Origin: Nitrospiria bacterium
GTDB lineage: Bacteria > Nitrospirota > UBA9217
Reading direction: 5' to 3'
Assembly (NCBI GenBank): GCA_919901555.1
Contig: CAKKPG010000012.1
Coordinates: forward strand, 10,654-74,653
Length of the DNA: 64,000 nt
Shown: one piece after another, positions 1 through 64,000 of the stretch
Layout: the number at the start of each line of letters is the position of its first letter
Position numbering within the stretch: position 1 is the first letter of the stretch
Notes under the pieces: model-generated
The model's input: the letters and a program-made list of their open reading frames with translations, nothing else
Databases searched by the model: none
Told to the model about the DNA's origin: nothing
Position numbers and translations under genes: made by a program

Positions 1-6
1 ACGGCA

Positions 7-546
7 TCAACGTTGACTCTCTTCTCCCCCGCGTATGAGTGCGCTTTCGTTCAAGGGGAGCAGATTGTGCCGCCGCGCGGGCAAAACCTGTTTGAGGGCA
101 GCGAGAACCGATTCGAGAGAGACGACGCCGGTCTTTTTAAGGAACGCCCCGAGCATCACCATATTCGCAATGCGGATGTCGCCGATTGTTTCGGCGATGT
201 CGTTGGCCTTTACTTCGATCCTGGCAATGTCGTCGCGCGTTGGCGGTTCATGGACGAGAGAAGTATTCAGGAAAAGCCGGCCTCCCGGCTTGATCCGCTT
301 CTCGAACTTTTTGAAGGACGCCTCGTTGAAAATGAGCATGGCCGACGGGTTTTGCACCACCGGAGAGCCGACCTCCTCGTCGGAGATGATGACCGTGCAG
401 TTCGCGGTCCCGCCGCGGATCTCCGCGCCGTAGGAAGGGAACCACGTTACGCGCTTGCCTTCGAGCATGCCTGCATAAGCGAGGAGCTTGCCCGCGAGGA
501 GCACCCCCTGCCCGCCGAAACCCGCTATCATCACGTCCTGATACAT
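7..546 (-). CDS. 2-oxoacid:ferredoxin oxidoreductase gamma subunit (KorC/OorC/PorG-like)
   Basis: Minus-strand ORF. The likely true start is the ATG at 546, preceded by a GGAGG Shine-Dalgarno sequence. The protein begins MYQDVMIAGFGGQGVLLAG...SYGAEIRGG, the conserved gamma-subunit signature. The stop is at 7-9. Confidence 0.8.
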   Translation of the reverse strand: MYQDVMIAGFGGQGVLLAGKLLAYAGMLEGKRVTWFPSYGAEIRGGTANCTVIISDEEVGSPVVQNPSAMLIFNEASFKKFEKRIKPGGRLFLNTSLVHEPPTRDDIARIEVKANDIAETIGDIRIANMVMLGAFLKKTGVVSLESVLAALKQVLPARRHNLLPLNESALIRGGEESQR

Positions 547-582
547 AATCCTCCCCGTCTGCTGTCTACTACCTAACCCGGA

Positions 583-660
583 CAAGCCGGAATTGTAAAA
601 TGCAAATTGAAAATTGAAAATTGCAAAATTGCGGTAAAAATAAAAAAATTGAAGAAATAT
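583..660. repeat. Intergenic CAAAATGC/GAAAATTG-unit repeat with a palindrome (beta-gamma spacer)
   Basis: aaatgcaaattgaaaattgaaaattgcaaaattgcgg followed by the palindrome gaagaaatattcttc. Confidence 0.5.
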
Positions 661-696
661 TCTTCCCATTTTGAGAAGAATTTGATTTGTAACTGA

Positions 697-1437
<741 letters not shown>

Positions 1438-1449
1438 GTCTTCTCACCC

Positions 1450-1700
1450 CGGACTAATCCTTCAGTTACGGGGATAAATGAGCAGGGGGTAGCAGCCCTT
1501 GAGCGATAGACGCGCTTTTCAGTGCCCCGCAGATCATGGTAAAACCACGTATCCCAAAGCAGGCACGTGCGAAGCGTACGTGCTGCGGGGACAGGACGGA
1601 TATCCTTGTGCAGCCATTGCCCAATGTGCACGCTTGCGCGGCAGAGCGAAAGGGCTGCTGCCCCCGTAACTGAAGCATTACTCCCCGTATAAAAATCCCC
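1450..1700. other. Structured non-coding region with nested inverted repeats between tRNA-Phe and the oxidoreductase beta gene
   Basis: cttcagttacgggg...gcagccctt (about 1459-1500) is complementary to aagggctgctgcccccgtaactgaag (about 1652-1679). Inside lie ccccgcag...ctgcgggg and the palindromic gcacgtgc. No convincing ORF. Confidence 0.4.
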
Positions 1701-1759
1701 TTGACAATCAACCCTCCACTCTGTTATCTTATCGACCTGTCAAGCCCGCGGCGCGCCAT

Positions 1760-1835
1760 GCCGAGGTAGCTCAGTTGGTAGAGCAGAGGCCTGAAAAGCC
1801 TCGTGTCCGCAGTTCGATTCTGCGCCTCGGCACCA
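1760..1835 (+). tRNA. tRNA-Phe (anticodon GAA)
   Basis: GCCGAGGTAGCTCAGTTGGTAGAGC...CTGAAAA...GGTTCGATTCTGCGCCTCGGCACCA. The 7-bp acceptor stem GCCGAGG pairs with CCTCGGC. The GAA anticodon sits in a CTGAAAA loop. T-loop GTTCGATTC and an encoded CCA are present. Confidence 0.9.
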
Positions 1836-1966
1836 TTTCTTACAACCCTTTTTCAGCCACGAATTAACACGAATCTTCACGAAAAATCAAAAGCAAAATT
1901 CGTTATTTTAAAGATTCTTTTTTTAATTCGTGTCAATTGGTGAAAATTCGCGGCAAAACTAATCAA

Positions 1967-3364
1967 TCAACCCTTATCGAACAATCCCAGCTGCGCGATC
2001 ATCTCGTCCGGGAACGGCACGGGATACTCGCCGTCGAAGCAGGCCACGCAATAGTTCAAGGGGCGCTGCACCACCTTCTGCACCCCCTCAAGGCTGAGGT
2101 AGCCGATGGTGTCCGCGGTGATGTACTTTCTGATCTCTTCGATGCTGTGTGTCGAAGCGATAAGCTCCTGACGCGTGGGCGTATCGATGCCGTAAAAACA
2201 GGGATACACGGTCGGCGGCGAACTGATGCGCATGTGGATCTCCGTCGCGCCCGCGTTCCGGATCATCTTGATGATCTTCTTGCTCGTCGTGCCGCGGACA
2301 ATGGAGTCGTCTACGATGATCACCCGCTTTCCCTTGAGGGCGTCCCGCACCGGGTTGAGCTTGATCTTGACGCCGAAGTGTCTGATGCTCTGGCGCGGCT
2401 CGATGAAGGTGCGGCCCACGTAGTGGTTTCTTATCAGACCTGTGTCAAAGGGGATGCCCGATTCCTCCGCGTACCCGAGGGCCGCGGGCAGACCGGAATC
2501 GGGTACGGGAATCACCACGTCCGCCTCCACTCCGGCCTCACGGGCCAGCTGCTTGCCGAATTCCTTCCGGATGGTGTAGACGTTCTGGCCGAACACCATG
2601 CTGTCGGGCCGGGCAAAGTAGATGAATTCGAAGATGCAGTGGGAGGGTTCTGCGCGGGTAAAGGGAAAGGACGAACGGAGCCCCTTATCGTTGATGACCA
2701 CCATTTCTCCCGGTTCAATTTCCCGTATATAGGTCGCCTCGATCAGATCGAAGGCGCATGTCTCCGACGCGAAAACATAGGCCCCATCGAGCTCGCCGAG
2801 CACAAGCGGCCTGAATCCGTGGGGGTCCCGCACCCCGATCAGCTCATCCTCCGTAATAAGGAGCAGGCTGTACGAACCCTGTACATGGCCCAGGGCGTCC
2901 ACGATCCGGTCGTGAATGTTGGCCATCCGTGACTGGGCGATGAGATGGATGATCACTTCGCTGTCCATGGTGGACTGGAAAATGGAGCCGTAGGCCTCGA
3001 GCTCGTCCTTGAGGATGCCGGCGTTCACCAGGTTCCCGTTGTGCGCGATAGCCAGGCCGCCCAGGGCGAAATTCACGCGGATCGGCTGGATGTTCATGCT
3101 CGTGCTCTCGCCGGTGGTGGAATAGCGGTTGTGGCCGATGGCAAGGTGCCCGGGGAGCTTCTTGATCCGTTCTTCGTCGAAGATGTCGGCCACGAGGCCC
3201 ATGGACTTCTCGCTGTACAGCACCTTGCCGTCCGACGATACGATCCCCGCCGACTCCTGGCCCCGGTGCTGGAGGGCATAGAGCCCCAGGTAGGTCAGGT
3301 TGGAAGCGTCGGGATGACCGTAGACCCCGAATACACCGCACTCTTCATGGAACTTGTCAAACAT
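1967..3364 (-). CDS. purF: Amidophosphoribosyltransferase with a short N-terminal propeptide before the catalytic Cys
   Basis: 465 aa. [16 protein letters not shown] (N-terminal nucleophile Cys after the propeptide), the PRTase motif [13 protein letters not shown], and a C-terminal Cys cluster for an Fe-S centre. Confidence 0.9.
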
Positions 3365-3404
3365 AATCCATACCAGCTTCCTCTTTCACCACGAAGACAC
3401 GAAG

Positions 3405-3535
3405 TCCGGCGAATGCAAAATGCAGAGTGCAAAATGCAAAAGTCAAAATGAATGAAGGAATAGAAATCATGGCCGAAGGCCATACCGTAATTTTGCAATT
3501 TGCATTTTGCAATTTGACTTTTGCATTGCTTTCCT
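3405..3535. repeat. Intergenic hairpin repeat built from CAAAATGC units (purB-purF spacer)
   Basis: gcaaaatgcagagtgcaaaatgcaaaagtcaaaatg faces its near-complement attttgcaatttgcattttgcaatttgacttttgcattgc. The loop contains the nested palindrome atggccgaaggccat. Confidence 0.6.
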
Positions 3536-3541
3536 TGTGTC

Positions 3542-4870
3542 TTAGTGCCTTGGTGCCTTCGTGGTGATATTTGTCCTTTTATTAAAAACCCTCTTGAAAA
3601 TGTAATCCACCTTCTTGAGCGTGTGCGACAGATCAAAGCAGGCGTCGATCTCCCGGTCCGTGAGCTGCTCCCCGATGACCCGATCGAGCTTCAGGCGCTC
3701 TTTGAAGTCGCCGCCGTGCTTCCAGATGTGCATCGCGTTCCGCTGCACGGCGGCGTAGGCGGTCTCGCGTTGCAGGCCTTTTCCCACCAGCGCCAGCATG
3801 ACCGCCTCCGAATGGAAGAGCCCCCGCGATATCTCCATGTTGCGCTTCATGTTCTCCGGGTAGACAAAGAGCCTGTCCACGAGGCTGGTGAACCGCGCAA
3901 GCATGTAGTCGATGAGGATGGTGCTGTCGGGGACGATGATCCGCTCTACCGAGGAATGGCTGATGTCCCGCTCGTGCCACAGGGCCACGTTCTCCATGGC
4001 CGCGAAGGCGTTCGCACGCACCACCCGCGCGAGGCCGGTGAGGTTCTCGGCGGAGATGGGGTTGCGCTTGTGCGGCATGGCCGATGAGCCCTTCTGGCCT
4101 TCGGAGAAATACTCCTCCGCTTCGAGCACCTCCGTCCGCTGGAGATGGCGGAGCTCGACGGAGAATTTTTCAAGGGATGATGCAATGAGGGCGAGCGTTG
4201 TCAGGAACTCGGCGTGGCGGTCACGCTGCACCACCTGGGTCGCCACGGGCTCGGGCTCGAGCCCGAGCTTCCGGCAGACATAGCGCTCCACGAAGGGGTC
4301 GATGTTCGCAAAAGTCCCCACCGCGCCGGACACCTTGCCCACGCTGATCACGTCCCTGGCGCGCAGCATGCGCTCCAGCGCCCTGTTCATCTCCTCGTAC
4401 CAGAGCGCCATCTTGAGACCGAACGTGACCGGCTCCGCATGCACCCCATGGGAGCGGCCGATCATGACGGTATCTTTGTATCGGCGCGCCTTTTTCCTGA
4501 GTACGCCCAGGAGGAGGCGGATGTCCTTGATGATGATGTCGGCGGCCCGGCGCATGAGGGCGGCCAGCGCCGTATCGAGGACGTCGGACGACGTGAGCCC
4601 CAGGTGGATGTAGCGCGAATCGGGGCCCACCTTTTCATTGACCGCCGTGAGAAAAGCGATGACGTCGTGCTTCACGGTCTTTTCGAGCTCATCGATCCGC
4701 TTGACGTTGAAGTCCGCTTTTTTTCTGATCGTCGCGAGGGCCCGGGCAGGGATCAAGCCCAGGCGGGCATTCGCCTCGCACGCGAGAATTTCGACCTCGA
4801 GCCATGTCCGGTACCTGTTTTCAGGTTCCCAGAGGCCGGCCATCTCCGGCCTGCTGTACCGAGAAATCAT
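3542..4870 (-). CDS. purB: Adenylosuccinate lyase
   Basis: Start taken at [10 protein letters not shown], the ATG at 4870 with a GGGAGG SD. The ORF track extends to 4963 without support. Body shows conserved fumarate-lyase signatures. Confidence 0.9.
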
Positions 4871-4898
4871 CGGGACCTCCCAGGTTCTCTCTGTGCTG

Positions 4899-5387
4899 TT
4901 ATCGTGCCGCCAGTTTCGATACCTTTTCGTATGAAGCGGCATCGGACACGAGCAGGGCGACATCCAGCGCCTGCGTTCCGGCCCCGTCCTGCAAACCGTT
5001 CCGCAGTGCCCGGATGCTCGCTGCGGGCTCCAGTCCGGCCGCGGGGAAGTATTCGAGCGCGGCGTTGGTAATGCCGGCGCCGACTGCGCTCGCCGCGGCC
5101 GTCCGGGCGACGCTTCGCAGCAACGCCGGCGAAAGCTCCTGCCGGCGGCCGAGGCCTATCATGAAGATCTTCCGTGCGGGGATTTTATTCTTCGAAGTCA
5201 GGAGGGCGACATCTCCCAGAGAGCCGCGGAGCTTGCCGCCGGCGATTAGGTCCGAAAGCGCGCCGCAGAGCAGCCAGTCGAGCTCGCCCGCAAGCCCTTT
5301 GAGCGGCCTTACATCCTCAAAAAAGCCGACGATCACGGCCTCGGTCTCGAGTTTCCTGATGTCTTGTAAGAGTACTTTCAAAACCAA
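4899..5387 (-). CDS. Stand-alone domain resembling the N-terminal domain of M17 leucyl aminopeptidase (PepA-N-like), no catalytic domain
   Basis: 162 aa. The pattern EAVIVGFFED...LD..L.GALSDLI..GKLRGSLGDVALL...KIFMIGLGRRQEL aligns with the PepA N-terminal domain (ACIVVGVFE...LDK.SDGYISALL.RGELEGKPGQTLLL...RILLIGCGKEREL). It is tightly packed between nusB and purB. Confidence 0.5.
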   Translation of the reverse strand: MVLKVLLQDIRKLETEAVIVGFFEDVRPLKGLAGELDWLLCGALSDLIAGGKLRGSLGDVALLTSKNKIPARKIFMIGLGRRQELSPALLRSVARTAAASAVGAGITNAALEYFPAAGLEPAASIRALRNGLQDGAGTQALDVALLVSDAASYEKVSKLAAR

Positions 5388-5405
5388 ACCGGGCCTCTCT
5401 GTCCG

Positions 5406-5837
5406 CTAATCTTCAACGTGCCTCTCGTCCAGCTTCCCCGTCATCCGCGCCGCGCTGTCAAGAATGCCGTTCACGAACGATCCCGACTCGTCGGAGCCGT
5501 ATTTCTTCGCGATCTCGATGGCCTCGTTGATGGTCACGCTCGTGGGAATATCCATCCGGTAGAGGATCTCGTACACCGCCATGCGGAGCACATTGCGATC
5601 GACCGTGGCCATACGGTCGAGAGTCCAGTTCTTTGCGGACGCTCGAATGATCTCGTCGATCTTCTTGAGATGCTTATAGGAGCCCTTCACGAGCTCTTCG
5701 GCGAAGGCTTTTGCTTCATCGTCGGGCGTGTGGCCGGCCCAGAAATGTTTGAAGACCGCGGCCGACGGTTTTTCTTTCCTGATATCGAGTTGGAACAGTA
5801 TCTGGAGCGCATATTCCCGAGCCTTGCGTCTCTTCAT
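5406..5837 (-). CDS. nusB: Transcription antitermination factor NusB
   Basis: 143 aa starting MKRRKAREYALQILFQLD. Classic position downstream of ribH. Confidence 0.85.
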   Translation of the reverse strand: MKRRKAREYALQILFQLDIRKEKPSAAVFKHFWAGHTPDDEAKAFAEELVKGSYKHLKKIDEIIRASAKNWTLDRMATVDRNVLRMAVYEILYRMDIPTSVTINEAIEIAKKYGSDESGSFVNGILDSAARMTGKLDERHVED

Positions 5838-5875
5838 ACCCTACCGTCTGTCCGCCGCGCATCCCCGGGCGTTCA

Positions 5876-6346
5876 TCACTGCGAAATCTGCCTCATGAGG
5901 TTCGCCATTTCTATGGCGGAGAGGGCCGCGTCCCACCCCTTGTTGCCGCTCTTGGTCCCTGCCCGTTCGATCGCCTGCTCGATGGTGTCCGTGGTCAGCA
6001 CGCCGAATATCACCGGAAGGCCCGATTCCATGGACACGGAGGCCACGCCCTTGCTCACCTCGGCGCTCACGTACTCGAAGTGCGGAGTGGCGCCGCGGAT
6101 CACGGCGCCGAGGCAGATGAGCGCGTTATATTTCTTGGACTGCGCCAGGACCCTGGCCGCAAGGGGGATCTCGAAGGAGCCGGGAACTTTGATGACCTCA
6201 ATGTCGGTTTCCGCCGCGCCGTGCCGCATGAGGGCGTCCATGGCGCCATCGAGGAGCCTGGCGGTGATGAAATCGTTGAACCGCGCGGCGATTATTCCGA
6301 ACTTGAGCCCTTTGGCAGTCAAATCTCCCTGGATCACTTTTGGCAT
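5876..6346 (-). CDS. ribH: 6,7-dimethyl-8-ribityllumazine synthase
   Basis: 156 aa. [19 protein letters not shown]...VPGSFEIP...HFEYV, typical lumazine synthase. Confidence 0.9.
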
Positions 6347-6356
6347 CTACTCCTCC

Positions 6357-6438
6357 TTCGGAGAAATGGAAATTGAAGATTGCAAAGTGCAAAAGTCAAA
6401 ATGGACAACTCCGTTCATTTTGCATTTTGCACTTTGAA

Positions 6439-6440
<2 letters not shown>
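6357..6440. repeat. Intergenic CAAAATGC-unit hairpin repeat (ribBA-ribH spacer)
   Basis: attgcaaagtgcaaaagtcaaaatg...cattttgcattttgcactttgaat forms an imperfect hairpin of the same family as at 583-660 and 3405-3535. Confidence 0.6.
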
Positions 6441-7644
<1,204 letters not shown>

Positions 7645-7699
7645 TTCTACACCACCTCATTCTGGTTCAAATTCCGCAATCCGCATTCCGCAATGCGTC

Positions 7700-8338
7700 T
7701 CACGCAAATCCCGTCTTCTTCAAGAGCTCCAGGTTTACGCCCTCTTCCATCCTCCCGGACAGAAGTTTCTCCACATACTTGCCGATAATATCGGTCTCCA
7801 GGTTCACGCTGTCGCCGGGAGACTTGAGCCCCAGCGTCGTCAGCCTGGCCGTATGGGGGATCATGGCGATGGAGAACCCCGACTTCTCCACGTCGGCCAC
7901 GGTCAGGCTGATGCCGTCTACGGCGATGGAGCCTTTTTTTATGATGTACCGGAGCGCCTGTTCCGGCGCCTCGATGACCACGCGCCAGGAATTGCCTTCC
8001 TGCCGCCTCTCGCGGATGCGGCCCACGGCGTCCACGTGGCCGGTGACCAGGTGGCCGCCGATCTTCGCCGAGAGCCGGAGCGCGCGTTCCAGGTTCACTT
8101 TCTCGCCGACCTTGAGTTCACCCAGGTTGGTCACTTTCAATGTTTCAAAAGCCACGTCCGCCGAGAACTCCGACCTTCCCATGTCCACCACGGTAAGACA
8201 GACGCCGTTGACGCAGATACTGTCACCCGGAACGGCGCCGTCAAGCACCAGGGAAGCCGATAGGGTGAGACGCGCCCCGCTTGCCTCCCGCCGGAGCGCC
8301 TTCACCACGCCCAGCTCTTCTATTATTCCCGTGAACAT
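7700..8338 (-). CDS. ribE: Riboflavin synthase (alpha chain)
   Basis: 212 aa starting [10 protein letters not shown]. It has internal duplicated lumazine-binding halves ([13 protein letters not shown] / GDSVNLE). Confidence 0.85.
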
Positions 8339-8344
8339 CAGGCC

Positions 8345-9052
8345 CTACTTGGTGAAGAGCGGCAGAAGCACGATCTCGATCCTGCGGTTTTTCCGCCTCC
8401 CCTTTTCCGTGTCATTGGAACCCACGGGCTGGAATTCCGAATACCCGGTGGCAGAGAGCAGTTTCGCATCGATCCCGCCGGCCTCCTGAAGATGCCTCAC
8501 CACCTCCGTGGCCCGGGCCGTCGAGAGCTCCCAGTTCGTGGGGAACCGTTTTTTGAGGGAACTCACGATGGGTACGTTGTCCGTGTGGCCCTCCACCTGG
8601 ATCCGCTTGTCCTTCACGTCCTTGAGGATGGTGATCACCTTGTCGAGCACCTCTTTTCCCTTTTTGCTGATCTCGGCGCTGCCCGACGGGAAGATGATCT
8701 TGTCCACCATGGTCACGGTGAGCCGGTTCTTCATCTCCGTGATCTCGATCTGACCTTCCTTGATCTCCTTCTCCAGTTTCTTCGCGAGATCCTGGTACGT
8801 CTGCGTGGCCTTTTCAAGCTGCTCCGCCTTCTCGGCCTTCGGTGACAGCTCGTCCACCTTGGTCTGAAGGGTGTCCTTCTCCTTCTTGAGCGCCTCCACA
8901 TCATCGCTCAGTTTCTTTATCTGGCCTTCCAGGTCCGATTTCTGCACGGCGAGGGCGTCCACTTCCTTGGCCTTGAGGTCGTACTTCACGGCCGACACGC
9001 ACCCCGATAACAACAATAAGGCAAACAGCGGAAAAACAAGTGCTTTTCTCAT
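8345..9052 (-). CDS. OmpA/MotB-family lipoprotein with a coiled-coil N-terminal region
   Basis: Lipoprotein signal LLLLSGC. K/E-rich coiled coil. C-terminal OmpA-like domain (VEGHTDN...NWELSTARA...NRRIEIVL). Its stop is 7 nt upstream of the ribE start. Confidence 0.8.
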   Translation of the reverse strand: MRKALVFPLFALLLLSGCVSAVKYDLKAKEVDALAVQKSDLEGQIKKLSDDVEALKKEKDTLQTKVDELSPKAEKAEQLEKATQTYQDLAKKLEKEIKEGQIEITEMKNRLTVTMVDKIIFPSGSAEISKKGKEVLDKVITILKDVKDKRIQVEGHTDNVPIVSSLKKRFPTNWELSTARATEVVRHLQEAGGIDAKLLSATGYSEFQPVGSNDTEKGRRKNRRIEIVLLPLFTK

Positions 9053-9103
9053 AATTATCCTCCCTATTATTGCAGGTTTGAATTGATGCTGATAAGCAGG
9101 GTT

Positions 9104-9132
9104 ATAATAACTTCAGCGGGATATATTGTCAA
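9104..9132 (-). promoter_or_regulatory. Sigma-70-like promoter for the OmpA-family gene (TTGACA-17 nt-TATTAT on the minus strand)
   Basis: The reverse complement reads ttgacaatatatcccgctgaagttattat. Perfect -35, 17-nt spacer and a 5/6 -10, about 50 nt upstream of the ATG at 9052. Confidence 0.5.
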
Positions 9133-9357
9133 GAATATTGTACTGCGGGGCCGTCGTTGGAAAGGAGAAAAAACACTCGGTCCGCCTCACGCGCTCATGC
9201 GGAGGGGACCGGGCTGAAGAAAATGCCTCCGATTGATGTAGCGTCGGGGTTTATCCCCGACGAACTGCCGTTGCCCGTCAAGGGCAGCGCCACAGTACGC
9301 ATTCGCGCCATTCGAAGAATTTGTGTAACTCGCGTTCAAAGGCTTTCGGGGTTCGTT

Positions 9358-12300
9358 TTATTCGGGTCCATATTCCATCCAATACCACTCCGCCTCCCGG
9401 AACTCAAGGATGCCGTCCAGCATCAGTCTGACGCCGGAGGCATCGGCGCTCGTAATCTGAAACAGGGAATTCACGGCCTTGAGGAGGTCATGGATGTTTT
9501 TTACGATGTCCTCTTCGGAGCTTGCCGTTCTGTCGCGGACTTTCCGCACATATTTTGCCGCATGGTCGAGCTTTTTCCTGTCCTTGCCGGCAGCTGAAAA
9601 AGCGTCAATGGCGGAGAGGAGATCAGCGGTCATTGCTGCGCTGTCTTTGCCTGCCGTGACGACCGCATCGAGATTCTGATACGGGACGTATGTCCCGTTC
9701 TCAACGTAACTCACCTCGGTCGAGAGCGTGTATGCTCCTTCTGCATCCGGCGTGAGGACGTAGGAGAGGATCGTCTTTGTCTCTCCTGGTTCGAGGTGGA
9801 TGTTTATGACCCACGGGTTGTCTGTTATCCATGCCTTTGTCGTCGAGTCGTAGGGCTTTACCCCTGCCGGATACGTCTCGGTCAGCCTGAGATCGGAGGC
9901 GGCGCCGAGGCTCTTGGCCTGTATCTCCACCGGAACGAGCTGATTCGGGTGGAAGGCGGTCGTATCCGGCGGCCTGTGGATGAATTCTAATGAATGTTTG
10001 ACTAAGGCTGTGAATCCGATGGTGTTTTCGCTGCCTGCCACGAGGTCGAAGGCGAAGTACAGGGCCTTGCCGTTGCCGTACTCACGCTTGATGATTGCCG
10101 GGTACTGCACCGGTTCTTTGTGCGTGGTCGCCGTAATCCATCCTATGGCGGTTTCCGGATCGGCTTCCTTGATCTTCATCACCCTGCCGAAAGACTGGAA
10201 GCTGCCCTGGATGCCGAGGTCGCTCTTAAGGATATCCACAGGATAGTTCCCTTCCGGAAGGCGGCCGTCCACCTTCATGCCGAAAAGTTCTCTCTCGATG
10301 TGCTCATGGCGGTAGCGTGAGAGGATGAGGCCCTTTCCTGCGTAGACCTGCTCCCTTAGTTCCTCGTCAAAGTGGTCTTCGAGATGATGCTGGTCGCCTA
10401 AGATCATGAAGTCCGTGTAGTATGGATTTCTCATCTCGGCCTGGAAGTCTTTTTTGTCGTAGACGATGCGGTAGTCTGTCACCGCCTCACGCAGAGCTTT
10501 CTCGAGTAGATCAACCCTCACACATTCTGCCTCGGGCAAATCCCCCCTCGCCCCCCTTTCATAAAGGGGGGTTGGGGGGATTTTCTTAGCATCTGCATCA
10601 TTCGCGTCCATTCGGGTCAATTCGCGGCTGAATTTGTTTTTCTCTGTGTCCTCTGCGTTCTCTGTGGCAAAGGGGTTTACATTTGCGTCGATTGGCGTCA
10701 ATTCGCGGCTGCCCTCTTCGCCTTCCATTTTTTGTTTTTCCCCATCTGCGTCACTCTGCGTTAATCTGCGGCCCACAGAGTCTTTTTCGCATTTCTCATT
10801 TATCCACACGAGGAGGTTCGTGACATCGGGTATTCTCTTCGTGACCTCGATCCCGGGCTTTACCTCAAAGGTCGCACTGGTTAGAGTCTTTGGCCGGGTC
10901 ATCTGGGCTGTCTGAACCTGGAGGACGGCGAGGTAGTTTTTCGGGGCAAGGCTTGAGGTCGTTATTGTTTGTGTGTTTGTGATGGTCTCTCCCCTTCTGA
11001 CTTCTGACTCCTGACTCCTGACTGCTGCCTTTGCTTCTCCGGTATCCGGATCGGCAATGACGAGTATTGCCGTGAGTCCGGCGATGTCTTCATTGCCGCT
11101 GTTCGTGACTGTGTAGGTGATCGTCTCATCCCTGCCCTGATACACGGGGTTCGGCGCTGCGGTGAGCGCGCCGGCAAGTCCCGCGCCGGTTGCGGTTGTG
11201 GACGAGAGTTCGAAGCTCGTAGTTGATGCAGAAAGGACGGCGCCGCCGGAGATGACTTCGAGCGTGACGGTGTAGGTTCCTTTCGGATTCGCGGCGGTGT
11301 TCCAGTAGCTCTTGAACGTGAACGAGGCCCCGGGCATGAGGGTGGTGAGGGTCTTGGTTTCCGTATATACCTGTATACCGCCTGCTGTATCCTGTCTGCT
11401 GATCGTGATTTTCGCCGTCAGGTTCTCGAAGATATAATTCCCGCTCTGGCTCGAGATCGTGGACGTGATGGCCGCTGTTTCATTCGGGTTGTAGCTGATC
11501 TTGTCCGTAACGACCTTTGCGCCGGCCCTTGTGTCGGGCAGTATCTCGAAGGAAGCGCGGTTTTCAGTCACCGGCCCCGCTCCTTGCGACAGGGTTGCAT
11601 GGACCTGATAAATCCCCGGCGCGGTTGTGCCCGTGTTCCAGGTGAACTGGAAGGTGCTCTCGGGAACACGCTCGGGACTGCCCGCAGCAAAACGAATTTC
11701 CGCCAATGCGGGTGAAGCACTTATGCCGAGGCCGGCACTCGCTATTTTTGCGATAGTGGTCTTTGGTCCGAATGTTCCATCACCGATTCCCGGGTAGAAT
11801 TCTAATGCCAGCTTGTCGTACGTGACTGCGATGATGTCCAGGTGGCCGTCGCTGTTGAAATCGCCCGCATCAAATGCAGCATGGCTGTGTGTGTTGAGTG
11901 AAGGGATGGCAACGGGGAGGTCAAACTGTCCCCCGCCCTTCCCTTTGTAAAAATTTGTTTCTCCGCTTGCTCCCGTATTGAAAATCAAATCAAGCTTTCC
12001 GTCCTCGTCGAAATCTCCAATTGCGCCGCCGTACGGATCCGTTCCGCTTGTTCCGATCTGTACCGGCGACACGAATGTGCCGTCCCCGTTACCCTGGTAA
12101 AGATAGAGTCCGCCGCCGCAGCAGGATGAGATGATCAAATCCAATTTACCATCACCAGTCACATCGGCAATCATTTTGCTTCTGAGAGCAACTGAGCCGG
12201 CCGGCGGTGTAAGGGTCGTTTTTGTGAACGTACCGTCCCCCTTGCCCTTGAACAGATACCAGGCGTTCAAGTTTACACTTGCGACGAAATCCTTGTTCCC

Positions 12301-15300
12301 GTCACCGTCGACATCTGCCGAAGTGATGTCCATCATATAGCTGTTCGGCGAAATATCACTTATTTTTACTTTTGCATTAAACGTATTCGTGCCGTCCGCC
12401 TTGTTCCGGAAATAGTATAATTCGCCTCGGTCACCCGACCCTGTGATGATATCGACAAACCCGTCATTATTGAAGTCGTCGAGAACGATGCCGCGGGTGA
12501 GATCGGTCCACGCGGACAGGTCTTCTATTTGCTTCACAGCGCCGAACGTCCCGTCACCCATATTTTCGACGGTAAATATCCTGCCGATCTCGTCACTAAA
12601 TGCAATAAGCTTTCCGGTCTTCGGCAGCCTCGTATTGACTGAAGGCGCTTTGGGTCCGTGGTCCACAGTATCGAAATAGATCGAGAAGTATCTCACTGAG
12701 CCCTTTGCGGCAACTCCGTCCATAAGCCAGGTGACCCTGGCGTCGGCATCCGACAGGAAGGCCGCCAGTGCCTGCTTTTCTCCTATGAGATCGCCTGCGG
12801 CGTCAAGTTCCATGACTCTGATGGAATTTTTATCAAGTACTTTGTCAGTGAGCCCCAGGTTCTGAAGGGCGGTAGTAAAAGCAATGGTTGTTTCTGCAAG
12901 CACGTCTTTCATGTCACGTGCTGCCGTTACTGTTGCGGGCATCCTGTACGACCATCCCTGATTTCCTGAGAATCTGAGATCGCTAACGGTAAATGTCGCC
13001 GCTGTCGCAACCCGGGCCCCTGACGCATCTTCGATGGAAATATCGCCCGTGCCCGACCATGCGGTTGCGTTATGGTTCTTCACTGTTACGGCAATATTCA
13101 CGTCTGATGATGCGCTATACGCCGTCTTGTCTGCCTCAAGTGTCGATGTTATCCCCGAGGTCTGAATGAACATTGTTTTTGCCGCCGCATTGTTGTCTTC
13201 GCGGGATTCAATGATGGCATTTCCGGGATCGACTGCCACGTATATCGTCTGCTGTCCCGCGAATCCGGTTGTTTTCAGCACACCCTGGACCGCTGCCCTC
13301 TCGCCCAGGGCCACTTGAGGATAGATGAACTGTTCCGTAATCAGAACACCACCGGATGCAGGGTCGCCAAAATAGAAATGCACGGGAATATTCCCGGTTG
13401 CCGCCCCCCGGTTTCGGATCGTTGCCGTGACCGTCACGGTATCGCCTTCTCGTGCCGACGCAGTTGAAAGCGCGATACTCTCATTCGTGATCTCAAGATC
13501 GGGCAGCCCGGGAGGACTCACCGTTATGGTAAAGGACGCGAGGTTGTTGTTCTCGTTCGATTCTGAGATGCTGTTGCCCGGATCAACGGAAACATAGAGC
13601 ACGTTGTCGCCCGACAGTCCGAGCGTGTCGAATGTAAATGCCACGGCTGCCGAACCGCCTGCGCCCACAGTCTGAATAACCTGATTGGTTCCAAGCTGCG
13701 TCCCGCCGGAAGCCGGGTTCCCGCAGTAAAGTCGAACACTCACATTGGAAGCTGCCGCTAAACCCTGATTCCTGACACCTGTCATTATCGGGACGAGGCT
13801 TCCCTCGGTGTACGGCGCAGGAGGAAGTGTGATGTCCGCAGCGGACGTCGTCAGATCCGGCAGCTCGCTTCCGAGGAAAGCGTCGAGGCTTGCCTGGTTG
13901 TCGTCTTCGTTGCATTCGGATACTGTGTTGTCTTTGTCCACCACTGCATAGAAATGGTGCGGCCCCGTGCTCAGGGCTTCGGTCCCGAAGGTGACGTCCT
14001 GGTACTCACCGGGCTGGAGGGCCCTCGTGGTGGGCGCGGCGCCGATGACGACGCCTGTTCCCGGCGCGCCATCATAGAACGTGACTGTTGCGCCTGCCGC
14101 CGCCTCTTTTGCCCCGCCGTTTCCGATCCTCACGGTCAAGGCGATGTAAGAGCCCACTTGTTCGGAACGGAGATGCGACGCCGTGAGGTTCGGGGCAAGG
14201 TATGGGTTGGGGCTCTCACCAACCCGCGCCTGGGTGCGGTAGGTGTTGTTCAGGAGCCAGGACGGGGATTCATACTGCGGTATGGTGCCGTCGTCATTGA
14301 CGTTCGTGACATGATAATTCGGCTGGTTCCAGATTTTGCGGGCGTTCACCCAATCGTCGTTCTTGGCTTTGTAGACCCGCAGGCTCTCGGCGCCATAGTC
14401 GTTCCCTGTCTGGGCCGCATATCCCGATACTACCGCGTCGGCATGGCCGTCGTTGTCTACGTCGGTGATTATGACGTTTTGGAAGCTGCCGCCCTCTCCG
14501 CCGAACTTTTCCTCGTACAGTAGTGTGCCGCTTTTGCCGTCGAATATGCGGAAATATTTCTGGCTGTTGATCAGCACCTCGGGCTTGCCGTCACCGTTCA
14601 GGTCGAATACAGTCGGCGCCGTTCTATCCTGCCATCCCCAGCCCCACCATTGATACGGCACATAATAGGACTGTTTTTTGTTGCCGTGCTTATCCAGAAT
14701 ATGGTAATAATTGACCCCGAGAATACCGATCTCCATCTCGCCGTCACCGTCGAAATCCGCGATAACGGGAGGACAGCCCAGATAACTTTGGGAAACGAGA
14801 GGCTCAAGGCTATTCAGACGCACCGGCCCCCATTTGACCGTGCCGTCATGCTCAAGGAGATACACGCTGCTGTTTGTGCCGTTTTCAGTTACAACGATTT
14901 CAGGATATGCGTCGTCGTCGAAATTGCCGATCGCGGTGGCTCCGCCGTCAAACGAGTTATTCCACCACCGAAGCGTTCCATCGGCATTCCAGACGGCATT
15001 GCCGGCAATGATCTCTGGTCTTCCATCGAGATCGATGTCGGCAACCGTGGACGCATAGGAACTCCAGTTAGTCGCGCCTGTCCCAACCCACGCCGGGTTC
15101 GAGATCGCGTTTGCCCACCGGATGCTTCCATCCGGGTTGATTACGGTCGATCCGGAAGTGATCTCCGGCATGCCGTCCGCATCGATGTCCGCGATAATCG
15201 GCGTCGCGTTCGAACGAATGGTTGGTTCCGGCGCATAGATGGAATGGGAATTGATCCAATCATTGACCTGTTGGCTATTGTCCCACTTTAATGTTCCGTC

Positions 15301-18276
15301 ATGCTCATAGACCAAAATACTGCATCGGGAACTGCTGGGGCAGTATTTAGGGATGACGATCTCCGGGAGACCGTCCTTGTCTATGTCGCCTGTGCTCACA
15401 TATGCATGCTGATCTAATCGGCGATTGCCATCATAGGTCGAAAATATGGTCGCTCCTGTATCGCCCCTGACCGCCCATAATTTTCCATCTCCGTAATAGA
15501 CAAGACTCGAAAATACGAGCGACGGCATGTCTTTATCATCTATCTTTCCATCACCATTGTCGTCCGTGAGGTTGGTTACGAGCACCTGTCGTGGGATCGG
15601 CTGTCCCCTCGTGCTCCACGTCCACTTCCTGACCGGCTCAATGGGATTTGCCGGCCGTTTCTCGCAATCGTCGCAGGAAATTAGGAGGTTGTTGGTTTCG
15701 CTCTGCTCAAGAATTGAGTCTGACGAGTCTATAAGTGCGTAGAGGGGCGAGTGCAGGAACTTGACGCTGCCTGAGAGGGTCACGTTGACCATGCCCGCGC
15801 CTTCGGGCCAGAGAGTGAGCGTGTTCGTGCCGGTCCCGAGCACGTTGTCCAGTCCGGGCGTATAGCTCCCGTCAAGGTCCGTGTCTTCGAACACGAGGAC
15901 GTCGAAGGAGCTGGTTATCTTGTCGTCGCCCTTGTTCTGGAACGTGACGGCGGCCGTGCCGGAAACTGACAGGGCCGAGGGGTCGGTAGTCAGGGCTGAA
16001 AGGTCGATCTTTGTGGGGACAAGGTCAGGCCCGAGGATTTCGCCCGGGGCCTTGATCTTGAGTGAGCGGATCGCCTGGTTGTTGTCTTCATAAAGTTCCG
16101 TTACGACGTTTTCGGTGTCCGCGATCGCGTAAAAACGGTACGTCCATGGCACAGCGGTAAAGGTGTAGGGGAGCGTTGTACTGCCGTCGCCGGCGATGTT
16201 GCTTATTGGGAATGTCTGGAGGAGAGCGCCGCCCTGTGCAGGATCGCCGTCGTAGAGGGCCAAGTTGAAGGCCCCGGTGTCCTTGATGCCGGTATTATGC
16301 GCCATGATGGACAGTACCACCGAATCGCCGTTCACGGGATGGGACGGAGTGAAGGTCAAGTCAGTGGCAGATATGGAAATGTCCACCATGTCGGCCATGA
16401 CGCGGGTGGAGGCACGGTTGTTGGTCTCGTTCGTCTCGATGATTGCGTTCGCCCTATCTAAGACAACATAGATGTCATGAATTCCGCTTGAAATCGTCCA
16501 ATTCGTCGTAATGGTTTCCTCTGCGCCCGCTGCGGTTGAAATAGTCGTCGTGTATATGAGATTTCCGCCAGATGGAGAAGGAGGCCCGTCATATATCTCC
16601 ACAGTAAAGCTATTTGCCGCTTCCAATCCCTCATTCCGGACAGATGCGGATATCTGAACGGTCTCAGTCGCATGGGGCCGTGATGGGGTGAGTGTTATGG
16701 TTCCAGCAACAAGATCAGCCTGCTGCTGCGCTCCGCCTGCCTGAATGGTGACTGTGCCGGTGTTGTTGGTCTCGGAGAGTTCGGTTATTGCGTTCCCGGA
16801 GTCGGCTACGAGGTACAGCATATGCGCCCCATCGCCGGTGAGCGTAACGCCGAAGGTCCCGGTGCGCACCTCGGTCCCATTGAGACCGGAGATGTGGACG
16901 GTCTGTAATAATGTGCCGCCTTGAGCGGGACTGCCATCATAGAGAGCGACGTCGAATCCGGCTGTGGATGATTCACCAATATTGCGGATAGTATAGCTGA
17001 GCGTAAAGGCCGTGCCGGATGCAGGTACATACGTCGAGGGCTTCAAATCCTCGGAGAAGACGGCAATATCAGGCGCTGTGGCGATCCAAATCCGAGTCGA
17101 GGCGATATTGTCCATCTCGTTGGTTTCTGAAATGATATTGTCAGGGTCTACTTTTACGAAGATCGTTTTTCCACCGGTGCCGGTGAAACTCTGCGTGATT
17201 GATACAGGTGCGGATGAGCTGATGGCAAGAGAGGTAATAATCTGATCAGAACCAATCTGAGTTCCACCAGCAGAAGGATCACCGAGATAGAAGCGGACGA
17301 TAATATTTGATGCGCTTTCGAAGCCGGTATTATGAACCGTCGCGGTAATAGTGACAGATTCATTTGCCTGGGGCATAGGCTTTGACAGCGAAATATCACC
17401 CGGGGAGATAGCAAGGTTCGCACGTGCGCTTGCGAGTGCGCGCAATGCGAGCGCAGTCGAATACGGGTCTTGATTCCACGAACCATCGGCGAGCTGAGTT
17501 GTGGTCAGATAATTTATCGCTCCAGGAACAGAGGCAGAAATATTCGCTCCGCTTGCGATAAGAGCATCGAGGGCGAGGGCGGATTCGTATACATTAGACG
17601 GACTTGAACCGAAACCTCCATCCGTGTTCTGCTTTGAGAGCAGATAGGCAACTCCCTTATCAATAGAACTTTGGACGTTGAAGGTGACGTTGTTGTATGA
17701 TGCCAACATCTGGAGCACAGTTGCAGTTATGTAAACATTGCTGACAATATTATCTTTGAATCCCCAGCCTCCATCTGCCCTTTGATTCGCAGTAATATAG
17801 TTTATCGCCTGGAATAGAACGCCATAGTCCGAATAATTTACGGAACGAAGAGCTTGCAGGGCGAGAGTGGTATCCAGAATGCCATCGTCAAAGCCCGCAT
17901 TTATTCCCCAACCGCCAACGGCAGGATCGCGATAATAGAGCAGCACTTCGACTTCAGCGGATGCATCCATACCTGCTCGTTTGAGCGCGGCAATCCGCCG
18001 TGAGAGATAATCCGTTGGCGAAACAGCCTGGCTGCTGAGCCACGTAAGACCCTCAGTATACGTCGAACTCGTTGGCTCAAAGACATAGACAGCATCCAGC
18101 GCAGCGGATGTGGAGTAGTACTCAGTCGTCTCTACAGCGGGCCAATTACCGGTAGTGGTCTGGGAGGAATTGAGCCAGACGAGGCCCGATGATATTTGTG
18201 GAGTTTGGGCGAAGACTGAAAAACTTATGGTCGATAACAGGATAAAAAAAACGAGGCCAAATGTACGCTTTCGCAT
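9358..18276 (-). CDS. Giant secreted multidomain protein: signal peptide, prenyltransferase/squalene-cyclase-like alpha/alpha-toroid repeat domain, CARDB modules, two FG-GAP/VCBS-like propeller-type blocks, and a unique roughly 700-aa C-terminal region
   Basis: 2972 aa. Signal peptide MRKRTFGLVFFILLSTISFSVFA. Residues about 30-300 carry repeated GGWG / DGGFG / DGSWN motifs. At least 8 CARDB-like modules follow (V.ItA.V.N.G...VD..N.I.E.NE.NN). Eight FG-GAP-like D.D.DG..E motifs occur (DIDKDGLPEIVI, DIDADGMPEI, DIDLDGRPEI, DFDGDGEMEI, DLNGDGKPEV, DVDNDGHADAVV). A second block of five follows (DFNNDGFVDI, DVDGDGNKDF, DVTGDGKLDL, DFDEDGKLDL, DFNSDGHLDI). Confidence 0.85.
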   Translation of the reverse strand: MRKRTFGLVFFILLSTISFSVFAQTPQISSGLVWLNSSQTTTGNWPAVETTEYYSTSAALDAVYVFEPTSSTYTEGLTWLSSQAVSPTDYLSRRIAALKRAGMDASAEVEVLLYYRDPAVGGWGINAGFDDGILDTTLALQALRSVNYSDYGVLFQAINYITANQRADGGWGFKDNIVSNVYITATVLQMLASYNNVTFNVQSSIDKGVAYLLSKQNTDGGFGSSPSNVYESALALDALIASGANISASVPGAINYLTTTQLADGSWNQDPYSTALALRALASARANLAISPGDISLSKPMPQANESVTITATVHNTGFESASNIIVRFYLGDPSAGGTQIGSDQIITSLAISSSAPVSITQSFTGTGGKTIFVKVDPDNIISETNEMDNIASTRIWIATAPDIAVFSEDLKPSTYVPASGTAFTLSYTIRNIGESSTAGFDVALYDGSPAQGGTLLQTVHISGLNGTEVRTGTFGVTLTGDGAHMLYLVADSGNAITELSETNNTGTVTIQAGGAQQQADLVAGTITLTPSRPHATETVQISASVRNEGLEAANSFTVEIYDGPPSPSGGNLIYTTTISTAAGAEETITTNWTISSGIHDIYVVLDRANAIIETNETNNRASTRVMADMVDISISATDLTFTPSHPVNGDSVVLSIMAHNTGIKDTGAFNLALYDGDPAQGGALLQTFPISNIAGDGSTTLPYTFTAVPWTYRFYAIADTENVVTELYEDNNQAIRSLKIKAPGEILGPDLVPTKIDLSALTTDPSALSVSGTAAVTFQNKGDDKITSSFDVLVFEDTDLDGSYTPGLDNVLGTGTNTLTLWPEGAGMVNVTLSGSVKFLHSPLYALIDSSDSILEQSETNNLLISCDDCEKRPANPIEPVRKWTWSTRGQPIPRQVLVTNLTDDNGDGKIDDKDMPSLVFSSLVYYGDGKLWAVRGDTGATIFSTYDGNRRLDQHAYVSTGDIDKDGLPEIVIPKYCPSSSRCSILVYEHDGTLKWDNSQQVNDWINSHSIYAPEPTIRSNATPIIADIDADGMPEITSGSTVINPDGSIRWANAISNPAWVGTGATNWSSYASTVADIDLDGRPEIIAGNAVWNADGTLRWWNNSFDGGATAIGNFDDDAYPEIVVTENGTNSSVYLLEHDGTVKWGPVRLNSLEPLVSQSYLGCPPVIADFDGDGEMEIGILGVNYYHILDKHGNKKQSYYVPYQWWGWGWQDRTAPTVFDLNGDGKPEVLINSQKYFRIFDGKSGTLLYEEKFGGEGGSFQNVIITDVDNDGHADAVVSGYAAQTGNDYGAESLRVYKAKNDDWVNARKIWNQPNYHVTNVNDDGTIPQYESPSWLLNNTYRTQARVGESPNPYLAPNLTASHLRSEQVGSYIALTVRIGNGGAKEAAAGATVTFYDGAPGTGVVIGAAPTTRALQPGEYQDVTFGTEALSTGPHHFYAVVDKDNTVSECNEDDNQASLDAFLGSELPDLTTSAADITLPPAPYTEGSLVPIMTGVRNQGLAAASNVSVRLYCGNPASGGTQLGTNQVIQTVGAGGSAAVAFTFDTLGLSGDNVLYVSVDPGNSISESNENNNLASFTITVSPPGLPDLEITNESIALSTASAREGDTVTVTATIRNRGAATGNIPVHFYFGDPASGGVLITEQFIYPQVALGERAAVQGVLKTTGFAGQQTIYVAVDPGNAIIESREDNNAAAKTMFIQTSGITSTLEADKTAYSASSDVNIAVTVKNHNATAWSGTGDISIEDASGARVATAATFTVSDLRFSGNQGWSYRMPATVTAARDMKDVLAETTIAFTTALQNLGLTDKVLDKNSIRVMELDAAGDLIGEKQALAAFLSDADARVTWLMDGVAAKGSVRYFSIYFDTVDHGPKAPSVNTRLPKTGKLIAFSDEIGRIFTVENMGDGTFGAVKQIEDLSAWTDLTRGIVLDDFNNDGFVDIITGSGDRGELYYFRNKADGTNTFNAKVKISDISPNSYMMDITSADVDGDGNKDFVASVNLNAWYLFKGKGDGTFTKTTLTPPAGSVALRSKMIADVTGDGKLDLIISSCCGGGLYLYQGNGDGTFVSPVQIGTSGTDPYGGAIGDFDEDGKLDLIFNTGASGETNFYKGKGGGQFDLPVAIPSLNTHSHAAFDAGDFNSDGHLDIIAVTYDKLALEFYPGIGDGTFGPKTTIAKIASAGLGISASPALAEIRFAAGSPERVPESTFQFTWNTGTTAPGIYQVHATLSQGAGPVTENRASFEILPDTRAGAKVVTDKISYNPNETAAITSTISSQSGNYIFENLTAKITISRQDTAGGIQVYTETKTLTTLMPGASFTFKSYWNTAANPKGTYTVTLEVISGGAVLSASTTSFELSSTTATGAGLAGALTAAPNPVYQGRDETITYTVTNSGNEDIAGLTAILVIADPDTGEAKAAVRSQESEVRRGETITNTQTITTSSLAPKNYLAVLQVQTAQMTRPKTLTSATFEVKPGIEVTKRIPDVTNLLVWINEKCEKDSVGRRLTQSDADGEKQKMEGEEGSRELTPIDANVNPFATENAEDTEKNKFSRELTRMDANDADAKKIPPTPLYERGARGDLPEAECVRVDLLEKALREAVTDYRIVYDKKDFQAEMRNPYYTDFMILGDQHHLEDHFDEELREQVYAGKGLILSRYRHEHIERELFGMKVDGRLPEGNYPVDILKSDLGIQGSFQSFGRVMKIKEADPETAIGWITATTHKEPVQYPAIIKREYGNGKALYFAFDLVAGSENTIGFTALVKHSLEFIHRPPDTTAFHPNQLVPVEIQAKSLGAASDLRLTETYPAGVKPYDSTTKAWITDNPWVINIHLEPGETKTILSYVLTPDAEGAYTLSTEVSYVENGTYVPYQNLDAVVTAGKDSAAMTADLLSAIDAFSAAGKDRKKLDHAAKYVRKVRDRTASSEEDIVKNIHDLLKAVNSLFQITSADASGVRLMLDGILEFREAEWYWMEYGPE

Positions 18277-18342
18277 AATTCCTCCAAAGACCTTGTTCCG
18301 CTGTCCATTTGTACGACCTGATATTCTTTTCAGGCGGTATGA

Positions 18343-18789
18343 CTACTCCCAATATTTTTTCTTAAAGTCACTCATAATATAAATTTCTTTCACCAGGAAT
18401 CCCATGAACACAAAGAATGATATAAGCCATACAGAATTAACAATAAAATTTGTTACGAGCAAAGCTGACAGAAATAAGGATTCTATTATGCAACTTTTCT
18501 TATTAAAAGTTTTAGCGAGCACACTTTTTATCTCTTCATAATTCTTCACTAACTGAATTACCACAATGAAGAAAAGCAGGGCTATCAAAATAATATCAAT
18601 ATAAAAAAATAACTTATTTCGCCAAAGTGCACTTCTGTAAATAATCAAAATAATTAAAACAAGAAAACCACTAAATAGTGCGTTAATAGCAAGCTTCAGA
18701 CGGTCTTTTGCAAATCTTCTAACTTTTAAATTGTGCATTATTAAATAAAGTGTTGTGTTTATAAATAACAACAGCGATTCATTATTCAT
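18343..18789 (-). CDS. Small AT-rich 4-TM membrane protein (cassette 1)
   Basis: Start MNNESLLLF at 18789 with a GGAGG SD. Very hydrophobic (I/L/F-rich). GC content is far below the flanking genes. It sits between the transglutaminase-like gene and the giant gene. Confidence 0.6.
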   Translation of the reverse strand: MNNESLLLFINTTLYLIMHNLKVRRFAKDRLKLAINALFSGFLVLIILIIYRSALWRNKLFFYIDIILIALLFFIVVIQLVKNYEEIKSVLAKTFNKKSCIIESLFLSALLVTNFIVNSVWLISFFVFMGFLVKEIYIMSDFKKKYWE

Positions 18790-18812
18790 AGTATCGACCT
18801 CCTTCACAAATT

Positions 18813-21800
18813 TTAATAAGCCAATCCATTGCCCAGGCAATTACTTTGAGTTGCGGAGCCAGCAAAATACATTCTTATCGAATTAATCAGTATTTGAACG
18901 GGTCGAAATGTAATAAAAACGATTAGAATATTTCGCACAGTGATTGCAGCCAAAATATTTAATGCTATAGCAGCAACACAGTCTTGTGCGGTACTACTTG
19001 CCTCAGTCATGAGCCAATTCAAGAAAGCCAGATAAATTGGCAAAAGCAACGATAGAATAGCAAATGCAATGGGTCCTGCCAATATTGATAAAGCTAACAG
19101 AAGTAGACCAACACCGATGAGAAGCAACGCGCCATTTTCACCCGAACTAATCATATACGCTCCTGCCCCTGTAACTGGATCAGTAATAATATAACCACAA
19201 AGTAGGCGGTCATTGTAGCTGACATTCGTTCTTGGAACAGTAACTTCTTTTCCTGCATTTACCGCGTTCGCAATAACGCTTTTCACATCTTCACTGACCT
19301 GCAATTGCGGAAGAATAATATTTATATTCGTTTGGTTGACAGTGTAGATGGAGATTCCTTGATCACTTGCTATTTGCAACGCTTTTACTGCTGAGATACC
19401 CTGCACCACATCGCTCGGCGTCGAATACATCCGTTCTGGGATCAGATGCTCCAAGGCTGATGACATACTGCCAGATGTGAGCATATATTTTCTGACATTA
19501 TCTGTGTTTCCGTTTTTACTGAATACGGCCTGCATGATTCTGTCCACATCCATCATCATACCCCCAAAACCAGTCCACGTCGGAATTCCGAATACGGCCT
19601 GAACAGCAAGCTGCGTCGAACACAGTCCGATAGAGGGAACTCGATACCGTATTGCATCTTGTGCTTTCGCGGCAATCTCATCACTTAAATCAAGCTCATT
19701 GAAATAGGTTGTAATTGTCATAAATAAGAGATCACCAACGACATCATCTTTCGTGATCCCGCCGTAAGTCTGAGTAACTATTTTTTCTTTCGTGGTTTCA
19801 AGCTTCGCTTTGAGAGCGTTAAGTCGATCCCCTCCAACTCGTCCTGTGTCCAGACCGATCCCGTAATATTCACCCGCCTGAATCATGTTATCGATATTGC
19901 TCAATCCTATTCCCGGCTCATTAAGCGACATGGTGAACGACTGCGCACTGCCCATCGTGCCAGGAGCGCCGGTTGCCACAATTTGTCCGTCTATACGTAG
20001 TTCAGACTTGAGATTGATAAGATACGCCGGGAATGATGACGGCAGTTCACTTGGCTGGATGGGTGTGCCATCTGGATGAGGCTGAGGTAAAAATGATTCT
20101 ATAACAGCTTGATCGTTGGCAGTTGCTGGTGAGAATGACAATGTGATCTTTTTGCCCGCAAGCTCCGGGAGGCTAGCACTATAGAAAAGCCCTGTACCTG
20201 CGCCTGTGGAATCGGGAATACTGAAGCTTATGGTCGCGCGCAGGTTGTCAGGAACTTGAGCAAACTGAGAGCCGATCTGCACGGTCTTGTACGGAAGTGT
20301 TTCGGGTAATATGCCGAACTCCTGCTTGATAATCTCCTTCTTGCCGACCACATCCCCTACTGTCGCATTGGGATGGTTCTGCTGAATGTAGTTCTGCACC
20401 TGCGTCTGGTAGTCCTGCATAGTCTGCTGGATCAGGGTGGAGTTCACGTTCGTTACATACCCTTCTGTTTCATTGATCGTCGAAGTCGATTGAAGCTGAT
20501 TGGCAAAGGTTTGTGCGTCAAAGGGCACGGCTGACTGGATGTCAATTCCCTGCGTATAGGCATACTGCTTGAATGAAGGATCAAGCTGGATCCAGGTATC
20601 GGGCTGTCGATGAACGGCCCCGCGGCTCGGGATATAATCGATGAACGCGCTGACCCATACGTGTTCCATCCTCACGTATTTATAGACGCTGCCGCTGGTT
20701 TTGAGAAGCGTAACGGGAACGCCGTTGGTGGCAAGAATCGTTCCGACCATCATCGGATTGGTCACATCGCCGACCCAGTTCATTGCTTTTTCGATGGGGA
20801 TATCGACGGTGCCGTAGGCGTAGCGTGCGGAGATGCCGGACGTGCGAAGCAAAGCGATGAGCAAACTGGCAGTGTCGGTGTCGTTGCAAATCCTTGACTG
20901 AAGGCACTGGTCCGCCCCTTGGATGCTGCCATAGGTGGGTGCATATTCGATATTATTGCGGACCCATTCGTAGATTCTGAGCGGTGAGTTGCCGAGTTCG
21001 GCGGCTTTGGCGCGGATTTCGGGCGTGAATTGGACTTCGGGAGTTTCGGATAGGTCAGCGGCGGTCGGAATATCCGCTGTCTGCTGCGCGAGAAGGATCG
21101 GTGCTGAATCGGCGAAGGCTACCTGCAGAATCGCCCCCTCCCCCCCTCCCTCTCCCACAAGGGGGCGAGGGAGTTGAAGCGGAACATCACTCGCAATTTC
21201 GTTGAATGCGAGGAGAACGGGTTTCGATTGCGGCTTGCTCGCCAGGAGATCAGGCATCAACCGGCTGTCGGAGATATTACGACTGCTGTGTGACTTTTGC
21301 TTTCGAAAATCGCGCTCGAACTCTTCCTTTTTCAAGCGCGGTGCGACCGTTTTGGTCGCTTTCCGGACGCGAAACGGCAGATTCTCCGGATCGAGCCGTT
21401 GCACGAGCTTTTTCGGCCGGGTCTTGTCTAGGTGCAAACGTACTTTCTCTATCTTCGCCTTTCGCTCCGCCGGGGTCCTGGCCGCGTCTATGTCGTTTAA
21501 CTCATCCCGGAGTTGCGTGTAGTTGGCGGTATAGTTTTTAACGAACGCCGTATGCCTATCGCGTATTTCGCGGGGCAAGCCAGCGATCTTCTTCTCCGTG
21601 GCGGCGAATTCCGCCTGGAGCTGCTCATTCAAATCAGCGAGTTGGGTTTTCCTGTTCCCGACCTCCCGGATTTCCGCGGAAGCATCCTCGCCCTTTGCAT
21701 TCTTCTCGCTTGCCTTGCCGACCTTCTCGCGTATTGCCTCAAGAACACCTTCAAATTTTTCTTCGGGCTTTTGCTCTCTGCTTACTGGCTTTCCGGGCGC

Positions 21801-21935
21801 CTGTTCCACGGACGCTGCTTTCTGTTTCTCTGCGGCAAATGCAGCGGGTATCTGGAATAAAGGGCCAAATGACCATAGAAAACAGGTGAGAACAGTCCAT
21901 ACCGTGACTCGGAAGCTGAAAGAATAGGCGCGCAT
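18813..21935 (-). CDS. Membrane-anchored transglutaminase-like (papain-fold Cys-His-Asp) domain protein, cassette 1
   Basis: 1040 aa. N-terminal signal/anchor, K/E-rich coiled coil, then the core: LRIYEWVRNNIEY...GADQCLQSRICNDTDTASLLIALLRTSGISARYAYG (Cys), HVWVSAFIDY (His) and WIQLDPS (Asp). The C-terminus has several TM helices. GGAGAG SD before the ATG. Confidence 0.8.
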   Translation of the reverse strand: MRAYSFSFRVTVWTVLTCFLWSFGPLFQIPAAFAAEKQKAASVEQAPGKPVSREQKPEEKFEGVLEAIREKVGKASEKNAKGEDASAEIREVGNRKTQLADLNEQLQAEFAATEKKIAGLPREIRDRHTAFVKNYTANYTQLRDELNDIDAARTPAERKAKIEKVRLHLDKTRPKKLVQRLDPENLPFRVRKATKTVAPRLKKEEFERDFRKQKSHSSRNISDSRLMPDLLASKPQSKPVLLAFNEIASDVPLQLPRPLVGEGGGEGAILQVAFADSAPILLAQQTADIPTAADLSETPEVQFTPEIRAKAAELGNSPLRIYEWVRNNIEYAPTYGSIQGADQCLQSRICNDTDTASLLIALLRTSGISARYAYGTVDIPIEKAMNWVGDVTNPMMVGTILATNGVPVTLLKTSGSVYKYVRMEHVWVSAFIDYIPSRGAVHRQPDTWIQLDPSFKQYAYTQGIDIQSAVPFDAQTFANQLQSTSTINETEGYVTNVNSTLIQQTMQDYQTQVQNYIQQNHPNATVGDVVGKKEIIKQEFGILPETLPYKTVQIGSQFAQVPDNLRATISFSIPDSTGAGTGLFYSASLPELAGKKITLSFSPATANDQAVIESFLPQPHPDGTPIQPSELPSSFPAYLINLKSELRIDGQIVATGAPGTMGSAQSFTMSLNEPGIGLSNIDNMIQAGEYYGIGLDTGRVGGDRLNALKAKLETTKEKIVTQTYGGITKDDVVGDLLFMTITTYFNELDLSDEIAAKAQDAIRYRVPSIGLCSTQLAVQAVFGIPTWTGFGGMMMDVDRIMQAVFSKNGNTDNVRKYMLTSGSMSSALEHLIPERMYSTPSDVVQGISAVKALQIASDQGISIYTVNQTNINIILPQLQVSEDVKSVIANAVNAGKEVTVPRTNVSYNDRLLCGYIITDPVTGAGAYMISSGENGALLLIGVGLLLLALSILAGPIAFAILSLLLPIYLAFLNWLMTEASSTAQDCVAAIALNILAAITVRNILIVFITFRPVQILINSIRMYFAGSATQSNCLGNGLAY

Positions 21936-22276
21936 AATGGCTCTCCATGTATTCAGTTTATTAAAGCAAAAAACGAAAATCAGGTAATGCGTTACAGCGA
22001 AAGCAGGAAATTCTGATACCGTTCAAAACGCGAACCGTCGACCGGGAAAAACAAGAAAGGTGTTTCGTAAGGTAAAGCCTTCATAGCACAACCCTGTGTG
22101 CCTGTCAATCATATTATTGCAGTAAGGGACCATCACAATAATATGGTTTATCATTCTGCGTTAAGACTTTAAACTATGATTATTGACGAGAATATTATAA
22201 ATAGGCCAAAATAGCAAAGGATTTATTGGCCTATAGCCTATTAATTTATTCAGCTTTTTGCCTTATCCTCTAATGC

Positions 22277-22630
22277 ATGAAAACTGCCAAACTGCTTGTC
22301 GTGCTGGGGGAGAAAATACGGGAGGTAAGGAAAGGGAAAAAGCTTTCCCAGGAACGGCTTGCCGAACTGTCGAATTTGCACCCGACATATATTTCCGACA
22401 TCGAAAACGGCAAGGTGAACGCCTCCCTCTACAGCTACTATCAAATTGCTCAAGCCCTTACTATCCCGCTGTCCGAACTTGTCGTATTGCCTCAACCAAA
22501 GGCTGAACGACAAATCGAATTCAAGCTTACGGAGTTATTCAGCCAAGCGAGAGCTCTCGACAGAAAAAAGAAAGCCGTATTCATAGCGGCTGCCCGTGGT
22601 CTTCTTTCAGGGATCGATGAAGTGCTGTAG
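22277..22630 (+). CDS. XRE-family helix-turn-helix transcriptional regulator (divergent from cassette 1)
   Basis: 117 aa. LGEKIREVRKGKKLSQERLAELSNLHPTYISDIENGK is a canonical HTH_3. Confidence 0.8.
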   Translation: MKTAKLLVVLGEKIREVRKGKKLSQERLAELSNLHPTYISDIENGKVNASLYSYYQIAQALTIPLSELVVLPQPKAERQIEFKLTELFSQARALDRKKKAVFIAAARGLLSGIDEVL

Positions 22631-22697
22631 GCGGCTCGAATGAATGATGACGCCGCTCGGCGCAAACCCGGACGCGAAGAAAAGGCATTGGATTGCG

Positions 22698-23573
22698 CTA
22701 TGTCTCCCCTCGCTCGCGGAACAGCCGCGACGCTCTTGCCCGCAGCGTGCATACGGGGCAGCCTCCTCTTCTGTATCTATCGATGATTCTTTCTCGATAT
22801 TCATGCCCTTTCCGGCATTTCCACCATACGAGGCGCGTGGAAAATGGGGAGACGTCCTTCGGCGTCCAGGTCCCGTTCTTCGCAGAATGCCACTCGCGGG
22901 ACAGCCACGGCGCTTTGGCCTCAAGGCAGTTCTCCTCGGCCGGCCTTCGCCCTGAACAGTAAGGGCATCCGTCTCCTTCGCTTCTGTTCTCTACAACAGA
23001 TTGCCATTCATGACCTTTTCGGCATATCCACCAGACTTTTTTGTTGGATTTAGGGAGAACATCCTTCGGCGTCAAAGGAGCATTCTTCGTATGATGCCAC
23101 TCGCGGGCAAGCTTTGGATCTACGGCCTGAAGGCAGGTATCAGCGGTTGCTTGTCGTCCTGAGCAACAAGGGCACCCGTAACCGGAGGTCCTTCTATATA
23201 AGGGGGCCGGCCACTCATGCCCTTTCTTGCACACCCACCAGACTTTCCTGCCGGAGCCGGCAGTGACATCTTTCGTCGTCAGAGGAGCATTTTTCGTCGG
23301 ATGCCACTCCCTGGCCAGCTTCGGATTTACGGTTTTTAGACAATTGTCTTTATTCACTCTTCGTCCAGAGCAATATGGGCAGCCTTCGTCTCGGCCTCTG
23401 TCCGAGATGCGAGCATCCCACTCATGACCTTTATCGCAGAGCCACCAGACTTTGATATGCGCGCCAGGGGTCACATCCTTCGGCGTAAGCGGTGCGTTCT
23501 TCGTGGGGTGCCACTGGCGTGCGAGCGCCCTGTTCACTTTAGCGAGTGTAGGTTTCACGTTCTGTTTTATCAT
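22698..23573 (-). CDS. Protein of four tandem treble-clef zinc-ribbon repeats (DUF4379-like)
   Basis: 291 aa. Four repeats of about 63 aa: LAREWHPTKNAPLTPKDV...KVWW.C.KGHEW.......GCPYCSGRR. Its ATG overlaps the stop of the upstream 527-aa ORF (ATGA). Confidence 0.7.
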   Translation of the reverse strand: MIKQNVKPTLAKVNRALARQWHPTKNAPLTPKDVTPGAHIKVWWLCDKGHEWDARISDRGRDEGCPYCSGRRVNKDNCLKTVNPKLAREWHPTKNAPLTTKDVTAGSGRKVWWVCKKGHEWPAPLYRRTSGYGCPCCSGRQATADTCLQAVDPKLAREWHHTKNAPLTPKDVLPKSNKKVWWICRKGHEWQSVVENRSEGDGCPYCSGRRPAEENCLEAKAPWLSREWHSAKNGTWTPKDVSPFSTRLVWWKCRKGHEYRERIIDRYRRGGCPVCTLRARASRLFRERGET

Positions 23574-25096
23574 GCAATGTTACTGGCTTTGGTGAGTTCG
23601 GTTATCTGATTGCCTGAATCTGCAACCAGATAAAGAGTATGCGCACCGTCTCCCCTGAGGGTCACGCCGATTGTCCCGGTGCGGACCTCCGTGCCCGTAA
23701 GGCCGGAAATATTTCCGGTCTGGAGGAGCGTCCCGCCAGAGGCGGGGTCCCCGTCGTAGAGAGATATGGTAAATGCCCCTGTCTCGGACTCGCCCAGGTT
23801 TCTGACCTTGTATTCCAGAGTGAAGGCAGTTCCGGCACTCGGAACATAGGTCGAAGGCTTGAGGTCTTCGGAGTAAACGGCAATATCAGGTTCGGTTGCT
23901 ACCCAGATGCGGGATGAGGATTTGTTGTCACTCTCTGATGTTTCGGAGATGGTATTGTCCGGGTCTGCGACAACGAAGATCGTCTTGCCGCCGGTGCCGG
24001 TAAAGGATTGAGAGATGGATGCTTGAGACGATGAATTGACGGATAAAGAAGGAAGGATTTGATCGACACCAATTTGCATGCCGCCGGCAGAGGGATCTCC
24101 AAGATAAAACCGAACAACAATATCCGATGCACTGTCATAGCCTGAATTGCGAACGTTTGCGGTGAGCGTTATCGTCTCCCCTTCTCGCGGCATGGGATTG
24201 GTGAACGATACCGATGCTACTGAAAGGTTTGGTCGTACACTCGCCAGCGCACGAAGAGCCAAAGCGGTCGAGTAAGGATCATCATTCCAACTGCCATTAG
24301 CTGATTGACTTGTAGTCAGATAATTTACCGTTGCAGGAACGACCGCTGAAACATTCGATCCGCTTGCTATCAGGGCATCAAGCGCCAGAGCTGATTCGTA
24401 AACTTTTGACGGCGAACTTCCAAAACCACCATCGGCATTCTGCTTTGAAAGCAGATAAGCGACAGCCTTGTCTATTGAGCTTTGGACATTGAAGGTAACA
24501 TTATTGTATGACGCTAACATTTGAAGTATAGTAGCAGTCAAGTAAACATTGCTGACCGCGTCATCCTTGAATCCCCAGCCGCCATCATTTTTTTGATTCG
24601 AAGTAAGATAATTTATCGCTTGGAAGAGAACGCCAAAGTCGGAATAATTTGCTGAACGAAGAGCTTGCAAGGCAAGGGTGGTATCTAAAATGCCGTCGTC
24701 AAAACCCTTATGTGTCCCCCAGCCGCCAACAACAAGATCGCGATAATAGAGCAGCACTTCGACTTCAGCGGATGCATCCATACCTGCTCGTTTGAGCGCG
24801 GCAATCCGCCGTGAGAGATAATCCGTTGGCGAAACAGCCTGGCTGCTGAGCCACGTAAGACCCTCAGTATACGTCGAACTCGTTGGCTCAAAGACATAGA
24901 CAGCATCCAGCGCAGCGGATGTGGAGTAGTACTCAGTCGTCTCTACAGCGGGCCAATTACCGGTAGTGGTCTGGGCGGAATTGAGCCACCTGAGGCCTGT
25001 CGGAATTTGCGGTATTTGAGCGGATGCAAAAGAGGTAAATAAAAACATTAAGAATGAACCAATCAGAAAGCTCAAGCGACTTGCTCTTTTGAACAT
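23570..25096 (-). CDS. Truncated paralog of the giant protein (signal peptide, alpha/alpha-toroid domain and about 2.5 CARDB modules); possibly a decayed copy
   Basis: Start MFKRASRLSFLIG at 25096 with a GGAGGAGG SD. About 80 aa of the mature N-terminus are identical to the giant protein. It ends inside a CARDB module (LYLVADSGNQITELTKASNIA-stop) where the giant protein continues. Confidence 0.6.
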   Translation of the reverse strand: MFKRASRLSFLIGSFLMFLFTSFASAQIPQIPTGLRWLNSAQTTTGNWPAVETTEYYSTSAALDAVYVFEPTSSTYTEGLTWLSSQAVSPTDYLSRRIAALKRAGMDASAEVEVLLYYRDLVVGGWGTHKGFDDGILDTTLALQALRSANYSDFGVLFQAINYLTSNQKNDGGWGFKDDAVSNVYLTATILQMLASYNNVTFNVQSSIDKAVAYLLSKQNADGGFGSSPSKVYESALALDALIASGSNVSAVVPATVNYLTTSQSANGSWNDDPYSTALALRALASVRPNLSVASVSFTNPMPREGETITLTANVRNSGYDSASDIVVRFYLGDPSAGGMQIGVDQILPSLSVNSSSQASISQSFTGTGGKTIFVVADPDNTISETSESDNKSSSRIWVATEPDIAVYSEDLKPSTYVPSAGTAFTLEYKVRNLGESETGAFTISLYDGDPASGGTLLQTGNISGLTGTEVRTGTIGVTLRGDGAHTLYLVADSGNQITELTKASNIA

Positions 25097-25160
25097 AGCT
25101 CCTCCTCCGACACCGATGATCCCAGCATGCATGATAACCACAGGCGCAAGCATAGAAAAA

Positions 25161-25484
25161 TTATCGTTTATAAAAAATAAACAAAAAAAGTAAAATCAGA
25201 ACAAAAAATATTATTGAGTATAAAATAACCTCTGCAGGTTTATAGCCCTGTTGTAACTTCAGAATAAGGGGATGCCGTTTTTCTTTAAGCAGAGCGAGAA
25301 GAATAGCGGCCAATGCGATAACGGATAATATAACAATTGCAAAAGGATCGTTCCGAGATTCAAAAATTCCTAAGCCAACAAAGAAAAGTGAAAAAAAGAA
25401 AATAATTATATTTTTGTTTGCTCGCAAGTAGCGAAAAAACAGGTACAAAGCAATCGATAGATTCAGAAATGCTATTTTATTCAT
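25161..25484 (-). CDS. Small AT-rich multi-TM membrane protein (cassette 2, third)
   Basis: 107 aa, hydrophobic. Overlaps the upstream ORF by 8 nt (translational coupling). Confidence 0.5.
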   Translation of the reverse strand: MNKIAFLNLSIALYLFFRYLRANKNIIIFFFSLFFVGLGIFESRNDPFAIVILSVIALAAILLALLKEKRHPLILKLQQGYKPAEVILYSIIFFVLILLFLFIFYKR

Positions 25485-25884
25485 TTTTCTGATCCCCCAT
25501 TATCTTATTGTCTAATCGTTCGTTTATAGTTTTCAAAAAAGACTCAAGTATCAATACAGCAGCACAAACTATCCAGACTTCGAATAAAACAAAAGGGAAA
25601 ATACTTTTAGGGAAATTTTTTAATAAGTCGTCTGGTAATAACCAGAGAGAGAGCATTGCAATGCTTACTATGATACAAGAATAAATTAATTCTTTCTTTA
25701 TTTGTCGGATTTTAGTGAGTGCTGTGCTGTTGCTAGCGATTATTGACTTAAAATCTTTTGTCTTATACATGAGTGAAGACGATAGACTATTAATCAACTT
25801 TTGCCTTTGATATTTACTAACCCTGACGGCAAAAATTGAAAAAAGGATTACTATTACTCCACTAAGCAATACGAATATCTTCAT
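25477..25884 (-). CDS. Small AT-rich multi-TM membrane protein (cassette 2, second)
   Basis: 135 aa with 3-4 TM segments. AT-rich. Confidence 0.5.
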   Translation of the reverse strand: MKIFVLLSGVIVILFSIFAVRVSKYQRQKLINSLSSSLMYKTKDFKSIIASNSTALTKIRQIKKELIYSCIIVSIAMLSLWLLPDDLLKNFPKSIFPFVLFEVWIVCAAVLILESFLKTINERLDNKIMGDQKNE

Positions 25885-25926
25885 TATATTATTTCACCAG
25901 CCAAGCGCCTACAGTTTTTGCGCCGT

Positions 25927-26349
25927 TTAATAGCTTTTCCGTGTTGCAAACCTGAAGTGTTGCTTGAAGCTAAAGTCTTCTACTCTTAATAATCTGTAGA
26001 AATAAATTATCGACGCCAATATGCTGAATGCCCCTGCGATAATAATTAAGAAAGCAAATACATTATCGATATCACGAAGTGAGATAAAGAGATTCCCGTC
26101 AAAAGTCGCAAATATTTTTGCAACTATAAAGTGCGCTAAGCTATTAAGCTCCATAAATATAAATGCAAATAACCAAAAACGATGCTTAATTAAAACGGCA
26201 AAAAAGAAAAAAATTAAAAGCGAAAATAAATAATCGCTCATATCATATTTTTTTAGTGGTACAACACTAAAAATTAATAGGAAGTTCCAAACGAATGCAT
26301 AGAAATTAACCAAAATTAAAACCTTTAAAATAACTCTCTCTTTCATCAT
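25927..26349 (-). CDS. Small AT-rich multi-TM membrane protein (cassette 2, first)
   Basis: 140 aa, 4 TM. Lies immediately downstream of the transglutaminase-like gene. Confidence 0.5.
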   Translation of the reverse strand: MMKERVILKVLILVNFYAFVWNFLLIFSVVPLKKYDMSDYLFSLLIFFFFAVLIKHRFWLFAFIFMELNSLAHFIVAKIFATFDGNLFISLRDIDNVFAFLIIIAGAFSILASIIYFYRLLRVEDFSFKQHFRFATRKSY

Positions 26350-26379
26350 AAACCTCCTTTTCTATTGCCTTTCCACTTC

Positions 26380-29300
26380 TCACTGAACAGGGGGGTCGCA
26401 GTGAGTAGCTAATTCTCTGCATTTTGCGCCCTGATTAACGGCCCATGCCACCATACCTGCGCCAATCAGTATTGCAGCAGCATATCCGAACCACCCTCCA
26501 AAGAATTGCATTACCATCGCTATTCCTAAAAATCCTTTAAACAGTTTCTCCAAGCTGCCACTAACAACGAGACCAACACAACCCCAATATTCACTACTAT
26601 GAAAATATTTTATACAATTGCCACCTGCCTGACTAATATAGGTTTCCTCGAGTTCCGCTGCAGCTGCTTCTGTTACTAAGAAGTGTAACGCGATATTAAC
26701 AAAGGGGGCCAGGAGGAAGCCTCCACTTGTCCCTCCGCTTATCATGTACGCTCCGGCACCCGTATTGGGATCTATAATTATATAGCCACACCCGTCCCAG
26801 CCGTTAATATTTATATTCCTTTTCGGAACCGCAATTATTTTTCCCGCATTCAGAGCATCTTGAATATGTTTTTTGACGTCAGCGGCGACTTGAAGTTGTG
26901 AATTAATTATGCTTGCATTTTCCTGATTAATACTATAAATCGGTATGCCCTGCTCACTTGCTATCTGTAACGCTTTAACCGCTGAAAGCCCCTCAACTGA
27001 ATTGCTTGGTGTAGAAAATATCTGCTCTGGGGTTCTGCTTTCGAAAGCAGAAGACACCCCGCCTGATGCGAGCATGTATTCTCTCAATTTGTTCATATCT
27101 CCGTCTTTGCTAAACACGGCTTGCATAATCCTGTCCACATCCATCATCATACCCTTGGAACTGACGGTTTTTGGTATGCCAAATATTTCCTCGACATTCA
27201 TGTGCAAATAGAACATTCCTACAGATGATGTCCTGTATCGAATCACATTTTTTACCTTAGCTGTAATTTCATCAACGGTATCGAGGTCGGCGAAATAATT
27301 AATAGCTGTAAAATACAGCAAATCACCGACAAGAGCATCTTTCGTAAGAGTGGTATAATCTTTTGTCACTAAAAGATTTTTCGTTTCGGCGAGTTTGTCC
27401 TTTATATTTCTCAAAACCTTCTCAGCAATCTTACCTGTATTTAAACCTATACCAAAATATTCACCAGCTTGAATTATATTATCGATACGGCTCACACCAA
27501 AACCCGGCTCAGTAAGCGACATGGTGAACGATTGTGCGCTTCCCATAGTGACAGAAGAACCAGTTGCCACAACCAGGCCCTCTATGCGGAGTTCTGGCTT
27601 GAGATTGATGAGATACGCTGGCAATGAGCCGGGGGTTGCTTGAAGATATGTTTCTATAATGGTTTTATCGTTGGCTGTAGCCGGTGAGAAGGAGAGCGTG
27701 ATCTTCTTTCCAGCTATCTGAGGCAGGCTGGTGCTATAGGAAAGTCCAGCACTCATGCCAGTGGGGTCGGGAATGCTGAAGCTGATGGTCGCGCGGAGAC
27801 TGTCGGGAATCTGTGCAAACTGCAATCCAACAAGGATGGTCTTATACGGCAGCGTCTCGGGCAGGATTCCGAATTCCTGTTTAATGATCTCCTTCTTCCC
27901 GAGAACATCGCCGACAGTGGCGTTGGGATAGTTTTGGTTGATGTAATTCTGAACCTGTGTTTGATAATCCTGCATGGTCTGCTGGACCAAAGCGGAGTTC
28001 ACATTCGTTACATACCCTTCTGTTTCGTTGATAGTGGCTGTTGCCTTGATCTGGTCTGCCAAAGCTTGGGCATCAAAGGGCACAGCTGTCTTGATATCGA
28101 TTCCCTGGGTGTAAGTGTACTGCTTGTAGCTCGGGTCGAGCGGCACCCAGGTATCGCCCTGTTTGTGGACCGCCCCGCGACTTGGAATATAGTCGATCCA
28201 AGCCCTTACGTAAACATGTTCGAGTTGTACGGCTTTATATGTTCCGCCGCTTGTCTTCATGAGTGTTACTGGTATGCCATTGGTGGCGAGAATCGTTCCA
28301 GCCATCTTTGGGTCAGTCACACCACCGACGAGGTTCATGGCTTTTTCGATGGGAATTTCGATTGTGGAATATTCGTAATGGGAGTATACCCCTGATACTC
28401 TGAGGAGAGCGATGAGCAAACTGGCAGTGTCGGTGTCGTTGCAAATCCTTGACTGAAGGCACTGGTCCGCCCCCTGGATACTGCCATAGGTGGGTGCGTA
28501 TTCGATGTTATTGCGAACCCATTCGTAGATTCTGAGCGGTGAGTAACTGAGTTCCTGGGCCTTGGCCTTGATGTCGTCAGTGAACTGTATTTCGATCCCG
28601 TTTTCGGCGAGGTCTTCGGCTGTCGGCGCGTCGCCCGCTTGCGCAAGGAGGAATGATGATGAATCGGAGAAAGCTAATTGTGATTGCAAGTTGAGGATTT
28701 CAGATTTCGGATTGAGACCACCCCTCACCCCCGCCCTCTCCCCTGATGGGCGAGGAATTTGGAAAGGAACGTCGCTCGCAGTTTCATTGAATGCCAGGAG
28801 AACGGGTTTGTATTGCCGGCGGCTCGACAGAAGATCAGGCATCAACCGGATTTCGGCAACCTTCCGTTTGTTCTGCGTCTTCTGTTGTGGAAAGTCACGC
28901 TCGAAGTCTTCCCGTTTCAAGCGCGGTTCGCGCGTCTTTGTAACCTTTCTGGCTTTAAACGGCAAATTGTTCGGATCAAGTTTTTGATGGCGCGAGGGGC
29001 CTTTGGTCTTTTCGAGAAATACCCTGACCTTCCCGGCTGCAATCCTGGCTTCGTCCCCTGTCTTTGCTTTTTCTACACCGTCCAGGTGGGTCCTGAGAGC
29101 GCTCAGGCCCTCACCGTATCTCTTCACGAACGCCCTCTGCCGCTGTTTAATCACCTCCGGGAGGTTTTTGATCTTGGTTTCGGTTTCCTTGAATTGCCTC
29201 TGTAATTCCGTGTCAAGCGTCTCCAACTCGCTCTTCTCGGCTTTGAGCTTCTCGCGGTCCTCTCCTGCTTCTCCTATCCGGTTGAGGCTCTCCCGGAATT

Positions 29301-29478
29301 TTTCTTCGGTCGATTTTCGTCTTTCCTGTCCGCTGGTCGCCGCCTTTTGCCCTTTCGTCCCCCTGGACCCCGCCGCGGCATAAGAGGCTGGAATTTGGAA
29401 TAAAGGCCCGAAACACCATAAATACAGCATGAGGGTGATACTGGCCGTGATTTTCAAATTCATAGAATAAGTCCGCAT
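26380..29478 (-). CDS. Membrane-anchored transglutaminase-like domain protein, cassette 2
   Basis: 1032 aa, a paralog of 18813..21935 with the same coiled coil, TGase core (ICNDTDTASLLIALLRVSG / HVYVRAWIDY / WVPLDPS) and C-terminal TM region. Confidence 0.8.
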   Translation of the reverse strand: MRTYSMNLKITASITLMLYLWCFGPLFQIPASYAAAGSRGTKGQKAATSGQERRKSTEEKFRESLNRIGEAGEDREKLKAEKSELETLDTELQRQFKETETKIKNLPEVIKQRQRAFVKRYGEGLSALRTHLDGVEKAKTGDEARIAAGKVRVFLEKTKGPSRHQKLDPNNLPFKARKVTKTREPRLKREDFERDFPQQKTQNKRKVAEIRLMPDLLSSRRQYKPVLLAFNETASDVPFQIPRPSGERAGVRGGLNPKSEILNLQSQLAFSDSSSFLLAQAGDAPTAEDLAENGIEIQFTDDIKAKAQELSYSPLRIYEWVRNNIEYAPTYGSIQGADQCLQSRICNDTDTASLLIALLRVSGVYSHYEYSTIEIPIEKAMNLVGGVTDPKMAGTILATNGIPVTLMKTSGGTYKAVQLEHVYVRAWIDYIPSRGAVHKQGDTWVPLDPSYKQYTYTQGIDIKTAVPFDAQALADQIKATATINETEGYVTNVNSALVQQTMQDYQTQVQNYINQNYPNATVGDVLGKKEIIKQEFGILPETLPYKTILVGLQFAQIPDSLRATISFSIPDPTGMSAGLSYSTSLPQIAGKKITLSFSPATANDKTIIETYLQATPGSLPAYLINLKPELRIEGLVVATGSSVTMGSAQSFTMSLTEPGFGVSRIDNIIQAGEYFGIGLNTGKIAEKVLRNIKDKLAETKNLLVTKDYTTLTKDALVGDLLYFTAINYFADLDTVDEITAKVKNVIRYRTSSVGMFYLHMNVEEIFGIPKTVSSKGMMMDVDRIMQAVFSKDGDMNKLREYMLASGGVSSAFESRTPEQIFSTPSNSVEGLSAVKALQIASEQGIPIYSINQENASIINSQLQVAADVKKHIQDALNAGKIIAVPKRNININGWDGCGYIIIDPNTGAGAYMISGGTSGGFLLAPFVNIALHFLVTEAAAAELEETYISQAGGNCIKYFHSSEYWGCVGLVVSGSLEKLFKGFLGIAMVMQFFGGWFGYAAAILIGAGMVAWAVNQGAKCRELATHCDPPVQ

Positions 29479-29742
29479 GGTTTGTTCTCCATTTATTCAG
29501 TTTTTAAAGCAAAAGCTAAAACAGGTAATGCCTGTCTGCGTGCGGTCACGCACAGGCAGGCGTTAATGCAAAAGCAGTAATTCTGATACTGATCTAATCG
29601 TGATTCGTCGAACCAGCAAATGTTGTAAGGAAGGTGCTGCTTTTAGATTGTCTTTTGTAGCATAATTTTATTTTACAGTCAATGCAAACTGCCACATCTT
29701 GACAGATTGATGAAATGGTGATATTTCCACGTATTGCCATTA

Positions 29743-29772
29743 TTTATACATGCAATAGACAGATATTGTCAA
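29743..29772 (-). promoter_or_regulatory. Candidate sigma-70 promoter for the cassette 2 transglutaminase-like operon (TTGACA-18 nt-TATAAA on the minus strand)
   Basis: The reverse complement reads ttgacaatatctgtctattgcatgtataaa. Sits about 260 nt upstream of the ATG at 29478 and would give a long leader containing the element conserved with cassette 1. Confidence 0.45.
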
Positions 29773-29830
29773 GTAATTTCTTTGTATTGCATTGTTTTCA
29801 TGACAAGCAAATGCTTCTATTATTGCACTC

Positions 29831-30163
29831 ATGAAAATCAAGAGCGCCTCTATTAAACAACAAGTGGGCTTACGCATCAAACATGTAAGAAAAACCAGGG
29901 GCCTATCTCAGGAAAAACTCTCCGAGAAGGTCGCCATGAGTTCGAAGTATTTGAGCAGTATCGAAAGAGGGAAAGAGAACCCTACTTTGGATACCTTCAT
30001 TAAATTGGCACAGGCATTGAACGTCGAAATTTCTGAATTGTTCAATTATGCCGGCGAAAAGTCCGTTCAGGAATCTAAAAAGTACCTCCTCGATTTAATG
30101 AAGGGCAGTGACAAGGAGAAGCTTGATCTCGCGGTTAAGATGCTAAGAGCGCTTTACTTGTAG
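29831..30163 (+). CDS. XRE-family helix-turn-helix transcriptional regulator (divergent from cassette 2)
   Basis: 110 aa. VGLRIKHVRKTRGLSQEKLSEKVAMSSKYLSSIERGK is an HTH_3. Confidence 0.8.
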   Translation: MKIKSASIKQQVGLRIKHVRKTRGLSQEKLSEKVAMSSKYLSSIERGKENPTLDTFIKLAQALNVEISELFNYAGEKSVQESKKYLLDLMKGSDKEKLDLAVKMLRALYL

Positions 30164-30212
30164 TTGTCCTTTTCCATTTCAAAACTCCTTTCTTATTCTC
30201 GCCGCCACGCGG

Positions 30213-32969
30213 TTACTTCTCCAGCGGCTTCAGATACCCGTCCTTATCAAGTATGATTTCGTTGCTATTGCTCTTGATTTTGATCTCAGTCTGTCCGTCT
30301 CCATCAAAATCCGAGATTACGAGAGCGCTGTCGTATGACGCGAACAGCGCATCGGGCGCAAGATTGTTCAGATACACCGGCCCCCATTTGATTTTGCCGT
30401 CATGCTCGGTCAAATAGACGCTCCCTTCCATATATTGTGCCGGAGAATACACCTGCGTAATGAGCAGAACAATCTCGGGCAAGCGATCGTCATTGAATTT
30501 AGCAATTGTATATGTGCCTGTTCCTAAGAACTTATCCACTCCTGCTGTATATCTGCCGTCGTTGTCTTTGTCTTCGAAAATGAGAATACTGGCGGAATCA
30601 GCAATCTTTGCGTTACCGGTGTTTTCGAATGCTGCTTTCACATGAGGGGACAAGGTTAAGGTCTGGCTGGTGAAGAGCATGCTTGTAAAGTTCGGCGCTG
30701 TTGGTACGTTATCGGGGCCGAGAATTTCGTCCGGCACCTTGATCTTGAGTGAGCGGATGGCCTGGTTGTTGGTCTCGTAGAGTTCGGTGACGACGCTTTC
30801 CGTGTCCGTGATGGCGTAGAACCGGTAGGTCCAGGGGACTGCGGTGAAGGTGTAGGGGAGCGTAGTTGTTCCGTCTCCCTGTATGCTGTCTACTGTATAC
30901 GTCGTTAAAAGCGTCCCTCCTGAAGCGGGGTCTCCGTCATAGAGCGCGAGGTTGAAGGCGCCCGTCTCCCTGATGCCCGCGTTGTGGACCGTGACGGAGA
31001 GGAGAACGGAGTCGCCGGAAACGGGATGGGACGGGGTAAAAGACAGGTCCGTTGCGGAAATGGTGATGTCCACCATATCGGTCATGACCCGGACCGCGGC
31101 GGTGTTGTTGCTTTCATCGGCTTCGGATATCGCGTTCGTTTGGTCAGCGATGACGTAGAGGTCATGAATGCCGGAACTGATCGTCCAGCTTGCGGTCGCC
31201 GTGTATGTCCCGCCTGAAGCGAGGGATGAGACTGTCTCGCTCTTGATGAGCGTGCCGCCGGATTCCGGCGCATTGTCGTAGATGTCCACGGTAAAGGAGC
31301 CTGCGTCCGCGTATCCCTGGTTCCGGATGATCGCGCTGATCTGGACAGTCTGGTTGGCTGTGGGCCGGCTGGGGGTGAGGGTGATTTCGCCGGACGTAAC
31401 CGCAAGGTCAACCTGTCCCTGCAAGCCCCCGACGGTGACCGTGACCGTGCCGGTGTTGTTGGTCTCGGATAATTCAGGGATCAGGGTTCCGGGGTCAGCG
31501 GTCAGGTAAAGCGTATGCGAGCCGTCGCCGGTAAGCGTGACGCCGAAAGAGCCCGTGCGGACCGCTGTGCCCACAAGACCGGAAATATTTCCGGTCTGAA
31601 GGAGCGTCCCGCCAGAGGCGGGGTCCCCATCGTAGAGAGATATGGTAAAAGCCCCTGTCTCGGACTCACCCAGGTTCCTGACCGTGTATTCCAGTGTGAA
31701 CGCAGTTCCGGCACTCGGAACATAGGTCGAAGGTTTCAGGTCTTCGGAGTAAACGGCAATATCCGGCCCCGTCGCGACCCAGATGCGGGCAGAGGATTTG
31801 TTGTCACTCTCTGAGGTTTCGGAGATGGTATTGTCCGGGTCCGCGACCACGAAGATGGTCTTGCCGCCCGTGCCGGTGAAGGATTGTGTGATCGAGACTT
31901 GAGATGATGAATTGACGGATAAAGAAGGAATGATTTGATCAGAACCAATTTGAGTTCCGCCAGCAGAAGGGTCACCGAGATAAAAACGAACGATTATATT
32001 AGAAGCGTTGTCGAATCCCGTGTTCTTTACTGCAGCAGTAATCGTGATGGACTCATTTTCTATCGGCATTGACTTTGAAAGGGAAATATCACTTGATGAA
32101 ATAACAAGATTAGGCCTCGCGCTCGCGAGCGCGCGCAAGGCAAGCGCCGTGGAATAGGGATCGTCATTCCAACTGCCGTCCGATAACTGATTTGTGGTGA
32201 GATAGGCGGCGCCGTTGGATACAACGGTTGTGATATTGGCCGCTCCGCTCGAAATCAATGCGTCGAGCGCTAAACCGGAATCGTAAACCATAGAAGGACT
32301 GGAGCCGAAACCACCGTCCGGATTCTGTTTCGTGAGGAGATACGCAATTGTCCTGTCAATCGAACTTTGAACGTTGAAGGTGACGCTATTATATGAAGAC
32401 AAGGTTTTCAAGACTGCGGCGGTTGCGAAAACATTGCTGTCCTCACCGGCCGCGAAGCCCCAGCCGCCGTCCGAATTTTGATTCGAGGTAATGAAATTTA
32501 CGGCCTGAAAAAGAACAGAATAATCGGAGTAAGCCAGTGCCTGGAGAGCCTGGAGGGCGAGAGCCGTGTCCAGGATATTGTAAAAATATTCCGAATCGCC
32601 TCCCCATGCGCCGTCGGAATTGCGGTAAAGAAGCAACCCCTCTAATTCGCTGGAAGTGTCCTGTCCGGCGCGTTTAAGCGCGATGATCCGTCTCGAGAGA
32701 TAATCCGTCGGCGATACGACTTGGCCGCTCATCCACTGAAAGGCCGTGCTGTATGCAGGGTTTAAGGGATCAAGGGCATAAACAGCATCCAGTGCCGCGG
32801 CCGTGGAGTAATAATCGGTGGTCGTGACCTCCGGCCAATTTCCGGCGGACGTCTGCGAAGAATAAAGCCACGTGAGGCCGGAGGAAATTTGGGGAGATTG
32901 GGCAAAAGCGAAAGAATGTATTGTCGATAATAAGATAAAAGCAGCGATGATTTGGACGCTTTTTCGCAT
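30213..32969 (-). CDS. Internally deleted and C-terminally truncated paralog of the giant protein (cassette 3)
   Basis: Start MRKSVQIIAAFILL at 32969 with a GGAGGAGC SD. Same alpha/alpha-toroid domain and CARDB series. It jumps from ...LGTGTYTIAKFNDDRLPEIV into an FG-GAP segment that lies about 300 aa further on in the giant protein, then terminates. Confidence 0.65.
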   Translation of the reverse strand: MRKSVQIIAAFILLSTIHSFAFAQSPQISSGLTWLYSSQTSAGNWPEVTTTDYYSTAAALDAVYALDPLNPAYSTAFQWMSGQVVSPTDYLSRRIIALKRAGQDTSSELEGLLLYRNSDGAWGGDSEYFYNILDTALALQALQALAYSDYSVLFQAVNFITSNQNSDGGWGFAAGEDSNVFATAAVLKTLSSYNSVTFNVQSSIDRTIAYLLTKQNPDGGFGSSPSMVYDSGLALDALISSGAANITTVVSNGAAYLTTNQLSDGSWNDDPYSTALALRALASARPNLVISSSDISLSKSMPIENESITITAAVKNTGFDNASNIIVRFYLGDPSAGGTQIGSDQIIPSLSVNSSSQVSITQSFTGTGGKTIFVVADPDNTISETSESDNKSSARIWVATGPDIAVYSEDLKPSTYVPSAGTAFTLEYTVRNLGESETGAFTISLYDGDPASGGTLLQTGNISGLVGTAVRTGSFGVTLTGDGSHTLYLTADPGTLIPELSETNNTGTVTVTVGGLQGQVDLAVTSGEITLTPSRPTANQTVQISAIIRNQGYADAGSFTVDIYDNAPESGGTLIKSETVSSLASGGTYTATASWTISSGIHDLYVIADQTNAISEADESNNTAAVRVMTDMVDITISATDLSFTPSHPVSGDSVLLSVTVHNAGIRETGAFNLALYDGDPASGGTLLTTYTVDSIQGDGTTTLPYTFTAVPWTYRFYAITDTESVVTELYETNNQAIRSLKIKVPDEILGPDNVPTAPNFTSMLFTSQTLTLSPHVKAAFENTGNAKIADSASILIFEDKDNDGRYTAGVDKFLGTGTYTIAKFNDDRLPEIVLLITQVYSPAQYMEGSVYLTEHDGKIKWGPVYLNNLAPDALFASYDSALVISDFDGDGQTEIKIKSNSNEIILDKDGYLKPLEK

Positions 32970-33043
32970 AGCTCCTCCGGATATCTCAATGAATATCTTC
33001 AATGCAGAGAGACAAAACATACTACCTCAAACGTCACTCGATT

Positions 33044-33544
33044 TTATAATGGTCGATTAAGCAACGAATACGTTAATTTCGCGCGAGACGCTCGCTTTCT
33101 AATCTCTGCTATTAATTCATTCAAGTATTTTGCGCGGTTCGCTTTCATTAAGTCGAATGAAGAAAGCGAAGGTTCGTTCGCTGGTTCAACCATGCCAATA
33201 GTAAAATTGCCTTTGTCAGTATATATTTTGTATCTGAAACTGGCTTTTAACGGAGTTAGCATTTTAATTTCTCTGACGCCTGTCCACTGCGCAAAAACTC
33301 TTTTTTTCCGTCCATTAAACAAAATTCCGTTTTCGTTCACCTCGATAAAGGTGTGTTTTTTGTTTAAGTATGCAAAAACGGGCACGATGATGCTTAATAT
33401 AGCCAAGATGAGAAAAAATAATTTACCCGACAAAGATATTTCTCTTATTGCAAAAAATATGGAAATTGTTGCCGCAACGATTGAAAAGCCAATAAATATC
33501 GCTTTAAAATCTTCGACGCTATGATAGTCATATCTTTTTTTCAT
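33044..33544 (-). CDS. Small membrane protein with two N-terminal TM helices and a soluble domain, possibly bacterial PH-like (cassette 3)
   Basis: Start MKKRYDYHS at 33544 with an AAGGAG SD. AT-rich. Confidence 0.5.
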   Translation of the reverse strand: MKKRYDYHSVEDFKAIFIGFSIVAATISIFFAIREISLSGKLFFLILAILSIIVPVFAYLNKKHTFIEVNENGILFNGRKKRVFAQWTGVREIKMLTPLKASFRYKIYTDKGNFTIGMVEPANEPSLSSFDLMKANRAKYLNELIAEIRKRASRAKLTYSLLNRPL

Positions 33545-33561
33545 CTTTCCGCTCCTTAGTT

Positions 33562-36500
33562 TCAATAACAAGGATTATTATAATTAATATCGCCAAACCA
33601 AAATTGGTAAGCGTCTATTATAACGGGAGCACAAGGAAGCGCACACCACCACGCCCTGCCTCTCGCAGATGTTTGTACTAATTTTACAAAAAACTGAAAA
33701 AGGATACTCGCAGCGAAAATGATCACTGGAAACCAAACTGCAAGTACTACAAGGAAGAAGGCCAGCATAAGAGATATCACTGTCATAATTGCTATAAACC
33801 AAATGTCAGCACTTGTCATGGACGACCAATTTAAAGCATTTCCTGATTCTAGGTAAGAATCAATCCAGCTTAAAGCTTCAACACTAAATGCATATCCAGC
33901 ACTTGGCGCGCCTATGTTGCAAAACATGAGGAGGATATCTTTTAAACAATCAGTCAACGCTTGCCAACCACCATTTGAACCTCCGCTGATTTTATATGCT
34001 CCAGCACCAGTAAATGGATCCTGAATTATATATCCTACACCAACCGACCCATAGTAGGATGCTGCCCTTGCGGGTACCGTTACAATCTTGCCAGCTCCGA
34101 TGGCATTATTAATGTCAGCTATAACATCAGATGACACCTGGAGTTTTGGAAGAATTGTTGCTATATTATTTGATGTGATAGTGTAAATGGGTATTCCAGC
34201 CTTATTTGCCGCATTAAGCAGGCTTATCGTCGAAATGGCAGGTATCTTTGAAAGTGTTTCTGCATGATTATGTTCTAAGCCTGATGATATATAGCCTGCC
34301 GTCTCCATGAATTGTTTTGTCTTTTCTTGGTCACCTGTTTTTGAAAACACAGTGAAAATATTTCTGTCGACATCGATTCCATAACCTTCGAGATCAAAGT
34401 TCTTAGGAATAGAAAAAAGATAAGTAACCGAAGGCACTGCAGATGTGATGGCCGCTGAGATGCCCTTTGCAGCGGTTACACCATTAAGCCATTCCGCTAT
34501 CCCAAGCATCTTGCCTTGTGCATAAAAATAATAGAGCCCTTGCAGCCATAACCAATCTCCTATCAATTTATCTCGTTCTACAACTGGCTGTTCTCCATTA
34601 TTCAATTGAGCCTTCATTGCTTCAAGAGTACTTTTAAATTTAAGTGCATTAGTCTCCAAAATACTATACAAAAACCGTTGTGGTTCCACGACGATTGCAG
34701 AATATCCACCGGCATCAAAAACATTTTGAACTCGATCAGTACCTATTCCTGGATCATAAAATGCCATGATGAAGTCATGTGAAACGCCTAATTGCATTTG
34801 TGGACCAGACGCTACCGTCGCACCGTCGATCTTTATCACGGGACGTAGGGTTAGGAGATAGGGCGGAACTTTCGTCACATCTCCCCCGTAACGATTCAGC
34901 AAATCAGAATCAGCCTGCGTAGCGGGATCATATGACAACGTGATCTTTTTCCCCGCAATCGATGGGAGCTGTGATGTATATGAGAACCCGCTATTTGAGC
35001 CGGACATATCAGAAATTTCAAATGTTAATGTCGCTCTGTACTTTGCTGGTACATCAGCGAATTCCGAGCCAATTTGAATAGTCTTGTACGGCAGGGTGCC
35101 CATGAGGTAAGGAAATTCCTGTTTGACGATCTCTTTTTTACCGATGACGTCTCCTACCGTAGCGTTCGGATGGTTCTGGGTGATGTAATCCTGGACCTGG
35201 GTCTGGTAGTCCTGCATGGCTTGCTGGATATACGCTGAATCGACGTTCGTTACATATCCTTCCGTTTCGTTGATCGTCGCCGTGGATTGGAGCTGGCTTA
35301 CGAATGTTTGAGCATCAAAAGGCACGGCAGAACTGATGTCGATACCCTGGGTGTAGGTGTATTGCTTGTAACTGGGGTCGAGCGGTATCCAGGTATCGCC
35401 CTGCTTGTGGACCGCGCCGCGTGAAGGGATATAGTCAATAAAAGCTTTTACGTAAACATGCTCCATCTGAACATTTTTGTAAACGCCGCCGCTCGTTTTC
35501 ATGAGGGTGACCGGTATGCCGTTCGTGGCCAGTATCGTTCCTGCCATCTTGTAATCGGTCACGCCCCCCACCCAGTTCATGACTTTATCAATCGGTATTT
35601 CGACGGTGCCGTACACGTACCGGGCGGAAATACCGGACGTGCGAAGCAAAGCGATTAGCAAGCTGGCAGTGTCGAAATCGTTGCAAATCTTCGTCTGGAG
35701 ACACATGTCGGCGCCCTGGATGGAGCCATAGGTAGGGACGAATTCGATGTTGTTCCTGACCCACTCGTAGATTTTGACCGGGCTGTATCCGAGTTCCGCT
35801 GCCTTGGCCTTGATATCGTCAGTAAATTGAATTTCGATCCCATTTTCGGCGAGATCGTCAGCAGTAGGCGCGTCTGCCGCCTGCGCAAGAAGGATCGGTG
35901 TTGAATCGCTGAGGGCTAATTGGGGAATGAAATCATTTATAGATGTCGATGAGGATGCTGAGAGTCGGTCTGATCGAAATGAAACCGGCTGATCACTAAA
36001 CGTCCCACTATCATTGAATGCCAACTGAATGGGCTTATGCTTGATGCGTGTTAATAAGCCTGTCCCCGAATAGTTTAATCGGGGATGATCATTCGCGGCA
36101 ATAGTATTTTCAACGCTTGCGAGCTTCTTAGCTTTTTTGTGTGACGGAAAATCTTTTTCAAACTCCTCTTTTTTTAACCTCGGCGCTCTTTCCTTGGCCT
36201 TGACGGTCCTGAACGGCAGCTTGTTCGGGTCGAGCGGAACGTGCTTCGTTGGAGGCTTGGTTTTATCGAGATGGGCCTTGGCTTTTTTCAGCGCCTCTCT
36301 TCCCTGTTTACTGCCTACTGCATACTTCCCTACTTCTTCCAGGTTGGCCCTTAACTCTGCAAGGTTGTCTTCGTAGTGCTTTACGAATTTATAATGCCGG
36401 TCGAGGATTTCCTTCGGCAGCTTCGCGTCTTTGAGCTTCTTCTCAGTTGCGGCGAATTCCGCTTTTAGCTCAATATCTATTTTCTCAATCTCTGTTCTCT

Positions 36501-36813
36501 TTGCCTTTACCTCCGCGACCTCAGCGGTGATGTCTGCCGTCCCTTCGACTTTGCTCAGGGCAAGCTTCTCCTGCGCTTTGTGGATCTTCTCGCGGACCGC
36601 CTCCAGCGCCTTCTCGAACTTTTCTTCCGGCCTCTGGACCAAGGCAACCGTGTTGCCGTCCTTTACGCCGACGCGGTCGGCTCGCTCCATATTCCGCACT
36701 CGCGGCGGCTCCGCCGCCCATACCACGGCCGCATACAGCGGCATGTACGTCCAGCAGAAGAAAAACAACGTAAGTGCAGAAACCATCTTCAAAATCCGAG
36801 AAAAAGTCCGCAT
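33562..36813 (-). CDS. Membrane-anchored transglutaminase-like domain protein, cassette 3
   Basis: 1083 aa, a paralog. Core IYEWVRNNIEFVPTYGSIQGADMCLQTKICNDFDTASLLIALLRTSG (Cys), HVYVKAFIDY (His), WIPLDPS (Asp). Confidence 0.8.
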   Translation of the reverse strand: MRTFSRILKMVSALTLFFFCWTYMPLYAAVVWAAEPPRVRNMERADRVGVKDGNTVALVQRPEEKFEKALEAVREKIHKAQEKLALSKVEGTADITAEVAEVKAKRTEIEKIDIELKAEFAATEKKLKDAKLPKEILDRHYKFVKHYEDNLAELRANLEEVGKYAVGSKQGREALKKAKAHLDKTKPPTKHVPLDPNKLPFRTVKAKERAPRLKKEEFEKDFPSHKKAKKLASVENTIAANDHPRLNYSGTGLLTRIKHKPIQLAFNDSGTFSDQPVSFRSDRLSASSSTSINDFIPQLALSDSTPILLAQAADAPTADDLAENGIEIQFTDDIKAKAAELGYSPVKIYEWVRNNIEFVPTYGSIQGADMCLQTKICNDFDTASLLIALLRTSGISARYVYGTVEIPIDKVMNWVGGVTDYKMAGTILATNGIPVTLMKTSGGVYKNVQMEHVYVKAFIDYIPSRGAVHKQGDTWIPLDPSYKQYTYTQGIDISSAVPFDAQTFVSQLQSTATINETEGYVTNVDSAYIQQAMQDYQTQVQDYITQNHPNATVGDVIGKKEIVKQEFPYLMGTLPYKTIQIGSEFADVPAKYRATLTFEISDMSGSNSGFSYTSQLPSIAGKKITLSYDPATQADSDLLNRYGGDVTKVPPYLLTLRPVIKIDGATVASGPQMQLGVSHDFIMAFYDPGIGTDRVQNVFDAGGYSAIVVEPQRFLYSILETNALKFKSTLEAMKAQLNNGEQPVVERDKLIGDWLWLQGLYYFYAQGKMLGIAEWLNGVTAAKGISAAITSAVPSVTYLFSIPKNFDLEGYGIDVDRNIFTVFSKTGDQEKTKQFMETAGYISSGLEHNHAETLSKIPAISTISLLNAANKAGIPIYTITSNNIATILPKLQVSSDVIADINNAIGAGKIVTVPARAASYYGSVGVGYIIQDPFTGAGAYKISGGSNGGWQALTDCLKDILLMFCNIGAPSAGYAFSVEALSWIDSYLESGNALNWSSMTSADIWFIAIMTVISLMLAFFLVVLAVWFPVIIFAASILFQFFVKLVQTSARGRAWWCALPCAPVIIDAYQFWFGDINYNNPCY

Positions 36814-36831
36814 GATATGTTCTCCTGAACT

Positions 36832-37191
36832 TTATTCCGTCTTATTCATCAGACGAATCCTTACACGATATCTATCCACGGTAATCAGAGCTTTCTGGTT
36901 TATAGCATCTTGATGCGTTTCGATCAATCGGAGCAATATCTTTCCTTGATCCCTCGCGGGGATATCCACCAGCCGTATGATTGTCGAGTGCGGCTTGCCG
37001 AAAACGAAGACGAGTTCGCCAAAATCCTTGTCGGCTGTGACCAAAATAGAGTCTTCGTCGACTGAGCGCTGAATAATGGCCTCATCACCCGGGTCTTTTC
37101 CCGTCTCGGGAATCCACACGACATCGAAGCCCGCCCCTCTGAGTGCTTTGACGGCAAAGCTCGATATGCAACTGTCGACAAGGAACTTCAT
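36832..37191 (-). CDS. DUF5615 PIN-like domain protein (putative toxin)
   Basis: 119 aa starting MKFLVDSC...GFDVVW...ILVTADKDFGEL. Follows the DUF433 gene with a 2-nt gap. Confidence 0.7.
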   Translation of the reverse strand: MKFLVDSCISSFAVKALRGAGFDVVWIPETGKDPGDEAIIQRSVDEDSILVTADKDFGELVFVFGKPHSTIIRLVDIPARDQGKILLRLIETHQDAINQKALITVDRYRVRIRLMNKTE

Positions 37192-37193
37192 CT

Positions 37194-37436
37194 CTAAGCT
37201 ACGAGAGCGGGCTCGATCCGCTCATGAGATACCATCCGATGGGCAAATACGAGGCACGCCTGAATATCTTCCTTTTCCAGGAAAGGATACGCCTCTAACA
37301 ACTCTTCGACAGTTGAACCGGCTGCCATCATCCCGAGAATATGTTCGACGGCTATCCTCATGCCACGAATGATCGGCTTCCCTCCGAAAATTGCGGGATT
37401 GAACGTGATACGTTTTAGAATCTCTTCCTCGTGCAT
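37194..37436 (-). CDS. DUF433 domain protein (putative antitoxin)
   Basis: 80 aa. FGGKPIIRGMRIAVEHILGMMAAGSTVEELLEAYPFLEKEDIQACLVFA is the DUF433 signature. Confidence 0.7.
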   Translation of the reverse strand: MHEEEILKRITFNPAIFGGKPIIRGMRIAVEHILGMMAAGSTVEELLEAYPFLEKEDIQACLVFAHRMVSHERIEPALVA

Positions 37437-37499
37437 TTTTTGACCTCCCCGTTTGATTTATGCTCAAGTATACATTATGTTCTTTGCGCTGTGCAAGGG

Positions 37500-37620
37500 G
37501 TTTTTATTGTCTCTTTCCGATGTCTCGGATATCTGATTGTCAGGATCAACAACGACGAAGATGGTCTTCCCGCCTGTGCCGGTGAAAGAAGCTGCTACTA
37601 AGGTCCTTGAGAGTCCTGAG
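37500..37620 (-). pseudogene. About 40-codon relic of a CARDB-module gene of the giant-protein family
   Basis: The minus-strand translation ...SFTGTGGKTIFVVVDPDNQISETSERD matches the paralogs (QSFTGTGGKTIFVKVDPDNIISETNEMDN). It is bounded by a stop upstream and non-coding DNA downstream. Confidence 0.6.
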
Positions 37621-37627
37621 TTCTAAG

Positions 37628-38050
37628 TCATTTTATCTGATTGCGGTTGGCCAAGTCCACCTTTATCTTTGAGTGCTCGATGGATAGGTCTATCCACTTT
37701 TCGGCCAGTTTTTTAAACTTCTTATAGGTCTTGATCTGCTCTCTCAGTTCAGCGACATGGTGCGTCCTGACATAGTTGGTCTTGCTTTTCATCTTATGCG
37801 TGTAGCTGAGTTGGTAGAACTCCCATTTTTTGTCCTTAACATTCCGGTACAGCTTGGTTAGTGAGCCTGGACGCATTTCGTCGATTCCCATCAGCTCCCG
37901 TTTGATCTCTTCTATCTGCTGTTTAATCCGCGCAAGCCTTTTGTCCGCCATAACCGCTCCTCTCTGTCTAGGTGAAGGGCATGGGGACAAAGGGCATGGG
38001 GACAGGTCTTGAAATATAAGAAACTGCCTTTTCAACGGGCTGTTGCCCAA
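37628..38050 (-). CDS. Small hypothetical protein (DUF6788-like), paralogous to the ORF at 44649..44993
   Basis: Similar to 44649..44993 in ...GSLTKLYRNVKDKKWEFYQLSYTHKMKSKTNYV..ELREQIKTYKKFKKLAEKW. Start uncertain (MADKRLARIK at 37951 plausible). Confidence 0.4.
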   Translation of the reverse strand: MGNSPLKRQFLIFQDLSPCPLSPCPSPRQRGAVMADKRLARIKQQIEEIKRELMGIDEMRPGSLTKLYRNVKDKKWEFYQLSYTHKMKSKTNYVRTHHVAELREQIKTYKKFKKLAEKWIDLSIEHSKIKVDLANRNQIK

Positions 38051-38159
38051 ATCACTTTACGGCAAATATGTCATTCTGAGCGTAGCGAAGAATCCCGCAT
38101 TTACAATACGATGGCAGACCCTTCACTGCGTTCAGGGTGACAAAATCGGTTTGGGCAAC

Positions 38160-38280
38160 AGGCCGTCAAGACTTGACCCCAAATGCCAAAAATGCCAAAA
38201 TGCCAAATGCTTTGACCCCAAATGCTTTGACCCCAAATGCTTAAATGCTTACATGACCCCAAATGCTTATTCTGCCTCTT
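38160..38280. repeat. Tandem simple repeats: ccaaaa(a)tg three times, then ccccaaatgctttga three times
   Basis: caaaaatgccaaaaatgccaaaatgccaaatgctttgaccccaaatgctttgaccccaaatgctt..., non-coding. Confidence 0.7.
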
Positions 38281-38485
38281 CATGACAAACGTTTGCACCT
38301 TCAAGAGCATATACCATCGTTGCACTAAACATGTCATGATACTTTCGGCCACCTTGACAAAGCAGTTTCCATATGATTTTATGAATATAAATCGTCTTTA
38401 CATCTAACCCTCTCTATAAATCTTAGTGACGGCCGAGGTGTGAACTCCAATTCTCCGGGCATTTGATGACGACACGCGAACTCTG

Positions 38486-39301
38486 ATGGTCTTGCAAAAA
38501 ATCAAATTCGACGTAGAGATCGGGGATGATACTGTCGGCAAAGGTTCAGTTATCATTATTGCCGAAATGGAAAGCCACGTGCTCTATAACGCCATCCGCC
38601 TCGAAGGAGAGCAGACGAAGATAGTCTGCCGGAAGGATGCTCTGGAGGCGATTCAAAATTCATCTCCTGATGTTATACTCCTCGACTGCGGCTCTGACAC
38701 CATCTGCGGCCTCGAACTTCTCAGAAAGATCAAGACGTTGAGAGTGGATACCCCGGTCATCTTCATCGCCGGGGAAAGCTCGATGGATGTAGTAGCAAAT
38801 ACTCTGCGAACGGGCGCAAGGGAGATCTTCGTAAAGCCTGTGGATATATTCGAGCTTAAAAGAGTTATCAGGAGGTTCCTCGATATCAAGAGAGCATCGA
38901 GGGAGAAGAGAATTCCCTTCATGACGAGCATCACGGCCGGCAACGATCTCTGCGCTACGTCCGATAAACCGCCCAATCTGCTGCGCGCCGCAAGCTATAT
39001 CGGAGACAATCTTTCCGAAAAAATAACCACCGAAGGCCTCTCACGTATGGCTAACCTGAGCAAGTACTATTTCTGCAGGAACTTCAAAAAACACTTTGGC
39101 ACGTCGCCCATGAAGTTCGTAACCCTCGTGAAAATAAACAAGGCAAAGGAACTCCTGAAGAGAGAAGACCTCAGGGTCAAGGAAGTGGCCTCCCATGCAG
39201 GATTTAATAACCTCGGGACATTCATAAGACAGTTTAAAAAGGCCGAGGGTCTCACCCCTACCTCCTACAAGGAACTGCGCAAAAAATCCTCTCTAAAATA
39301 A
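38486..39301 (+). CDS. Receiver-like domain / AraC-family HTH transcriptional regulator
   Basis: 271 aa. N-terminal receiver-like fold with an atypical acidic pocket (IIIAEME in place of the usual DD, DVILLD retained). C-terminal AraC-type HTH (YYFCRNFKKHFGTSPMKF...GFNNLGTFIRQFKKAEGLTP). Confidence 0.7.
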   Translation: MVLQKIKFDVEIGDDTVGKGSVIIIAEMESHVLYNAIRLEGEQTKIVCRKDALEAIQNSSPDVILLDCGSDTICGLELLRKIKTLRVDTPVIFIAGESSMDVVANTLRTGAREIFVKPVDIFELKRVIRRFLDIKRASREKRIPFMTSITAGNDLCATSDKPPNLLRAASYIGDNLSEKITTEGLSRMANLSKYYFCRNFKKHFGTSPMKFVTLVKINKAKELLKREDLRVKEVASHAGFNNLGTFIRQFKKAEGLTPTSYKELRKKSSLK

Positions 39302-39504
39302 TCTTTCCAAAATTTCATTTTTTACTCCTTAAGTCTGCGACAATTTCTGAATAAAGAAGAGCAAGAATGATAATTGACGAAGGGGCATCATCTGGTAGAG
39401 TTAATCAAGCAGCCGGTTCTAAATTGTAAAGGTATTCCCCGATCCGCATCACAAGAAGAGGCAGAAGACTTACGTTGTCCGAGAAAGAAAGGAGGTGACA
39501 GACC

Positions 39505-39651
39505 ATGTTCACGCTCAAGATCGAGGAATTAGAAGAGCGGATCGCGCCGGATTTTATCGGCAATCCGGGCAACAACAACCCGCCTCTCAACAACACGAAC
39601 AATCCGGGGAACGAAGGCGCCGGCGGCCAGGTGTCGACCGGCGGTGTGTGA
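39505..39651 (+). CDS. Small N/G/P-rich peptide (48 aa), a candidate precursor-like peptide
   Basis: ATG 7 nt after AAAGGAGGTGA. MFTLKIEELEERIAPDFIGNPGNNNPPLNNTNNPGNEGAGGQVSTGGV. Not in the ORF track (under 60 aa). Followed by a perfect 22-nt palindrome. Confidence 0.5.
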   Translation: MFTLKIEELEERIAPDFIGNPGNNNPPLNNTNNPGNEGAGGQVSTGGV

Positions 39652-39676
39652 GTTGTTAATGTGAACCTTGAGCAGA

Positions 39677-39698
39677 CTTGAAGCTGATCAGCTTCAAG
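39677..39698 (+). other. Perfect 22-nt palindrome cttgaagctgatcagcttcaag between the peptide gene and the NHL gene
   Basis: Could form a 9-bp stem with a 4-nt loop hairpin. No U-tract follows, so it may be an attenuator or processing site rather than an intrinsic terminator. Confidence 0.4.
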
Positions 39699-39738
39699 TT
39701 CAAGTCTGCAAGGTCAGGTCAGAAAAGGAGGCACGAAC

Positions 39739-40845
39739 ATGTTAAAGCTAAAATACGTGTATGCCGCCGCGATCCTCGCGGCGCTTGTCTTCGCACTTGG
39801 AATCTGGAATCCCTTCCCGGCGAAAGCAGACCGCGGTGTCTCGCTTGTCCCACCGAAGTTTAAGGTGGATCCGTTCTGGCCGAAGCCGCTGCCCGCTCCC
39901 GGCGGCCATCAGTGGGTGACGGGGGAGCCGGGTGGGAGCTGCGTCGACTCGCGGGATCACATCTTCACGGTCAACCGCGGGAACCTCACGGCGAATGACG
40001 GCACCACGTCGGTCGCCTCGCCCCCGGTGCTCGAGTACGATCCCGAGGGCAACCTGGTGAACTCCTGGGGGGACCGCACCATCCTGCCGGACGGCCTGCA
40101 CGGCTGCTTCTTCGATCAGCAGGATAACATCTATATCGCCGGCAACGCAGATGCCATCGTGCAGAAGTATACGCACGACGGCACCCTGCTGCTGCAGATC
40201 GGCACCAAGGGGCTGTTCGACACATCCGACGGGACTGCTACAGGCACGCCGTTGAACTCGAGTCACACGCTGCTCCACCGGCCGGCGGACATCGCGGTCG
40301 ATCCGGAGAACGGCGATATCTACATCGCGGACGGCTACGGCAACTTCCGCGTGGTGGTCTTCGACAAGAACGGCAACTTCCTCCGCCAGTGGGGCTCTGG
40401 CCCAGGCACCGACCCAGGGCAGTTCGGCACCAGCGGCCATCCGCACTGCGTTGTACTCGGCAAGGAGGGGCTCGTCTACACGTGCGACCGGGCCAACCAT
40501 CGGATCGAGGTCTTCGACAAGCAAGGCACCTGGCTGCGGGACATCCGCGTGGATCCCCCGAGCCCCCTCGATCAGTCAACCCTGCGGGCGTGTGACATCG
40601 ACTTCTCGATCGACAAGAACCAGACCTGGATATACGACACGGACCTCGGCAGCGACAAGGTCTGGATCATGAACCGCTCCCTCGGCACGATCGTCGGCAG
40701 CTTGGGCCGGGCCGGGCAGATGGCCGGCGAGTTCATCTTCCCGCACACGGCGACGGTCGACTCCAAGGGCAACCTCTACGTGGCGGAGACCGTCAACGGC
40801 CGCCGCATCCAGAAGTTTGTGAATCTAGGTCACTCACCGGAGTAG
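39739..40845 (+). CDS. Secreted NHL-repeat beta-propeller protein (peptidyl-hydroxyglycine amidating lyase-like fold)
   Basis: 368 aa with a signal peptide. Repeats GDIYIADGYGNFRVVVFDKNG / GQFGTSGHPHCVVLGKEGLVYTCDRANHRIEVFDKQG / GEFIFPHTATVDSKGNLYVAETVNGRRIQKF. Confidence 0.75.
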   Translation: MLKLKYVYAAAILAALVFALGIWNPFPAKADRGVSLVPPKFKVDPFWPKPLPAPGGHQWVTGEPGGSCVDSRDHIFTVNRGNLTANDGTTSVASPPVLEYDPEGNLVNSWGDRTILPDGLHGCFFDQQDNIYIAGNADAIVQKYTHDGTLLLQIGTKGLFDTSDGTATGTPLNSSHTLLHRPADIAVDPENGDIYIADGYGNFRVVVFDKNGNFLRQWGSGPGTDPGQFGTSGHPHCVVLGKEGLVYTCDRANHRIEVFDKQGTWLRDIRVDPPSPLDQSTLRACDIDFSIDKNQTWIYDTDLGSDKVWIMNRSLGTIVGSLGRAGQMAGEFIFPHTATVDSKGNLYVAETVNGRRIQKFVNLGHSPE

Positions 40846-40917
40846 GGCAACACATAGGTCCGCAATCGGCCGGCCGGGGGCCCGGGCGCTCCCGGCCGGC
40901 GCCACTCGCCACAGGAG

Positions 40918-42357
40918 GTGTTAGCCATGTCCAGCCGTTGGCTCAGACTTGCGGGCGCCGGTCTCGTCACCTTTCTGGCGCTCGGCTCCCTTCCAGCGAC
41001 TGCCCATCAGTTTCCGCTCAGCACGGTGATGAACGCCCTCGTCAAGATCGAGCCGACGCAGGCGCACCTCGTCCTCCGCGTGCCCCTGTCGGTGCTCGCG
41101 TCGGACATGAGCAGAGTCACCGTGGCCTTCCCGGTCATCGGGCCTGAGATTGATCTGGCAGCGGCCGGGCCCGCGATTCAGGAAGCCCTGGGAGGACTTG
41201 GCCAGGAAATCGCGCTCTGGGAGGACGGGGTCCGGCTGGTCCCGTCGCACGCGCGAGGCCGCTTGTCCTTACCCTCGGACCGCTCCTTTGAGCAATATGA
41301 TCAGGCTGCTGCGCACGTGGCCCAGCCAATGGCTCCCGGGGAGAGGATCTACCAGAACCAGGGCTTCTTCGACGCCCAGTTCACCTATCCCATCGGCTCG
41401 CCGACGTCCCGGTTCGCGATCCAGATGACGGTGGCGCCCGGGCTCCCGGAGGAATATCTGAAGCTCGTGGTTCGGTATCTGCCGCTCGACGAAGGGAGCC
41501 GGGCGTTCGTGATTTCGAATCGGTCGGGGCGCGTGAACCTCAACCCCGCGTGGTACCAAGCCGCTAGAGGGTTCGTCGCGCTCGGTATCGGGCATATCCT
41601 GAGCGGCGTGGATCACCTCCTGTTTCTCCTCTGCCTCATCATCCCCTTCCGGCGGCTCCGCGGCCTCATCCCGGTGGTCACGGCATTCACGGTCGCCCAT
41701 TCCATCACGCTCATCGCCTCGGCCTACGACCTCGTGCCGGTCGGCGCGTGGTTCCCCCCGCTGGTCGAGACCCTCATCGCGGCGTCCATCGTCTACATGG
41801 CGCTCGAAAACATTGTCGTGACGGACCTCCGGTATCGCTGGCTCATCACGGGCCTGTTCGGGCTGATGCACGGCTTCGGCTTCTCGTATGGCCTGGCCCA
41901 GAATCTCCAGTTCGCCGGCTCGCACCTCCTCGTATCGCTTCTGTCGTTCAACATCGGGATCGAGATCGGCCAGATCCTCATGCTGCTCGTCGCACTTCCG
42001 GCCCTGGCCCTGCTGTTCCGGTACGCGCTCACCGGGCGCGCCGTCGTGGTGATCCTGTCCGCGGTGGCCGCCCACACTGGCTGGCACTGGATGACGGAGC
42101 GGGCCGACGTGCTCTGGAAGGTCCAGTGGCCTGCTTTGGACGCCGCCGGTCTCACGGTGCTCGCCCGCTGGGCGCTGGTGGTGCTGCTTGCCGGCGGGGG
42201 CGCGTGGCTCCTCGCGGGACGGCTTGTGCGTCACCCCGACCTACAAAAGCCCAGAACCCAAGTTGAAGAGTTGGAAGAGCGGATCGTCCCGAGCGTGACC
42301 GGGACCGGTGGGTACGACGGTCAGCCAGGAAACCAGATGCAGGACAGAGGGGTCTAA
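40918..42357 (+). CDS. Membrane protein with a periplasmic N-terminal domain and a HupE/UreJ-like multi-TM domain
   Basis: 479 aa with a signal peptide. GIGHILSGVDHLLFLLCL and HSITLIASAY resemble the HupE/UreJ motif G.lHP..G.DHllaMlavG. The C-terminal tail TQVEELEERIVPSVTGTGGYDGQPGNQ...GV repeats the motif of the small peptide. Confidence 0.6.
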   Translation: MLAMSSRWLRLAGAGLVTFLALGSLPATAHQFPLSTVMNALVKIEPTQAHLVLRVPLSVLASDMSRVTVAFPVIGPEIDLAAAGPAIQEALGGLGQEIALWEDGVRLVPSHARGRLSLPSDRSFEQYDQAAAHVAQPMAPGERIYQNQGFFDAQFTYPIGSPTSRFAIQMTVAPGLPEEYLKLVVRYLPLDEGSRAFVISNRSGRVNLNPAWYQAARGFVALGIGHILSGVDHLLFLLCLIIPFRRLRGLIPVVTAFTVAHSITLIASAYDLVPVGAWFPPLVETLIAASIVYMALENIVVTDLRYRWLITGLFGLMHGFGFSYGLAQNLQFAGSHLLVSLLSFNIGIEIGQILMLLVALPALALLFRYALTGRAVVVILSAVAAHTGWHWMTERADVLWKVQWPALDAAGLTVLARWALVVLLAGGGAWLLAGRLVRHPDLQKPRTQVEELEERIVPSVTGTGGYDGQPGNQMQDRGV

Positions 42358-43105
42358 TCTTCAACCGTGACAGCGTTGTCATCATCGAAGATATGACTCT
42401 CTATCCGCATGGACGAGCTTATCATTCTTTCGCCCAGGTTAAAAAAACATAGATCCTGCAAAAAGTCCGTATATAGCAATAGTGCTCCATATCGAAATCA
42501 TTGTTGTGGTTGATGATGCGTCATAAAAATCTGTAATTATTTTTTGTTCTCTTTCGGTCGCGCCGTACTTTTTTGACAAAATGCTGCTTGCTGACACCGA
42601 ATGCAGGCAAGAACGATACGATATAGAAAATTAGATAGAATGTCGCCAACGCGAAAAGAAATTTCCTCATATCTTGGCACCTCTTTGGGTCTGTGTCGAC
42701 TTACCAGGCTGCCTCGGTGATGAGAAACGTATTCATATCTTTTTTCACAATTCGTGTTTTTGAATTCTTGACATCCAGATGCCAATTGTCACGGAGGTCA
42801 ACGGTGAGTATCTTTCTCAGGTTCTTTCCCGACTTATCGGCTATCCATAGAATCGTTGCCGTAGTTACTGCTTTTGTTTTTCTGTATTTTTCGCAATTCT
42901 TATCAATAGATTTACACCGATGTTCAGCACAACAAAGAACATTCCGACTGCCACACTGCACAGTACCAATGTGATCAAAAAAAGGGAAGGGGTAACAGTT
43001 TAGTCCTTTCGTCCCCCTGCCGAAGACAGTCCGGCCCTCTTAGTCCAGCAGACCTGCGAGGCCGGAAAGAGCTATGAGCGTATTGTACCGGCTCTGCATA
43101 TTTCT

Positions 43106-44680
43106 TCAACTCGAATTATTATACAGTGCGGCCTGGGCTGTTGCGGTATCGGCCGTATGGAGGGTCTGCAGAAACTCCCTTGGATGGACATTCTGCCTTC
43201 TGGCGGTCTGGATGAGCGTGGGGATGATACTGTGGGTCTTTATTCCGCTGTTCGATCTCGTCCCGAAGCACACCTTGCGGAAGATCACCATGTGCCGAAG
43301 CGACTGTTCGGCATGATTGTTCGTCGGCGGCACGCCGGGGATGCGCAGGAAGGTGAAGAGGCGCTTCTGCTCAGGGCCGATGAGGTACGACCGCAGAGTC
43401 TCGGCGGGTTTGAACCGGAGCGGCCGCTTGCAGATTTCATTGAGTTCAGCAACAAAGCGTTTTTCGATATCGGCCGCCTTCTTCCAGGGGAGGCCGCCGG
43501 ATTCTAGTTTCCGTCCCGCATCGCAGGCTTGTTTGCCGAGGTCTGCGACATTGCTCACGAGGGATTCCACGCAGCGGTCCTTTTCCGGCTGCGGCAAAAG
43601 CGCGTGCTCCCGGCCGAGGTCCTTGGCGTTGGTGATGATATGCGCCAGACACGCCTGCCAGTCGAGACCAATGCCGTTATATGCGGCATAGCGGTCGCGC
43701 ATCAGCGTACCGTCAAAATTATTTCCAAAGACAGTTTTCGCCGCATCCGCAGATCGGCGCCGGTCTATGTGGAAGAAGGCCAGATCGTCATTTCCCGCGA
43801 ACCATACAAAATACCCCTTGCCGTCATTTCTCCAGGAGGTTTCATCAGCATGGACTACAGGGGAAACCCGTATTTTCTCCCGCACATCCTCATAGATTGG
43901 TTCTCCCTTTTTTGCCGTCTTCCGGTCAAACCCCACGAGCGAGGCCGGAGCGCAGAAGAGCCCGAACAGGTCTTCAAGTATCAGCTGCGTCTTCCGGTAG
44001 GAGATGCCGACCCTATAGCGAAGATACCCGGCAGTGGATTTTGCAGCCGGCCCGATCGGGGCGTTCGGGATCTCGTCCGGCCCCGCTTGCACAACGGACC
44101 GGTTGCAGCGAGGGCAGAACGCCTCCGCATGCACATACTTCGTGACCATGGTCTTGGGCTTGACGACAATATCCTCCTGGATGTGCTCGTGGAACGTGTT
44201 CTCGGGCGTCAAATCATTTGACCCGCAGTGGGGACAGACGGTCGGAACGGGAACTGGGATAATCCGGTCAATCCGCGTCGGGATGGGCCTCGTCCATGCC
44301 GGATGCCCCTTCGGCGCCCCGCGCTTCTTTGGTTTCGCGTTGATAGATGATGAACCGTGCCTGCTGTCCGTCTCAGCCTGTTTTCGGTTCGGCTTGAACT
44401 GCTTTCTATGCAATGCCTGATACTTGGCCCGAAGCTCCGCATTCTCCCGTTCCAGGACCCGTATCCGCCCATCCCGCTCCTGTACCGCTTCCCGAAAATT
44501 ATCGATGATCCGCAGATGCCCATGATATACATCATCGGCCCGACGGTACTCGCTCAGGACCCACGACGTGGACAGACCGTCCAGATAAGGGCAGGTGTGC
44601 TCATAGAGACAGACAAAATCATGGGCGGCCAGGGATGCCGGGACATTCCTATTTGCTCTCCAAATTGAGCAGCTCCCAAT
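43106..44680 (-). CDS. IS66-family transposase (TnpC-like); the canonical start codon is missing or displaced
   Basis: The ORF track calls 43106..44413 from a TTG. The frame stays open to 44680 and encodes a leucine-zipper-like N-terminus (REAVQERDGRIRVLERENAELRAKYQALHRKQ) with no ATG/GTG/TTG, suggesting a frameshift from the upstream ORF or decay. Confidence 0.7.
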   Translation of the reverse strand: MGSCSIWRANRNVPASLAAHDFVCLYEHTCPYLDGLSTSWVLSEYRRADDVYHGHLRIIDNFREAVQERDGRIRVLERENAELRAKYQALHRKQFKPNRKQAETDSRHGSSSINAKPKKRGAPKGHPAWTRPIPTRIDRIIPVPVPTVCPHCGSNDLTPENTFHEHIQEDIVVKPKTMVTKYVHAEAFCPRCNRSVVQAGPDEIPNAPIGPAAKSTAGYLRYRVGISYRKTQLILEDLFGLFCAPASLVGFDRKTAKKGEPIYEDVREKIRVSPVVHADETSWRNDGKGYFVWFAGNDDLAFFHIDRRRSADAAKTVFGNNFDGTLMRDRYAAYNGIGLDWQACLAHIITNAKDLGREHALLPQPEKDRCVESLVSNVADLGKQACDAGRKLESGGLPWKKAADIEKRFVAELNEICKRPLRFKPAETLRSYLIGPEQKRLFTFLRIPGVPPTNNHAEQSLRHMVIFRKVCFGTRSNSGIKTHSIIPTLIQTARRQNVHPREFLQTLHTADTATAQAALYNNSS

Positions 44681-44993
44681 TTACCTTCGATAGTTTCTGG
44701 ATCAGCGTCCAGAGCTTCTTATACCACACGCTCATCTCCGTCGCCATGGGGGCGATGTCCTTCCTGACGTACAGTGTAACGGTTTTTCCTTCCACCTTGG
44801 TCGTCAGGTTGTGCCCGGACATGGAAGGGGATTTGGCGACGGTGCCGATCAGGTAGCTGTCGAGCATCGCCGAGATGTCCTCCCGCAGCCGGACTCGCTG
44901 TTTCTTTAAAAGATCGATTCGCTTCATGGGTTTTGGCCTCCTTCTTGCATGAGTATTAATACTCACATAGGTATACCGAAAAAGCGCCCACAA
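44649..44993 (-). CDS. Small DUF6788-like protein encoded at the 5' end of the IS
   Basis: 114 aa. ...LTTKVEGKTVTLYVRKDIAPMATEMSVWYKKLWTLIQKLSKVNWELLNLE. Overlaps the open transposase frame by about 30 nt. Confidence 0.5.
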   Translation of the reverse strand: MWALFRYTYVSINTHARRRPKPMKRIDLLKKQRVRLREDISAMLDSYLIGTVAKSPSMSGHNLTTKVEGKTVTLYVRKDIAPMATEMSVWYKKLWTLIQKLSKVNWELLNLESK

Positions 44994-45278
44994 GTCAAGA
45001 ACTATGTGGGCGCGTGATCAAAAAAGTTCAAAAACGGCTAAACTGTTACGCTTGTTTCTATCATACATGTCCCAAACAGTCATTCTTTTTTCCGCCCCCT
45101 GTCCAACGACTGGACTTTTATACCACAAGCCCATTGCTCACCTATTGCCGGATGCAGCAGAAAATAGTTTATCCTAAATGTTTTAGGTGCTCGCCGGAGG
45201 TGAGGAAAGACAGAATGGTTTTCAGAACCTGGAATTTTGACTGGAAAAGAGCAGACGTGATGGGTCAGGGAAAATTCG

Positions 45279-45749
45279 CTACAGGATGTTCATCCGCAGC
45301 GCCACGTTCAGGTTCATCTCGCCCACGCTCGCCCGCAGGGGAATGACCAGGGTTTCGATGTTGAGGCCGCTGGAGAAGCAGAGGTTCTGGCCGGTGAAGA
45401 TGAGCGGAGGGGTCAGGCGGAAGGTAAAGCCCCGGTCGTTCAGCGTGGATACCGCCCGGGCGACCATCACGTTCGTCAGTTCCATCACCGTATCAAGGGC
45501 ATAGGGGGTGAGTTCGGAGAACTTTTCCCCGTTCAGGGCGCCGGCCACGCTGAGGGCCGTATCTTTGCTCATTTCGAGGATGATGCGTCCCTCCACTTCG
45601 CCTGTCATCCCGATGACGGCGGCAACGTCCTTTTTCGGAGAAGCGTCGCCGTGGAGCTCCATGCTGCCCCGCTCGGCACGCGAGCCGGTGAACTCTGACA
45701 GGACGTTTACCGCGGATTCAACGATGGGATTGATATAGTCGAGACGCAT
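45279..45749 (-). CDS. cheX: CheX/CheC-family chemotaxis phosphatase
   Basis: 156 aa with the size and hydrophobic pattern of CheX. Adjacent to cheY and cheB. Confidence 0.6.
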   Translation of the reverse strand: MRLDYINPIVESAVNVLSEFTGSRAERGSMELHGDASPKKDVAAVIGMTGEVEGRIILEMSKDTALSVAGALNGEKFSELTPYALDTVMELTNVMVARAVSTLNDRGFTFRLTPPLIFTGQNLCFSSGLNIETLVIPLRASVGEMNLNVALRMNIL

Positions 45750-45868
45750 AGGTTTACCTCAAATTTCAAATCCTCAATCCGAAATTCAAAACCCTGAACT
45801 GCCACACGCGAAGAATACAGAAGCGTCAAATCCAAAGCGCCAAACGAAAAATTTAAGATTTTTCGATC

Positions 45869-46252
45869 TCAGTGCGCCAGCACGAACCGAACGATCTCCT
45901 TCATGGGCACGTTCTGCACCGGCTTGGTAATAAAATGCTTGGCCCCTTTTTTCAGCGCGTCCTTCACGAGCTGGTGATGGCCGAGGGACGAGACCATGAT
46001 GATCTTTGCCCGGCTGTCGTCGCGAATGATCATTTCAAGGGCGTCGATTCCCTCCATCCCGGGCATGGTGATGTCCATGAACACGATATCGGGCTTCAAC
46101 GTCCGGTACTTCTGCACCCCGTCCTGGCCTGAAACCGCCTCGCCCGCAAGCGTCCCCCCGATGCCGGCGAGCACCTTGATGAGCGACTTGCGCGCAAATT
46201 CGGAATCATCCACAACGAGAAAGTTAAACGGTCTGTCCTGGTTTCCCTGCAT
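45869..46252 (-). CDS. cheY: Single-domain response regulator (CheY-like)
   Basis: 127 aa. FLVVDDSEFARKSLIKVL...DIVFMDITMPGMEGIDAL...MVSS...K. Confidence 0.75.
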   Translation of the reverse strand: MQGNQDRPFNFLVVDDSEFARKSLIKVLAGIGGTLAGEAVSGQDGVQKYRTLKPDIVFMDITMPGMEGIDALEMIIRDDSRAKIIMVSSLGHHQLVKDALKKGAKHFITKPVQNVPMKEIVRFVLAH

Positions 46253-47318
46253 AGGTGTTTACCTCCCGTACCAGTGCTGACAGTCTGTCGGGTATGTCCC
46301 CGAGCGCAAGAACTTCCTGAACGTGCCCCATTTCGACGGCGACCTTGGGCATGCCGTACACCACGCAGCTTTCTTCGTCCTGCGCCATGGTGTGGCCGCC
46401 GCAGGCCCTGATCCTCCCCAGGCCGCGCGCCCCGTCCTCGCCCATGCCCGTCATGATGACCCCGATGACGTCGGCGCCGTAGAGCTGCGAAACTGAATCG
46501 AACAGCACGTCGGCCGACGGGCGGTGGCCGTTCACCGGCGGGGCCGCGGAAAGCACGGCCACGCTGCCTTTGCCGATCTTCGTTATTTTTAAATGCCTGT
46601 TGCCGGGCGCAATGAGCGCGGACCCCGGAAGCAGCCGGTCGCCCTCCTGCGCCTCCTTCACCTGGATCTTGCACGCCTGGTTCAGCCTGTCGGCGAACAT
46701 CCTGGTGAACCCCTCGGGCATATGCTGCACAATGAGGACAGCTGCGGGGAAATCCTCGGGCAGACGGGGGAGCATGTAGCTGATGGCGTTCGGGCCTCCG
46801 GTAGATATGCCGATGGCGACGACGGTCTTGAGGAGCTCCGTCTGCGACCGCTTCTTCGGCGCGGGGACCGGTTGAGGCGGGAACCGCTCCGATGCGGGGA
46901 AGACGGCCTTCCCCACTTTCACGCGGCTGGCCATTTTTACTTTCTTGATCAGTTCTTCGGCGATTTCATGGAGATGCAGGGAGATGGCGTCTTTGGGCTT
47001 GGTAATGAAATCCACGGCCCCCAGCGCCAGCCCCTCCAGTGTCAGCCGTCCGCCCTTGGTCGTGAGGGAGCTCACGAGCACCACCGGTATACGATGGTCG
47101 TTCACAATATACCGGAGCGCGGTGAGGCCGTCCATCCGCGGCATATCCAGGTCCAGGGTAATGACGTCGGGCTTTGCCTGCGGTATCTTCTTGAGCGCGA
47201 ACAGGCCGTCCATGGCGGTGTTCACCACTTCCAGGTCGGGGTCCTTCATGAGAATATCGCTGATGAGCTTGCGCATGAGCGCTGAATCATCGACGACCAT
47301 TACCCGAATTCTATTCAT
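46224..47318 (-). CDS. cheB: Protein-glutamate methylesterase CheB (receiver domain plus methylesterase)
   Basis: Start MNRIRVMVVDDSALMRK at 47318. Methylesterase core VVAIGISTGGPNAISYMLPRL...VLIVQHMPEGFT. Confidence 0.85.
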   Translation of the reverse strand: MNRIRVMVVDDSALMRKLISDILMKDPDLEVVNTAMDGLFALKKIPQAKPDVITLDLDMPRMDGLTALRYIVNDHRIPVVLVSSLTTKGGRLTLEGLALGAVDFITKPKDAISLHLHEIAEELIKKVKMASRVKVGKAVFPASERFPPQPVPAPKKRSQTELLKTVVAIGISTGGPNAISYMLPRLPEDFPAAVLIVQHMPEGFTRMFADRLNQACKIQVKEAQEGDRLLPGSALIAPGNRHLKITKIGKGSVAVLSAAPPVNGHRPSADVLFDSVSQLYGADVIGVIMTGMGEDGARGLGRIRACGGHTMAQDEESCVVYGMPKVAVEMGHVQEVLALGDIPDRLSALVREVNTYAGKPGQTV

Positions 47319-47422
47319 GGCTTTCCCTGTCTGGACCAAGGCAACCGCGCCTGCACCCGCGTTTTCGCAAGAGCAGGGTGTTGCCGTTATCTCTGACGCC
47401 AACTCGGTTGGCTCGCTCCATA

Positions 47423-49396
47423 TCATGCTCTCCCCGCCTCTCGCCGCATCTCTTTGGCGATCAATGCCGGCGCGTCCAGGATCAGGACCACCTTGCCATT
47501 GCCGAGGATCGAGGCGCCGGCGGTGCAATTGACCATGCCCCAGTGGTCGTCGAGCGCCTTGATCACCAGTTCCTGCTGGCCCACAAGCCTGTCCACGGCG
47601 AACCCGAAGAACTTGTCGCCGAGACTGACGATGATGACGAACTTCCGCTGGCCCGGCGCGCCGCGGTTTTCGGGAATGACCAAGGTGTCCTTCAGGGATA
47701 TCAGGCTGATCACCGTCTCACGGAAGCGCAGGACGTCGCTCCCTCCGACGGTCTGAATGTCGGACTCCCGGACCCGGGCGATCCGTTCGATCGTGGTCAT
47801 GGGCAATGCGAAGAGCCGGCCGCCGACCCAGAACAGCATGGCCCTGATGATGGCGAGGGTGAGGGGGAGCCGGAGCGTGAATATTGCCCCCTCGCCCGGT
47901 CTGGACCTCGCCTGGATCCTGCCCCGCAGCGACTCCACCGTCGTCCTGACGATGTCCATGCCGAACCCCCTGCCCGAGATGTCCGTAACCGCCTCGGCCG
48001 TGCTGAACCCCGAAAGGAATATGAGGTCCAGGACCTCTTCGTCCGAAAGCCGGTCCATCTCGTCCTGGGTCCTGACGCCCTTCTCCACTGCCTTTCTCCG
48101 GAGTTTCCGCGGGTCGAGCCCTGCGCCGTCGTCAATAATATCGATGACGATCTGGTTCCCATCGTGGAACGCCCGGAGCGTAATGGTGCCCGTCCGGGGT
48201 TTCCCGGACCGCTCGCGCTCATCGGGCAGCTCGATTCCGTGGTCCACGGCATTTCGCACGAGATGGATCATGGGCTCCCCGATGACGTCGAGGATGCTCT
48301 TGTCCAGCTCGGTCTTTTCGCCCTCCATCACGAGATTGATCTGCTTCCCCTTTTCCGTTGCCAGGTCCCGGACAACGCGCGGGAATTTCCTGAACACCTG
48401 GGAGATGGGCAGCATGCGGATCTTCATCACGTTCTTCTGGAGCTGCGTAAGGGTCTTTTCCATGAAGGCGTTGGCATCGGCAAGCCTCTTGACGAGGACG
48501 TCCTTCTTATGCCGCTCCTCGATCTCCGACAGGATCTGGCCCACCATGGAACGCCCGATCACGAGTTCGCCGACGAGATTGAGGATCTTGTCGACCCGCT
48601 GCGCTTCAACGCGCAGCATTTGCGCCGCGTCGTCCTGGACCGGAGCGTTCTTCTGTTCCTGCTTCGGCAGCGCCGTTTCTCCCGTTTCGTGTCTCCGGAT
48701 GTCCACGCTGTCGGTGATACCGGGCATATCGATGAGCTCTCTGGGCGGGGCCATGCCGTCGGGCGAGCCGAAGCGAACGGAGAACCGCGCGGCCTGTTCG
48801 ATCATTCCCGGTTCCAGGGCAGGTTCCACGCCGAGGATCTCGCCGAGCGCCGAAAGCCGCTCCACGATCAGATTGGCGCCTCCTGATTTCATGTCGCACC
48901 GGGGATCGAAGGTCACGACGATGTCATAGACGGCCCCGCTCTGCTCGCTCACCGGCGTTGAGGCCGGGTGCGGCTCGTCGCCGTTGCCGTTGCCCATGGT
49001 CGAGAGTCTGCCTTCAACGCGCTCAAGGAGCCGCTCGTCGAGCTTTACCTCGGCATTGGCCTTATACCCGTCAAGATAAATTTGGAGCGTGTCGTTGATG
49101 GCAAAAAGGAGGTCGATCATTCCCTGATCTACGTCCATGGCGCTGTCCTGGATCGCCTTCAGCAGGCCCTCTGACTTGTGGGTGAGGGTATTCAGGCAGG
49201 TGAATCCGAGGGCCCGTGAATTCCCCTTGAGCGTGTGGAGATGCCGCTGGATATTCTTGAGCGAGCTGTCCCGGTCCTGGCCGGTCTCAAGACTCAGCAC
49301 TTCCTGGTCGAGGGCCTGGAGTATCTCATAGGCTTCGCTGAAAAAAATTTCCTTCAGCTCCTGCAGTTCCTGTTCGGTAAAGGTATATTCACTCAT
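47423..49396 (-). CDS. cheA: Chemotaxis histidine kinase CheA
   Basis: Start MSEYTFTEQELQELKEIF at 49396 (ATG with a GAGG SD). The ORF track starts at an upstream TTG. HPt motif HLHTLKGNSRALG, HATPase HLVRNAVDHGIE, and a C-terminal CheW-like domain. Confidence 0.85.
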   Translation of the reverse strand: MSEYTFTEQELQELKEIFFSEAYEILQALDQEVLSLETGQDRDSSLKNIQRHLHTLKGNSRALGFTCLNTLTHKSEGLLKAIQDSAMDVDQGMIDLLFAINDTLQIYLDGYKANAEVKLDERLLERVEGRLSTMGNGNGDEPHPASTPVSEQSGAVYDIVVTFDPRCDMKSGGANLIVERLSALGEILGVEPALEPGMIEQAARFSVRFGSPDGMAPPRELIDMPGITDSVDIRRHETGETALPKQEQKNAPVQDDAAQMLRVEAQRVDKILNLVGELVIGRSMVGQILSEIEERHKKDVLVKRLADANAFMEKTLTQLQKNVMKIRMLPISQVFRKFPRVVRDLATEKGKQINLVMEGEKTELDKSILDVIGEPMIHLVRNAVDHGIELPDERERSGKPRTGTITLRAFHDGNQIVIDIIDDGAGLDPRKLRRKAVEKGVRTQDEMDRLSDEEVLDLIFLSGFSTAEAVTDISGRGFGMDIVRTTVESLRGRIQARSRPGEGAIFTLRLPLTLAIIRAMLFWVGGRLFALPMTTIERIARVRESDIQTVGGSDVLRFRETVISLISLKDTLVIPENRGAPGQRKFVIIVSLGDKFFGFAVDRLVGQQELVIKALDDHWGMVNCTAGASILGNGKVVLILDAPALIAKEMRREAGRA

Positions 49397-49444
49397 GTGC
49401 GACCTCTGTGGTGCGACGGCAGACAACGCCGCCGGCGCCGTGGC

Positions 49445-50263
49445 TCAACCCGTCTTTTGATACACCGCTCCCTTGTCATGGTAGATGAATTTGAACTTGT
49501 CGGTGATGCCCTGGAGGCTCTCGGAATGGCCCAGGAACAGATAGCCTCCGTCGGCAAGGCTCGTGTAAAATTTGTCGATGAGCCTCTTTTGTTCTTCCCG
49601 GTCGAAATAGATCATCACGTTCCTGCAAAAAATTCCGTCCAGACCCTTCAGGCCGTTCTCGTGCTTCAGGTTGTGGTAATCGAAGACCACGAGCTTCTTC
49701 ACCTGCGGTTTGACGTGGTAATGGCCGTCTATTTTCTCAAAATAGGCGTGGAGGTACGGCGGAGACACCGTCTCGGCCTCAAAGGGCGAGTAGGCGCCTC
49801 GCTGGGCGTTCTCGAGAACCCGCAGACTGATATCGGAAGCGACGATCTTGATGTCCCAGGCGTTCGAAAATTCCCGATGGGAGAGAATGCTCATGGCGAT
49901 GGAATATGCCTCCTGCCCCTTGGAGCAGCCTGCGCTCCAGAACCTGAGCTTCAGGTTTCCCGCTTTCCTCCTCTTCAATTCGGGGATGACGAGGCTGGTA
50001 AGCAGGTCGAACTGCGGCCTGTTCCGGAAGAACGAGGTCTCGTTGATCGTCAGGCTGTCCACCAGGTCCATGAGTTCCCGCCGGCCCTGGGTCTTGTCCG
50101 TCACAAACTTATAGTAGCGGTAATAGCTGCCCATCTGGATGGCCTGGAGTCTCTTCTGCAGCCTGGCCTGGAGGAAGTCCCTCTTCGTATCCCTGATGGC
50201 AATGCCGCTTTCATCGTAAATAAGCTGTGAAAACAGTCTGAATTCATCATCCGTTAGTATCAT
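49445..50263 (-). CDS. cheR: Chemotaxis protein methyltransferase CheR
   Basis: N-terminal domain LTDDEFRLFSQLIYDESGIAI plus an SAM-methyltransferase core (LRFWSAGCSKGQEAYSIAMSI). Start MILTDDEF inferred by counting codons from the ORF-track end coordinate. My line-based position for this codon is one base lower, so the start is uncertain by 1 nt. Confidence 0.8.
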   Translation of the reverse strand: MILTDDEFRLFSQLIYDESGIAIRDTKRDFLQARLQKRLQAIQMGSYYRYYKFVTDKTQGRRELMDLVDSLTINETSFFRNRPQFDLLTSLVIPELKRRKAGNLKLRFWSAGCSKGQEAYSIAMSILSHREFSNAWDIKIVASDISLRVLENAQRGAYSPFEAETVSPPYLHAYFEKIDGHYHVKPQVKKLVVFDYHNLKHENGLKGLDGIFCRNVMIYFDREEQKRLIDKFYTSLADGGYLFLGHSESLQGITDKFKFIYHDKGAVYQKTG

Positions 50264-50365
50264 AGAGCTCACGTTCAAAACCATCGCCCCGATGCATTTC
50301 CGCCGAATCAACAGTACGATCATCCCGCCGGGCTTCGGCCGCCTGACGGTCCCTGACGGCGGTCC

Positions 50366-50872
50366 TTATGCCGCCGCCTCGAGGTGGTTCCCTTTTCCTG
50401 AACCGGCGCGTTCATCGGTTGAAAGCTTGCGGATCTCCTCGGGATTGAGAATGTTTTTCAGATCCAGAAGGATAATCAGCTTATCAGGCATCTTGCCGAC
50501 ACCCATGATATACTCCGTCCCCACGGCAGTGGCGATATCGGGCGCCGGTTCGATGGCCTCGGGCGGTATCCGGAGGATCTCCGTGACGGCATCCACGAGA
50601 AGGCCGATGACTTTCTTCTCCACCTCGACAATAAGGACCCGGTTCGATCGTGACTTCACGGACTCGCCGATCTTGAGCCGCTTGTTCAGGTCCACGATGG
50701 AAACGATCTTTCCCCGGAGGTTGATGACCCCTTCAACAAAGATCGGCATCTCGGGAACGGGTGTGATCTCCGGCACGCGGACGATCTCCTGGACCATGTG
50801 GATGTAGACACCGAAGAGCTCCCTCCCTATCTTGAAGCTCACCACCTGATTTTTTTTGTTCGCGTTCATCAT
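50366..50872 (-). CDS. cheW: Chemotaxis coupling protein CheW
   Basis: 168 aa. VVSFKIGRELFGVYIHMVQEIVRVPEITPVPEMPIFVEGVINLRGKIVSIVDL. Confidence 0.85.
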   Translation of the reverse strand: MMNANKKNQVVSFKIGRELFGVYIHMVQEIVRVPEITPVPEMPIFVEGVINLRGKIVSIVDLNKRLKIGESVKSRSNRVLIVEVEKKVIGLLVDAVTEILRIPPEAIEPAPDIATAVGTEYIMGVGKMPDKLIILLDLKNILNPEEIRKLSTDERAGSGKGNHLEAAA

Positions 50873-50901
50873 CTTACCCTCTCTCTCCGGCTGGTTCCCG
50901 G

Positions 50902-51321
50902 CTAGGCGGCGATCAGTTCCATGCCGCGGCCGGCATGACGCCTGCCGAGCACGATGCGGATCAGCCTTTCCAGCTCGTGCAGGCCGACGGGCCTCATATT
51001 GATATAAAAATTCAGACTTCGGGACATGGTAAATGCCCCGAAGGCAAGGCCGCGCAATCTCGCTTCAGGGCCGCAGTAATCCGACAGGAATATCACCGGA
51101 ACCTGGGGCTTCCGCTCACGGACGTCTGCGAGAAACTCGGACCGGTCCCGTTCCGTGGCCCCGGCGAGCACCATGTCCATTGGCGGCGATGCGGCGAGGA
51201 TGGCCAGCGCCGTCGCCTCATCCCGCGCCTGGCGGACCGTGAAGCCCCTTTTCCTCAGCACTTTTGCCAGGGCTTCCCTTCCCTCCTGGTCTTCTTCAAG
51301 CAGCAGCAGGTTTTTCATCAT
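50902..51321 (-). CDS. Atypical receiver-like domain protein (degenerate acidic pocket)
   Basis: 139 aa. LLLLEEDQEGREAL in place of the usual LLVDDE. Likely a non-phosphorylatable receiver-like protein. Confidence 0.5.
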   Translation of the reverse strand: MMKNLLLLEEDQEGREALAKVLRKRGFTVRQARDEATALAILAASPPMDMVLAGATERDRSEFLADVRERKPQVPVIFLSDYCGPEARLRGLAFGAFTMSRSLNFYINMRPVGLHELERLIRIVLGRRHAGRGMELIAA

Positions 51322-51474
51322 ACCCTCCTGTAGTATAGGTTCGTGGGGCAGGACCGAACAGACGCGCTTTCTCCGATAAATTTCTCCTGTTCTCCTGCCT
51401 GCCTCCGCTTCGATAAAATTCCCGCTTTCCTTGCTTCGAACGACCGACTCAGATTTCCCGGCGCACGAAGCAGT

Positions 51475-51903
51475 TCAAAGCGGTTTCATGGACTGCACAC
51501 CGGGAGCAGCCTGGCCGCCCCCGGGAGCCTGGCCGGGGTCCGATCCGTCGAGAGCGGCCTTCACGATCCGGCCGAGCTCCTTGGCTTTCACCGGCTTGTT
51601 CACGTACTCGAACACCCCCAGGCTCAGGGACTTCAGATAGGTCTCAACCGCTCCGTAGGCGGTCAGCATGATCACCGGGAGGGAGGGAGCAACCTGCTTC
51701 AAAGCAGTGAGAAACTCGAGACCGTCCATGCCGGGCATGCGGTAATCGGTGATAACAAGGTCAACCTTGGTATGGTCCTGAACCACGGACAACGCGGACC
51801 GTCCGTCGGGTTTGGCGATAACTTTGTATCCGAACCGGTTCAGGATCTCCCCGAGACTTCTCAGGTTCTCCAGTTCATCGTCCACCAGAAGTATGGTTTT
51901 CAT
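51475..51903 (-). CDS. Single-domain response regulator receiver protein
   Basis: 142 aa. MKTILLVDDELENLRSL...DLVITDYRMPGMDGLEFL...MLTAYG...K. Confidence 0.8.
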   Translation of the reverse strand: MKTILLVDDELENLRSLGEILNRFGYKVIAKPDGRSALSVVQDHTKVDLVITDYRMPGMDGLEFLTALKQVAPSLPVIMLTAYGAVETYLKSLSLGVFEYVNKPVKAKELGRIVKAALDGSDPGQAPGGGQAAPGVQSMKPL

Positions 51904-52020
51904 TGCTCTCTCCGTCCGATCGGTTCATGATCCACGATTCGCGATGCAAGATGCATGATAAAGTGGATGAGTTCCCGCATCCTGCACAATCCGCAATCCG
52001 AAATCCGCACTCCGCAATAC

Positions 52021-54561
52021 CTATGCATCCCCGAGGGGAATGGTGAATCTGAATTTCGTACCGCCGCCTTCGGCCCGCTCCGCCCATATCCTGCCGCCAT
52101 GGGCCTCTACAATCTCCCTGGTTATCGAAAGCCCCAGGCCGGTGCCGTCGGCAGCTTCTTCGGGCGCATTCTCCACCCGGTAAAATTTGCCGAAAACGCT
52201 TTCAAGTTCCCCGGCGGGAATACCCGCGCCGGTGTCCTCTACAGAGACCTCCACATAGTGTTCATCGTCAGCCTGCGGCGCGCTGTCGTCCGATTGCACT
52301 CCGCATGCCGCAATCCGGGCGGACATCCTCACACTGCCCCCGCCGGGGGTGAATTTTATGGCATTGCTCAGCAGGTTGTTCAGTACGCGTTTGATCAGAT
52401 CGGAGTCGGCCCGGACCTTGAGCACGCCGTTCGTGTCGGGCCCTAAGAGAGCAACACCTTTGACCCGCGCCATGCCTTCCATCTCCTGGAGCGCAGACAG
52501 CACGGCGTCTTTGATATCGATCTCCTCTTCCCGCACCTCGAGTTTTACGTTCTTGCTCCGATAGGCGGCAAGGAGATTGTTGATGATCGTGTTCATAACG
52601 GACGCGCTGTTCTCCATGAGCTTGAGATGCCGTTTCTGCCCGTCGGGGAGGGTCCCCTGCTCGTTCAGGATCTCGATAAAGCCCATGATCGATGTGAGAG
52701 GGGCCCTGAGGTCATGGGCCAGGGCGTGCACAAAGGAGTCCTTGAGATTCTCCACTTCCTTGATCTTGTCCATATTCTTGACGACCTTGACCCAGCCGGT
52801 CATCTTCCCTTCGCTGTCATGGATGGGAGCGAGGCTCACGTACACGGAGAGGGACCCTTCCGCCCCGTTTTCTATGGTTGATTCGAAGAATTCCTCGGCA
52901 GTCGTGCTCCCCCGGGCGCCTCTCACCGGGCAGCCCTCGGCGCAGTGCTCCATGGTGAAGACCTCGTGACAGGGTCTGCCCACGACATCGTCTTCACGGA
53001 CCCCGAGCATCTTAAGCATGGCCTCATTGACGTAGGAAATCCTGCCCGTCGGCGCAACATTCACGACGCCGTCGGCCATGTTGTCGAGCACGATGTCCAT
53101 CTTGCTTTTTTCCGTGATGATCTTCTCCCGGGATTTCTTGATCGCTTCGAAGAGCTGGGAATTGAGCAAGACCTCGGAAGCGTGCCTCGCGAAGAGGTGA
53201 AGGAGGTGGAGATCCCGCTGGTCGAAGGTCTTTCCTTCGGTCTTGTAAAAGACCGTAAGCCCCCCCAGATCTTCCCACTCATAGATAAGCGGGACATAGG
53301 CAAGGCTCCGGATGCCGAGGGAGTAGAGGGCAAGGGAATTCACCCGGGGGTCCATAACGGGGTCGTTCGAGAAGAACGCCTCTTTCCTGGCGGTCTTGGG
53401 AATGAGCCAGTCCTGGGAACCGCGCTTCATCTCCTTGTGGAAGCCCAGGTCCCGATGGAAAATAAAATTCTTTATGGACCCCGGTTCGAGCGAGGTCTGG
53501 AGCAGCGAGCCCGCCGCTCCGGTGATGTCCACGGCGCCTTCACAGATCGCCTTGATGGAGTCGCTGATCTTGAGCGACTGGTTCAGCTTCAGGCTCAGAT
53601 TGTAGAGGAGCTCGATCTCCTTGCTCCGTTCCTCGATCTCCAGGTAGCTGAGGGCCTTCGCCAGCGCCAGGGACGCCTGGTTCACAAGGGCCGTTAACAG
53701 CGTGATATCAATGTCCGTGAACGGGCTCTCCTTCGTGCTGCATACGTCCACGATACCGACGGTTTTGCCCTTAATAACGAGCGGCATGATGACGGCCTGG
53801 GCGACCCCTTCGCGGGCCATCGCCTGTTCCACGAGCATTCGCCGGGGGTCGGGCTGCACGTCCCCAGATGCGGAGCCCGCCGTAATCCGGAGCGGCTCCG
53901 ATATCCACTCCGCGATCCCGGCGAGCGACAGGCTGATGCCGTTTCCGGCTGACAGCACGGGCATCTGTTCGCGGTTCTTAAGATAGTAGAGTTCGGAAAC
54001 GGCCTTCGGGAAGATGAAAAGGGAGGACCGGTCGGTTTCGGAGATTTTTTTCAGACGGTCGATGGTTACGTCTATGACCTCGCGCAGATCAAGAGAAGCA
54101 TTAAGGGTGGCGGTAAAGTCGGATACCAGCGAGAAATACTCCATCCAGTCCTTGAGCTTCCGGTCCAGACGTTTCGGCTCCGGCTCCTGCGTTTCGGGCG
54201 CCAGCGAGAGCGCTCGACGGATGGCTTTTTTCAGTCCTTTGATGTCGATCGGCTTGATGAGATAATCACAGACGCCCCGATGCTGGGCCTTTACCGCTGT
54301 TTCGAGGGAGCCGTACCCCGTGATAACCATCACCTTGGGCTGCGGGGTAAATCCTCTGACCCGCTCAACCATGTCAAGGCCGCTGATACCCGGCATCCTG
54401 ATATCCGTTATCACGAGGTCGTAGCGCTTCTCTTTGAGGATGTTCAGCGCCTCGTCTCCGCTCCGTGCGCAGTCCACGGCATATCCTTCTTTTGAGAGGA
54501 TCGCGCTGAGACTGTCCAGGATCATTTCCTCATCGTCAACAAGCAGTATCGTTTCGGACAT
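52021..54561 (-). CDS. Hybrid sensor histidine kinase (REC-GAF-GAF-PAS-HisKA-HATPase)
   Basis: 846 aa. N-terminal receiver (MSETILLVDDEEM...), HisKA HDLRAPLTSIMGFIEIL, and HATPase GTGLGLSITREIVEAHGGRIWAE. Confidence 0.8.
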   Translation of the reverse strand: MSETILLVDDEEMILDSLSAILSKEGYAVDCARSGDEALNILKEKRYDLVITDIRMPGISGLDMVERVRGFTPQPKVMVITGYGSLETAVKAQHRGVCDYLIKPIDIKGLKKAIRRALSLAPETQEPEPKRLDRKLKDWMEYFSLVSDFTATLNASLDLREVIDVTIDRLKKISETDRSSLFIFPKAVSELYYLKNREQMPVLSAGNGISLSLAGIAEWISEPLRITAGSASGDVQPDPRRMLVEQAMAREGVAQAVIMPLVIKGKTVGIVDVCSTKESPFTDIDITLLTALVNQASLALAKALSYLEIEERSKEIELLYNLSLKLNQSLKISDSIKAICEGAVDITGAAGSLLQTSLEPGSIKNFIFHRDLGFHKEMKRGSQDWLIPKTARKEAFFSNDPVMDPRVNSLALYSLGIRSLAYVPLIYEWEDLGGLTVFYKTEGKTFDQRDLHLLHLFARHASEVLLNSQLFEAIKKSREKIITEKSKMDIVLDNMADGVVNVAPTGRISYVNEAMLKMLGVREDDVVGRPCHEVFTMEHCAEGCPVRGARGSTTAEEFFESTIENGAEGSLSVYVSLAPIHDSEGKMTGWVKVVKNMDKIKEVENLKDSFVHALAHDLRAPLTSIMGFIEILNEQGTLPDGQKRHLKLMENSASVMNTIINNLLAAYRSKNVKLEVREEEIDIKDAVLSALQEMEGMARVKGVALLGPDTNGVLKVRADSDLIKRVLNNLLSNAIKFTPGGGSVRMSARIAACGVQSDDSAPQADDEHYVEVSVEDTGAGIPAGELESVFGKFYRVENAPEEAADGTGLGLSITREIVEAHGGRIWAERAEGGGTKFRFTIPLGDA

Positions 54562-54766
54562 TTGCAGCTCCGTGCGGAATAGATCAGGTTAAAAAAAGAC
54601 GCAGCATTCCTACGCATATTCTTAATGCAAGAGAAGTGCCTACTTGCTTTGCTCTTAATATCAATGAGTTAGGCTTTTGTACAGTGACGGGTTTTGGACA
54701 GTGCCTGCGGAGGGGAGAAACATCGAAGGAGTATAACTATTTGATTTACAAGGACATTGCATCCGT

Positions 54767-56209
54767 CTAATTCTGGACAATGGCTAAATCCTTGTCATCC
54801 AGCTTATTCTGGCTGCAAGAGAGGCTGTCCGACTCCGATTTCTCAGCGACGACGATGCCGTGCTTCTGGATCTTGCTGTAAAGCGTTGACCGGGGAATTC
54901 TGAGAATCTTCGCGGCAAGGTGCTTGTTTCCGCGGCATTCCTTGAGCGCCTTGATGATAAGGTCCCTCTCGGTGTCCTTCAGGGAGAGCGTCTCGCCCGC
55001 CTGCTGCTGCGGCAGCGTCACCTGCCCTGCCTGTTTGCGCTGGACCGTATCGGGAAGATCGGAGGGCATGATCTGGACGCCCTTCGCCATGACGACGGCA
55101 TATTCGATTGCATTCACCAGTTCTCTCACATTTCCCGGCCAGGCATAGGACATGAGCATGCCCATCGCCTCGGGCGACACGGACTGTACCTTGGTGCGTC
55201 CGCGGTACTTCTCCAGAAAGTAGTTTGCGAGCAAGGGGATATCGCTGCTCCGTTCCATGAGCTCCGGCAGGATGATGGTGATGACGTTGAGGCGGTAGTA
55301 GAGGTCGTCCCTGAACTGCCTCTTCGCCACGGCCTCCTGAAGGTTCACGTTGGTGGCCGCGATGAGCCTGAAATCCACGTAAATCGTCTTGGTCCCGCCG
55401 ATGCGCTGGAAACAGCGCTCTTCAATCACCCGGAGGAGCTTTACCTGCGAGCTGAGCGGCATGGTATCGATCTCGTCGAGAAAGAGCGAGCCCCCGGCCG
55501 CTGATTCCACCCTTCCGATGGAGCGCTGCACGGCCCCGGTATAGGCCCCTTTCTCGTGGCCGAAGAGTTCGTTCTCTATGAGGGTCTCGGTGAACACGCC
55601 GCAGTTCACCGCCTGAAACGGCCCGTCGGCGCGAAGGGAACGATTGTGGATCTCCCTCGCCACCAGTTCCTTGCCGGTCCCGCTCTTGCCCTGGATAAGC
55701 ACGGTGCTGTCGGAGGGGGCGATATTCTCGATGATATCGTTGATGCGCTTTATCTTGGTGTGGGTGCCGACGATCTCGTAATTTTTTTTGAGCCGCCTGA
55801 TCTCGTCCTTGAGCTGGCGGTTTTCCACGAGGGACTCATAATAGGCGCGCGCTCGGTCGAGTATCTGGAGCAGATGCGGAGGGGAGTAAGGCTTGGTGAG
55901 AAAGTCAAAGGCCCCCATTTTCATGGCCTCTACCGCCAGGTCTATGGTCCCCTTGCCGCTCACCATGATGACCTGGGTCTCGGGCATGTTCTCTTTCACG
56001 GATTTCAGGAGCTCATTCCCCGTCATGTCCGTGAGCATAAGATCGGTGATGATGACGGCATAGCTCTCGGCGTTGATCTTTTCGAGCGCCCTGCGGCCGC
56101 TCTCCGCGGCATCCACCTGGTACCTGCCGTCACGGCTTACGAGGGCGCTGAGCGAGTCAAGCACCAGGGGCTCGTCATCAACCAGCAGCACTCTCGGTTT
56201 TGTGGCCAT
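54767..56209 (-). CDS. Sigma-54-dependent response regulator (NtrC family)
   Basis: 480 aa. REC domain, AAA+ sigma-54 activator (GKSGTGKELVAREIHNRS, the GAFTGA-like loop EKGAYTGA), and a C-terminal Fis-type HTH. Confidence 0.85.
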   Translation of the reverse strand: MATKPRVLLVDDEPLVLDSLSALVSRDGRYQVDAAESGRRALEKINAESYAVIITDLMLTDMTGNELLKSVKENMPETQVIMVSGKGTIDLAVEAMKMGAFDFLTKPYSPPHLLQILDRARAYYESLVENRQLKDEIRRLKKNYEIVGTHTKIKRINDIIENIAPSDSTVLIQGKSGTGKELVAREIHNRSLRADGPFQAVNCGVFTETLIENELFGHEKGAYTGAVQRSIGRVESAAGGSLFLDEIDTMPLSSQVKLLRVIEERCFQRIGGTKTIYVDFRLIAATNVNLQEAVAKRQFRDDLYYRLNVITIILPELMERSSDIPLLANYFLEKYRGRTKVQSVSPEAMGMLMSYAWPGNVRELVNAIEYAVVMAKGVQIMPSDLPDTVQRKQAGQVTLPQQQAGETLSLKDTERDLIIKALKECRGNKHLAAKILRIPRSTLYSKIQKHGIVVAEKSESDSLSCSQNKLDDKDLAIVQN

Positions 56210-56431
56210 CCCCCCTCACCTCCGATTACGCACTTCAACCCTGCCGGAACGCAATCACATCCCGGCCTCGGACCCTATCCGGAAAAACTTCTGGAAACTA
56301 TACACCACGGAGCAAAAAAAAACCAGTTTTTTTGTTTGCCGACGGCCGGGCAATTCGCCGCATAATTGTGCGACCGGCGCGGCGCGACGGTTGTTATTTC
56401 CTAACGAGCAGGTGAGGAAGTAATGGTTTTT

Positions 56432-58144
56432 TTATGTTGCAGGCCCGCCATCTGCCTGTGTGGCCTTGCCTGAGAGAGGCAGAAGAATGGTAAATGTGGT
56501 CCCCTCGCCAACCCTGCTGGAAACCCGCATATCTCCCCCGTGCTGACAGACAATATTATAGCATATTGTGAGACCCAGGCCTGTCCCGCGTTTTTCCTGC
56601 GTCTTTTTCGTCGTGAAAAACGGATCGAAGATCCGCTGGATATGTTCCCCGGGAATGCCTGCTCCCGTATCTCCGAATTCAAGGACAAACCGCCCCGGTC
56701 TGCATGACGTAGATATCATGATCCGCCCGTTCGCCTGCATGGCGTCCAGGGCATTGAGCGTCAGGTTGAGAAGCACCTGCTGCAGCATGCGCTCGGAGCC
56801 CATGACGGGGCCGGCCTGACAGCCGTAGTTCTTCGTGACCTCGACCCGCTTATCATGGATGTATTTACCCGCGAACTCAAGAGAATTGTCGATGACCTTG
56901 TGCACGTCCAGGGGCACGAACACATCGATCTGGGGCCGGGAAAACTCGAGGAGGTCCCGGGTGAGGGCCGCGAGGTTGTCGATCCCGGCCTCCATTTTTT
57001 TCAGGTACTCGTGCTTATCGAAATCGGGGGGGAGGGAATCAGAGAGCAGGAATAGATAATTGTTGATGTAGTCGAGAGGATTATTGATTTCGTGGGCGAT
57101 CTCGGCGGCAAGTTTTCCGATGGCCGCCATCTTTTCGGACTGAAAAAGCTTGTCCTTCAGGCTTTTTTGCTCCGTAATGTCCCGGAATACGTGAACAGCG
57201 CCGTGGAGCTTTCCCTGAGAGTCGAAAAAGGGGAAAAACGATGCGGCAAAGAGCGAGTCGCCCATTTTCACTTCCATATCCTGTTCGACAGGCTTGCCGG
57301 CTTGCATCACCCGGTGGAAGGGGCAATAGAGCGGCGGAGAGTCGGAGCCGTGAATAACTTCGTGGCAGGCCGCGCCGATGAGTTTATCGTAGGGCCTCTT
57401 CAACCGGGCGCTGAATGCCCGGTTCACCCGCGTGATCCGGGCGTCCCGATCCAGGATGCAAATGAGGTCGGAAATGGAGTCAAAGGTGCCCTGCCAGTCC
57501 GCTTTTACCTTGATGAGCTGGGCATTGAGTTTTTGGAGGTGCTCGTTCTTGTTTTCCAGCTCCTGATAGAGGAGTGCCCTGTCCATGGAGATGCTGAACC
57601 GGTCGGCAAGAAGCTGAATGATCGTTACGTCCTGCTCACTGAACGGAACAGGTTTGATCCGCGCCAGCCAGAGCGCCCCGAGGAATGTGCCCCGCTGCCG
57701 TAGGGGAGCGACAAACTGGGATTTGTACTTCGTGAGCGCAGGATCGAACAGATTGACCGGTTCGCCCTTCGACAGCACTTCCTGCAAGAGCGGCGAGAGG
57801 AGCAGCGACCGGGACTCCTGTTCGCGCTCTTTCTGGCTGAGCCCGTATGACGCTTCGGTGGAAAGCTCGCCGGCCTTGAGCAGGTGGAAAGAGGCGCGAT
57901 CGCAGGAGAACGCATCGGCCAAACCCCGTAGAAAGGAGGCCGTCTCCTTTTCGAGGTTCAGCGAGGTCCCGATGGACAGCGACAGGTCATGAATGACGGC
58001 CAGGCCGTCGGTCATGTGATTGCGTGATTTGCTCTCCGTCTTCGGCATAGACACCTGGAAAAAAAACACAACGGCCGCCCGCAGGCAGCCTGAGTACAGC
58101 GCACAGGAGTCACTCCCCGGGCAAAGTCCCCGGGAGTGAACCAT
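56432..58144 (-). CDS. Sensor histidine kinase (GAF-PAS-HisKA-HATPase)
   Basis: HisKA AAEIAHEINNPLDYINNYL and HATPase GTGLGLTICYNIVCQHGGDMRVSS. Start ambiguous. The ATG at 58144 directly abuts the TAG of the upstream ORF in the same frame. Alternative ATG at 58048. Confidence 0.75.
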   Translation of the reverse strand: MVHSRGLCPGSDSCALYSGCLRAAVVFFFQVSMPKTESKSRNHMTDGLAVIHDLSLSIGTSLNLEKETASFLRGLADAFSCDRASFHLLKAGELSTEASYGLSQKEREQESRSLLLSPLLQEVLSKGEPVNLFDPALTKYKSQFVAPLRQRGTFLGALWLARIKPVPFSEQDVTIIQLLADRFSISMDRALLYQELENKNEHLQKLNAQLIKVKADWQGTFDSISDLICILDRDARITRVNRAFSARLKRPYDKLIGAACHEVIHGSDSPPLYCPFHRVMQAGKPVEQDMEVKMGDSLFAASFFPFFDSQGKLHGAVHVFRDITEQKSLKDKLFQSEKMAAIGKLAAEIAHEINNPLDYINNYLFLLSDSLPPDFDKHEYLKKMEAGIDNLAALTRDLLEFSRPQIDVFVPLDVHKVIDNSLEFAGKYIHDKRVEVTKNYGCQAGPVMGSERMLQQVLLNLTLNALDAMQANGRIMISTSCRPGRFVLEFGDTGAGIPGEHIQRIFDPFFTTKKTQEKRGTGLGLTICYNIVCQHGGDMRVSSRVGEGTTFTILLPLSGKATQADGGPAT

Positions 58145-59497
58145 CTATCCGATATCCGTCATCTTCTGTCCCTTGATGAATTCGACTGATTTTGCATCTT
58201 TGATCTCGGTCAGTTTTTTTACGACATCCCTGATGCGCATGGCCATGTCGAATATGACCTGAAATTTCTTGCGGAGCTCGGGGTCGATGGCATCATCTTC
58301 CCGGTAGATCTCCGCCCAATTGACGATCACGTTCAGCGGGTTATTGATCTCGTGTTCCACCGTCCTCGTCACCTCTCCCAGCGCGGACAGCCGTTCAGCC
58401 TTGACGACCTTGTCGTGCGACACCTGCAGGTCGTGCCGGGCATTCGTAAGCCGCTCATAGCACCACCACAGGTTGATCCCGACGGACACCTGTCTGCTGA
58501 TGGCAACGGCGAGCTGTATCTTCTCATTGGTGAACGGCGAGCGCGCCCAGTCCCGCTCTTCGCCGAAAATCATCAGGCCTACATTCTCTGCGGCGATCCT
58601 GATGGGGACCGCCAGGAGGGACCGCGTTTCCCTGGTGATGATCTTTTTCAGGTCTTCGTCGATTTCGTCGGTTTCCAGCCGGAATACCCGGGGCTGCCGC
58701 CCTTCGAGCACGGCGCTCACCTTCGCCAGCCGGTCCGGGCTGAACACCGTTCCGATCGCGGGTTCCCACGTGAGCGAGCGAACGGGGCACGCGATCCGCA
58801 GGGCAAGGTTGGACTTGTCATCATACAGCATCACCACCGCGTAGGTGGACGGAATGTGGTCTTTGAGCCGTTCCGACAATGCATCGAGGAGAGCGTCCCT
58901 TTCCATGTCCCGGAGCAGCCCCGACGTGATGGCGTACAGGTCGGTGAGCTCGGCGTTGAGGTCCTCGAGGACGGCGTTCTTCTTCAGCACGAACCGGGTC
59001 ACGCCGTACAGGATGTACGTGCCGAGATAGAAGAACAGGACCGTGACCGCCGCTGTGGCAAAGTCTTTCGGCCGCGGACTACCATAGAGAAACGGAAGAA
59101 GATAGAACAGGGACACCACCGTGGCCAGGGAGAGCATTTCCGCGAGATTGTAGAAATAGGAAAAGAGGATAATGAGGAAAAACAGCAGGCCGTAGCTGCT
59201 CTGGAGTCCGCCGGAGAACAGCACGAGGAGGGCCACGAGGGAAGAGCTGGAGAACAGGTGCGCCAGGGTGAAGACGCGCGGTTCGTATGCGTCCCAGGGG
59301 AACGCGTGGAGAAAAATCATCATGCCCGCGGCGAGCACGGCGAGGGACATGAGCCAGACAGGGTGAAATGTGACCTGATGCGGAAGGTAGATCGTGGATG
59401 CGACAAGAATAATGCCGAAAATATAAAATCGCTCAGCCACCCGGGCCATGGCCACACCAATGCCCGGCGCTATCCGTGGAGCAAGGAAAGACATCAT
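58145..59497 (-). CDS. Polytopic membrane sensor with GAF and HisKA(DHp)-only; no ATP-binding catalytic domain
   Basis: 450 aa with about 6 N-terminal TM helices, GAF, and H-box TVEHEINNPLNVIVNWAEI. It ends about 60 aa after the His box with no N/G1/G2 boxes. Confidence 0.6.
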   Translation of the reverse strand: MMSFLAPRIAPGIGVAMARVAERFYIFGIILVASTIYLPHQVTFHPVWLMSLAVLAAGMMIFLHAFPWDAYEPRVFTLAHLFSSSSLVALLVLFSGGLQSSYGLLFFLIILFSYFYNLAEMLSLATVVSLFYLLPFLYGSPRPKDFATAAVTVLFFYLGTYILYGVTRFVLKKNAVLEDLNAELTDLYAITSGLLRDMERDALLDALSERLKDHIPSTYAVVMLYDDKSNLALRIACPVRSLTWEPAIGTVFSPDRLAKVSAVLEGRQPRVFRLETDEIDEDLKKIITRETRSLLAVPIRIAAENVGLMIFGEERDWARSPFTNEKIQLAVAISRQVSVGINLWWCYERLTNARHDLQVSHDKVVKAERLSALGEVTRTVEHEINNPLNVIVNWAEIYREDDAIDPELRKKFQVIFDMAMRIRDVVKKLTEIKDAKSVEFIKGQKMTDIG

Positions 59498-59726
59498 ATC
59501 CTCCTGAGGTCGTAATTAAAATTATACACGACAACAGGTGGTTGTCAAGGTTAGCGGGCTTTTTTAGAAAAGATAACCGCCGCTTCTGCCGCCCCTCTGA
59601 TCATCTCGATGCATCGGCACGCGTGCTCCTCGGCCTGCCGGCCGACCGCTCCGCCGCCGGCGAAGGAATTTCTTCTTGACTATACATGTAACATGTGTTA
59701 CGTTGTAAACAGATGATACATATTGC

Positions 59727-60788
59727 TTGAGCAATTCATCGAGTGCGATGCGTCCTTTGGCTCTCCGGGGACAAGGAATGCGGAAGGAGAGGGAGAGAAA
59801 TCTGATGGCTTCGACATCCCGCGAGAAGTGGCTTCTGTTTTTTTACACGGTGCCTTCGAAACCGGTCAGCAACCGGATGAAGATATGGAGAAAGCTCTCT
59901 CAGGCCGGCGCCTTTCAACTGAAGGGCGCCGTCTACATCCTCCCCGCGACCGATGAGCACGTGGAATTCTTCCAGTGGCTGATTTCCGAAGTCACGTCCA
60001 TGAGTGGAGACGGGGTCTTTGTCCGCGTCACGCGGGTGGAAACGGTAAGCGACGCCGATATCATGGAGCTCTTTAACCGGCAGAGGGCCGTGGAATACCG
60101 TCGCATCGAGAAACAGCTGGAGGACCTCGACCGGAGGGCGAGCAGCATCAGGAAGGGCGCAGATGGGCAGGGAAGTAAAAAGGTTTCTGAACAGTTCCAG
60201 AAGCTGCTGAAGGAATATGACGGGGTGAAAAAGATCGATTTCTTCTCGTCAAAAACGGGCGAGACGCTCAAAAAGAGGATCCGGGCCCTGGAGGCTGAAA
60301 TGAAAACCCTCACGGGACCGGAAACGAAAGCGAGGAGCATCGAGGCGCCTCATCGGCGCGTTGAGGACTACTCCGGGAGGACCTGGACCACTCGCAAGAG
60401 GCCCTTCGTGGACAGAATGGCCTCGGCATGGCTCATTAAGCGCTTCATCGACGACAAAGCGGTCTTCCTGTTCATCGATGAACAGGACATGCAGGCCCTG
60501 GGCGAAGACGCGGTCACGTTCGATATTCGGGGAGGAGAATTCACCCACGTAGGCGATTTATGCACCTTCGAGGCGCTCATCAAGTCGTTCAGCCTCAAAG
60601 CAAAGTTGCTGCCTAAGATCGCCGAGATTGTCCACGAACTCGACATGAAGGACGGTAAGTACGAGAACCCGGAAACTGCCGGTCTGGAAGAGATCCTCGC
60701 CGGGATCCGAAAGACGGCCAAAGAGGACGCCGAAGCCCTCGAAAAAGGTATGGCCGTATTTGACATGCTGTACGCTTCGAAAACCTGA
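59727..60788 (+). CDS. chrB: ChrB-family chromate resistance regulatory protein
   Basis: WLLFFYTVPSKPVSNRMKIWRKLSQAGAFQLKGAVYILP (ChrB N-terminal) and FVDRMASAWLIKRFIDDKAVFLFI (ChrB C-terminal). Immediately upstream of chrA. The start may be M27 (MASTSREK, about 59805). Confidence 0.7.
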   Translation: MSNSSSAMRPLALRGQGMRKERERNLMASTSREKWLLFFYTVPSKPVSNRMKIWRKLSQAGAFQLKGAVYILPATDEHVEFFQWLISEVTSMSGDGVFVRVTRVETVSDADIMELFNRQRAVEYRRIEKQLEDLDRRASSIRKGADGQGSKKVSEQFQKLLKEYDGVKKIDFFSSKTGETLKKRIRALEAEMKTLTGPETKARSIEAPHRRVEDYSGRTWTTRKRPFVDRMASAWLIKRFIDDKAVFLFIDEQDMQALGEDAVTFDIRGGEFTHVGDLCTFEALIKSFSLKAKLLPKIAEIVHELDMKDGKYENPETAGLEEILAGIRKTAKEDAEALEKGMAVFDMLYASKT

Positions 60789-60820
60789 GCACGCGGTAAG
60801 CGGTAAAAGGAGAAAAGCAC

Positions 60821-62128
60821 ATGACTCCGCCCGGAATATCATTCGCTGAAGCCTTCCGGTACTGGCTCAAACTGGGGTTTATCAGTTTCGGAGGCCCCAC
60901 CGGCCAGATCGCCATCATGCACAAGGACCTGGTCGAGAAAAAGAAGTGGATAGAAGAAGAGCACTTCCTCCAGGCCCTCAACTTCTGCATGCTCCTGCCA
61001 GGCCCCGAGGCCCAGCAGCTCGCCACGTACATCGGCTGGATGTTGAACGGGAAATGGGGCGGCATCATGGCGGGCGGGCTCTTCGTCCTTCCCTCCATTT
61101 TTATCCTGTGGCTGCTCGCCTGGATGTATGCCTCGCTCGGCAGCGTGCCCGCGGTGGCGGCGTTGTTCTACGGCTTGAAACCTGCCGTTGTTGCCATTGT
61201 CCTTGAGGCGGTGCTGCGCATCGGGAAAAAGGCGTTAAAGACGAAATTTTTATACACCCTTGCGGCAGCAGCCTTTGTCGGCATCTATTTTTTCAATGTT
61301 CCCTTCCCGGTCATTGTATTGTCTGCCGGACTGATCGGGTACCTTTCCGGAACATTCGCGCCGGGTTTGCTCTCTGCAAAGGCGGGAAACACGCCTTCCG
61401 CCGGTCCATCCCCTGCCCGTGCAACGCCGGTGAACGCCGGCAAGGGCGTCAAGAGCGGGTGGAGGCGCTCGTTAAAAGTTCTCACGGTCTCTCTTGCCCT
61501 GTGGTTCCTTCCGATCGCTGTCCTCGGATTATGGAGAGGTTGGCAGGATACGTTCATTGATATCGGGATCCTGTTCAGCAAAGCCGCGGTCGTGACCTTC
61601 GGCGGAGCCTATGCGGTGCTCGGCTACATCAGCCAGCAGGCCGTGGGTCACTACCATTGGATCATGCCCGAGCAGATGATGGATGGCCTGGGCCTGGCCG
61701 AAACCACACCGGGGCCGCTCATCATGGTGAACCAGTTCGTCGGCTACTTAGCGGGGTATTATCACGCACAGGGTCTTCCCCCTGCCCTCGGAGGGGCCAT
61801 CGGCGGCCTGCTCACCACGTGGGTGACATTCATACCATCATTCATGATGATATTCCTGCTGGCGCCGTATATTGAAAAACTCAGGAGGAATAAGAGCCTG
61901 GGTACAGCGCTCTCTGCCATCACCGCTGCCGTGGTGGGCGTGGTGCTGAACCTCGCGGTACTCTTCACCCGTCACACGCTCGTCCCCGATGCCGGAGGTT
62001 TTGACTGGTATGCGCTCGCGGCGTCGATAGTCGCTTTCATCGGCATGCAGCGATTCAAATGGGGCATGGTCCCGGTGATTCTCGGGTCAGCCGCTGCAGG
62101 ATACCTCTGGAAGATGCTGCTAAACTAG
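60821..62128 (+). CDS. chrA: Chromate ion transporter ChrA (CHR family, two-domain)
   Basis: 435 aa. FRYWLKLGFISFGGPTGQIAIMHKDLVEKKKWI...FCMLLPGPEAQQLATYIGW, repeated in the second half (VVTFGGAYAVLGYI...). Confidence 0.85.
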   Translation: MTPPGISFAEAFRYWLKLGFISFGGPTGQIAIMHKDLVEKKKWIEEEHFLQALNFCMLLPGPEAQQLATYIGWMLNGKWGGIMAGGLFVLPSIFILWLLAWMYASLGSVPAVAALFYGLKPAVVAIVLEAVLRIGKKALKTKFLYTLAAAAFVGIYFFNVPFPVIVLSAGLIGYLSGTFAPGLLSAKAGNTPSAGPSPARATPVNAGKGVKSGWRRSLKVLTVSLALWFLPIAVLGLWRGWQDTFIDIGILFSKAAVVTFGGAYAVLGYISQQAVGHYHWIMPEQMMDGLGLAETTPGPLIMVNQFVGYLAGYYHAQGLPPALGGAIGGLLTTWVTFIPSFMMIFLLAPYIEKLRRNKSLGTALSAITAAVVGVVLNLAVLFTRHTLVPDAGGFDWYALAASIVAFIGMQRFKWGMVPVILGSAAAGYLWKMLLN

Positions 62129-62177
62129 AAACATACGATTCACGTCGGGAAGCATCCCGGGTAGCAAGGACAGGGAT

Positions 62178-64000
62178 ATGAAGAATCCTTTTAAACTGTT
62201 TTCAAAGAATGACGTATGCAAACCTCTCACCAATATCCAGGGAAGGCATGTTAAGAAATACCGGTCCTTCAAGACCTTTCTTGGCCATAATCATGCCGCA
62301 CTGAACAGCATGGCAGCGCTGGAACAGCGGTACCACAGCGGCCGGCCTTTCAGCCTTGCACAGGTAAAAATCAACTATGAAGAGCTTCTCGAAGCGGCTT
62401 TCGGCGTTCTCTATTCCCTTGAATCTCTTGCAGCCGGAACATTCCCTGCCCTCGAATCAGCGCTTCGCGATATTGATGCCGCGATCTCCGGGGAGCTCGA
62501 ACCATCATACACCGTTTCAACGAGGGACCTCGTCCTTCCCTTCGAGCAGTTAACACCGGAACGGGAAAATTCCGTTGGCGCGAAAGCGGCCCATCTTGCC
62601 CGCATCAAGAATCAACTCGGACTGCCTGTTCCGCACGGTTTCGTTGTCACCGCACATGCCTTTCAACGGTTCATGATGGAAAACGACCTCGCGCTGCCCG
62701 TGGCGAGAAAGTTGGCGCGGATTTCCCTGGATTCATTAGGAGAGATGGAAAAAGTCTGCGCTGAAATCCAGAAAATGGTTGCCGGCGCCTCCGTGCCTGA
62801 AGACCTAGCGGATGAGATTCTGAAGGCTTACAGCCTGCTTGAAGGAAAAACCTTTCAAGGGGCGCCTATCGCGATGAGGAGCAGTGCCGTTGGAGAAGAC
62901 ACCGAAGCGACCTTTGCCGGTCAGTACACAACGGTCCTGAACGTTACGAAGGGACACGTCCTCGACGCCTACAGGACGGTGCTCGCCGGCAAATACTCGG
63001 CAAAAGCCGTCTCCTCCCTTATGCGATACGGGCTCGATGACCGGGAAACTCCCATGTGCGTGGCGGGAATCGTCATGGTTGATGCTCGATCGAGCGGCGT
63101 CATGTACACGGCCGACCCTTCTTCGGGGAATACGGACATCATCAAGATACACTCGCTCTGGGGGCTGGGAGAACACCTGGTTGATGGAAGCGCCTCACCC
63201 GATACGTTCCTCGTGGACCGGAAGCGGCATGCGATCATCAGGAGAGAGCTCAGCAGAAAGGAAAACCGGCTTATCATCCGCAAGAACGGCGGCACGAAGC
63301 TGGAGACCGTTTCGGACAGCGAAAAGAACCTATCGTCGATCAGCGACGACGAAATCGCAAAACTCGCTGAATACGGGCGGAAACTGGAAGAATTATTCGA
63401 GGGTCCGCAGGACATTGAATGGGCCCTCGACAAACAGGGCATCTTGTTCATCCTGCAGTCGCGGCCGCTCCGGCTTCCCGCGGTTGCCGCGGTTGCCGCG
63501 GACCGGAACGACTTCAAACCGGATCCGGACCGTAATCCGGTCCTGCTTACGGGAGGCAGACCGGCGTCGCCGGGCATTGCCGCGGGTAACGTGTTCATCC
63601 TCCCGGAAGGCCCGGATATGCGGACCGTGCCTGAAGGCTGCATCGTGGTCGCGAAGACGGCCTCGCCGGATCATGCAAAGCTCATCGGGAGGATAAACGG
63701 GATCATCACGGAGATCGGCAGCACCACGAGCCATCTTGCCTCCGTTGCCCGTGAATTCGGCGTCCCCGCCGTCTTCGACATGAAGAACGCCGCGTCCCGG
63801 CTGCACGACAACGACCCCGTTACGCTGGACGCTTCGCACACCGTTGTCTATCAGGGAATCGTCGACGGGCCGGCGGGAGAAATACAGCTCCGGAAAAAAC
63901 CTTCCCTGGAGAGCCCGGTCCTTCGCAGGACAAGGCGTGTCCTCGACAGGATCTCTCCGCTGAACCTGACCGACCCCGGGCAGCCCTCGTTCTCGCCTGA
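62178..64000 (+). CDS. PEP-utilising enzyme family protein (PEP synthase / rifampicin-phosphotransferase-like), 3'-partial at the window edge
   Basis: Not in the ORF track (no stop before the window end). ATG at 62178 follows AAGGA. Open frame to position 64000. Pyruvate-phosphate-dikinase-type PEP/pyruvate-binding N-domain (VGAKAAHLARIKNQLGLPVPHGFVVTAHAF) and a swivel phospho-His domain (ITEIGSTTSHLASVAREFGVPAV). Confidence 0.7.
   Translation, partial: MKNPFKLFSKNDVCKPLTNIQGRHVKKYRSFKTFLGHNHAALNSMAALEQRYHSGRPFSLAQVKINYEELLEAAFGVLYSLESLAAGTFPALESALRDIDAAISGELEPSYTVSTRDLVLPFEQLTPERENSVGAKAAHLARIKNQLGLPVPHGFVVTAHAFQRFMMENDLALPVARKLARISLDSLGEMEKVCAEIQKMVAGASVPEDLADEILKAYSLLEGKTFQGAPIAMRSSAVGEDTEATFAGQYTTVLNVTKGHVLDAYRTVLAGKYSAKAVSSLMRYGLDDRETPMCVAGIVMVDARSSGVMYTADPSSGNTDIIKIHSLWGLGEHLVDGSASPDTFLVDRKRHAIIRRELSRKENRLIIRKNGGTKLETVSDSEKNLSSISDDEIAKLAEYGRKLEELFEGPQDIEWALDKQGILFILQSRPLRLPAVAAVAADRNDFKPDPDRNPVLLTGGRPASPGIAAGNVFILPEGPDMRTVPEGCIVVAKTASPDHAKLIGRINGIITEIGSTTSHLASVAREFGVPAVFDMKNAASRLHDNDPVTLDASHTVVYQGIVDGPAGEIQLRKKPSLESPVLRRTRRVLDRISPLNLTDPGQPSFSP

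Follow-up and report, generated by a model that had tools for sequence, protein, structure and literature searches.

The window analysed here is a 64,000-nt stretch of DNA from a Nitrospiria bacterium (GCA_919901555.1 CAKKPG010000012.1:10654-74653), and positions 9,358 to 36,813 form part of a low-GC, island-like region flanked by housekeeping genes and an IS66 transposase. The minus strand of this region carries three paralogous units with one gene order: a gene for a transglutaminase (TGase)-domain protein (TG), one or more small AT-rich membrane ORFs, and a gene for a toroid-CARDB protein (G). All ORFs that a preliminary description of this DNA had assigned to the units were found where it had placed them, including its one to three small hydrophobic proteins per unit (one, three, and one between TG and G in Units 1, 2, and 3, respectively). 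The GC content is 55–59% at the 5' end of TG, 38–42% at its 3' end, 28–36% in the small ORFs, and 50–60% in G. Two of the three units have a divergent XRE gene on the plus strand, as had been described for Units 1 and 2, namely X1 (22277–22630), which encodes an XRE/C-protein-like HTH regulator and is divergent from TG1, and X2 (29831–30163), which encodes an XRE HTH regulator and is divergent from TG2. ZF (22698–23573, minus strand) encodes four DUF4379 treble-clef zinc-finger repeats, and its start overlaps the stop of G2; ZF follows a truncated G in the same way in locus L032. A DUF433/DUF5615 pair (a PIN-like toxin–antitoxin pair) adjoins TG3. Promoter and terminator scans gave counts equal to the shuffled expectation and were uninformative.

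The pairwise identity is 47–59% among TG1, TG2, and TG3 and 67–76% among the N-termini of G1, G2, and G3, and repeats at the DNA level are spaced by approximately 6.8–7.9 kb in the window. TG1 is 60–63% identical to proteins from other metagenomes and 59% identical to TG2. Because TG1 resembles these metagenome proteins more than it resembles TG2, the three units are, judged by sequence identity, anciently diverged and not recent duplicates, which corrects the earlier account. A remnant of a fourth G gene lies at 37500–37610 on the minus strand and encodes a 37-aa piece of the first CARDB domain with 73% identity to G2.

The TG scaffold, its variable C-terminus, and the downstream ORFs

TG1 (18813–21935, minus strand) is a protein of 1040 aa that consists of a signal peptide, a helical bundle, a TGase core (nt 20577–21029), a conserved body of approximately 460 aa, a junction motif with the sequence DPVTGAGAYMISSG (nt 19140–19181), and a variable hydrophobic tail (nt 18816–19139). 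The same scaffold is encoded on the same strand by TG2 (26380–29478, 1032 aa; TGase core nt 28132–28587, junction motif nt 26731–26772, variable tail nt 26383–26730) and TG3 (33562–36813, 1083 aa; TGase core nt 35374–35826, junction motif nt 33979–34020, variable tail nt 33565–33978). All three proteins match the Pfam model Transglut_core above the gathering score (E values from 1e-9 to 9e-14) and keep the Cys, His, and Asp positions, and the profile, the fold, and these positions together place TG in the transglutaminase-like (papain-fold) superfamily. The conserved body matches no Pfam model and has no clear match in the PDB. TG had been described as membrane-anchored; with a signal peptide at the N-terminus and a hydrophobic tail at the C-terminus, its arrangement is not that of a simple anchor.

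To follow the catalytic Cys across the family, we assigned it by alignment to the nucleophile of 3isr. Among 83 genome copies, 40 have Gly at the aligned position, as do 31 of the 105 top TG homologues, and the copies with Gly still adjoin a G gene. C344 and C350 are lost together across homologues, which points to a disulfide and not to a free nucleophile. A Pfam scan of TG reported only Transglut_core and gave no match to the LapG family profile (BTLCP).

The preliminary description overlooked that the C-terminus of TG is hypervariable and changes together with the small ORFs downstream. Alignments of 19 and 105 TG sequences across the junction and the comparison of more than 1,000 relatives revealed that conservation of the protein, which has a length of approximately 1,000 aa, extends as far as DPxTGAGAYMISGG, and that the sequences are unalignable beyond this motif. 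Of the TG gene pairs, 207 share at least 65% identity over the 150 aa that precede the junction; the top pairs have 80–91% identity in this region versus 12–27% in the tails. The tails range in length from 86 to 259 aa and are mostly hydrophobic; 93 distinct tails include 61 that are hydrophobic, 12 that are NlpC/P60-like, four that are PLA2-like, and four that belong to the RHYT family. The Pfam model NLPC_P60 is matched above the gathering score in the three relatives' tails tested, whereas the PLA2-like tails of relatives contain a CxxHDxCY motif with a Pfam match under the cut-off. Some tails have weak common motifs and conserved Cys residues. The three tails in the window match neither a Pfam model nor a known toxin family. 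In relatives, we also found orphan 3' fragments of TG, each bearing a new tail and followed by an ORF of its own (L032_14529, L038_13450, L026_3355, and L048_16373); no orphan C-terminal TG module was detected within the window.

The type of tail predicts the type of the next ORF downstream: out of 3,240 pairs, 23 are similar in this ORF, and 16 of these 23 are also similar in the tail (Fisher p = 3.6e-24). NlpC/P60 tails are followed by PD40/DPPIV_N propeller-like or YARHG proteins, each with one N-terminal hydrophobic segment, and the TG of Geotalea daltonii has a soluble tail and no ORF before G. In the window, S1 (18343–18840) encodes an AT-rich 4-TM candidate immunity protein for the TG1 tail, which in the public gene call starts at an internal ATG (18343–18789, 148 aa) and for which no homologue was detected. 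S2a (25927–26349) encodes a 4-TM protein that is the candidate for cognate immunity to the TG2 tail, and homologues of S2a and of this tail are found together, again as a pair, in loci L038 and L027. S2b (25477–25884) and S2c (25161–25484) are additional small AT-rich putative ORFs for 3-TM proteins that are possibly orphan immunity genes; no homologues of either were found, and S1, S2b, and S2c do not match known toxin or immunity families. S3 (33044–33571) encodes an AT-rich 2-TM candidate immunity protein for the TG3 tail, and its homologue in L028 occupies the equivalent AT-rich position with 39% identity over 173 aa. All five small ORFs are on the minus strand.

The G proteins and their linkage to TG

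The G genes are also on the minus strand. G1 (9358–18276) encodes a full-length giant of 2972 aa with a signal peptide, an N-terminal (α/α)6 toroid (nt 17392–18204), eight CARDB domains, FG-GAP repeats, and a C-terminal module (nt 9361–11979) that is conserved in giants across phyla. G2 (23570–25153) is 527 aa with a signal peptide, the toroid, and two CARDB domains, and G3 (30213–33020) is 935 aa with the toroid, four CARDB domains, and a short piece of the FG-GAP region; both lack the conserved C-terminal module. SQHop_cyclase_C, Prenyltrans, or TED_complement matches at the N-terminus and CARDB matches were obtained for all three proteins. The TGase core, toroid, and CARDB assignments made earlier are therefore all supported by profiles, whereas FG-GAP repeats, which had been attributed to the giant partners in general, match a domain model in G1 but not in G2 or G3.

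The shorter partners had been regarded as decayed. The missing C-terminal module and the scrap of G at 37.5 kb fit this description, but short N-terminal forms of G recur within the arrays of other genomes, where the full giant comes last, and short G forms thus look like a regular consequence of array growth and not like random decay. The dN/dS of the G paralogues is 0.12–0.18, which is a weak test of decay with dS near saturation and cassettes that diverged long before they were assembled. An excess of short forms in a search for G homologues was disregarded, as the matches listed were 525 aa or less and G1 and G3 were absent from them.

Foldseek analysis of the toroid retrieved 8pak and 8paj (E approximately 1e-10) as well as C3b. 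Like A2M and complement C3 and like single-domain class II terpene-cyclase-like toroids, G has an (α/α)6 toroid followed by Ig-like domains. Unlike in A2M and C3, the toroid is N-terminal and not placed amid MG domains, and the absence of the CxEQ thioester motif from G1, G2, and G3 (G2 has no Cys at all) rules out a thioester or A2M-like function. An active terpene cyclase is ruled out as well: G scores 62–67 bits against the NCBIfam model TIGR01787 (cut-off 322.7), has a single toroid, and has no DxDD motif, the consensus at that position being the LDTA-like sequence LDTALALQAL.

Among 74 informative TG genes, G is the next gene downstream in 42 cases, 18 lie in TG arrays, G is upstream in four, and ten have no G, so that 46 of the 74 are paired with a G. 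Reciprocally, 52 of 54 informative G toroids on metagenome contigs have a TG no more than 6 kb upstream. The pair is present in Geotalea daltonii FRC-32, and in Gallionellaceae one giant precedes approximately five TG copies. This neighbourhood comparison bears out the earlier proposal that the pairing is preserved and extends it across phyla. With a threshold of 50% identity, the TG family forms approximately 3,450 clusters, and the GTDB species representatives contain 290 of its loci; carriers include groundwater and sediment Nitrospirota, magnetotactic Nitrospirota, Geobacter relatives, and iron oxidisers, and the cultured carriers are Geotalea daltonii, Geobacter argillaceus, and Undibacterium. 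We found no description of a TG family with a toroid-giant partner in the literature searched, in line with the earlier remark that this is not a described system.

The tight and reciprocal linkage, together with the Cys, His, and Asp kept in all three TG proteins of the window, is what would be expected if TG were an enzyme and the giant its substrate, which would be processed as LapA is by LapG or cross-linked to the envelope, with the small membrane proteins as accessories. However, because the nucleophile is replaced by Gly in approximately half of the family, the linkage is independent of TGase catalysis. The retention of the G neighbour by Gly-for-Cys copies leaves the enzyme/substrate or cross-linking couple put forward in the preliminary description unsupported as a general principle, and a protease–adhesin couple of the LapG type as a general mechanism is ruled out with a dispensable nucleophile. 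LapG itself is a small BTLCP family protein that requires its Cys and has no polymorphic tail, and G has a Sec signal and lacks a T1SS/RTX architecture. The joint loss of C344 and C350 and the lack of a BTLCP match also weigh against an enzyme/substrate relationship, which in addition offers no explanation for the hypervariable tail or the ORFs that co-vary with it, for the orphan fragments, or for the enzyme-type tails, and we consider it improbable.

Polymorphic toxin–immunity cassettes as the preferred interpretation

The TG family combines a conserved region that ends abruptly in a hypervariable one, a downstream gene that co-varies with it, orphan modules in relatives, and a drop in GC content toward the exchanged part. 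These features are hallmarks of polymorphic toxins, and each unit probably represents a polymorphic toxin–immunity cassette on a previously unnamed scaffold; from these sequence comparisons we place the probability of this interpretation at roughly 0.7. TG would be exported by Sec, and its C-terminal module would be the toxin, which in the window would be of a hydrophobic, membrane-inserting type and in relatives an NlpC/P60 cell wall hydrolase, a PLA2-like lipase, or another domain, all of them directed at the envelope. The downstream ORFs would encode the matching immunity proteins, which would be multi-TM proteins for membrane tails and β-propeller-like proteins with a signal peptide for soluble enzyme tails. 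For G we infer a role in display or delivery: its toroid may hold or present TG at the cell envelope or surface, the tail would reach neighbouring cells, and one full-length giant could serve several TG cassettes. The TGase domain would be mainly a binding or anchoring module, and its Cys-bearing copies, including the three in the window, might also act as a releasing protease. The array may have grown as diverged cassettes were brought together by recombination within the conserved body of TG and the 5' region of G, a process that would leave truncated G copies inside the array.

An argument against the toxin interpretation is that two thirds of the tails consist only of two to five hydrophobic helices, which after Sec export should be retained by stop-transfer in the inner membrane of the producer itself. 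These tails might just as well be membrane anchors that evolve fast and have partner subunits, and the co-variation of tail and ORF alone fits toxin–immunity and anchor–partner pairs alike. Further points against toxins are that the tails in the window, S1, S2b, and S2c lie outside known toxin and immunity families, that the soluble tail of the G. daltonii TG has no ORF between it and G, that ten of the 74 TG genes have no G nearby, and that no component for outer-membrane export or delivery was identified. As an alternative, TG would be part of a non-antagonistic envelope complex with a structural or adhesive function, as a periplasmic protein that is fixed in the membrane by its C-terminal helices and binds G and a small integral-membrane partner, with the membrane parts evolving fast. 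That 61 of the 93 tails have TM helices alone, that some tails have common motifs and conserved Cys residues, that the downstream products are membrane proteins, and that we identified no outer-membrane export or delivery component would all suit such a complex. It would account poorly, however, for the sharp drop in identity at one motif, for soluble NlpC/P60 and PLA2-like domains that occupy the same position and come with different matching ORFs, for the orphan 3' fragments, for modules whose low GC content suggests a foreign origin, and for several diverged copies stacked in a single genome, and we give it little chance. An anti-phage or other defence island that includes the XRE regulators, the zinc-finger protein, and the toxin–antitoxin pair is hardly conceivable despite the island-like setting, the XRE "control protein"-like genes, and the DUF433/DUF5615 pair, given that the core proteins are all secreted or membrane proteins, that PADLOC models match none of TG1, G2, ZF, and the S proteins (on which ground a known defence system was rejected) and only as generic HTH models the XRE genes, and that the XRE, ZF, and toxin–antitoxin genes are not conserved with TG and G at other loci. 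Among related arrays, divergent genes like X1 occur in L028/L032 and L003 only, and the OmpA-like gene, the toxin–antitoxin pair, DUF6788, and the AraC regulator are not conserved in related loci.

Within the toxin–immunity interpretation, TG and the giant might form a previously unrecognised Sec-dependent, contact-dependent apparatus of diderm bacteria for toxin display and delivery, in which the giant would be an extracellular stalk or adhesin whose N-terminal toroid docks the TGase/helical head of TG, and exchangeable envelope-directed tails would be passed to neighbours. This specific mechanism is tentative, and we lean against it. The carriers to which it would apply are Nitrospirota, Geobacterales, and several Betaproteobacteria.

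Relationship to known toxin systems and significance

Polymorphic toxins that depend on Sec and have a transglutaminase domain, frequently an inactive one, at the N-terminus have been described (Zhang et al. 2012, Biol Direct 7:18; PMC3482391). These proteins and TG have in common a TGase-fold domain that comes after a signal peptide and close to the N-terminus, the frequent loss of TGase catalytic residues, and a variable C-terminal toxin (putative in TG) with downstream immunity, and anchoring through binding by the TGase domain was proposed for them as it is here for TG. In the toxins of Zhang et al. the TGase domain is followed by RHS repeats and sometimes bacterial Ig domains (PMC3482391), whereas TG has in place of this filament the compact body of approximately 460 aa without a Pfam model and the DPxTGAGAYMISGG junction motif. 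A co-conserved toroid-CARDB giant is part of the TG loci and is not mentioned in PMC3482391.

As in CdiA/CdiI and Rhs/YD systems, a conserved body, a short demarcation motif, and a polymorphic C-terminus are combined in TG with a candidate immunity gene directly downstream, orphan modules, and an exchanged module of lower GC content; the DPxTG of the junction recalls the DPxGL motif of Rhs proteins, a resemblance only. Unlike these systems, TG and G have no TPS domain, CdiB, FHA, YD repeats, PAAR, or VgrG: no Pfam or NCBIfam match to TPS/FHA or YD/RHS was found in TG or G, and no such neighbours were found in L001 and L002. TG is also apparently exported by Sec, has a separate gene for a giant partner, and has known tails that are envelope-directed and not nucleases. 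As is proposed for the cassettes in the window, pore-forming colicins with Cai/Cei and Caulobacter CdzC/D with CdzI have hydrophobic or glycine-rich toxic parts and adjacent small multi-TM immunity proteins. No sequence relation was found between such membrane-targeting bacteriocins and the tails in the window, and their delivery domains and export routes differ. The T6SS effectors Tae (NlpC/P60 amidases) and Tle (lipases) act on the envelope and have periplasmic immunity proteins. Their chemistries are those of some relatives' tails (NlpC/P60 and phospholipase), and immunity proteins with export signals (candidates in the relatives) are present in both; unlike with T6SS effectors, no T6SS genes or marker domains were found, and it is a Sec-exported scaffold that carries the putative toxins.

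Kin discrimination and competition among bacteria are shaped by polymorphic toxin systems, and what is understood of these systems comes largely from Proteobacteria and Firmicutes whose secretion systems are known. The TG family resides in environmentally important and poorly tractable groups, and its scaffold has no named domain past the TGase core and is genetically tied to a giant toroid protein. If the toxin interpretation is true, the scaffold of the family would be new, and so, probably, would be the logic of delivery; if the proposed apparatus is also true, it would be a new route beside CDI, Rhs/T6SS, T7SS, and outer-membrane exchange. The toxin interpretation would also provide a function for many proteins annotated as "transglutaminase domain-containing" and "prenyltransferase/squalene oxidase repeat-containing", with the cultured species G. 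daltonii, G. argillaceus, and Undibacterium as test beds.

Gene organization and linkage of TG and G

The window contains three minus-strand units whose extents in the ORF map exactly match those of the preliminary description. Unit 3 consists of TG3 (33562–36813), S3 (33044–33571), and G3 (30213–33020), unit 2 of TG2 (26380–29478), S2a (25927–26349), the putative ORFs S2b (25477–25884) and S2c (25161–25484), and G2 (23570–25153), and unit 1 of TG1 (18813–21935), S1 (18343–18840), and G1 (9358–18276); here, TG denotes the transglutaminase (TGase) domain proteins of roughly 1,000 aa, G their toroid–CARDB partners, and S the small AT-rich ORFs between them. TG1 and TG2 each have a divergent XRE HTH gene upstream (22277–22630 and 29831–30163, respectively), as had been described. 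A gene for a treble-clef zinc-finger protein with four DUF4379 repeats (22698–23573, minus strand) overlaps the truncated G2, on whose stop codon it begins, and a gene 60% identical to it follows a truncated G of 924 aa in another Nitrospirota genome (L032, approximately 8077–9552). Using Pfam, we identified Transglut_core in all three TG proteins, and SQHop_cyclase_C, Prenyltrans, and TED_complement together with CARDB in all three G proteins; the domains initially proposed are therefore present in every unit except for FG-GAP, which among the three G proteins is limited to G1. The S ORFs did not match any Pfam models. Pairwise identity is 47–59% among the TG proteins and 67–76% among the G N-termini, and comparison of the paralogs revealed no mutual similarity among the S proteins.

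The AlphaFold2 model of TG1 (105 sequences; pLDDT 82, pTM 0.71) is predicted to consist of an N-terminal helix, a helical bundle (57–171), a disordered linker (approximately 187–290), the TGase core, a well-predicted mixed α/β body (470–931), and a low-confidence helical tail. The body has no model in Pfam or NCBIfam; it is found in approximately 3,450 clusters at 50% identity, always at the same position in proteins of approximately 1,000 aa. The G2 model (pLDDT 92) has a 12-helix (α/α)6 toroid (49–305) and two Ig-like domains; a Foldseek search ranked single-domain class II terpene-cyclase-like proteins and the TED+MG portion of C3b highest. Neither the thioester motif nor the DxDD motif is present in G2.

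Among 74 informative TG genes, 42 have a G toroid encoded next downstream on the same strand, 18 precede another TG gene in arrays, four have a giant upstream, and ten have no G. Of 54 informative G toroids in metagenome contigs, 52 have a TG at most 6 kb upstream. Only two G-toroid loci, the metagenome contigs L145 and L152, lack TG while extending 2.5 kb or more upstream; they could represent a branch of the toroids that is independent of TG. The pair was found in Nitrospirota, Geobacterales, Smithella, Nitrospinota, Gallionellaceae, Undibacterium, and others, including the complete genome of Geotalea daltonii FRC-32, and the suggestion that the pairing is kept thus holds across several phyla.

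This pairing had been read as an enzyme/substrate couple. When TG1 is aligned by profile to the cysteine protease 3isr, its C350 falls at the nucleophile position; Gly replaces this Cys in 31 of 105 close homologs and 40 of 83 genome copies. In the TG family alignment, C344 and C350 (TG1 numbering) vanish together (C...C to T...G) in about 30–48% of the family, whereas four copies have C...G and none has T...C. The joint loss of these cysteines, six residues apart, suggests a disulfide; alternatively, the pattern may reflect a stepwise inactivation beginning at the nucleophile. Judged from these alignments, the nucleophile is dispensable in the TG family. G remains the neighbor of Cys-less TG copies and, therefore, the pairing cannot in general be founded on an enzyme–substrate relation. 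C, H, and D are all present in TG1, TG2, and TG3, and catalytic activity of the window copies is possible.

Variable tails and their downstream ORFs

Similarity among the window TG paralogs ends at approximately residue 920–950. An alignment with 16 homologs revealed strong conservation up to the motif DPxTGAGAYMISGG, which closes the body and which we refer to as the junction, and tails beyond it that cannot be aligned. We extracted 100 TG 3' ends from 75 genome loci and the window. Among the 93 distinct tails, 61 are hydrophobic, the majority class having 90–150 aa and 2–5 hydrophobic helices; 12 have NlpC/P60 Cys and His motifs, and the three of these that were tested exceed the Pfam gathering cut-off; four have a phospholipase-A2-like CxxHDxCY motif, for which the Pfam match is weak and under the cut-off; four have an RHYT domain in common; and one looks caspase-like in sequence. 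The RHYT tails (L020, L036, L045, and L077) are approximately 200–230 aa with a hydrophobic N-terminal stretch and the conserved RHYT motif; the family has no Pfam match and might be akin to HYD1-type ADP-ribosyltransferase toxins.

In gene pairs that are 80–91% identical over the final 150 body residues, tail identity is just 12–27%, and truncated orphan 3' TG fragments with a different tail sit after full genes in L032, L038, L026, and L048/L066. The clearest example of tail swapping is L048/L066 (Gallionellaceae MAG, contig JAULAW010000001.1), in which a giant G of 2,565 aa is followed by five or six tandem TG copies and fragments; the copies are 81–91% identical immediately before the junction and their hydrophobic tails are all different. 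In the window, GC content falls from 55–59% at the 5' end to 38–42% at the 3' end of the TG genes, is 28–36% in the S ORFs, and returns to 50–60% in G.

Hydrophobic tails are followed by multi-TM AT-rich ORFs of 90–240 aa, and NlpC/P60 tails by ORFs of approximately 300–430 aa that have one hydrophobic segment, located at the N-terminus; several of these ORFs are PD40/DPPIV_N β-propeller-like or YARHG/DUF4424 proteins. When 81 tail/first-ORF pairs were compared all against all (3,240 possible pairings), the tails were similar in 16 of the 23 pairs with similar ORFs (Fisher p = 3.6e-24, a statistic that ignores relatedness). The TG bodies, however, are all homologous, with tails shuffled among them. 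In co-varying with the tails, the small ORFs behave like their cognate partners. The TG2 tail has homologs in the orphan-module tail of L038 (magnetotactic Nitrospirota MAG) and the tail of L027, and the ORFs after both of these tails are homologous to S2a. S3 has a homolog in L028 (39% identity). The TG1 tail family is also present in Geobacter-type genomes, where the ORFs downstream of TG1-type tails align weakly with S1 (E ~0.09), and no homologs of S2b and S2c were detectable.

Assembly and surroundings of the array

The preliminary description regarded the locus as a triplicated cassette with a G2 and G3 that look decayed. Full-length giants across phyla have in common the toroid and a conserved C-terminal module of approximately 870 aa (residues 2100–2972 of G1), in which Ig-like domains occur along with a segment weakly resembling GH42M/ThuA. 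G2 and G3 do lack this module, but short internal G forms recur in arrays elsewhere (L020, L032, and L058), in which internal copies are N-terminal pieces of 190–940 aa and the final copy is a giant, and the window has the same order. Loci in which G precedes TG (Gallionellaceae, Undibacterium) have a single giant, then several TG copies, and no G pieces. These arrangements fit one giant serving several cassettes and truncated G copies being leftovers of cassette addition by recombination. In a word-indexed homolog search with a 300-aa G query, no match exceeded 525 aa and even G1 and G3 were not recovered, and the match lengths of this search should not be equated with natural protein lengths. 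The dN/dS of the G paralogs (0.12–0.18) mirrors mostly selection that predates assembly of the cassettes. The three units are paralogous, but because TG1 is closer to foreign homologs than to TG2, the array is a gathering of old cassettes rather than a recent triplication. Real decay occurs too, as seen in a G scrap upstream of TG3 (37500–37610, minus strand) between a DUF6788 gene and a toxin–antitoxin pair; its 37 aa of CARDB domain are 73% identical to residues 376–412 of G2, and it is probably what is left of a fourth cassette.

One flank of the locus is housekeeping (rib operon, purine genes, and tRNA-Phe), and the other contains a PIN-like toxin–antitoxin pair, an AraC-type response regulator, and an IS66-family transposase (43106–44413, minus strand) approximately 6 kb past the array. 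This transposase and the low GC content of 18–40 kb point to a variable island. The DUF5615 PIN-like ORF (36832–37191) and the adjoining DUF433-like ORF (37194–37436), on the minus strand directly upstream of TG3, look like a type II toxin–antitoxin module that is not conserved beside TG in other TG loci. At approximately 38190–38270, the intergenic sequence upstream of the DUF6788 gene contains a short tandem array of GCATTTGGGGTCA-like units. A protein identical to TG1 is annotated in a Nitrospirota MAG, and TG1 is also found on a Hainich groundwater contig.

Proposed function and relation to known systems

The TG cassettes follow the same logic as polymorphic toxin systems, a toxin–immunity nature that was overlooked when the pairing itself was correctly recognized. 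We propose that TG and G would be exported by Sec, that the tail would be a toxin acting on envelope targets, and that the S proteins would confer immunity. G would be a display or delivery scaffold to which TG binds via the toroid, and the TGase domain would serve as a module for binding or, optionally, as a protease for release. This toxin reading is weakest for the hydrophobic tails, including all three in the window, because Sec export should lodge them in the inner membrane of the producer itself; such tails may instead be membrane anchors with partner proteins.

Sec-dependent polymorphic toxins include "inactive transglutaminase" domains; however, in these toxins RHS repeats come after the transglutaminase domain, unlike in TG, and toroid, CARDB, and FG-GAP partners are not mentioned (Zhang et al. 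2012, PMC3482391). PADLOC gave no match, and we found no description of the pairing of TG with a toroid giant in the literature, in keeping with the initial view that it is not a described system. TG–G is thus a novel scaffold with an obligate-looking giant partner and not a categorically new system, and the TG family is large and undescribed, yet within an established paradigm.

Follow-up and report, generated by a model that had tools for sequence, protein, structure and literature searches.

The stretch of DNA analysed here, 64,000 nucleotides from a Nitrospiria bacterium and hereafter called the window, encodes a giant exported multidomain protein whose gene lies downstream of a gene for a transglutaminase (TGase)-domain protein, here termed TG. 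This arrangement, with the TG gene upstream on the same strand, recurs in 41 of the 48 related loci whose upstream flank extends over 5 kb or more, at a median gap of 1.7 kb. The TG gene has the layout of a polymorphic toxin, with a hypervariable tip and co-varying small low-GC downstream genes. The giant itself is probably a non-enzymatic, Sec-exported surface or extracellular scaffold. We propose, with a probability of about 0.5, that it forms a conserved pair with a polymorphic-toxin cassette and acts as a docking and adhesion platform at the cell surface for the TGase-headed toxin.

Architecture of the giant protein

The features of the giant and of its neighbourhood are collected in Table 1. 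The open reading frame is real, with an unbroken frame and exact boundaries, and the architecture proposed for it in the initial annotation, including its secreted status, was supported. The N-terminus reads as a Sec signal, and matching N-termini were found in all aligned relatives, the nearest of which are Nitrospirota MAGs. Apart from this signal, neither an outer-membrane anchor nor a secretion signal was recognisable in the giant, which is presumably located at the cell surface.

Table 1. Features of the giant protein and of the upstream TG cassettes (coordinates in the window; aa, residues of the giant unless a protein length is given)
Feature	Coordinates	Strand	Remarks
Giant exported multidomain protein, whole ORF	9358..18276	-	2,972 aa, ATG to stop, intact
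Sec-type signal peptide	18208..18276	-	aa 1-23; MRKR, hydrophobic core, VFA/Q (slash, cleavage position); by inspection
(alpha/alpha)6 toroid, class-II-terpene-cyclase-like, without catalytic motifs	17407..18207	-	aa 24-290
CARDB Ig-like domains 1-5	15682..17394	-	aa 295-865; fifth divergent, with one DxDxDG motif
FG-GAP block 1, putative beta-propeller	14227..15639	-	aa ~880-1350; eight DxDxDG-type putative Ca loops
CARDB domains 6-8	13183..14160	-	aa 1373-1698
Region without assigned domain	12610..13161	-	aa 1706-1889; tblastn co-occurrence with FG-GAP block 2
FG-GAP block 2	11557..12609	-	aa ~1890-2240; six FG-GAP_3 stretches, four DxDxDG motifs
Ig-like pair	10837..11544	-	aa 2245-2480; weak MG2/WxLIP and CARDB-like matches
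ThuA/class-I-glutamine-amidotransferase-like alpha/beta domain	9967..10836	-	aa 2481-2770
In-frame low-complexity insert	10528..10785	-	aa ~2498-2583; hypervariable loop between Cys2496 and Cys2585; predicted disordered
Beta-sandwich	9652..9939	-	aa ~2780-2875; AF2 secondary structure, pLDDT about 90
C-terminal four-helix bundle	9370..9642	-	aa ~2879-2969
Small low-GC (0.30) four-TM ORF, immunity-like	18343..18840	-	between TG1 gene and giant gene
TG1, exported transglutaminase-domain protein	18813..21935	-	1,040 aa; TM-rich variable C-terminal tip; conserved upstream partner
Cassette 2	23570..29478	-	TG2, three small ORFs, 527-aa paralog
527-aa paralog, toroid and 2 CARDB	23570-25153	-	cassette 2
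Three small low-GC membrane ORFs	25161-26349	-	cassette 2
TG2	26380-29478	-	cassette 2
Cassette 3	30213..36813	-	TG3, small membrane ORF, 935-aa paralog
935-aa toroid-CARDB paralog	30213-33020	-	cassette 3
Small membrane ORF	33044-33571	-	cassette 3
TG3	33562-36813	-	cassette 3

Pfam models were scored on the whole protein and again on residues 1-300 alone; on the whole protein SQHop_cyclase_C, TED_complement, CARDB and FG-GAP_3 exceed their cut-offs. The N-terminal domain is an alpha/alpha toroid with QW-type motifs at the positions originally assigned to them (GGWG at 121, DGGWG at 168, DGGFG at 219, and DGSWN at 264), spaced by about 48 aa. SQHop_cyclase_C reached 47.2 bits on the whole giant (cut-off 26.1) and 56.2 on residues 1-300, TED_complement 26.0 (cut-off 22) and 34.9, and Prenyltrans 24.7 (cut-off 26.5) and 31.6, respectively. 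The toroid family comprises 265 confirmed matches among species-representative genomes. The motifs DxDD, DDxxD, and CxEQ are absent from all 34 toroids aligned (the giant and 33 relatives), and in the giant the position equivalent to D.DD reads G-I-L-D. Residues 1-300 contain no cysteine, and the Zn2+ site of prenyltransferase beta subunits, with its Asp, Cys, and His ligands, was not found in the giant. NCBIfam cyclase models scored far under their cut-offs on the giant (TIGR01787, 63 bits against 322.7; TIGR01507, 45 against 431). The readings of the toroid as a cyclase, a prenyltransferase or a thioester protein were discarded because the catalytic residues are missing.

The claim of at least eight CARDB modules holds, with a Pfam score of 322 bits over eight stretches of the whole giant; a self-trained HMM maps eight canonical copies and two more divergent ones. 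By this HMM copies lie at residues 303-392, 419-507, 535-622, 648-735, 1373-1462, 1490-1580, and 1609-1698, with a divergent copy at 772-865 and a CARDB-like copy at 2379-2456. FG-GAP_3 scored 174 bits over nine stretches of the whole giant, and FG-GAP 72.9 bits; the first block was matched by FG-GAP_3, FG-GAP, and RGL11_C. The pattern [DN]x[DN]x[DN]G occurs exactly 13 times, the number of Ca-binding motifs counted initially, with one occurrence at residue 798, eight within 905-1325, and four within 1934-2139; composition-preserving shuffles gave 0.52 +/- 0.72 occurrences (maximum 4). In orthologues the region without an assigned domain always stands ahead of FG-GAP block 2, as judged by tblastn, and the Ig-like pair is kept in most of them.

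The C-terminal tail

The initial annotation had described the last ~700 aa as devoid of obvious motifs and absent from the shorter paralogs. The absence stands, the 935-aa and 527-aa paralogs having nothing beyond residues ~820 and ~505, respectively; the extent does not, as the Pfam-free part is limited to the last ~490 aa (2481-2972), residues 2245-2480 being Ig-like. No Pfam or NCBIfam model matched this C-terminal module, and a PDB sequence search with it returned nothing significant (best E 0.63).

The first domain of the tail has the alpha/beta fold of class I glutamine amidotransferases (GATase1). Alignment A1 contains no invariant or near-invariant cysteine, and therefore the tail has no conserved nucleophile Cys; the only cysteines of the domain in the giant are the two that flank the loop, Cys2496 and Cys2585. 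The region of the nucleophile elbow, as tentatively placed in the sequence, reads G-K-G-L-I-L-S. A catalytic amidotransferase reading of the tail was discarded, as the Cys of the Cys-His-Glu triad is missing from the sequence. A mobile-element origin of the in-frame insert was also rejected: neither its two 30-nt repeats nor its G-rich palindrome recurs in close form elsewhere in the window, and the insert site is a naturally hypervariable loop in homologues.

A word-indexed protein search gave only 16 matches to the tail module, but its apparent rarity was dismissed after a full HMM search gave 1,941, with 641 cluster representatives at E<=1e-30. The module is nearly always C-terminal in proteins of 2,000-7,000 aa, most of which also begin with a toroid; the toroid was found near the N-terminus in 53 of 77 tail-bearing proteins of at least 1,800 aa. 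Orthologues of the giant carry at least three unrelated classes of C-terminal tail, and the GATase1-like tail is therefore not essential to the pairing with TG.

Pairing with transglutaminase-domain proteins

Three polymorphic-toxin-like cassettes occur in the window, and the 5' part of the giant gene was co-duplicated with each TG cassette. In TG1 a coiled coil (aa ~50-200) precedes the TGase domain (aa ~300-455), and the body of the protein follows at 455-935. TG1, TG2, and TG3 keep Cys350, His425, and Asp452; across the family, 26 of 44 members have Gly in place of the nucleophile Cys. None of the PT-TG Pfam models matched the TG proteins, window-type TG proteins are devoid of RHS repeats, NCBIfam has no family for the TG proteins or the small ORFs, and a PDB sequence search with TG1 yielded no match.

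Column identity in the TG family is 0.4-0.8 up to residue ~950 and 0.17-0.18 thereafter, conservation dropping after ~960. The tips form at least 23 clusters among 44 TG proteins. TG proteins with similar tips tend also to have similar next ORFs (odds ratio 95, p 2e-19, without phylogenetic correction), a co-variation inflated by shared ancestry. ORFs between the TG and giant genes, at a GC content of 0.26-0.43, code for membrane or secreted proteins; C-terminal TG fragments also occur as orphans. Tip domains in TG proteins of relatives include NlpC/P60 (6), CHAP (2), PLA2, C92, C25, and Peptidase_M23. The three TG tips of the window are TM-rich, none of them matches a Pfam toxin family, and they could be plain membrane anchors.

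The loci with TG pairing span, among other lineages, Nitrospirota, Geobacteraceae, and Desulfuromonadaceae, and include the cultured Geothermobacter and Geotalea. The upstream TG gene is absent from seven of the 48 loci with enough flank, and TG is likewise missing beside L084, a giant that bears the tail but no toroid. Three distant members of 4,884-7,044 aa, which share just the head and the tail with the giant, show the pairing in reversed order: a Transglut_core protein is encoded next or next-but-one downstream, and the pairing thus outlives a change of gene order. Two of these neighbours contain RHS repeats, and one carries an LHH domain.

No gene downstream of the giant is conserved among related loci, and no neighbour is conserved except TG. 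The OmpA-like gene of the window was not found in related loci; just one or two of these carry the XRE-HTH, DUF4379, NHL, and AraC genes. Low-GC patches mark the island that holds the giant gene, and an IS element and toxin-antitoxin-like genes lie close by. A scan for promoters and terminators performed no better than chance, save for a promoter-like site (11/12) upstream of the OmpA-like gene.

Proposed role and alternative explanations

N-terminal, often inactive, TGase domains were described in Sec-exported polymorphic toxins by Zhang et al. (2012; PMC3482391), who proposed that these domains anchor the toxin at the surface through peptide binding. In the platform proposed here, the putative ligand-binding alpha/alpha toroid would form the head of the giant and the CARDB Ig-like domains its stalks, while the two putative Ca2+-binding FG-GAP propellers would serve as adhesion or ligand-binding modules; the Ig-like pair, followed by the ThuA/GATase1-like domain, the beta-sandwich, and the four-helix bundle, would make up the tail. 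The last ~100-270 residues of the TG protein would be an exchangeable effector, and the small immunity-type genes behind it would match that effector. In the window the TM-rich effector tip is presumably membrane-disrupting; in relatives the putative effectors are a peptidoglycan hydrolase, a phospholipase or RHS-LHH. The TGase-headed toxin may physically dock on the giant at the cell surface, and the giant may use its propellers and arrays of Ig domains to touch neighbouring cells in contact-dependent competition.

A bolder and rather doubtful version holds that giants that combine the toroid head with the GATase1-like tail are dedicated extracellular carriers of an unrecognised contact-dependent antagonism, with docking via a mostly dead TGase and delivery to the envelope of neighbours. 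If so, the delivery route would be distinct from T5SS/CDI, T6SS, T7SS, and eCIS, and widespread in Nitrospirota, Geobacterales, and related anaerobes.

Other readings must be weighed against the docking platform. The giant might be an ordinary stand-alone adhesin or biofilm-matrix protein, with the TG adjacency reflecting co-regulation or hitch-hiking in a variable island. The middle modules (CARDB, FG-GAP, and Ig-like) are indeed generic adhesion or stalk domains, and the low-GC patches, IS element, and toxin-antitoxin-like genes suit such an island, but this explanation is unlikely given an adjacency kept over several bacterial lineages in 41/48 loci and, with reversed order, in three distant members, with TG as the sole conserved neighbour and the 5' part of the giant gene co-duplicated with the TG cassettes. 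Alternatively, the giant could be the substrate of the TG enzyme, either cross-linked to envelope or matrix by Gln-Lys isopeptide bonds or cleaved for release; LapG, a transglutaminase-like cysteine protease, reportedly cleaves the giant adhesin LapA for release. The conserved adjacency and the intact Cys, His, and Asp of the three TG paralogs in the window speak for this. However, the nucleophile is lost in most TG members although synteny is kept, and the pairing therefore cannot be conserved on account of catalysis; moreover, the giant has an N-terminal Sec signal and not a T1SS-type architecture, and hypervariable effector tips and immunity-like genes are left unexplained. This substrate reading is thus distinctly improbable.

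Two enzymatic or trap-like alternatives concern the head. Extracellular display of a working terpenoid cyclase or prenyltransferase would agree with the resemblance of the toroid, in sequence and fold, to squalene-hopene cyclase (SHC), MstE-type cyclases, and prenyltransferase beta subunits, yet it is hardly credible for a lone domain of ~270 aa preceded by a signal peptide, with DxDD/DDxxD in 0/34 relatives, no Cys for the Zn site, and NCBIfam cyclase scores so far under the cut-off (63 against 323 bits). An alpha-2-macroglobulin-like protease trap or envelope shield, built from a TED-like toroid and MG-like Ig domains, is very unlikely, being already largely refuted by the missing thioester; MG2 scored 22.1 bits on the whole giant against a cut-off of 32.8.

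If the giant is indeed a docking and delivery platform, it would answer the question raised in 2012 of how Sec-exported TGase-headed toxins stay at the surface and reach their targets, and would reveal a system by which anaerobes of environmental importance compete with other bacteria. This is testable because cultured carriers exist, namely Geothermobacter hydrogeniphilus HR-1, Geotalea toluenoxydans JCM 15764, and Citrifermentans bremense R1.

Comparison with known systems

The individual domains of the giant are all known already, and databases label the family generically as "prenyltransferase/squalene oxidase repeat-containing" or "CARDB domain-containing". No description of the giant family or of the TG pairing was found in the literature searched. 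Three features appear to be undescribed: the conserved frame of toroid head and GATase1-like tail in hundreds of proteins of 2,000-7,000 aa, the near-obligate pairing of giants with transglutaminase-headed polymorphic toxins, and the tandem arrays of cassettes, each duplicated together with the 5' end of the giant gene.

The toroid clearly exemplifies how a terpene-cyclase fold can be put to use as an extracellular module without catalytic function. Compared with monodomain class II terpene cyclases (PDB 8paj; MstE, 6sbb) and the toroid domains of SHC and oxidosqualene cyclases, to which its identity is only 18-24%, it is devoid of the DxDD general acid, is Sec-exported, and continues into ~2,700 aa made up of Ig-like domains, propellers, and other modules. 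The thioester (TED) domains of alpha-2-macroglobulin, complement, and CD109 are likewise toroids inside very large secreted proteins rich in Ig-like (MG-type) domains, and the TED_complement match of the giant exceeds the Pfam cut-off; its toroid, however, contains neither CxEQ nor any Cys and is N-terminal, whereas in alpha-2-macroglobulin proteins the MG series and bait region precede the TED. The FG-GAP blocks match the repeat HMMs of integrin-alpha-like beta-propellers, with putative Ca loops recognised as sequence motifs. For the tail, the nearest comparisons are ThuA-like and non-catalytic GATase1-like domains (PDB 1t0b, 2gk3, 3rht) and the middle domain of GH42 beta-galactosidase; here, by contrast, the domain belongs to a C-terminal module of giant exported proteins, bears a hypervariable loop of 0-90 aa, and has a beta-sandwich and a four-helix bundle behind it.

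LapA/LapG resembles the present pair in that a giant repetitive surface protein is encoded beside a transglutaminase-fold protein. That system consists of a T1SS-secreted adhesin, a small catalytic BTLCP protease, and the LapD regulator, whereas the giant is Sec-exported and its TG partner exceeds 1,000 aa, is polymorphic at its tip, and in most cases has lost the catalytic Cys; neither a LapD-like regulator nor a LapA/LapG-type gene was seen within the window. In the VARTIG modules of Thermococcales (PMC8416519), a large Ig/CARDB-containing protein likewise occurs in a hypervariable, polymorphic-toxin-like gene module. Those modules differ in being archaeal and in that hypervariability resides in the large Ig-domain protein itself, and transglutaminase, squalene-cyclase-type, and glutamine-amidotransferase domains are unmentioned in that paper.

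A further parallel is provided by the polymorphic toxins of Zhang et al. (2012; PMC3482391), whose paper mentions no giant toroid/GATase1-like neighbour of TG genes. Window-type TG proteins differ from these toxins in the absence of RHS repeats and of a PT-TG Pfam match, but share with them the signal or TM segment, the TGase domain, the conserved body, the variable effector, and the cognate downstream gene, and the distant giants adjoin bona fide TGase-RHS proteins, one of them with an LHH toxin domain.

Domain make-up of the giant protein

The giant, a 2,972-aa protein encoded by an unbroken minus-strand ORF, has a Sec-signal-like N-terminus (MRKR, a hydrophobic stretch and VFA/QTPQ, read from the sequence) and shows no evident signal for export across, or anchoring in, the outer membrane. 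Its domain make-up and folds are established; the structural reading of the initial annotation was correct and the observation real. The whole protein exceeded the Pfam cut-offs for SQHop_cyclase_C (47.2 bits vs 26.1) and TED_complement (26.0 vs 22), and it scored 322 bits for CARDB in 8 stretches and 174 bits for FG-GAP_3 in 9; residues 1-300 alone gave 56.2, 34.9 and 31.6 bits with the toroid-family models. The QW-type motifs were located at residues 121, 168, 219 and 264, the claim of at least eight CARDB modules was borne out by a self-trained HMM as well, and the 13 FG-GAP-like Ca-binding motifs were recovered exactly as [DN]x[DN]x[DN]G (0.52 ± 0.72 in shuffles). The last ~700 aa, described as motif-less, are so only for residues 2481-2972, for which Pfam, NCBIfam and PDB sequence searches gave nothing; the stretch before them, 2245-2480, is Ig-like and matches MG2, WxLIP and CARDB weakly.

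The toroid resembles OSC (25.7), SHC (24.6), GH76-type toroids (~21-23), intrinsic factor (21) and the TED domains of CD109, TEP1 and C5 (18-19). A PDB sequence search agreed, matching SHC-type chains at E 1e-11 to 5e-13. The catalytic motifs D.DD, DD..D and C.EQ are absent from all 34 family toroids, the giant's toroid contains no cysteine, and it scores far under the cut-offs of the NCBIfam cyclase models. The module thus has the cyclase fold but neither cyclase nor prenyltransferase-Zn nor thioester chemistry, a state that would be consistent with a binding role.

The C-terminal module carries a low-complexity in-frame insert of 85 aa, disordered by AF2 prediction, at a site that forms a loop of 0 to ~90 aa across homologues and is flanked by Cys2496 and Cys2585 in the giant. 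The insert resembles a repeat element, with a G/C-rich palindrome and a pair of 30-nt direct repeats spaced 81 nt apart; homologue P0001 has a comparable charged insert in that loop.

Features of the window and of related loci
Feature	Position (strand)	Remark
OmpA-like/coiled-coil gene	8345-9052	
Sigma-70-like promoter match	9054-9132 (-)	11/12
Giant	9358-18276 (-)	
CARDB before FG-GAP block 1	aa 303-392, 419-507, 535-622, 648-735, 772-865	last copy divergent; self-trained HMM
Further CARDB	aa 1373-1462, 1490-1580, 1609-1698; CARDB-like 2379-2456	self-trained HMM
Insert	10528-10785 (-)	aa ~2498-2583
Palindrome in insert	10539-10569	
Direct repeats in insert	10600-10629, 10681-10710	
Low-GC islands	18001-20000, 24001-28000, 32001-34000	GC 0.41-0.44; flanks ~0.55-0.60
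G-rich segments, aa ~255-285	21100-21200 (TG1), 28650-28760 (TG2)	PLVGEGGGEGA, PSGERAGVRGG
Small genes divergent from TG1 and TG2	22277-22630 (+), 29831-30163 (+)	
DUF4379-repeat protein	22698-23573 (-)	291 aa
Short paralog, cassette 2	23570-25153 (-)	527 aa; 508 aa from internal Met
ORFs upstream of TG3	36832-37436 (-)	two, small, adjoining
CARDB-1-like remnant	37503-37589 (-)	87 nt
IS66-family transposase gene	43106-44413 (-)	~6 kb past cassette array
Fragmented or apparently split giant homologues	L001 3-7484; L002 7104-14717	

Family size and distribution

Singled out as unusual, the architecture is real in its domains but no singular oddity: the giant belongs to a large uncharacterised family. 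A word-indexed search for relatives of its GATase1-like tail (a ThuA/class-I-glutamine-amidotransferase-like module) returned 16; when 1.84 billion representatives were scanned in full with an HMM, 1,941 matched at E<=1e-3, 641 of them at E<=1e-30. The matching segment is nearly always the very C-terminal end of a protein of 2,000-7,000 aa. Among the matches listed, 53 of the 77 tail carriers of at least 1,800 aa have a toroid near the N-terminus and 69 have CARDB, so toroid head and GATase1-like tail form a recurrent frame with a variable middle. The toroid query retrieved 138 protein clusters, whose labels include "CARDB domain-containing protein" in Nitrospirota, Thermodesulfovibrionales and Geobacteraceae. 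Scanning a single genome for each species yielded 265 confirmed matches, and 78 loci were fetched.

Complete orthologues measure 2,100-3,600 aa. Most have a single FG-GAP block of either type, both occurring in the giant and in locus L024. The tail is interchangeable, at least three unrelated classes following the Ig pair: FN3/Ig-like repeats over ~650 aa in 18 loci, the GATase1-like module in 9 (window included) and a third class in 7. In GCA_015492515.1 the homologue is apparently interrupted by a Transposase_mut-family transposase gene. On a 166-kb ENA contig a fragmented homologue is directly followed by secretin and prepilin-type (N_methyl) genes, which may hint at outer-membrane export.

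Cassettes in the window

Three tandem minus-strand cassettes each comprise a Transglut_core (TG) protein gene (~1,040-1,083 aa), one to three small multi-TM ORFs of low GC (0.30-0.36) and a toroid-CARDB gene. The giant terminates the last cassette; a 935-aa copy (67% identical to its first 820 residues) and a 527-aa copy (76%, first 505) terminate the others, confirming that the tail is absent from the shorter paralogs. Metagenomic homologues of the 527-aa copy (P0017, P0018, P0019, P0025; 505-508 aa) share 48-81% identity with the giant's N-terminal domain and all end alike, just past CARDB-2; rather than simple decay, the short form may represent a product that is maintained. Recombination looks mosaic; P0018 and P0025 differ in their toroids and are near-identical over the C-terminal ~90 aa. 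Upstream of cassette 3, a remnant 78% identical to the paralogs' CARDB-1 region (translated by hand, SFTGTGGKTIFVVVDPDNQISETSERDNK) is probably a relic of a fourth toroid-CARDB gene.

Low-GC islands overlap TG-gene 3' ends and the small membrane ORFs, consistent with imported tip/immunity cassettes. The DUF4379 protein, with four treble-clef zinc-finger repeats, overlaps the 527-aa paralog's stop by 4 nt; homologues 55-69% identical lie near such systems in two Nitrospirota loci (L024, L049). The two divergent genes may be read as XRE-type helix-turn-helix regulators; just two of the related loci, L003 and L063, have homologues. The ORF pair upstream of TG3 we take to resemble a DUF433/PIN-like (DUF5615) toxin-antitoxin pair. 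Beyond the giant's stop, a promoter match precedes the OmpA-like/coiled-coil gene and suggests that this gene is a separate transcription unit.

Toxin-like transglutaminase partners

The TG proteins show toxin-like polymorphism. Conservation drops sharply past aa ~960, and the C-terminal tips fall into at least 23 clusters among 44 proteins, with NlpC/P60 (6), CHAP (2), phospholipase A2, C92, C25 and Peptidase_M23 domains; the window's own TM-rich tips matched no toxin family. Tip similarity predicts next-ORF similarity (17/29/5/810 pairs, OR 95, p 2e-19, not phylogeny-corrected), and orphan C-terminal TG fragments occur between genes. The G-rich in-frame segments of TG1 and TG2 lie in the least conserved stretch of the TG body and resemble translated repeat elements.

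Synteny with the giant is conserved. Of 48 related loci whose flank spans at least 5 kb, 41 have a same-strand TG homolog upstream (median distance 1.7 kb); no conserved gene lies downstream among them. For three distant giants (4,884, 6,344 and 7,044 aa) a Transglut_core protein, with RHS repeats in two and an LHH toxin domain in one, is the next or next-but-one gene downstream; the pairing thus survives changed gene order and great divergence.

Interpretation

We favour, at a probability of about 0.5, the giant as a surface scaffold on which the TGase-headed toxin would dock and which would use its Ig arrays and putative Ca-binding propellers to contact target cells; the docking step is held less firmly than the whole. 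That the giant is instead the TGase substrate is weakened because 26 of 44 TG proteins have Gly in place of the putative nucleophile Cys, although all three window paralogs keep that Cys. An adhesin unrelated to the TG cassette is likewise a weakened reading, since the synteny is too broad. An A2M-like trap and an active cyclase are contradicted by their missing motifs.

The conserved coupling of giants to polymorphic-toxin cassettes most deserves follow-up. No paper was found on a giant partner of TGase-headed toxins, and Zhang et al. 2012 (PMC3482391) mention none; they describe Sec-exported polymorphic toxins with inactive N-terminal TGase domains, and propose that these bind peptides and thereby anchor the toxin at the surface.

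Follow-up and report, generated by a model that had tools for sequence, protein, structure and literature searches.

A 240-nt exact repeat in two paralogous surface-protein genes and probable segmental gene conversion in a tandem cassette array of an uncultured Nitrospirota bacterium

The exact block and its setting in the cassette array

We analyzed a 64,000-nt stretch of an uncultured Nitrospirota genome (hereafter the window) and found a 240-nt exact direct repeat shared by two paralogous genes, G1 and G2 (17925-18164 = 24736-24975, offset 6811; exact-repeat search and alignment). With good confidence, we regard this block as the most recent in a series of ectopic (non-allelic) tracts of gene conversion linking three tandem cassettes. 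The organism derives from groundwater well H41, Hainich, for which assemblies from replicate samples are available. The array is chromosomal and consists of three tandem cassettes in the same orientation. Each codes for a secreted transglutaminase-like protein (TG), between one and three small membrane proteins, and a further secreted protein (G) in which CARDB repeats come after an N-terminal alpha/alpha-toroid domain. The GC3 of the array is 0.5-0.6 versus 0.8 for the chromosome. The genes and the two block copies are as follows.

9358..18276, minus strand: G1, 2972-aa secreted protein with signal peptide, squalene-cyclase/TED-like toroid, eight CARDB domains and FG-GAP repeats (ORF list and Pfam)
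17925..18164, minus strand: block copy 1, G1 codons 38-117, start of the mature alpha/alpha-toroid domain (exact-repeat search, alignment, dS = 0)
18343..18789, minus strand: S1, cassette-specific small polytopic membrane protein, AT-rich (GC3 0.32)
18813..21935, minus strand: TG1, 1040-aa secreted transglutaminase-like protein with variable hydrophobic C-terminal tail, cassette 1
22698..23573, minus strand: DUF4379 gene, four treble-clef zinc fingers, its ATG overlapping the G2 stop (ATGA)
23570..25153, minus strand: G2, 527 aa (annotated as 508 aa, start 25096), toroid and two CARDB domains
24736..24975, minus strand: block copy 2, inside G2 (exact-repeat search, alignment; seen also in assemblies L129 and L130)
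25161-25484, 25477-25884, 25927-26349 and 33044-33544: X2b, X2a, S2 and S3, counterparts of S1, none homologous to it
26380..29478, minus strand: TG2, 1032-aa transglutaminase-like protein, cassette 2
30213..33020, minus strand: G3, 935-aa paralogue, toroid and four CARDB domains
33562..36813, minus strand: TG3, 1083-aa transglutaminase-like protein, cassette 3

Over the block, G1 and G2 agree in all 80 encoded residues, in line with the initial annotation, which had reported about 80. That annotation had located the first copy at 17927-18164, correct to within 2 nt; the partner it gave, 24727-24964, is shifted by 9-11 nt, and the literal strings at those positions are not identical. Its estimate of about 65% for cassette 3 lies close to the 66.7% nucleotide identity that we measured between G3 and the block, where dS is ~2.0 for both G1-G3 and G2-G3. 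Two ORFs beginning MLSMSLSQRV (17901-18095 and 24685-24906) had been described as antisense and spurious; they lie on the genes' own minus strand in the +1 frame, and are indeed spurious, with the same frame in G3 riddled with stops.

The identity between G1 and G2 ends sharply. In gene orientation, it falls to 80%, 81% and 78% in the three successive 100-nt windows downstream of the block, and to 72% across 47 nt upstream, then 35% across the signal-peptide region. Synonymous divergence climbs downstream: dS is 0 within the block, reaches 0.74 over the 60 codons that follow and 1.6 over the 100 after those, and is saturated further on. We further applied a fragment test of the Sawyer/GENECONV type, in which the main block stood out as 81 consecutive concordant sites out of 631 polymorphic ones; the longest run under permutation averaged 6.1 (99.9th percentile 12), and none of 2000 permutations reached 81, which rules out chance for this block. 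Recent gene conversion homogenizing the paralogs, as first proposed, is thus favored by the contrast in dS between block and flanks, by the 81-site run and by the presence of tracts of several ages, and is supported by the mosaic structure and the independent assemblies described below.

Tracts of several ages and the direction of transfer

Divergence among the three G genes is mosaic and lacks the uniformity that the initial annotation had named as a ground for refutation. By segment-wise kinship, G2 is nearest to G1 at residues 38-290 and nearest to G3 at residues 351-470 (94% amino acid identity), while G1 is nearest to G3 at residues 291-350 (82% amino acid identity). On this pattern, G2 is a mosaic with a G1-like N-terminal part and a G3-like C-terminal CARDB part. 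The same permutation test also detected significant G2-G3 and TG1-TG2 fragments (p <= 0.001), and these tracts, together with the G1-G3 likeness, differ in age from the G1-G2 block. The further features are as follows.

17749..17924, minus strand: intermediate G1-G2 zone downstream of the block, 81% nucleotide identity, dS 0.74, read as an older conversion
23729..24088, minus strand: G2 side of the G2-G3 tract, 89.7% nucleotide identity, dS 0.38, 94% amino acid identity, an older tract
31605..31964, minus strand: G3 side of the same tract of about 360 nt and ~90% nucleotide identity (alignment, fragment test, dS)
20853..20989, minus strand: TG1 side of the transglutaminase tract, over the catalytic-Cys motif (fragment test, p = 0.0005)
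28408..28544, minus strand: TG2 side of the transglutaminase tract
24976..24976, minus strand: polymorphic site adjoining the tract edge, G (Ala, GCC) or T (Ser, TCC) between assemblies

In the transglutaminase genes, a 66-nt exact run (20853-20918 = 28408-28473) encodes the catalytic-Cys motif and lies within a segment with 132 of 137 positions identical (96.4%). A run of about 66 nt around the catalytic Cys had been reported before; we recovered it exactly, with 93.2% identity across the 146 nt then given. Amino acid constraint on the catalytic motif contributes to this similarity.

Outside this tract, the transglutaminase proteins diverge at their C-termini, where the conserved motif GYIItDPxTGAGAYMISGG gives way to a variable tail, and the AT-rich, non-homologous small membrane ORFs come next. 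Tails are hydrophobic and transmembrane-like in 104 of 108 full-length homologues, and neither tails nor small ORFs matched a toxin in Pfam or NCBIfam. A polymorphic toxin-immunity array would carry diverse toxin folds at the C-termini, a pattern that these results do not show; the tail is more simply read as a variable membrane anchor.

We then compared the window with two ENA assemblies from the same well, which contain both block copies in the same context (>99.97% identity). Replicate R3 (L129) differs from the window by 2 mismatches in 17,605 nt and replicate R2 (L130) by 4 in 19,243 nt, and one mismatch in each falls at position 24976. There, the window and Logan run ERR3858120 have G on the minus strand (Ala, GCC), and both ENA assemblies have T (Ser, TCC). 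The Ser state is that of G1 and would extend the identical block to 253 nt, whereas the nearest short-form orthologues (P0124 and P0129) carry Ala at the equivalent site. Since the polymorphism switches G2 to the G1 base while the orthologues keep Ala, it suggests that G2 is the recipient and that tract ends vary in the population; the edge polymorphism and the orthologue state together make transfer from G1 to G2 the probable direction.

Recombination is the mechanism that we infer. RecA-type homologous recombination would begin in residual identity between G1 and G2 in their 5' parts, which are ~80% identical and form direct repeats 6.8 kb apart, and heteroduplex formation with repair would copy ~240-253 nt between them, probably from G1 to G2, leaving the flanks untouched. 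Repeated events with differing end points could generate both the divergence gradient and the G1-like and G3-like segments of G2, and the process may be continuing.

Related loci provide a measure of how unusual the identity is. In relatives that carry a pair of cassettes on a single contig (L051, L134 and L059), nucleotide identity between paralogues is only 70-74%, which indicates that the G1-G2 identity is lineage-specific and recent rather than a family-wide constraint. The C-terminal region of the transglutaminase shows clear orthology, with 74% identity between TG3 and L049 versus 35-37% between TG3 and TG1 or TG2. In contrast, the toroid domains of the adjacent G genes are all 61-67% alike (G3-L049, 64%; G3-G1, 65%). 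This orthology without a match in the toroids implies that the G paralogues exchanged sequence after their partner genes had diverged. Toroid-domain trees were not robust, with G1-G3 monophyletic in one tree and not in another, and the argument for concerted evolution is therefore based on the identity matrices.

The 527-aa G2 had been taken for a truncated paralog. It is instead a conserved short form with the same stop in P0124, P0129 and L051, followed by a conserved DUF4379 gene; in L051, the order is the same, with a short G and then the DUF4379 gene (61% amino acid identity).

Alternative explanations for the identity

Programmed or selected recombinational variation, in which the direct repeats act as a switch that makes chimeric surface proteins or alters the body behind a promoter and signal peptide, is quite improbable in our assessment. 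Conversion or cassette deletion and duplication would resemble babA/babB of Helicobacter pylori and opa and pil of Neisseria, and several properties of the array are in keeping with this: it encodes secreted, repeat-rich, adhesin-like proteins in tandem, mosaics occur in all three G pairs and also between species, the tract edge is polymorphic within a natural population, and composition departs from that of the chromosome. Against this, the scanned ORFs revealed no recombinase, reverse transcriptase or dedicated element adjoining the array, and G1, G2 and G3 are complete genes, each with a start codon and signal peptide, rather than silent cassettes. Moreover, the recombinant junction (G2 5' end with G1 body) was not found among recorded homologues, related two-cassette loci lack near-identical blocks, and strains are 2-4 SNPs apart per 17-19 kb, so variation is slow.

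The broader proposal that the three-cassette array is a recombination-driven surface-variation locus, its toroid N-terminal module kept interchangeable by recurrent conversion, is likewise unlikely. If it were true, cells could use the direct repeats to exchange, lose or duplicate cassettes and so place different giant adhesin bodies behind different leaders, and the polymorphism at the 24976 edge would be a glimpse of the process in the aquifer population.

Three known types of diversification system were also considered and rejected. A diversity-generating retroelement does not fit because the repeat copies are identical rather than differing at adenines and no reverse transcriptase domain was found in the scanned ORFs (nearly all of ~100 aa or longer in the array, large ones elsewhere). 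Silent-cassette antigenic variation of the pilE/pilS type was discarded given the starts and signal peptides of all three G copies and the conservation of the short G2. An inversion or shufflon system was dismissed because the repeats are direct, not inverted, and the scanned ORFs include no recombinase in or adjoining the array. The only transposase found among the scanned window ORFs is of the IS66 type (43106-44413).

We next considered an assembly artefact, in which collapse, bubble-popping or polishing made the copies identical or a chimeric join was formed across the repeat; we assign it very little probability. All assemblies are short-read metagenome assemblies, the 240-nt repeat exceeds the usual k, and bubble-popping is able to erase a few genuine differences between repeat copies. 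In addition, a contig from another sample (L139) has one SNP within the block, at 24917. However, the two copies occur in the same order over 17-19 kb in three assemblies (the 87-kb NCBI contig of the window, ENA R2 and ENA R3), and collapsing direct repeats would lose the intervening 6.8 kb rather than yield two copies. Nor could collapse produce the sharp step from 100% to 80% identity or the tracts of other places and ages. The k=31 Logan contigs from two runs, coming from upstream, stop at 18135 in copy 1 (L141 and L142) and at 24946 in copy 2 (L138), in each case k-1 = 30 nt inside the block, as expected for a true exact repeat, and hence the raw reads hold the block in two contexts. Logan contigs also break 30 nt inside the 66-nt TG1-TG2 run. 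Both the two independent assemblies and these break points oppose a chimeric join, the artefact that the initial annotation had raised, and both block copies truly exist in one genome. Their true identity could be slightly below 100%, given short-read assembly and de Bruijn bubble-popping between near-identical repeats.

Purifying selection at the nucleotide level, through an embedded structured RNA, regulatory site or overlapping ORF that holds the copies identical, has next to no probability and is largely refuted: both copies do contain an open out-of-frame ORF (64 or 73 aa), but G3 and all orthologues vary freely here (66.7% nucleotide identity, dS ~2), the alternative frame of G3 has several stops, the predicted RNA fold is no stabler than shuffles (z = 0.00), and the block has neither an Rfam match nor an excess of promoter or terminator consensus matches.

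Comparison with known systems and related gene pairs

Ectopic conversion and concerted evolution of bacterial paralogues are known from tufA/tufB in Salmonella and E. coli and from multigene families in enterobacteria. The present locus resembles these cases in its short identity tracts (tens to hundreds of nucleotides) in diverged paralogues, detected by fragment-length tests and low dS, and in the assumed mechanism, homologous recombination between copies on one chromosome. It differs in that segments only are homogenized, giving a mosaic, whereas tuf genes are homogenized whole, and in the nature of the genes, which are non-essential surface-protein cassettes of atypical composition in an uncultured Nitrospirota. 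A prokaryote-wide survey of concerted evolution also exists (PMC6053082). The process itself is textbook, and the locus adds a sound if unremarkable case to it, of modest general significance.

In H. pylori, babA/babB/babC and other Hop genes are homogenized in their 5' and 3' segments and give rise to chimeras through gene conversion, with tracts that vary between strains. The likeness lies in secreted or surface paralogues in which intragenomic recombination keeps the 5' regions nearly the same and other parts differ; it is one of sequence pattern, not of phase variation, chimera-dependent expression or host-driven selection. The proteins belong to unrelated families, and the copies in the window are adjacent tandem cassettes.

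Silent-cassette systems (Neisseria pilE/pilS, Borrelia vlsE and Anaplasma msp2) have one expression site, many promoterless partial donors and high switching rates. Segmental unidirectional copying between related sequences is common to both, but the array holds three intact genes, and its short copy is kept as an intact ORF in relatives.

The array offers a clean, independently reproduced case of segmental conversion between genes of an uncultured bacterium from the subsurface, and assemblies from the same well disagree at the edge of the tract. It shows mosaic evolution in the toroid/CARDB family of surface proteins, which matters for trees, orthologue definition and strain binning from these loci. 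Our literature search found no paper naming the domains of the transglutaminase and giant toroid-repeat pair together; the gene pair is uncharacterized and widely conserved (Nitrospirota, Thermodesulfovibrionales and Geobacteraceae). Geotalea daltonii FRC-32 (L133) provides an example: its secreted Transglut_core protein (~1000 aa) is directly followed by a giant protein starting with a squalene-cyclase-like toroid. Compared with the array, this is a single pair with no small membrane ORFs between its genes and with CarboxypepD_reg repeats in place of CARDB.

A perfect repeat within an array of paralogous surface-protein genes

An exact-repeat search of the window returned one outstanding direct repeat, a 240-nt block at 17925-18164 that recurs at 24736-24975 (offset 6811). 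Its copies lie in G1 and G2, which together with G3 form a set of paralogous genes for secreted surface proteins, one in each of three tandem cassettes of the same orientation; the minus strand carries all of the genes involved. Each cassette runs in the order transglutaminase (TG1-TG3), small membrane-protein ORF(s), G gene. The G N-terminal domain matches alpha/alpha-toroid models of squalene-hopene cyclases, prenyltransferases and the macroglobulin TED, and is followed by CARDB repeats, with FG-GAP repeats additionally in G1.

Features of the array and its surroundings (window coordinates, strand, description)
9358-18276, minus, G1: secreted protein of 2972 aa with toroid, CARDB repeats and FG-GAP repeats
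17925-18164, minus, block copy 1, in G1 (codons 38-117)
18813-21935, minus, TG1: secreted Transglut_core protein, ~1040 aa, signal peptide
22277-22630, plus, XRE-family HTH gene, divergent, upstream of cassette 1
22698-23573, minus, DUF4379 gene: four treble-clef zinc fingers, no signal peptide; its start overlaps the G2 stop (ATGA)
23570-25153, minus, G2: secreted protein of 527 aa with toroid and CARDB repeats
23729-24088 (G2) and 31605-31964 (G3), minus, tract of ~360 nt shared by G2 and G3
24736-24975, minus, block copy 2, in G2 (codons matching G1 38-117)
26380-29478, minus, TG2: secreted Transglut_core protein, ~1040 aa, signal peptide
29831-30163, plus, XRE-family HTH gene, divergent, upstream of cassette 2
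30213-33020, minus, G3: secreted protein with toroid and CARDB repeats
33562-36813, minus, TG3: secreted Transglut_core protein, ~1040 aa, signal peptide
36832-37191, minus, DUF5615/Mut7-C PIN-like gene, directly upstream of cassette 3
37628-38050, minus, DUF6788 gene, directly upstream of cassette 3
43106-44413, minus, IS66-family transposase ORF, ~6 kb past the array

The block encodes 80 residues that are the same in both proteins and belong to the beginning of the mature chain, right after the signal peptide. Past it in gene orientation, G1-G2 identity drops abruptly to 80%, 81% and 78% per 100-nt window; upstream it is 72% across 47 nt and then 35%, and G3 is 66.7% identical to the block. 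These values agree with the initial annotation, which had described a 100% identical block of about 80 residues, flanks at 70-80% and cassette 3 at about 65%. Its interval in G1 (17927-18164) was right to 2 nt, while the partner interval (24727-24964) was off by 9-11 nt, so that the literal strings differ. A second repeat, an exact run of 66 nt (20853-20918 and 28408-28473) within 132 of 137 identical bases, joins TG1 and TG2 across the catalytic-Cys motif, where a near-identical run of that length had been noted.

Mosaic divergence and the reality of the two copies

When the first ~540 residues of G1, G2 and G3 were aligned by codon, G1 and G2 were concordant at 81 consecutive polymorphic sites (of 631). 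Under random permutation of sites the longest run averaged 6.1 (99.9th percentile, 12), and none of 2000 permutations reached 81. Within the block, G1 and G2 show a synonymous divergence (dS, Nei-Gojobori) of 0; over the following 60 codons it rises to 0.74 and over the 100 after those to 1.6, beyond which it is saturated. Measured against G3, the block has a dS of ~2 for G1 and for G2 alike. The identity of the block thus exceeds chance, and divergence is mosaic, the opposite of the uniform divergence set beforehand as the contrary expectation. Similarity shifts elsewhere too: the tract shared by G2 and G3 retains 89.7% nucleotide and 94% amino acid identity (dS = 0.38) where G1-G2 is saturated, and residues 291-350 of G1 are 82% identical to G3 but only 60% to G2. 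Sharing tracts with both paralogues, G2 is itself a mosaic, with a G1-like 5' end and a G3-like CARDB part. Two significant fragments were also detected between TG1 and TG2 (p = 0.0005). The 81-site run, the dS of 0 and the mosaic tracts support the earlier proposal of gene conversion homogenising the paralogues.

An artefact of assembly had been named as the other possible origin of the identity. Short-read assemblers can pop bubbles between near-identical copies, so that very few true differences could be erased. Against this, both copies occur in the same context in each of two independent ENA assemblies, found via exact-protein look-ups, of replicate samples from the Hainich groundwater well H41 (R3: 18.1 kb, coverage 20, 2 mismatches to the window in 17,605 nt; R2: 22.1 kb, coverage 33, 4 mismatches in 19,243 nt). 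Moreover, k = 31 Logan contigs from two sequencing runs stop at 18135 and 24946. Approaching each copy from its upstream side, they extend exactly 30 nt (k-1) into it, and they likewise break 30 nt into the 66-nt transglutaminase repeat. Such breaks are expected if the exact repeat is truly present in the reads. A chimeric join is therefore very unlikely, and we consider it highly improbable that assembly produced the identity in any form.

Tract-edge polymorphism, mechanism and alternatives

Of the two positions at which the R3 assembly differs from the window, one is the base adjoining the block, 24976; this base is also among the four differences of R2. It is G (Ala in G2) in the window and in Logan run ERR3858120, and T (Ser), the G1 state, in R2 and R3. 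The 12 bases beyond are identical in both copies regardless, so the identical block would span 253 nt in the R2 and R3 assemblies. By a rough estimate, the probability that a random SNP falls on the tract boundary and switches to the base of the paralogue is of the order of 10^-4 to 10^-3. A contig from another sample (SRR32696712) carries a 99.85% identical G2, with one SNP in the block and one matching the G1 state. A conversion product and its population variants are thus observed, and they suggest that conversion here is recurrent in the natural population, although the data fall short of proof. Ala also occupies this position in the closest short-form orthologues of G2 (P0124 and P0129); Ala is therefore probably native to G2, and G2 probably the receiving copy. 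Segment-wise orthologue identities gave no resolution of the direction of transfer, as the family shows a patchy pattern from species to species.

Tract lengths of a few hundred bases are typical in bacterial ectopic conversion. For the enzymology, which like the direction we infer, homologous recombination between the direct-repeat paralogues, 6.8 kb apart with flanks ~80% identical, would be seeded in identity runs left by earlier exchanges; heteroduplex DNA would form, and its repair would overwrite a few hundred bases of one gene with the sequence of the other. The closest analogy is the bab/hop surface-protein paralogues of H. pylori. The array provides one more case of a familiar process, ectopic gene conversion with partial concerted evolution in bacteria, and its significance as an example is modest. 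A prokaryote-wide survey of concerted evolution is available (PMC6053082).

The mosaic and the tract-edge polymorphism are also the whole positive support for a selected system of recombinational variation, which is unlikely. The array lies outside the programmed-variation families tested. Neither a reverse transcriptase nor a recombinase was found among the window ORFs scanned; a diversity-generating retroelement was rejected on the former count and because the copies are identical, and shufflon or silent-cassette systems because a recombinase is lacking in the scanned ORFs, the repeats have direct orientation and every copy is a complete gene. A functional element could hold the block identical at the nucleotide level, but this region is free to vary in G3 and in the orthologues, and the predicted RNA fold is no better than that of shuffles (z = 0.00). 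With no Rfam family in the block and promoter and terminator matches at background level, a structured RNA or regulatory element was discarded. The MLSMSLSQRV... ORFs, earlier called antisense, are out-of-frame on the same strand as the genes; they are indeed spurious, since the frame is closed in G3, and an overlapping gene was rejected.

Relatives, family history and composition of the array

Contig searches found no close relative among GTDB species representatives (hits <=34% identity), and metagenome cassettes share 40-65% protein identity (best match 65%). Relatives keep the order of transglutaminase, small ORF and G, frequently in tandem (contigs L051, L053, L057-L060 and L134). Paralogues in related two-cassette contigs are just 70-74% identical at the nucleotide level, and none of these contigs has a near-identical block; the perfect block is thus recent and specific to the lineage of the window. 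The C-terminal region of TG3 is 74% identical to its orthologue in contig L049 vs 35-37% to TG1 and TG2, while the toroid domains of G1, G3, L049 and L050 show 61-67% mutual identity throughout. Past exchange has thus marked the G genes but not their partners, a claim drawn only from identity matrices because the toroid-domain tree was unstable, its topology differing between two runs. No hybrid (deletion or duplication) proteins were seen among G2 homologues.

G2 had been regarded as a truncated paralogue. Many homologues, however, are 505-515 aa long and end where G2 ends (...ITELSKTNNTA), and L051 has the order transglutaminase, short G (~500 aa), DUF4379 gene (61% aa identity), transglutaminase, G; the 527-aa G2 is therefore a conserved short form. 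In both contigs a DUF4379 gene is paired with the short G; in the window its product, without a signal peptide, is translationally coupled to secreted G2. The source record annotates G2 from another start codon (508 aa, from 25096), and this form lies on the same 87-kb contig of a Nitrospirota MAG as an annotated protein 100% identical to TG1.

The related short-G genes of L050 (3395-3805) and L051 (6974-7384), both from metagenome Ga0137338, share 86% nucleotide identity over their last 411 nt, the region of the G2-G3 tract, and only 51-60% amino acid identity outside it; provided that a single genome is the source of both contigs, a relative may have undergone a parallel exchange. In L058, the initial 127 nt (1-127) are 100% identical to 5154-5280, internal to its G gene. 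This contig break at a k-mer-length exact repeat hints at near-identical paralogue segments there too, or at an assembly-graph artefact.

The host gene pair, a secreted transglutaminase-like protein and a toroid-repeat giant protein, is uncharacterised and lies outside the gene-conversion finding; we found no paper combining the two domains. Cultured Geotalea daltonii FRC-32 (Geobacteraceae) has a single such pair (CP001390.1, 3832906-3855881; L133): a transglutaminase-like protein of 991 aa and a 2901-aa protein in which an N-terminal squalene-cyclase-like toroid is combined with CarboxypepD_reg repeats. This strain could serve as an experimental handle.

The array (9358-37200) is flanked by housekeeping (purF, purB, ribBA, ribE), chemotaxis and two-component genes. 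Its GC3 is 0.49-0.63 vs 0.76-0.86 in these neighbours, a contrast suggesting that the array is an acquired island or is under a different selective regime. GC3 falls to ~0.3 in AT-rich segments (28-38% GC; 18200-19100, 25100-26350 and 33000-33800) that hold the final 110-150 transglutaminase codons and the small ORFs S1, S2, X2a, X2b and S3. These ORFs encode one to three small polytopic membrane proteins per cassette, with no cross-cassette homology. The transglutaminase tails, which follow the conserved motif GYIItDPxTGAGAYMISGG, are unrelated from cassette to cassette and hydrophobic, as in 104 of 108 homologues. Together, tail and small ORFs resemble a rapidly evolving membrane anchor and its partner proteins; a polymorphic toxin/immunity pair was rejected, the tails being nearly always hydrophobic anchors. 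The XRE-type HTH genes may be cassette-specific regulators; a similar gene lies between cassettes in L134. The DUF5615/Mut7-C PIN-like and DUF6788 genes may be toxin-antitoxin-like island cargo. The exact-repeat scan also found a 25-nt tandem-like repeat with a 15-nt offset at 38203-38242.

What the first reader, a model, noticed from the sequence alone, without database searches (positions are those of the whole stretch)
18343..18789. AT-rich islands encoding small multi-TM proteins embedded in each GC-rich cassette
The small membrane-protein genes are conspicuously AT-rich (visibly under 40% GC) inside DNA of about 60% GC. They lie at 18343-18789, at 25161-26349 (three genes, two of them overlapping by 8 nt) and at 33044-33544. 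The proteins are I/L/F/K/N-rich. Long ORFs are improbable by chance in AT-rich DNA. Together with good SD sequences, this argues they are real genes. Their position between the TGase-like enzyme and its partner, and their sequence divergence between cassettes, is reminiscent of immunity or adaptor genes in polymorphic loci.
Basis: partly seen in the sequence, partly recalled or inferred. Interest (0 to 1): 0.6.

Follow-up and report, generated by a model that had tools for sequence, protein, structure and literature searches.

The report
Immunity-like genes of a polymorphic toxin family
The five AT-rich small membrane-protein genes are real, and each most likely protects the cell from the variable, swappable C-terminal tail of the transglutaminase-like exported protein encoded just upstream; I found no description of this toxin/immunity family, which is common in Nitrospirota and Geobacter relatives.

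Summary
Five minus-strand genes (18343-18789; 25161-25484, 25477-25884, 25927-26349; 33044-33544) have 29-36% GC, against 47-55% in their neighbours. They have 2-5 hydrophobic segments, mostly good ribosome-binding sites, and are longer than shuffled sequence gives.

The AT-rich zone also includes the last 100-130 codons of each upstream transglutaminase-like (TGase) gene. In 66 related loci, conservation ends at a motif, GYIIxDPxTGAGAYxISGG. After it come unrelated tails and unrelated AT-rich downstream genes.

Tails and downstream genes change together (Fisher p = 2e-10 among pairs with at least 70% core identity). Hydrophobic tails pair with small multi-TM proteins. Soluble tails, several with NlpC/P60 or CHAP cell-wall hydrolase domains, pair with exported beta-propeller proteins. 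Two lineages carry orphan 3' gene fragments with their own tail and small gene; in one, 965 bp of 99% identity ends at the motif.

Homologues of sm1 (18343-18789) lie behind TG1-type tails on independent contigs.

Best reading (about 0.7): polymorphic toxin C-terminal domains with cognate immunity genes, on a new carrier family. That family has at least 1176 members and is usually followed by a giant toroid/CARDB/FG-GAP protein. Toxicity and the delivery route are untested.

The parts
18343..18789 (-). sm1: 148-aa protein with about 4-5 TM segments, GC 0.295. Proposed immunity protein for the TG1 tail.
   Evidence: ORF and GGAGG ribosome-binding site. 0 of 2000 shuffles reach its length. Six homologues at 25-41% identity. 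Two of these families lie directly after TGase C-termini with TG1-type tails.
25927..26349 (-). sm2a: 140-aa multi-TM protein, GC 0.30. Proposed cognate immunity protein for the TG2 tail.
   Evidence: 36% and 27% identical to the first gene after the TGase in L034 and L033. The TGase tails in those two loci are 41% and 37% identical to the TG2 tail.
25477..25884 (-). sm2b: 135-aa protein with about 3 TM segments, GC 0.31. Extra immunity-like gene in the array. No homologue was found in the fetched loci; it was not searched against the large protein databases.
   Evidence: ORF with a weak ribosome-binding site. One gene caller annotated a shorter 97-aa version. Three same-strand ORFs of at least 100 codons never occurred in 2000 shuffles.
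25161..25484 (-). sm2c: 107-aa protein with 3 TM segments, GC 0.31. Overlaps sm2b by 8 nt. Extra (orphan-type) immunity-like gene.
   Evidence: 38% identical over its full length to the second gene after the TGase in L037.
33044..33544 (-). sm3: 166-aa protein with two TM helices and a PH-like soluble domain, GC 0.36. Proposed immunity protein for the TG3 tail.
   Evidence: Homologues at 54% and 40% identity. AF2 model has pLDDT 76; all top Foldseek matches are PH-like domains. The two homologues are not next to TGase genes.
18813..19115 (-). Variable C-terminal tail of TG1 (residues 941-1040) with 3 hydrophobic helices. Proposed membrane-acting effector domain.
   Evidence: Conservation falls from about 0.75 to below 0.3 after residue 940. 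The tail is 41-51% identical to tails that precede sm1 homologues.
26380..26706 (-). Variable C-terminal tail of TG2 (108 aa).
   Evidence: Unrelated to the TG1 and TG3 tails although the cores are 58% and 48% identical to TG1. Related to the tails in L034 and L033.
33562..33954 (-). Variable C-terminal tail of TG3 (130 aa).
   Evidence: No related tail was found in the collected loci.
18813..21935 (-). TG1: 1040-aa exported transglutaminase-like carrier. It has a signal-peptide-like N-terminus, a coiled coil, a TGase core with C350/H425/D452, a conserved beta-rich region, and the junction motif GYIITDPVTGAGAYMISSG.
   Evidence: Pfam Transglut_core, E = 8.9e-14. Alignments. AF2 model has pLDDT 79. 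Only the TGase core matches solved structures.
26380..29478 (-). TG2: 1032-aa paralogue of the carrier.
33562..36813 (-). TG3: 1083-aa paralogue of the carrier.
9358..18276 (-). TED1: 2972-aa exported giant protein with an alpha/alpha-toroid domain (TED/prenyltransferase-like, no CxEQ motif), 8 CARDB stretches and 9 FG-GAP-like stretches. Conserved downstream partner of unknown role.
   Evidence: Pfam. No thioester motif. A TED-like gene lies downstream in 26 of 34 loci.
23570..25153 (-). TED2: 527-aa short version of the partner.
30213..33020 (-). TED3: 935-aa shorter version of the partner.

Best explanation
**What the genes are.** Each small AT-rich gene is proposed to be the immunity gene of a polymorphic toxin module. 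The other half of the module is the variable C-terminal tail of the transglutaminase-like (TGase) protein encoded immediately upstream.

**The carrier.** The TGase protein is about 1000 aa and is exported by a Sec-type signal peptide (inferred from the sequence). Its conserved body ends at the motif GYIIxDPxTGAGAYxISGG. What follows is a swappable effector domain.

**The tails.** In this window all three tails are hydrophobic, 100-130 aa, with helices predicted to insert into a membrane. By inference they damage the inner membrane. The cognate small multi-TM protein (sm1, sm2a, sm3) would bind or block the tail inside the producer's membrane. In sister loci the same position carries cell-wall hydrolase domains (NlpC/P60, CHAP), paired with exported beta-propeller proteins.

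**How modules change.** New tail-plus-immunity cassettes appear to be installed by homologous recombination. Recombination would use the conserved 3' third of the TGase gene, which orphan fragments carry along. That would explain why the low-GC zone starts inside the TGase gene and is deepest over the tail and the small genes.

**Extra genes.** sm2b and sm2c are read as accumulated extra immunity genes.

**Shown:** the genes are real; the boundary is sharp; tail and downstream gene co-vary; orphan modules exist; hydrolase tails exist; the position is conserved.

**Inferred:** toxicity, protection, release of the tail (possibly by the papain-like TGase domain near the GG residues of the motif), the route to a target cell, and any role of the giant TED/CARDB/FG-GAP protein encoded downstream.
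For: 1. **Sharp end of conservation.** Column conservation in a 73-sequence alignment drops from 0.69-0.78 to 0.31, then 0.02, after residue 940. The three window paralogues are 48-58% identical up to the motif and unalignable after it.
2. **Family-wide GC trough.** GC is 0.36 at +300 to +800 nt after the motif, against about 0.50 on either side, in 66 non-redundant loci.
3. **Two matched classes.** TM-rich tails of 100-145 aa are followed by small multi-TM ORFs. Soluble tails of 165-255 aa are followed by ORFs of 300-380 aa with a single N-terminal hydrophobic segment.
4. **Co-variation.**
   - Of 1378 locus pairs, 44 share a tail type, 32 share a downstream protein and 19 share both; about 1 is expected (Fisher p = 1e-22).
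   - Among the 62 pairs with at least 70% identity in the last 320 core residues, 15 share tails and 12 share downstream proteins; all 12 are among the 15 (p = 2e-10).
   - Many pairs with 75-98% core identity have unrelated tails and unrelated downstream genes.
5. **Independent check for sm1.** Exhaustive phmmer found six homologues. P0004 and P0005 lie directly after TGase C-termini whose tails are 41-51% identical to the TG1 tail.
6. **Orphan modules.**
   - In L089-L091 the sm1 homologue is followed by a TGase 3' fragment (TG1 residues 726-975). In L089, the only contig long enough, another small TM gene follows it.
   - In L042, 965 bp at 99% identity link the main gene to an orphan fragment. 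Identity ends exactly at ...DPDTGAGAYMIS, and GC falls from 0.57 to 0.25 there.
7. **Recognisable toxin domains at the same position.** NLPC_P60 in 9 and CHAP in 5 of 63 tails; some pass Pfam cut-offs. The genes after them encode NHL/PD40/SBBP beta-propellers and DUF4424/YARHG proteins.
8. **Foreign-looking codon use.** GC3 of the small genes is 0.29-0.39 against 0.49-0.63 in the neighbours, so the AT-richness is not only a matter of amino-acid composition.
Against: - No toxin family matches the three window tails, and no family matches the small proteins, in Pfam, NCBIfam, PADLOC, PHROGs or PDB sequences.
- No secretion machinery beyond a presumed Sec signal is encoded nearby. The flanks are housekeeping, chemotaxis and an IS66 element. 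A C-terminal TM tail on a Sec substrate would normally stay in the producer's own inner membrane, so how it would reach another cell is unexplained.
- Geotalea daltonii FRC-32 has an AT-rich tail, but no gene lies between the TGase gene and the TED giant.
- The TG1-type tails in L019, L020 and L041 (32-36% identical) are followed by small TM proteins with no detectable relation to the sm1 family (hhalign probability 0.2%).
- 25 tail-similar pairs lack a detectable similarity between their downstream proteins.
- The two sm3 homologues are not next to TGase genes.
- sm2b has no homologue in the fetched loci, the only place it was compared.
- The loci are related to one another, so the pair statistics are not fully independent.
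Confidence: 0.7

Rival explanations
1. Membrane anchor plus assembly partner. The hydrophobic tail only anchors the exported TGase protein in the inner membrane. The small multi-TM protein is a structural or adaptor subunit of a TGase/TED envelope complex. Diversity would reflect weak constraint on TM segments.
For: - The tails are predicted TM helices at the C-terminus of a signal-peptide protein.
- The small genes sit between two conserved genes of one operon.
- No toxin domain is recognisable in the window tails.
- G. daltonii manages without a gene in that position.
Against: - Drift does not produce unrelated tails next to cores that are 75-98% identical, nor a break exactly at one motif.
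- It does not explain orphan 3' fragments with their own small gene.
- It does not explain arrays of several unrelated small genes.
- It does not explain the alternative NlpC/P60 or CHAP tails with exported beta-propeller partners at the same position.
- It does not explain the low GC3.
Confidence: 0.13
2. Self-identity pair rather than toxin and antidote. The variable hydrophobic tail and the variable small membrane protein form a matching 'barcode'. Their binding or non-binding would signal kin or non-kin, in the manner recalled for Proteus IdsD/IdsE.
For: - Both partners are membrane proteins that vary together.
- The operon encodes a giant adhesin-like protein.
- No toxin fold is recognisable in the window tails.
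Against: - Sister loci carry bona fide lytic enzyme domains at the same position, which points to damage rather than signalling.
- Orphan modules and immunity-like arrays are typical of toxin systems.
- The resemblance to Ids is from memory and was not tested here.
Confidence: 0.08
3. Passenger genes in a recombination hotspot. The AT-rich ORFs are unrelated horizontally acquired cargo, or defence or phage-derived genes, that happen to insert after the TGase gene. They would have no functional link to its tail.
For: - The composition looks foreign.
- sm3 homologues occur in other contexts.
- An IS66 element and a TA-like gene pair lie nearby.
Against: - Tail and downstream gene are replaced together.
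- sm1 homologues re-occur behind TG1-type tails on independent contigs.
- There are no PADLOC or PHROGs matches.
- The genes are tightly packed, with ribosome-binding sites, inside an operon.
Confidence: 0.05
4. Chance ORFs in AT-rich spacer DNA, not genes.
For: sm2b has no homologue in the fetched loci, and its start codon is uncertain. An antisense 190-aa ORF overlaps sm3.
Against: - Shuffle tests.
- Strong T2 periodicity.
- Ribosome-binding sites.
- Full-length homologues at 25-54% identity for four of the five genes.
Confidence: 0.02

Closest known systems
Polymorphic toxin systems in general (Zhang et al. 2012, PMC3482391)
   Same: A conserved exported carrier with hypervariable C-terminal domains. 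The immunity gene lies immediately downstream and changes with the tail. Orphan tail-immunity cassettes share a stretch of conserved upstream sequence. The variable part is AT-rich. NlpC/P60-type peptidase toxins are among the tails.
   Different: The carrier is a family I could not find described. It has a TGase-like core, a large conserved beta-rich region without structural matches, and its own junction motif DPxTGxGAY. It has no RHS, filamentous haemagglutinin, PAAR, LXG or other known trafficking domain. The immunity slot lies between the carrier gene and a conserved giant TED/CARDB/FG-GAP gene.
'Inactive transglutaminase' N-terminal domains of Sec-exported RHS polymorphic toxins (Zhang et al. 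2012, section 19)
   Same: A signal peptide is followed by a transglutaminase-fold domain in a protein with a variable C-terminal toxin. In 20 of 73 homologues here the putative catalytic Cys is replaced by Gly.
   Different: The three window proteins, and most homologues, keep Cys, His and Asp. There are no RHS repeats. The TGase domain lies about 300 residues in, after a coiled coil, not directly after the signal peptide.
Neisseria MafB/MafI (Jamet et al. 2015, PMC4287609)
   Same: Signal-peptide-dependent export of a polymorphic toxin in a diderm, with no dedicated secretion system in the locus. The immunity gene is immediately downstream. Several modules occur per genome.
   Different: There is no DUF1020/MafB N-terminal domain. 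The carrier here is about three times larger. MafB tails studied so far are nucleases acting in the cytoplasm, whereas the tails here are membrane helices or cell-wall hydrolases acting in the envelope.
Burkholderia-type CDI loci (cdiA-cdiI-cdiB order; from my own knowledge, not tested here)
   Same: The immunity gene is sandwiched between the toxin carrier and a conserved large partner gene. A short conserved motif marks the start of the variable tail.
   Different: No TPS domain, VENN or NxxLYN motif, or Omp85-type transporter was detected. The partner is a toroid/CARDB/FG-GAP protein, not a beta-barrel.
Bacterial PH (bPH_2, YdbS/YdbT-like) membrane proteins, for sm3 only
   Same: Two N-terminal TM helices followed by a seven-stranded PH-like sandwich and a C-terminal helix. 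From memory, B. subtilis ydbST contributes to resistance against a peptide antimicrobial.
   Different: There is no match to the Pfam bPH_2 model at E <= 0.01. The similarity is at the level of fold only.
VARTIG modules of Thermococcales (Makarova et al. 2021, PMC8416519)
   Same: A large exported protein with a hypervariable C-terminus, followed by variable small genes that mostly encode TM proteins. CARDB-type Ig domains are present. Function is unknown, and the organisation resembles a polymorphic toxin system.
   Different: VARTIG is archaeal. Its variable part is an Ig domain, not a TM or enzyme tail. There is no TGase domain and no sequence relationship.

Membership tests
Polymorphic toxin system (sensu Zhang et al. 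2012) | Conserved N-terminal and central carrier with unrelated C-terminal domains after a sharp junction | tested here: met
   Conservation collapses after residue 940. Pairs with 75-98% core identity have unrelated tails.
Polymorphic toxin system (sensu Zhang et al. 2012) | Gene immediately downstream co-varies with the C-terminal domain (candidate immunity gene) | tested here: met
   (p = 2e-10 within pairs of at least 70% core identity). sm1 homologues lie behind TG1-type tails. sm2a homologues lie behind TG2-type tails.
Polymorphic toxin system (sensu Zhang et al. 2012) | Orphan C-terminal fragments with their own downstream gene, sharing conserved upstream sequence | tested here: met
   Found in related loci L042 and L089-L091. 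None is present in this window.
Polymorphic toxin system (sensu Zhang et al. 2012) | C-terminal domains belong to toxin families | tested here: inconclusive
   NLPC_P60 occurs in 9 and CHAP in 5 of 63 tails in sister loci. The three window tails match no family.
Polymorphic toxin system (sensu Zhang et al. 2012) | Tail is toxic and is neutralised specifically by the neighbouring gene product | not testable with these tools
   Requires expression and competition experiments.
Polymorphic toxin system (sensu Zhang et al. 2012) | Recognised trafficking mode to a target cell | tested here: inconclusive
   The N-terminus looks like a Sec signal peptide, from reading the sequence. No T5SS, T6SS or T7SS genes lie in the window flanks, and the carrier has no known trafficking domain.
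Inactive-transglutaminase/RHS polymorphic toxins | Loss of the Cys-His-Asp triad | tested here: not met
   C350, H425 and D452 are present in all three window proteins. The Cys is Gly in 20 of 73 homologues.
Inactive-transglutaminase/RHS polymorphic toxins | Array of RHS repeats after the TGase domain | tested here: not met
   Pfam finds no RHS match in TG1-TG3.
MafB/MafI | DUF1020 (MafB N-terminal) domain | tested here: not met
   Pfam finds only Transglut_core.
Contact-dependent inhibition (CdiA/CdiI/CdiB) | TPS secretion domain, haemagglutinin repeats, and a CdiB transporter in the locus | tested here: not met
   No such Pfam hits in the TG or TED proteins or in the flanks.
   No Pfam hit for any small protein at E <= 0.01.
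   True for sm3 only. AF2 model has pLDDT 76. All top Foldseek PDB matches are PH-like domains, best E = 2e-4.
   No Pfam or NCBIfam hit.
Thioester-containing proteins (complement/A2M TED), for the downstream partner | CxEQ thioester motif in the toroid domain | tested here: not met
   TED1-3 contain no CxEQ. Pfam TED_complement hits are partial and overlap the SQHop_cyclase_C and Prenyltrans hits.
Known anti-phage defence systems | Match to PADLOC models | tested here: not met
   No hits for the small proteins, TG1, TED2, TED3 or the zinc-finger protein.

The most novel reading that the evidence does not exclude
The TGase-like carriers and the giant toroid/CARDB/FG-GAP proteins would together form a previously unrecognised envelope system for antagonism or kin discrimination between cells in Nitrospirota and Desulfuromonadota. 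It would depend on Sec but on no known dedicated secretion system. A papain-fold TGase domain would release or cross-link a swappable membrane-acting or cell-wall-lytic tail. The adhesin-like giant would mediate contact or passage across the outer membrane. The small AT-rich genes would be its immunity repertoire.
Probability: 0.35. Interest if true: 0.75.

Novelty: new variant of a known kind. Interest (0 to 1): 0.6.

Why it matters
Polymorphic toxin systems shape competition and kin recognition in bacterial communities. Almost all studied examples come from Proteobacteria, Firmicutes and Bacteroidota, and they ride on known secretion systems.

This family has at least 1176 members. It occurs in Nitrospirota and in Geobacter-type bacteria, which matter in groundwater, sediments and electroactive biofilms. 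All members are currently annotated only as 'transglutaminase domain protein' or 'hypothetical'.

If the reading is right:
- it gives hundreds of orphan small membrane genes a function;
- it supplies a junction motif (DPxTGxGAY) that can be used to mine new envelope-acting toxins and their immunity proteins;
- it poses a clear open question: how does a Sec-exported protein with a membrane-helix tail reach a neighbouring cell, and what does the conserved giant partner contribute?

Tried and rejected
- **Family searches for the small proteins and the three tails.** Pfam, NCBIfam, PADLOC and PHROGs gave nothing meaningful. PDB sequence searches with profiles of the sm1 family and of the TGase family gave nothing.
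- **Word-indexed search for sm1.** It found only sm1 itself. The exhaustive search was needed to find homologues.
- **T6SS effector locus.** My first guess, from the gene sizes. Rejected: the flanks are riboflavin, purine and nusB genes, OmpA, chemotaxis genes and an IS66 element.
- **Thioester chemistry in the partner.** Rejected because there is no CxEQ motif.
- **Context of the sm3 homologues.** One lies after a gene whose product looks like the C-terminus of DNA polymerase I (my reading of the alignment). The other lies after an unknown soluble protein. Neither informs function.
- **Remote link between the sm1 family and the small proteins after the TG1-like tails of L019, L020 and L041.** None was detected.
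- **Promoter and terminator scan of 18000-37500.** Counts equalled the shuffled expectation, so it says nothing about internal promoters.
- **VARTIG.** Considered as a relative, but it is only an analogy.
Full report
**1. Source and layout**

The window matches a groundwater metagenome contig (Hainich H41). NCBI names its proteins as from a Nitrospirota MAG.

All relevant genes are on the minus strand and form three tandem cassettes. In the direction of transcription they are:

| Cassette | TGase gene | Small gene(s) | Partner |
|---|---|---|---|
| 3 | TG3, 36813-33562 | sm3, 33544-33044 | TED3, 33020-30213 |
| 2 | TG2, 29478-26380 | sm2a 26349-25927, sm2b 25884-25477, sm2c 25484-25161 | TED2, 25153-23570, then a DUF4379 zinc-finger gene |
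| 1 | TG1, 21935-18813 | sm1, 18789-18343 | TED1, 18276-9358 |

- The TG proteins (1032-1083 aa) carry a Pfam Transglut_core domain.
- The TED proteins carry an alpha/alpha-toroid domain, with overlapping hits to SQHop_cyclase_C, Prenyltrans and TED_complement. It is followed by CARDB repeats and, in TED1, FG-GAP repeats.

**2. The observation**

The five small genes have GC 0.295-0.358 and GC3 0.29-0.39. Their neighbours have GC 0.47-0.55 and GC3 0.49-0.63. The AT-richness is therefore present at synonymous sites too, not only through I/L/F/K/N-rich protein composition (45-60% against 26-28%).

Evidence that they are genes:
- Ribosome-binding sites are strong for sm1, sm2a and sm3, and weaker for sm2b and sm2c.
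- Dinucleotide shuffles of each island reached the observed stop-free length 0, 3 and 0 times in 2000. Three runs of at least 100 codons on one strand never occurred.
- T at codon position 2 is 0.44-0.54 in four of the genes, the signature of hydrophobic proteins.
- A simple hydropathy scan gives about 2-5 TM segments per protein.
- The five proteins are not similar to each other.

The background GC is nearer 50-55% than 60%. The low-GC zone also reaches into the TGase genes: GC3 drops from residue 570-660 onward.

**3. The missing half: a variable tail on the TGase protein**

The three TG paralogues align at 48-58% identity up to the motif GYII.DP.TGAGAYMISGG (TG1 residues about 914-935). After it they are unalignable.

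A search with TG1 returned at least 1176 relatives with E <= 1e-10. In a 73-sequence alignment, conservation is 0.69-0.78 until residue 940 and then falls to 0.31, 0.21, 0.13 and 0.02.

The window tails are 100-130 aa and hydrophobic. TG1's is modelled as a helical hairpin bundle at low confidence.

**4. Related loci**

Scans of genome and metagenome collections gave 82 loci from Nitrospirota, Geobacter, Geotalea, Citrifermentans, Geomonas, Desulfuromonadaceae and Syntrophaceae. From these I took 66 non-redundant TGase C-termini.

*Composition.* Aligned on the motif, mean GC is about 0.50 upstream, 0.42 over the first 300 nt of the tail, 0.36 from +300 to +800 nt, and back to 0.49 by +2 kb. 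The AT-rich slot is therefore a property of the whole family.

*Two classes*:
- Tails of 100-145 aa with 2-5 hydrophobic helices are followed by small multi-TM ORFs, often several.
- Tails of 165-255 aa without TM helices are followed by ORFs of 300-380 aa with one N-terminal hydrophobic segment (signal-peptide or lipoprotein-like).

*Domains in the soluble tails.* Pfam finds NLPC_P60 in 9 and CHAP in 5 of 63 tails. There is also a weak SLT hit and a weak ADP-ribosyltransferase hit. The genes after these tails encode NHL, PD40 or SBBP beta-propellers, or DUF4424/YARHG proteins.

**5. Co-variation of tail and downstream gene**

- Among 1378 locus pairs, 44 have similar tails, 32 have similar downstream proteins and 19 have both. 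About 1 is expected (Fisher p = 1e-22).
- To control for relatedness I used only the 62 pairs whose last 320 core residues are at least 70% identical. Of these, 15 share tails and 12 share downstream proteins, and all 12 fall within the 15 (p = 2e-10).
- Many pairs with 75-98% core identity have unrelated tails and unrelated downstream genes.

For the window genes specifically:
- **sm1.** It had no hit in the word-indexed search. Exhaustive phmmer found six homologues at 25-41% identity. P0004 and P0005 lie on independent metagenome contigs, directly after TGase C-termini whose tails are 41-51% identical to the TG1 tail through to the last residues.
- **sm2a.** It is 36% and 27% identical to the first gene after the TGase in L034 and L033, whose tails are 41% and 37% identical to the TG2 tail.
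- **sm2c.** It matches the second gene after the TGase in L037 at 38% identity. This fits an accumulated extra immunity gene.
- **sm3.** It has two homologues at 54% and 40% identity, on 1.4-kb contigs without a TGase gene.
- **sm2b.** It has no homologue among the fetched loci. It was not searched against the large protein databases.

**6. Orphan modules**

- In L089-L091 the sm1 homologue is followed by a 300-aa ORF that aligns to TG1 residues 726-975, that is, a 3' fragment with a new tail. In L089, the only contig long enough, a further small TM ORF follows.
- In L042 the full TGase gene and its small gene are followed by a 500-aa fragment sharing 965 bp at 99.07% identity with the main gene. 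Identity stops exactly at ...DPDTGAGAYMIS. The two tails are unrelated, and GC falls from 0.57 to 0.23-0.28 at that point.

This is the arrangement known from Rhs and CDI loci (established knowledge; PMC3482391). The conserved stretch carried by orphan fragments starts at TG1 residues 606 and 726 (possibly also 671, in L006, which lies at a contig end). That coincides with the part of the window TGase genes where GC3 is already depressed. The exchangeable cassette therefore seems to be the 3' third of the TGase gene plus the small gene or genes.

**7. Mechanism**

*Shown:* the module structure above.

*Inferred:*
- The carrier is exported. Its N-terminus reads as a signal peptide with an AxA site.
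- The hydrophobic tails act on the membrane and the hydrolase tails on the cell wall.
- The neighbouring protein neutralises the tail in the same compartment: multi-TM proteins for membrane tails, exported propellers for periplasmic enzymes.
- The TGase domain keeps Cys350, His425 and Asp452 in the window proteins, but Cys is Gly in 20 of 73 relatives. Catalysis therefore cannot be essential throughout the family. Cleavage of the tail near the GG residues of the motif is speculation.
- sm3 is modelled as two TM helices plus a PH-like sandwich (pLDDT 76). All top structural matches are PH-like domains.

**8. The partner gene**

A TED-like gene lies within 5 kb downstream, on the same strand, in 26 of 34 loci with enough sequence. 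It lacks the CxEQ thioester motif. Its role is unknown. The order carrier, immunity, large partner recalls cdiA-cdiI-cdiB in Burkholderia (from my own knowledge).

**9. Caveats**

- No toxin family matches the window tails.
- No delivery route is evident. The flanks encode housekeeping and chemotaxis genes and an IS66 transposase.
- Geotalea daltonii FRC-32 has an AT-rich (0.36), largely non-hydrophobic tail, with only 55 nt before the TED gene.
- Tails 32-36% identical to TG1's in L019, L020 and L041 are followed by small TM proteins unrelated to the sm1 family.
- Structure searches did not explain the conserved region 455-935.

**10. Comparison with the literature**

Full-text searches found no description of this family. 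Absence from this library is not proof that it is undescribed.

The nearest published concepts:
- Polymorphic toxin systems in general, including the 'inactive transglutaminase' N-terminal domain of some Sec-exported RHS toxins (PMC3482391). This differs from the present family in the triad, the position of the domain and the RHS repeats.
- MafB/MafI of Neisseria (PMC4287609), which shows the same logic of signal-peptide export but has an unrelated carrier.
- VARTIG of Thermococcales (PMC8416519), which is only an analogy.

**Verdict**

The system is best filed as a new variant (a new carrier family) of polymorphic toxin systems. Toxicity, specificity and delivery remain to be tested.

Noticed in passing
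window 22277-22630 (+) and 29831-30163 (+): Two XRE-type helix-turn-helix genes (Pfam HTH_3, E = 8e-14 and 9e-16). They lie in AT-rich intergenic zones (GC about 0.35-0.39) and are oriented divergently from TG1 and TG2. They may be cassette regulators.
   Followed up: partly
window 36832-37191 (-) and 37194-37436 (-): A DUF5615 (PIN-like) gene and a DUF433 gene lie immediately upstream of TG3. They look like a toxin-antitoxin pair.
   Followed up: no
window 22698-23573 (-): A 291-aa protein with four DUF4379 treble-clef zinc-finger repeats. Its start overlaps the stop of the truncated TED2 gene. Its relation to the cassette is unknown.
   Followed up: no
window 23570-25153 and 30213-33020 (-): TED2 (527 aa) and TED3 (935 aa) are much shorter than TED1 (2972 aa). 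Related loci also often carry short TED versions of 150-520 aa. These may be truncated copies within tandem arrays.
   Followed up: partly
window 32952-33524 (+): A 190-aa antisense ORF (TTG start) overlaps sm3. It is probably spurious, because sm3 has full-length homologues.
   Followed up: partly
window 43106-44413 (-): An IS66-family transposase lies about 6 kb from the cassettes.
   Followed up: no
L092 (Geotalea daltonii FRC-32, CP001390.1) 10001-21736: In this cultured strain the TGase gene has an AT-rich (0.36), largely non-hydrophobic tail. A 2901-aa TED-like gene follows after only 55 nt, with no small gene in between. This is an exception to the pattern.
   Followed up: partly
L042 9650-13700: A 965-bp direct repeat at 99% identity links the main TGase gene to an orphan 3' fragment. 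Identity ends exactly at the DPDTGAGAYMIS motif, and GC falls from 0.57 to about 0.25 there.
   Followed up: yes
L021 9896-18166 and L067 8001-16406: Two relatives are fused giants (2756 and 2801 aa) in which about 1870 further residues follow the TGase core instead of a short tail. This is a different architecture and I did not examine it.
   Followed up: no
TG1 residues 455-935 (window 19131-20573, minus strand): A large, confidently modelled (pLDDT about 90), highly conserved region of mixed strands and helices has no informative match among solved structures. It may be a new domain.
   Followed up: partly
L086 3-812: The closest sm3 homologue (54% identity) lies downstream of a gene whose product reads like the C-terminus of DNA polymerase I (my reading of the alignment). 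This family of small proteins therefore also occurs away from TGase loci.
   Followed up: partly
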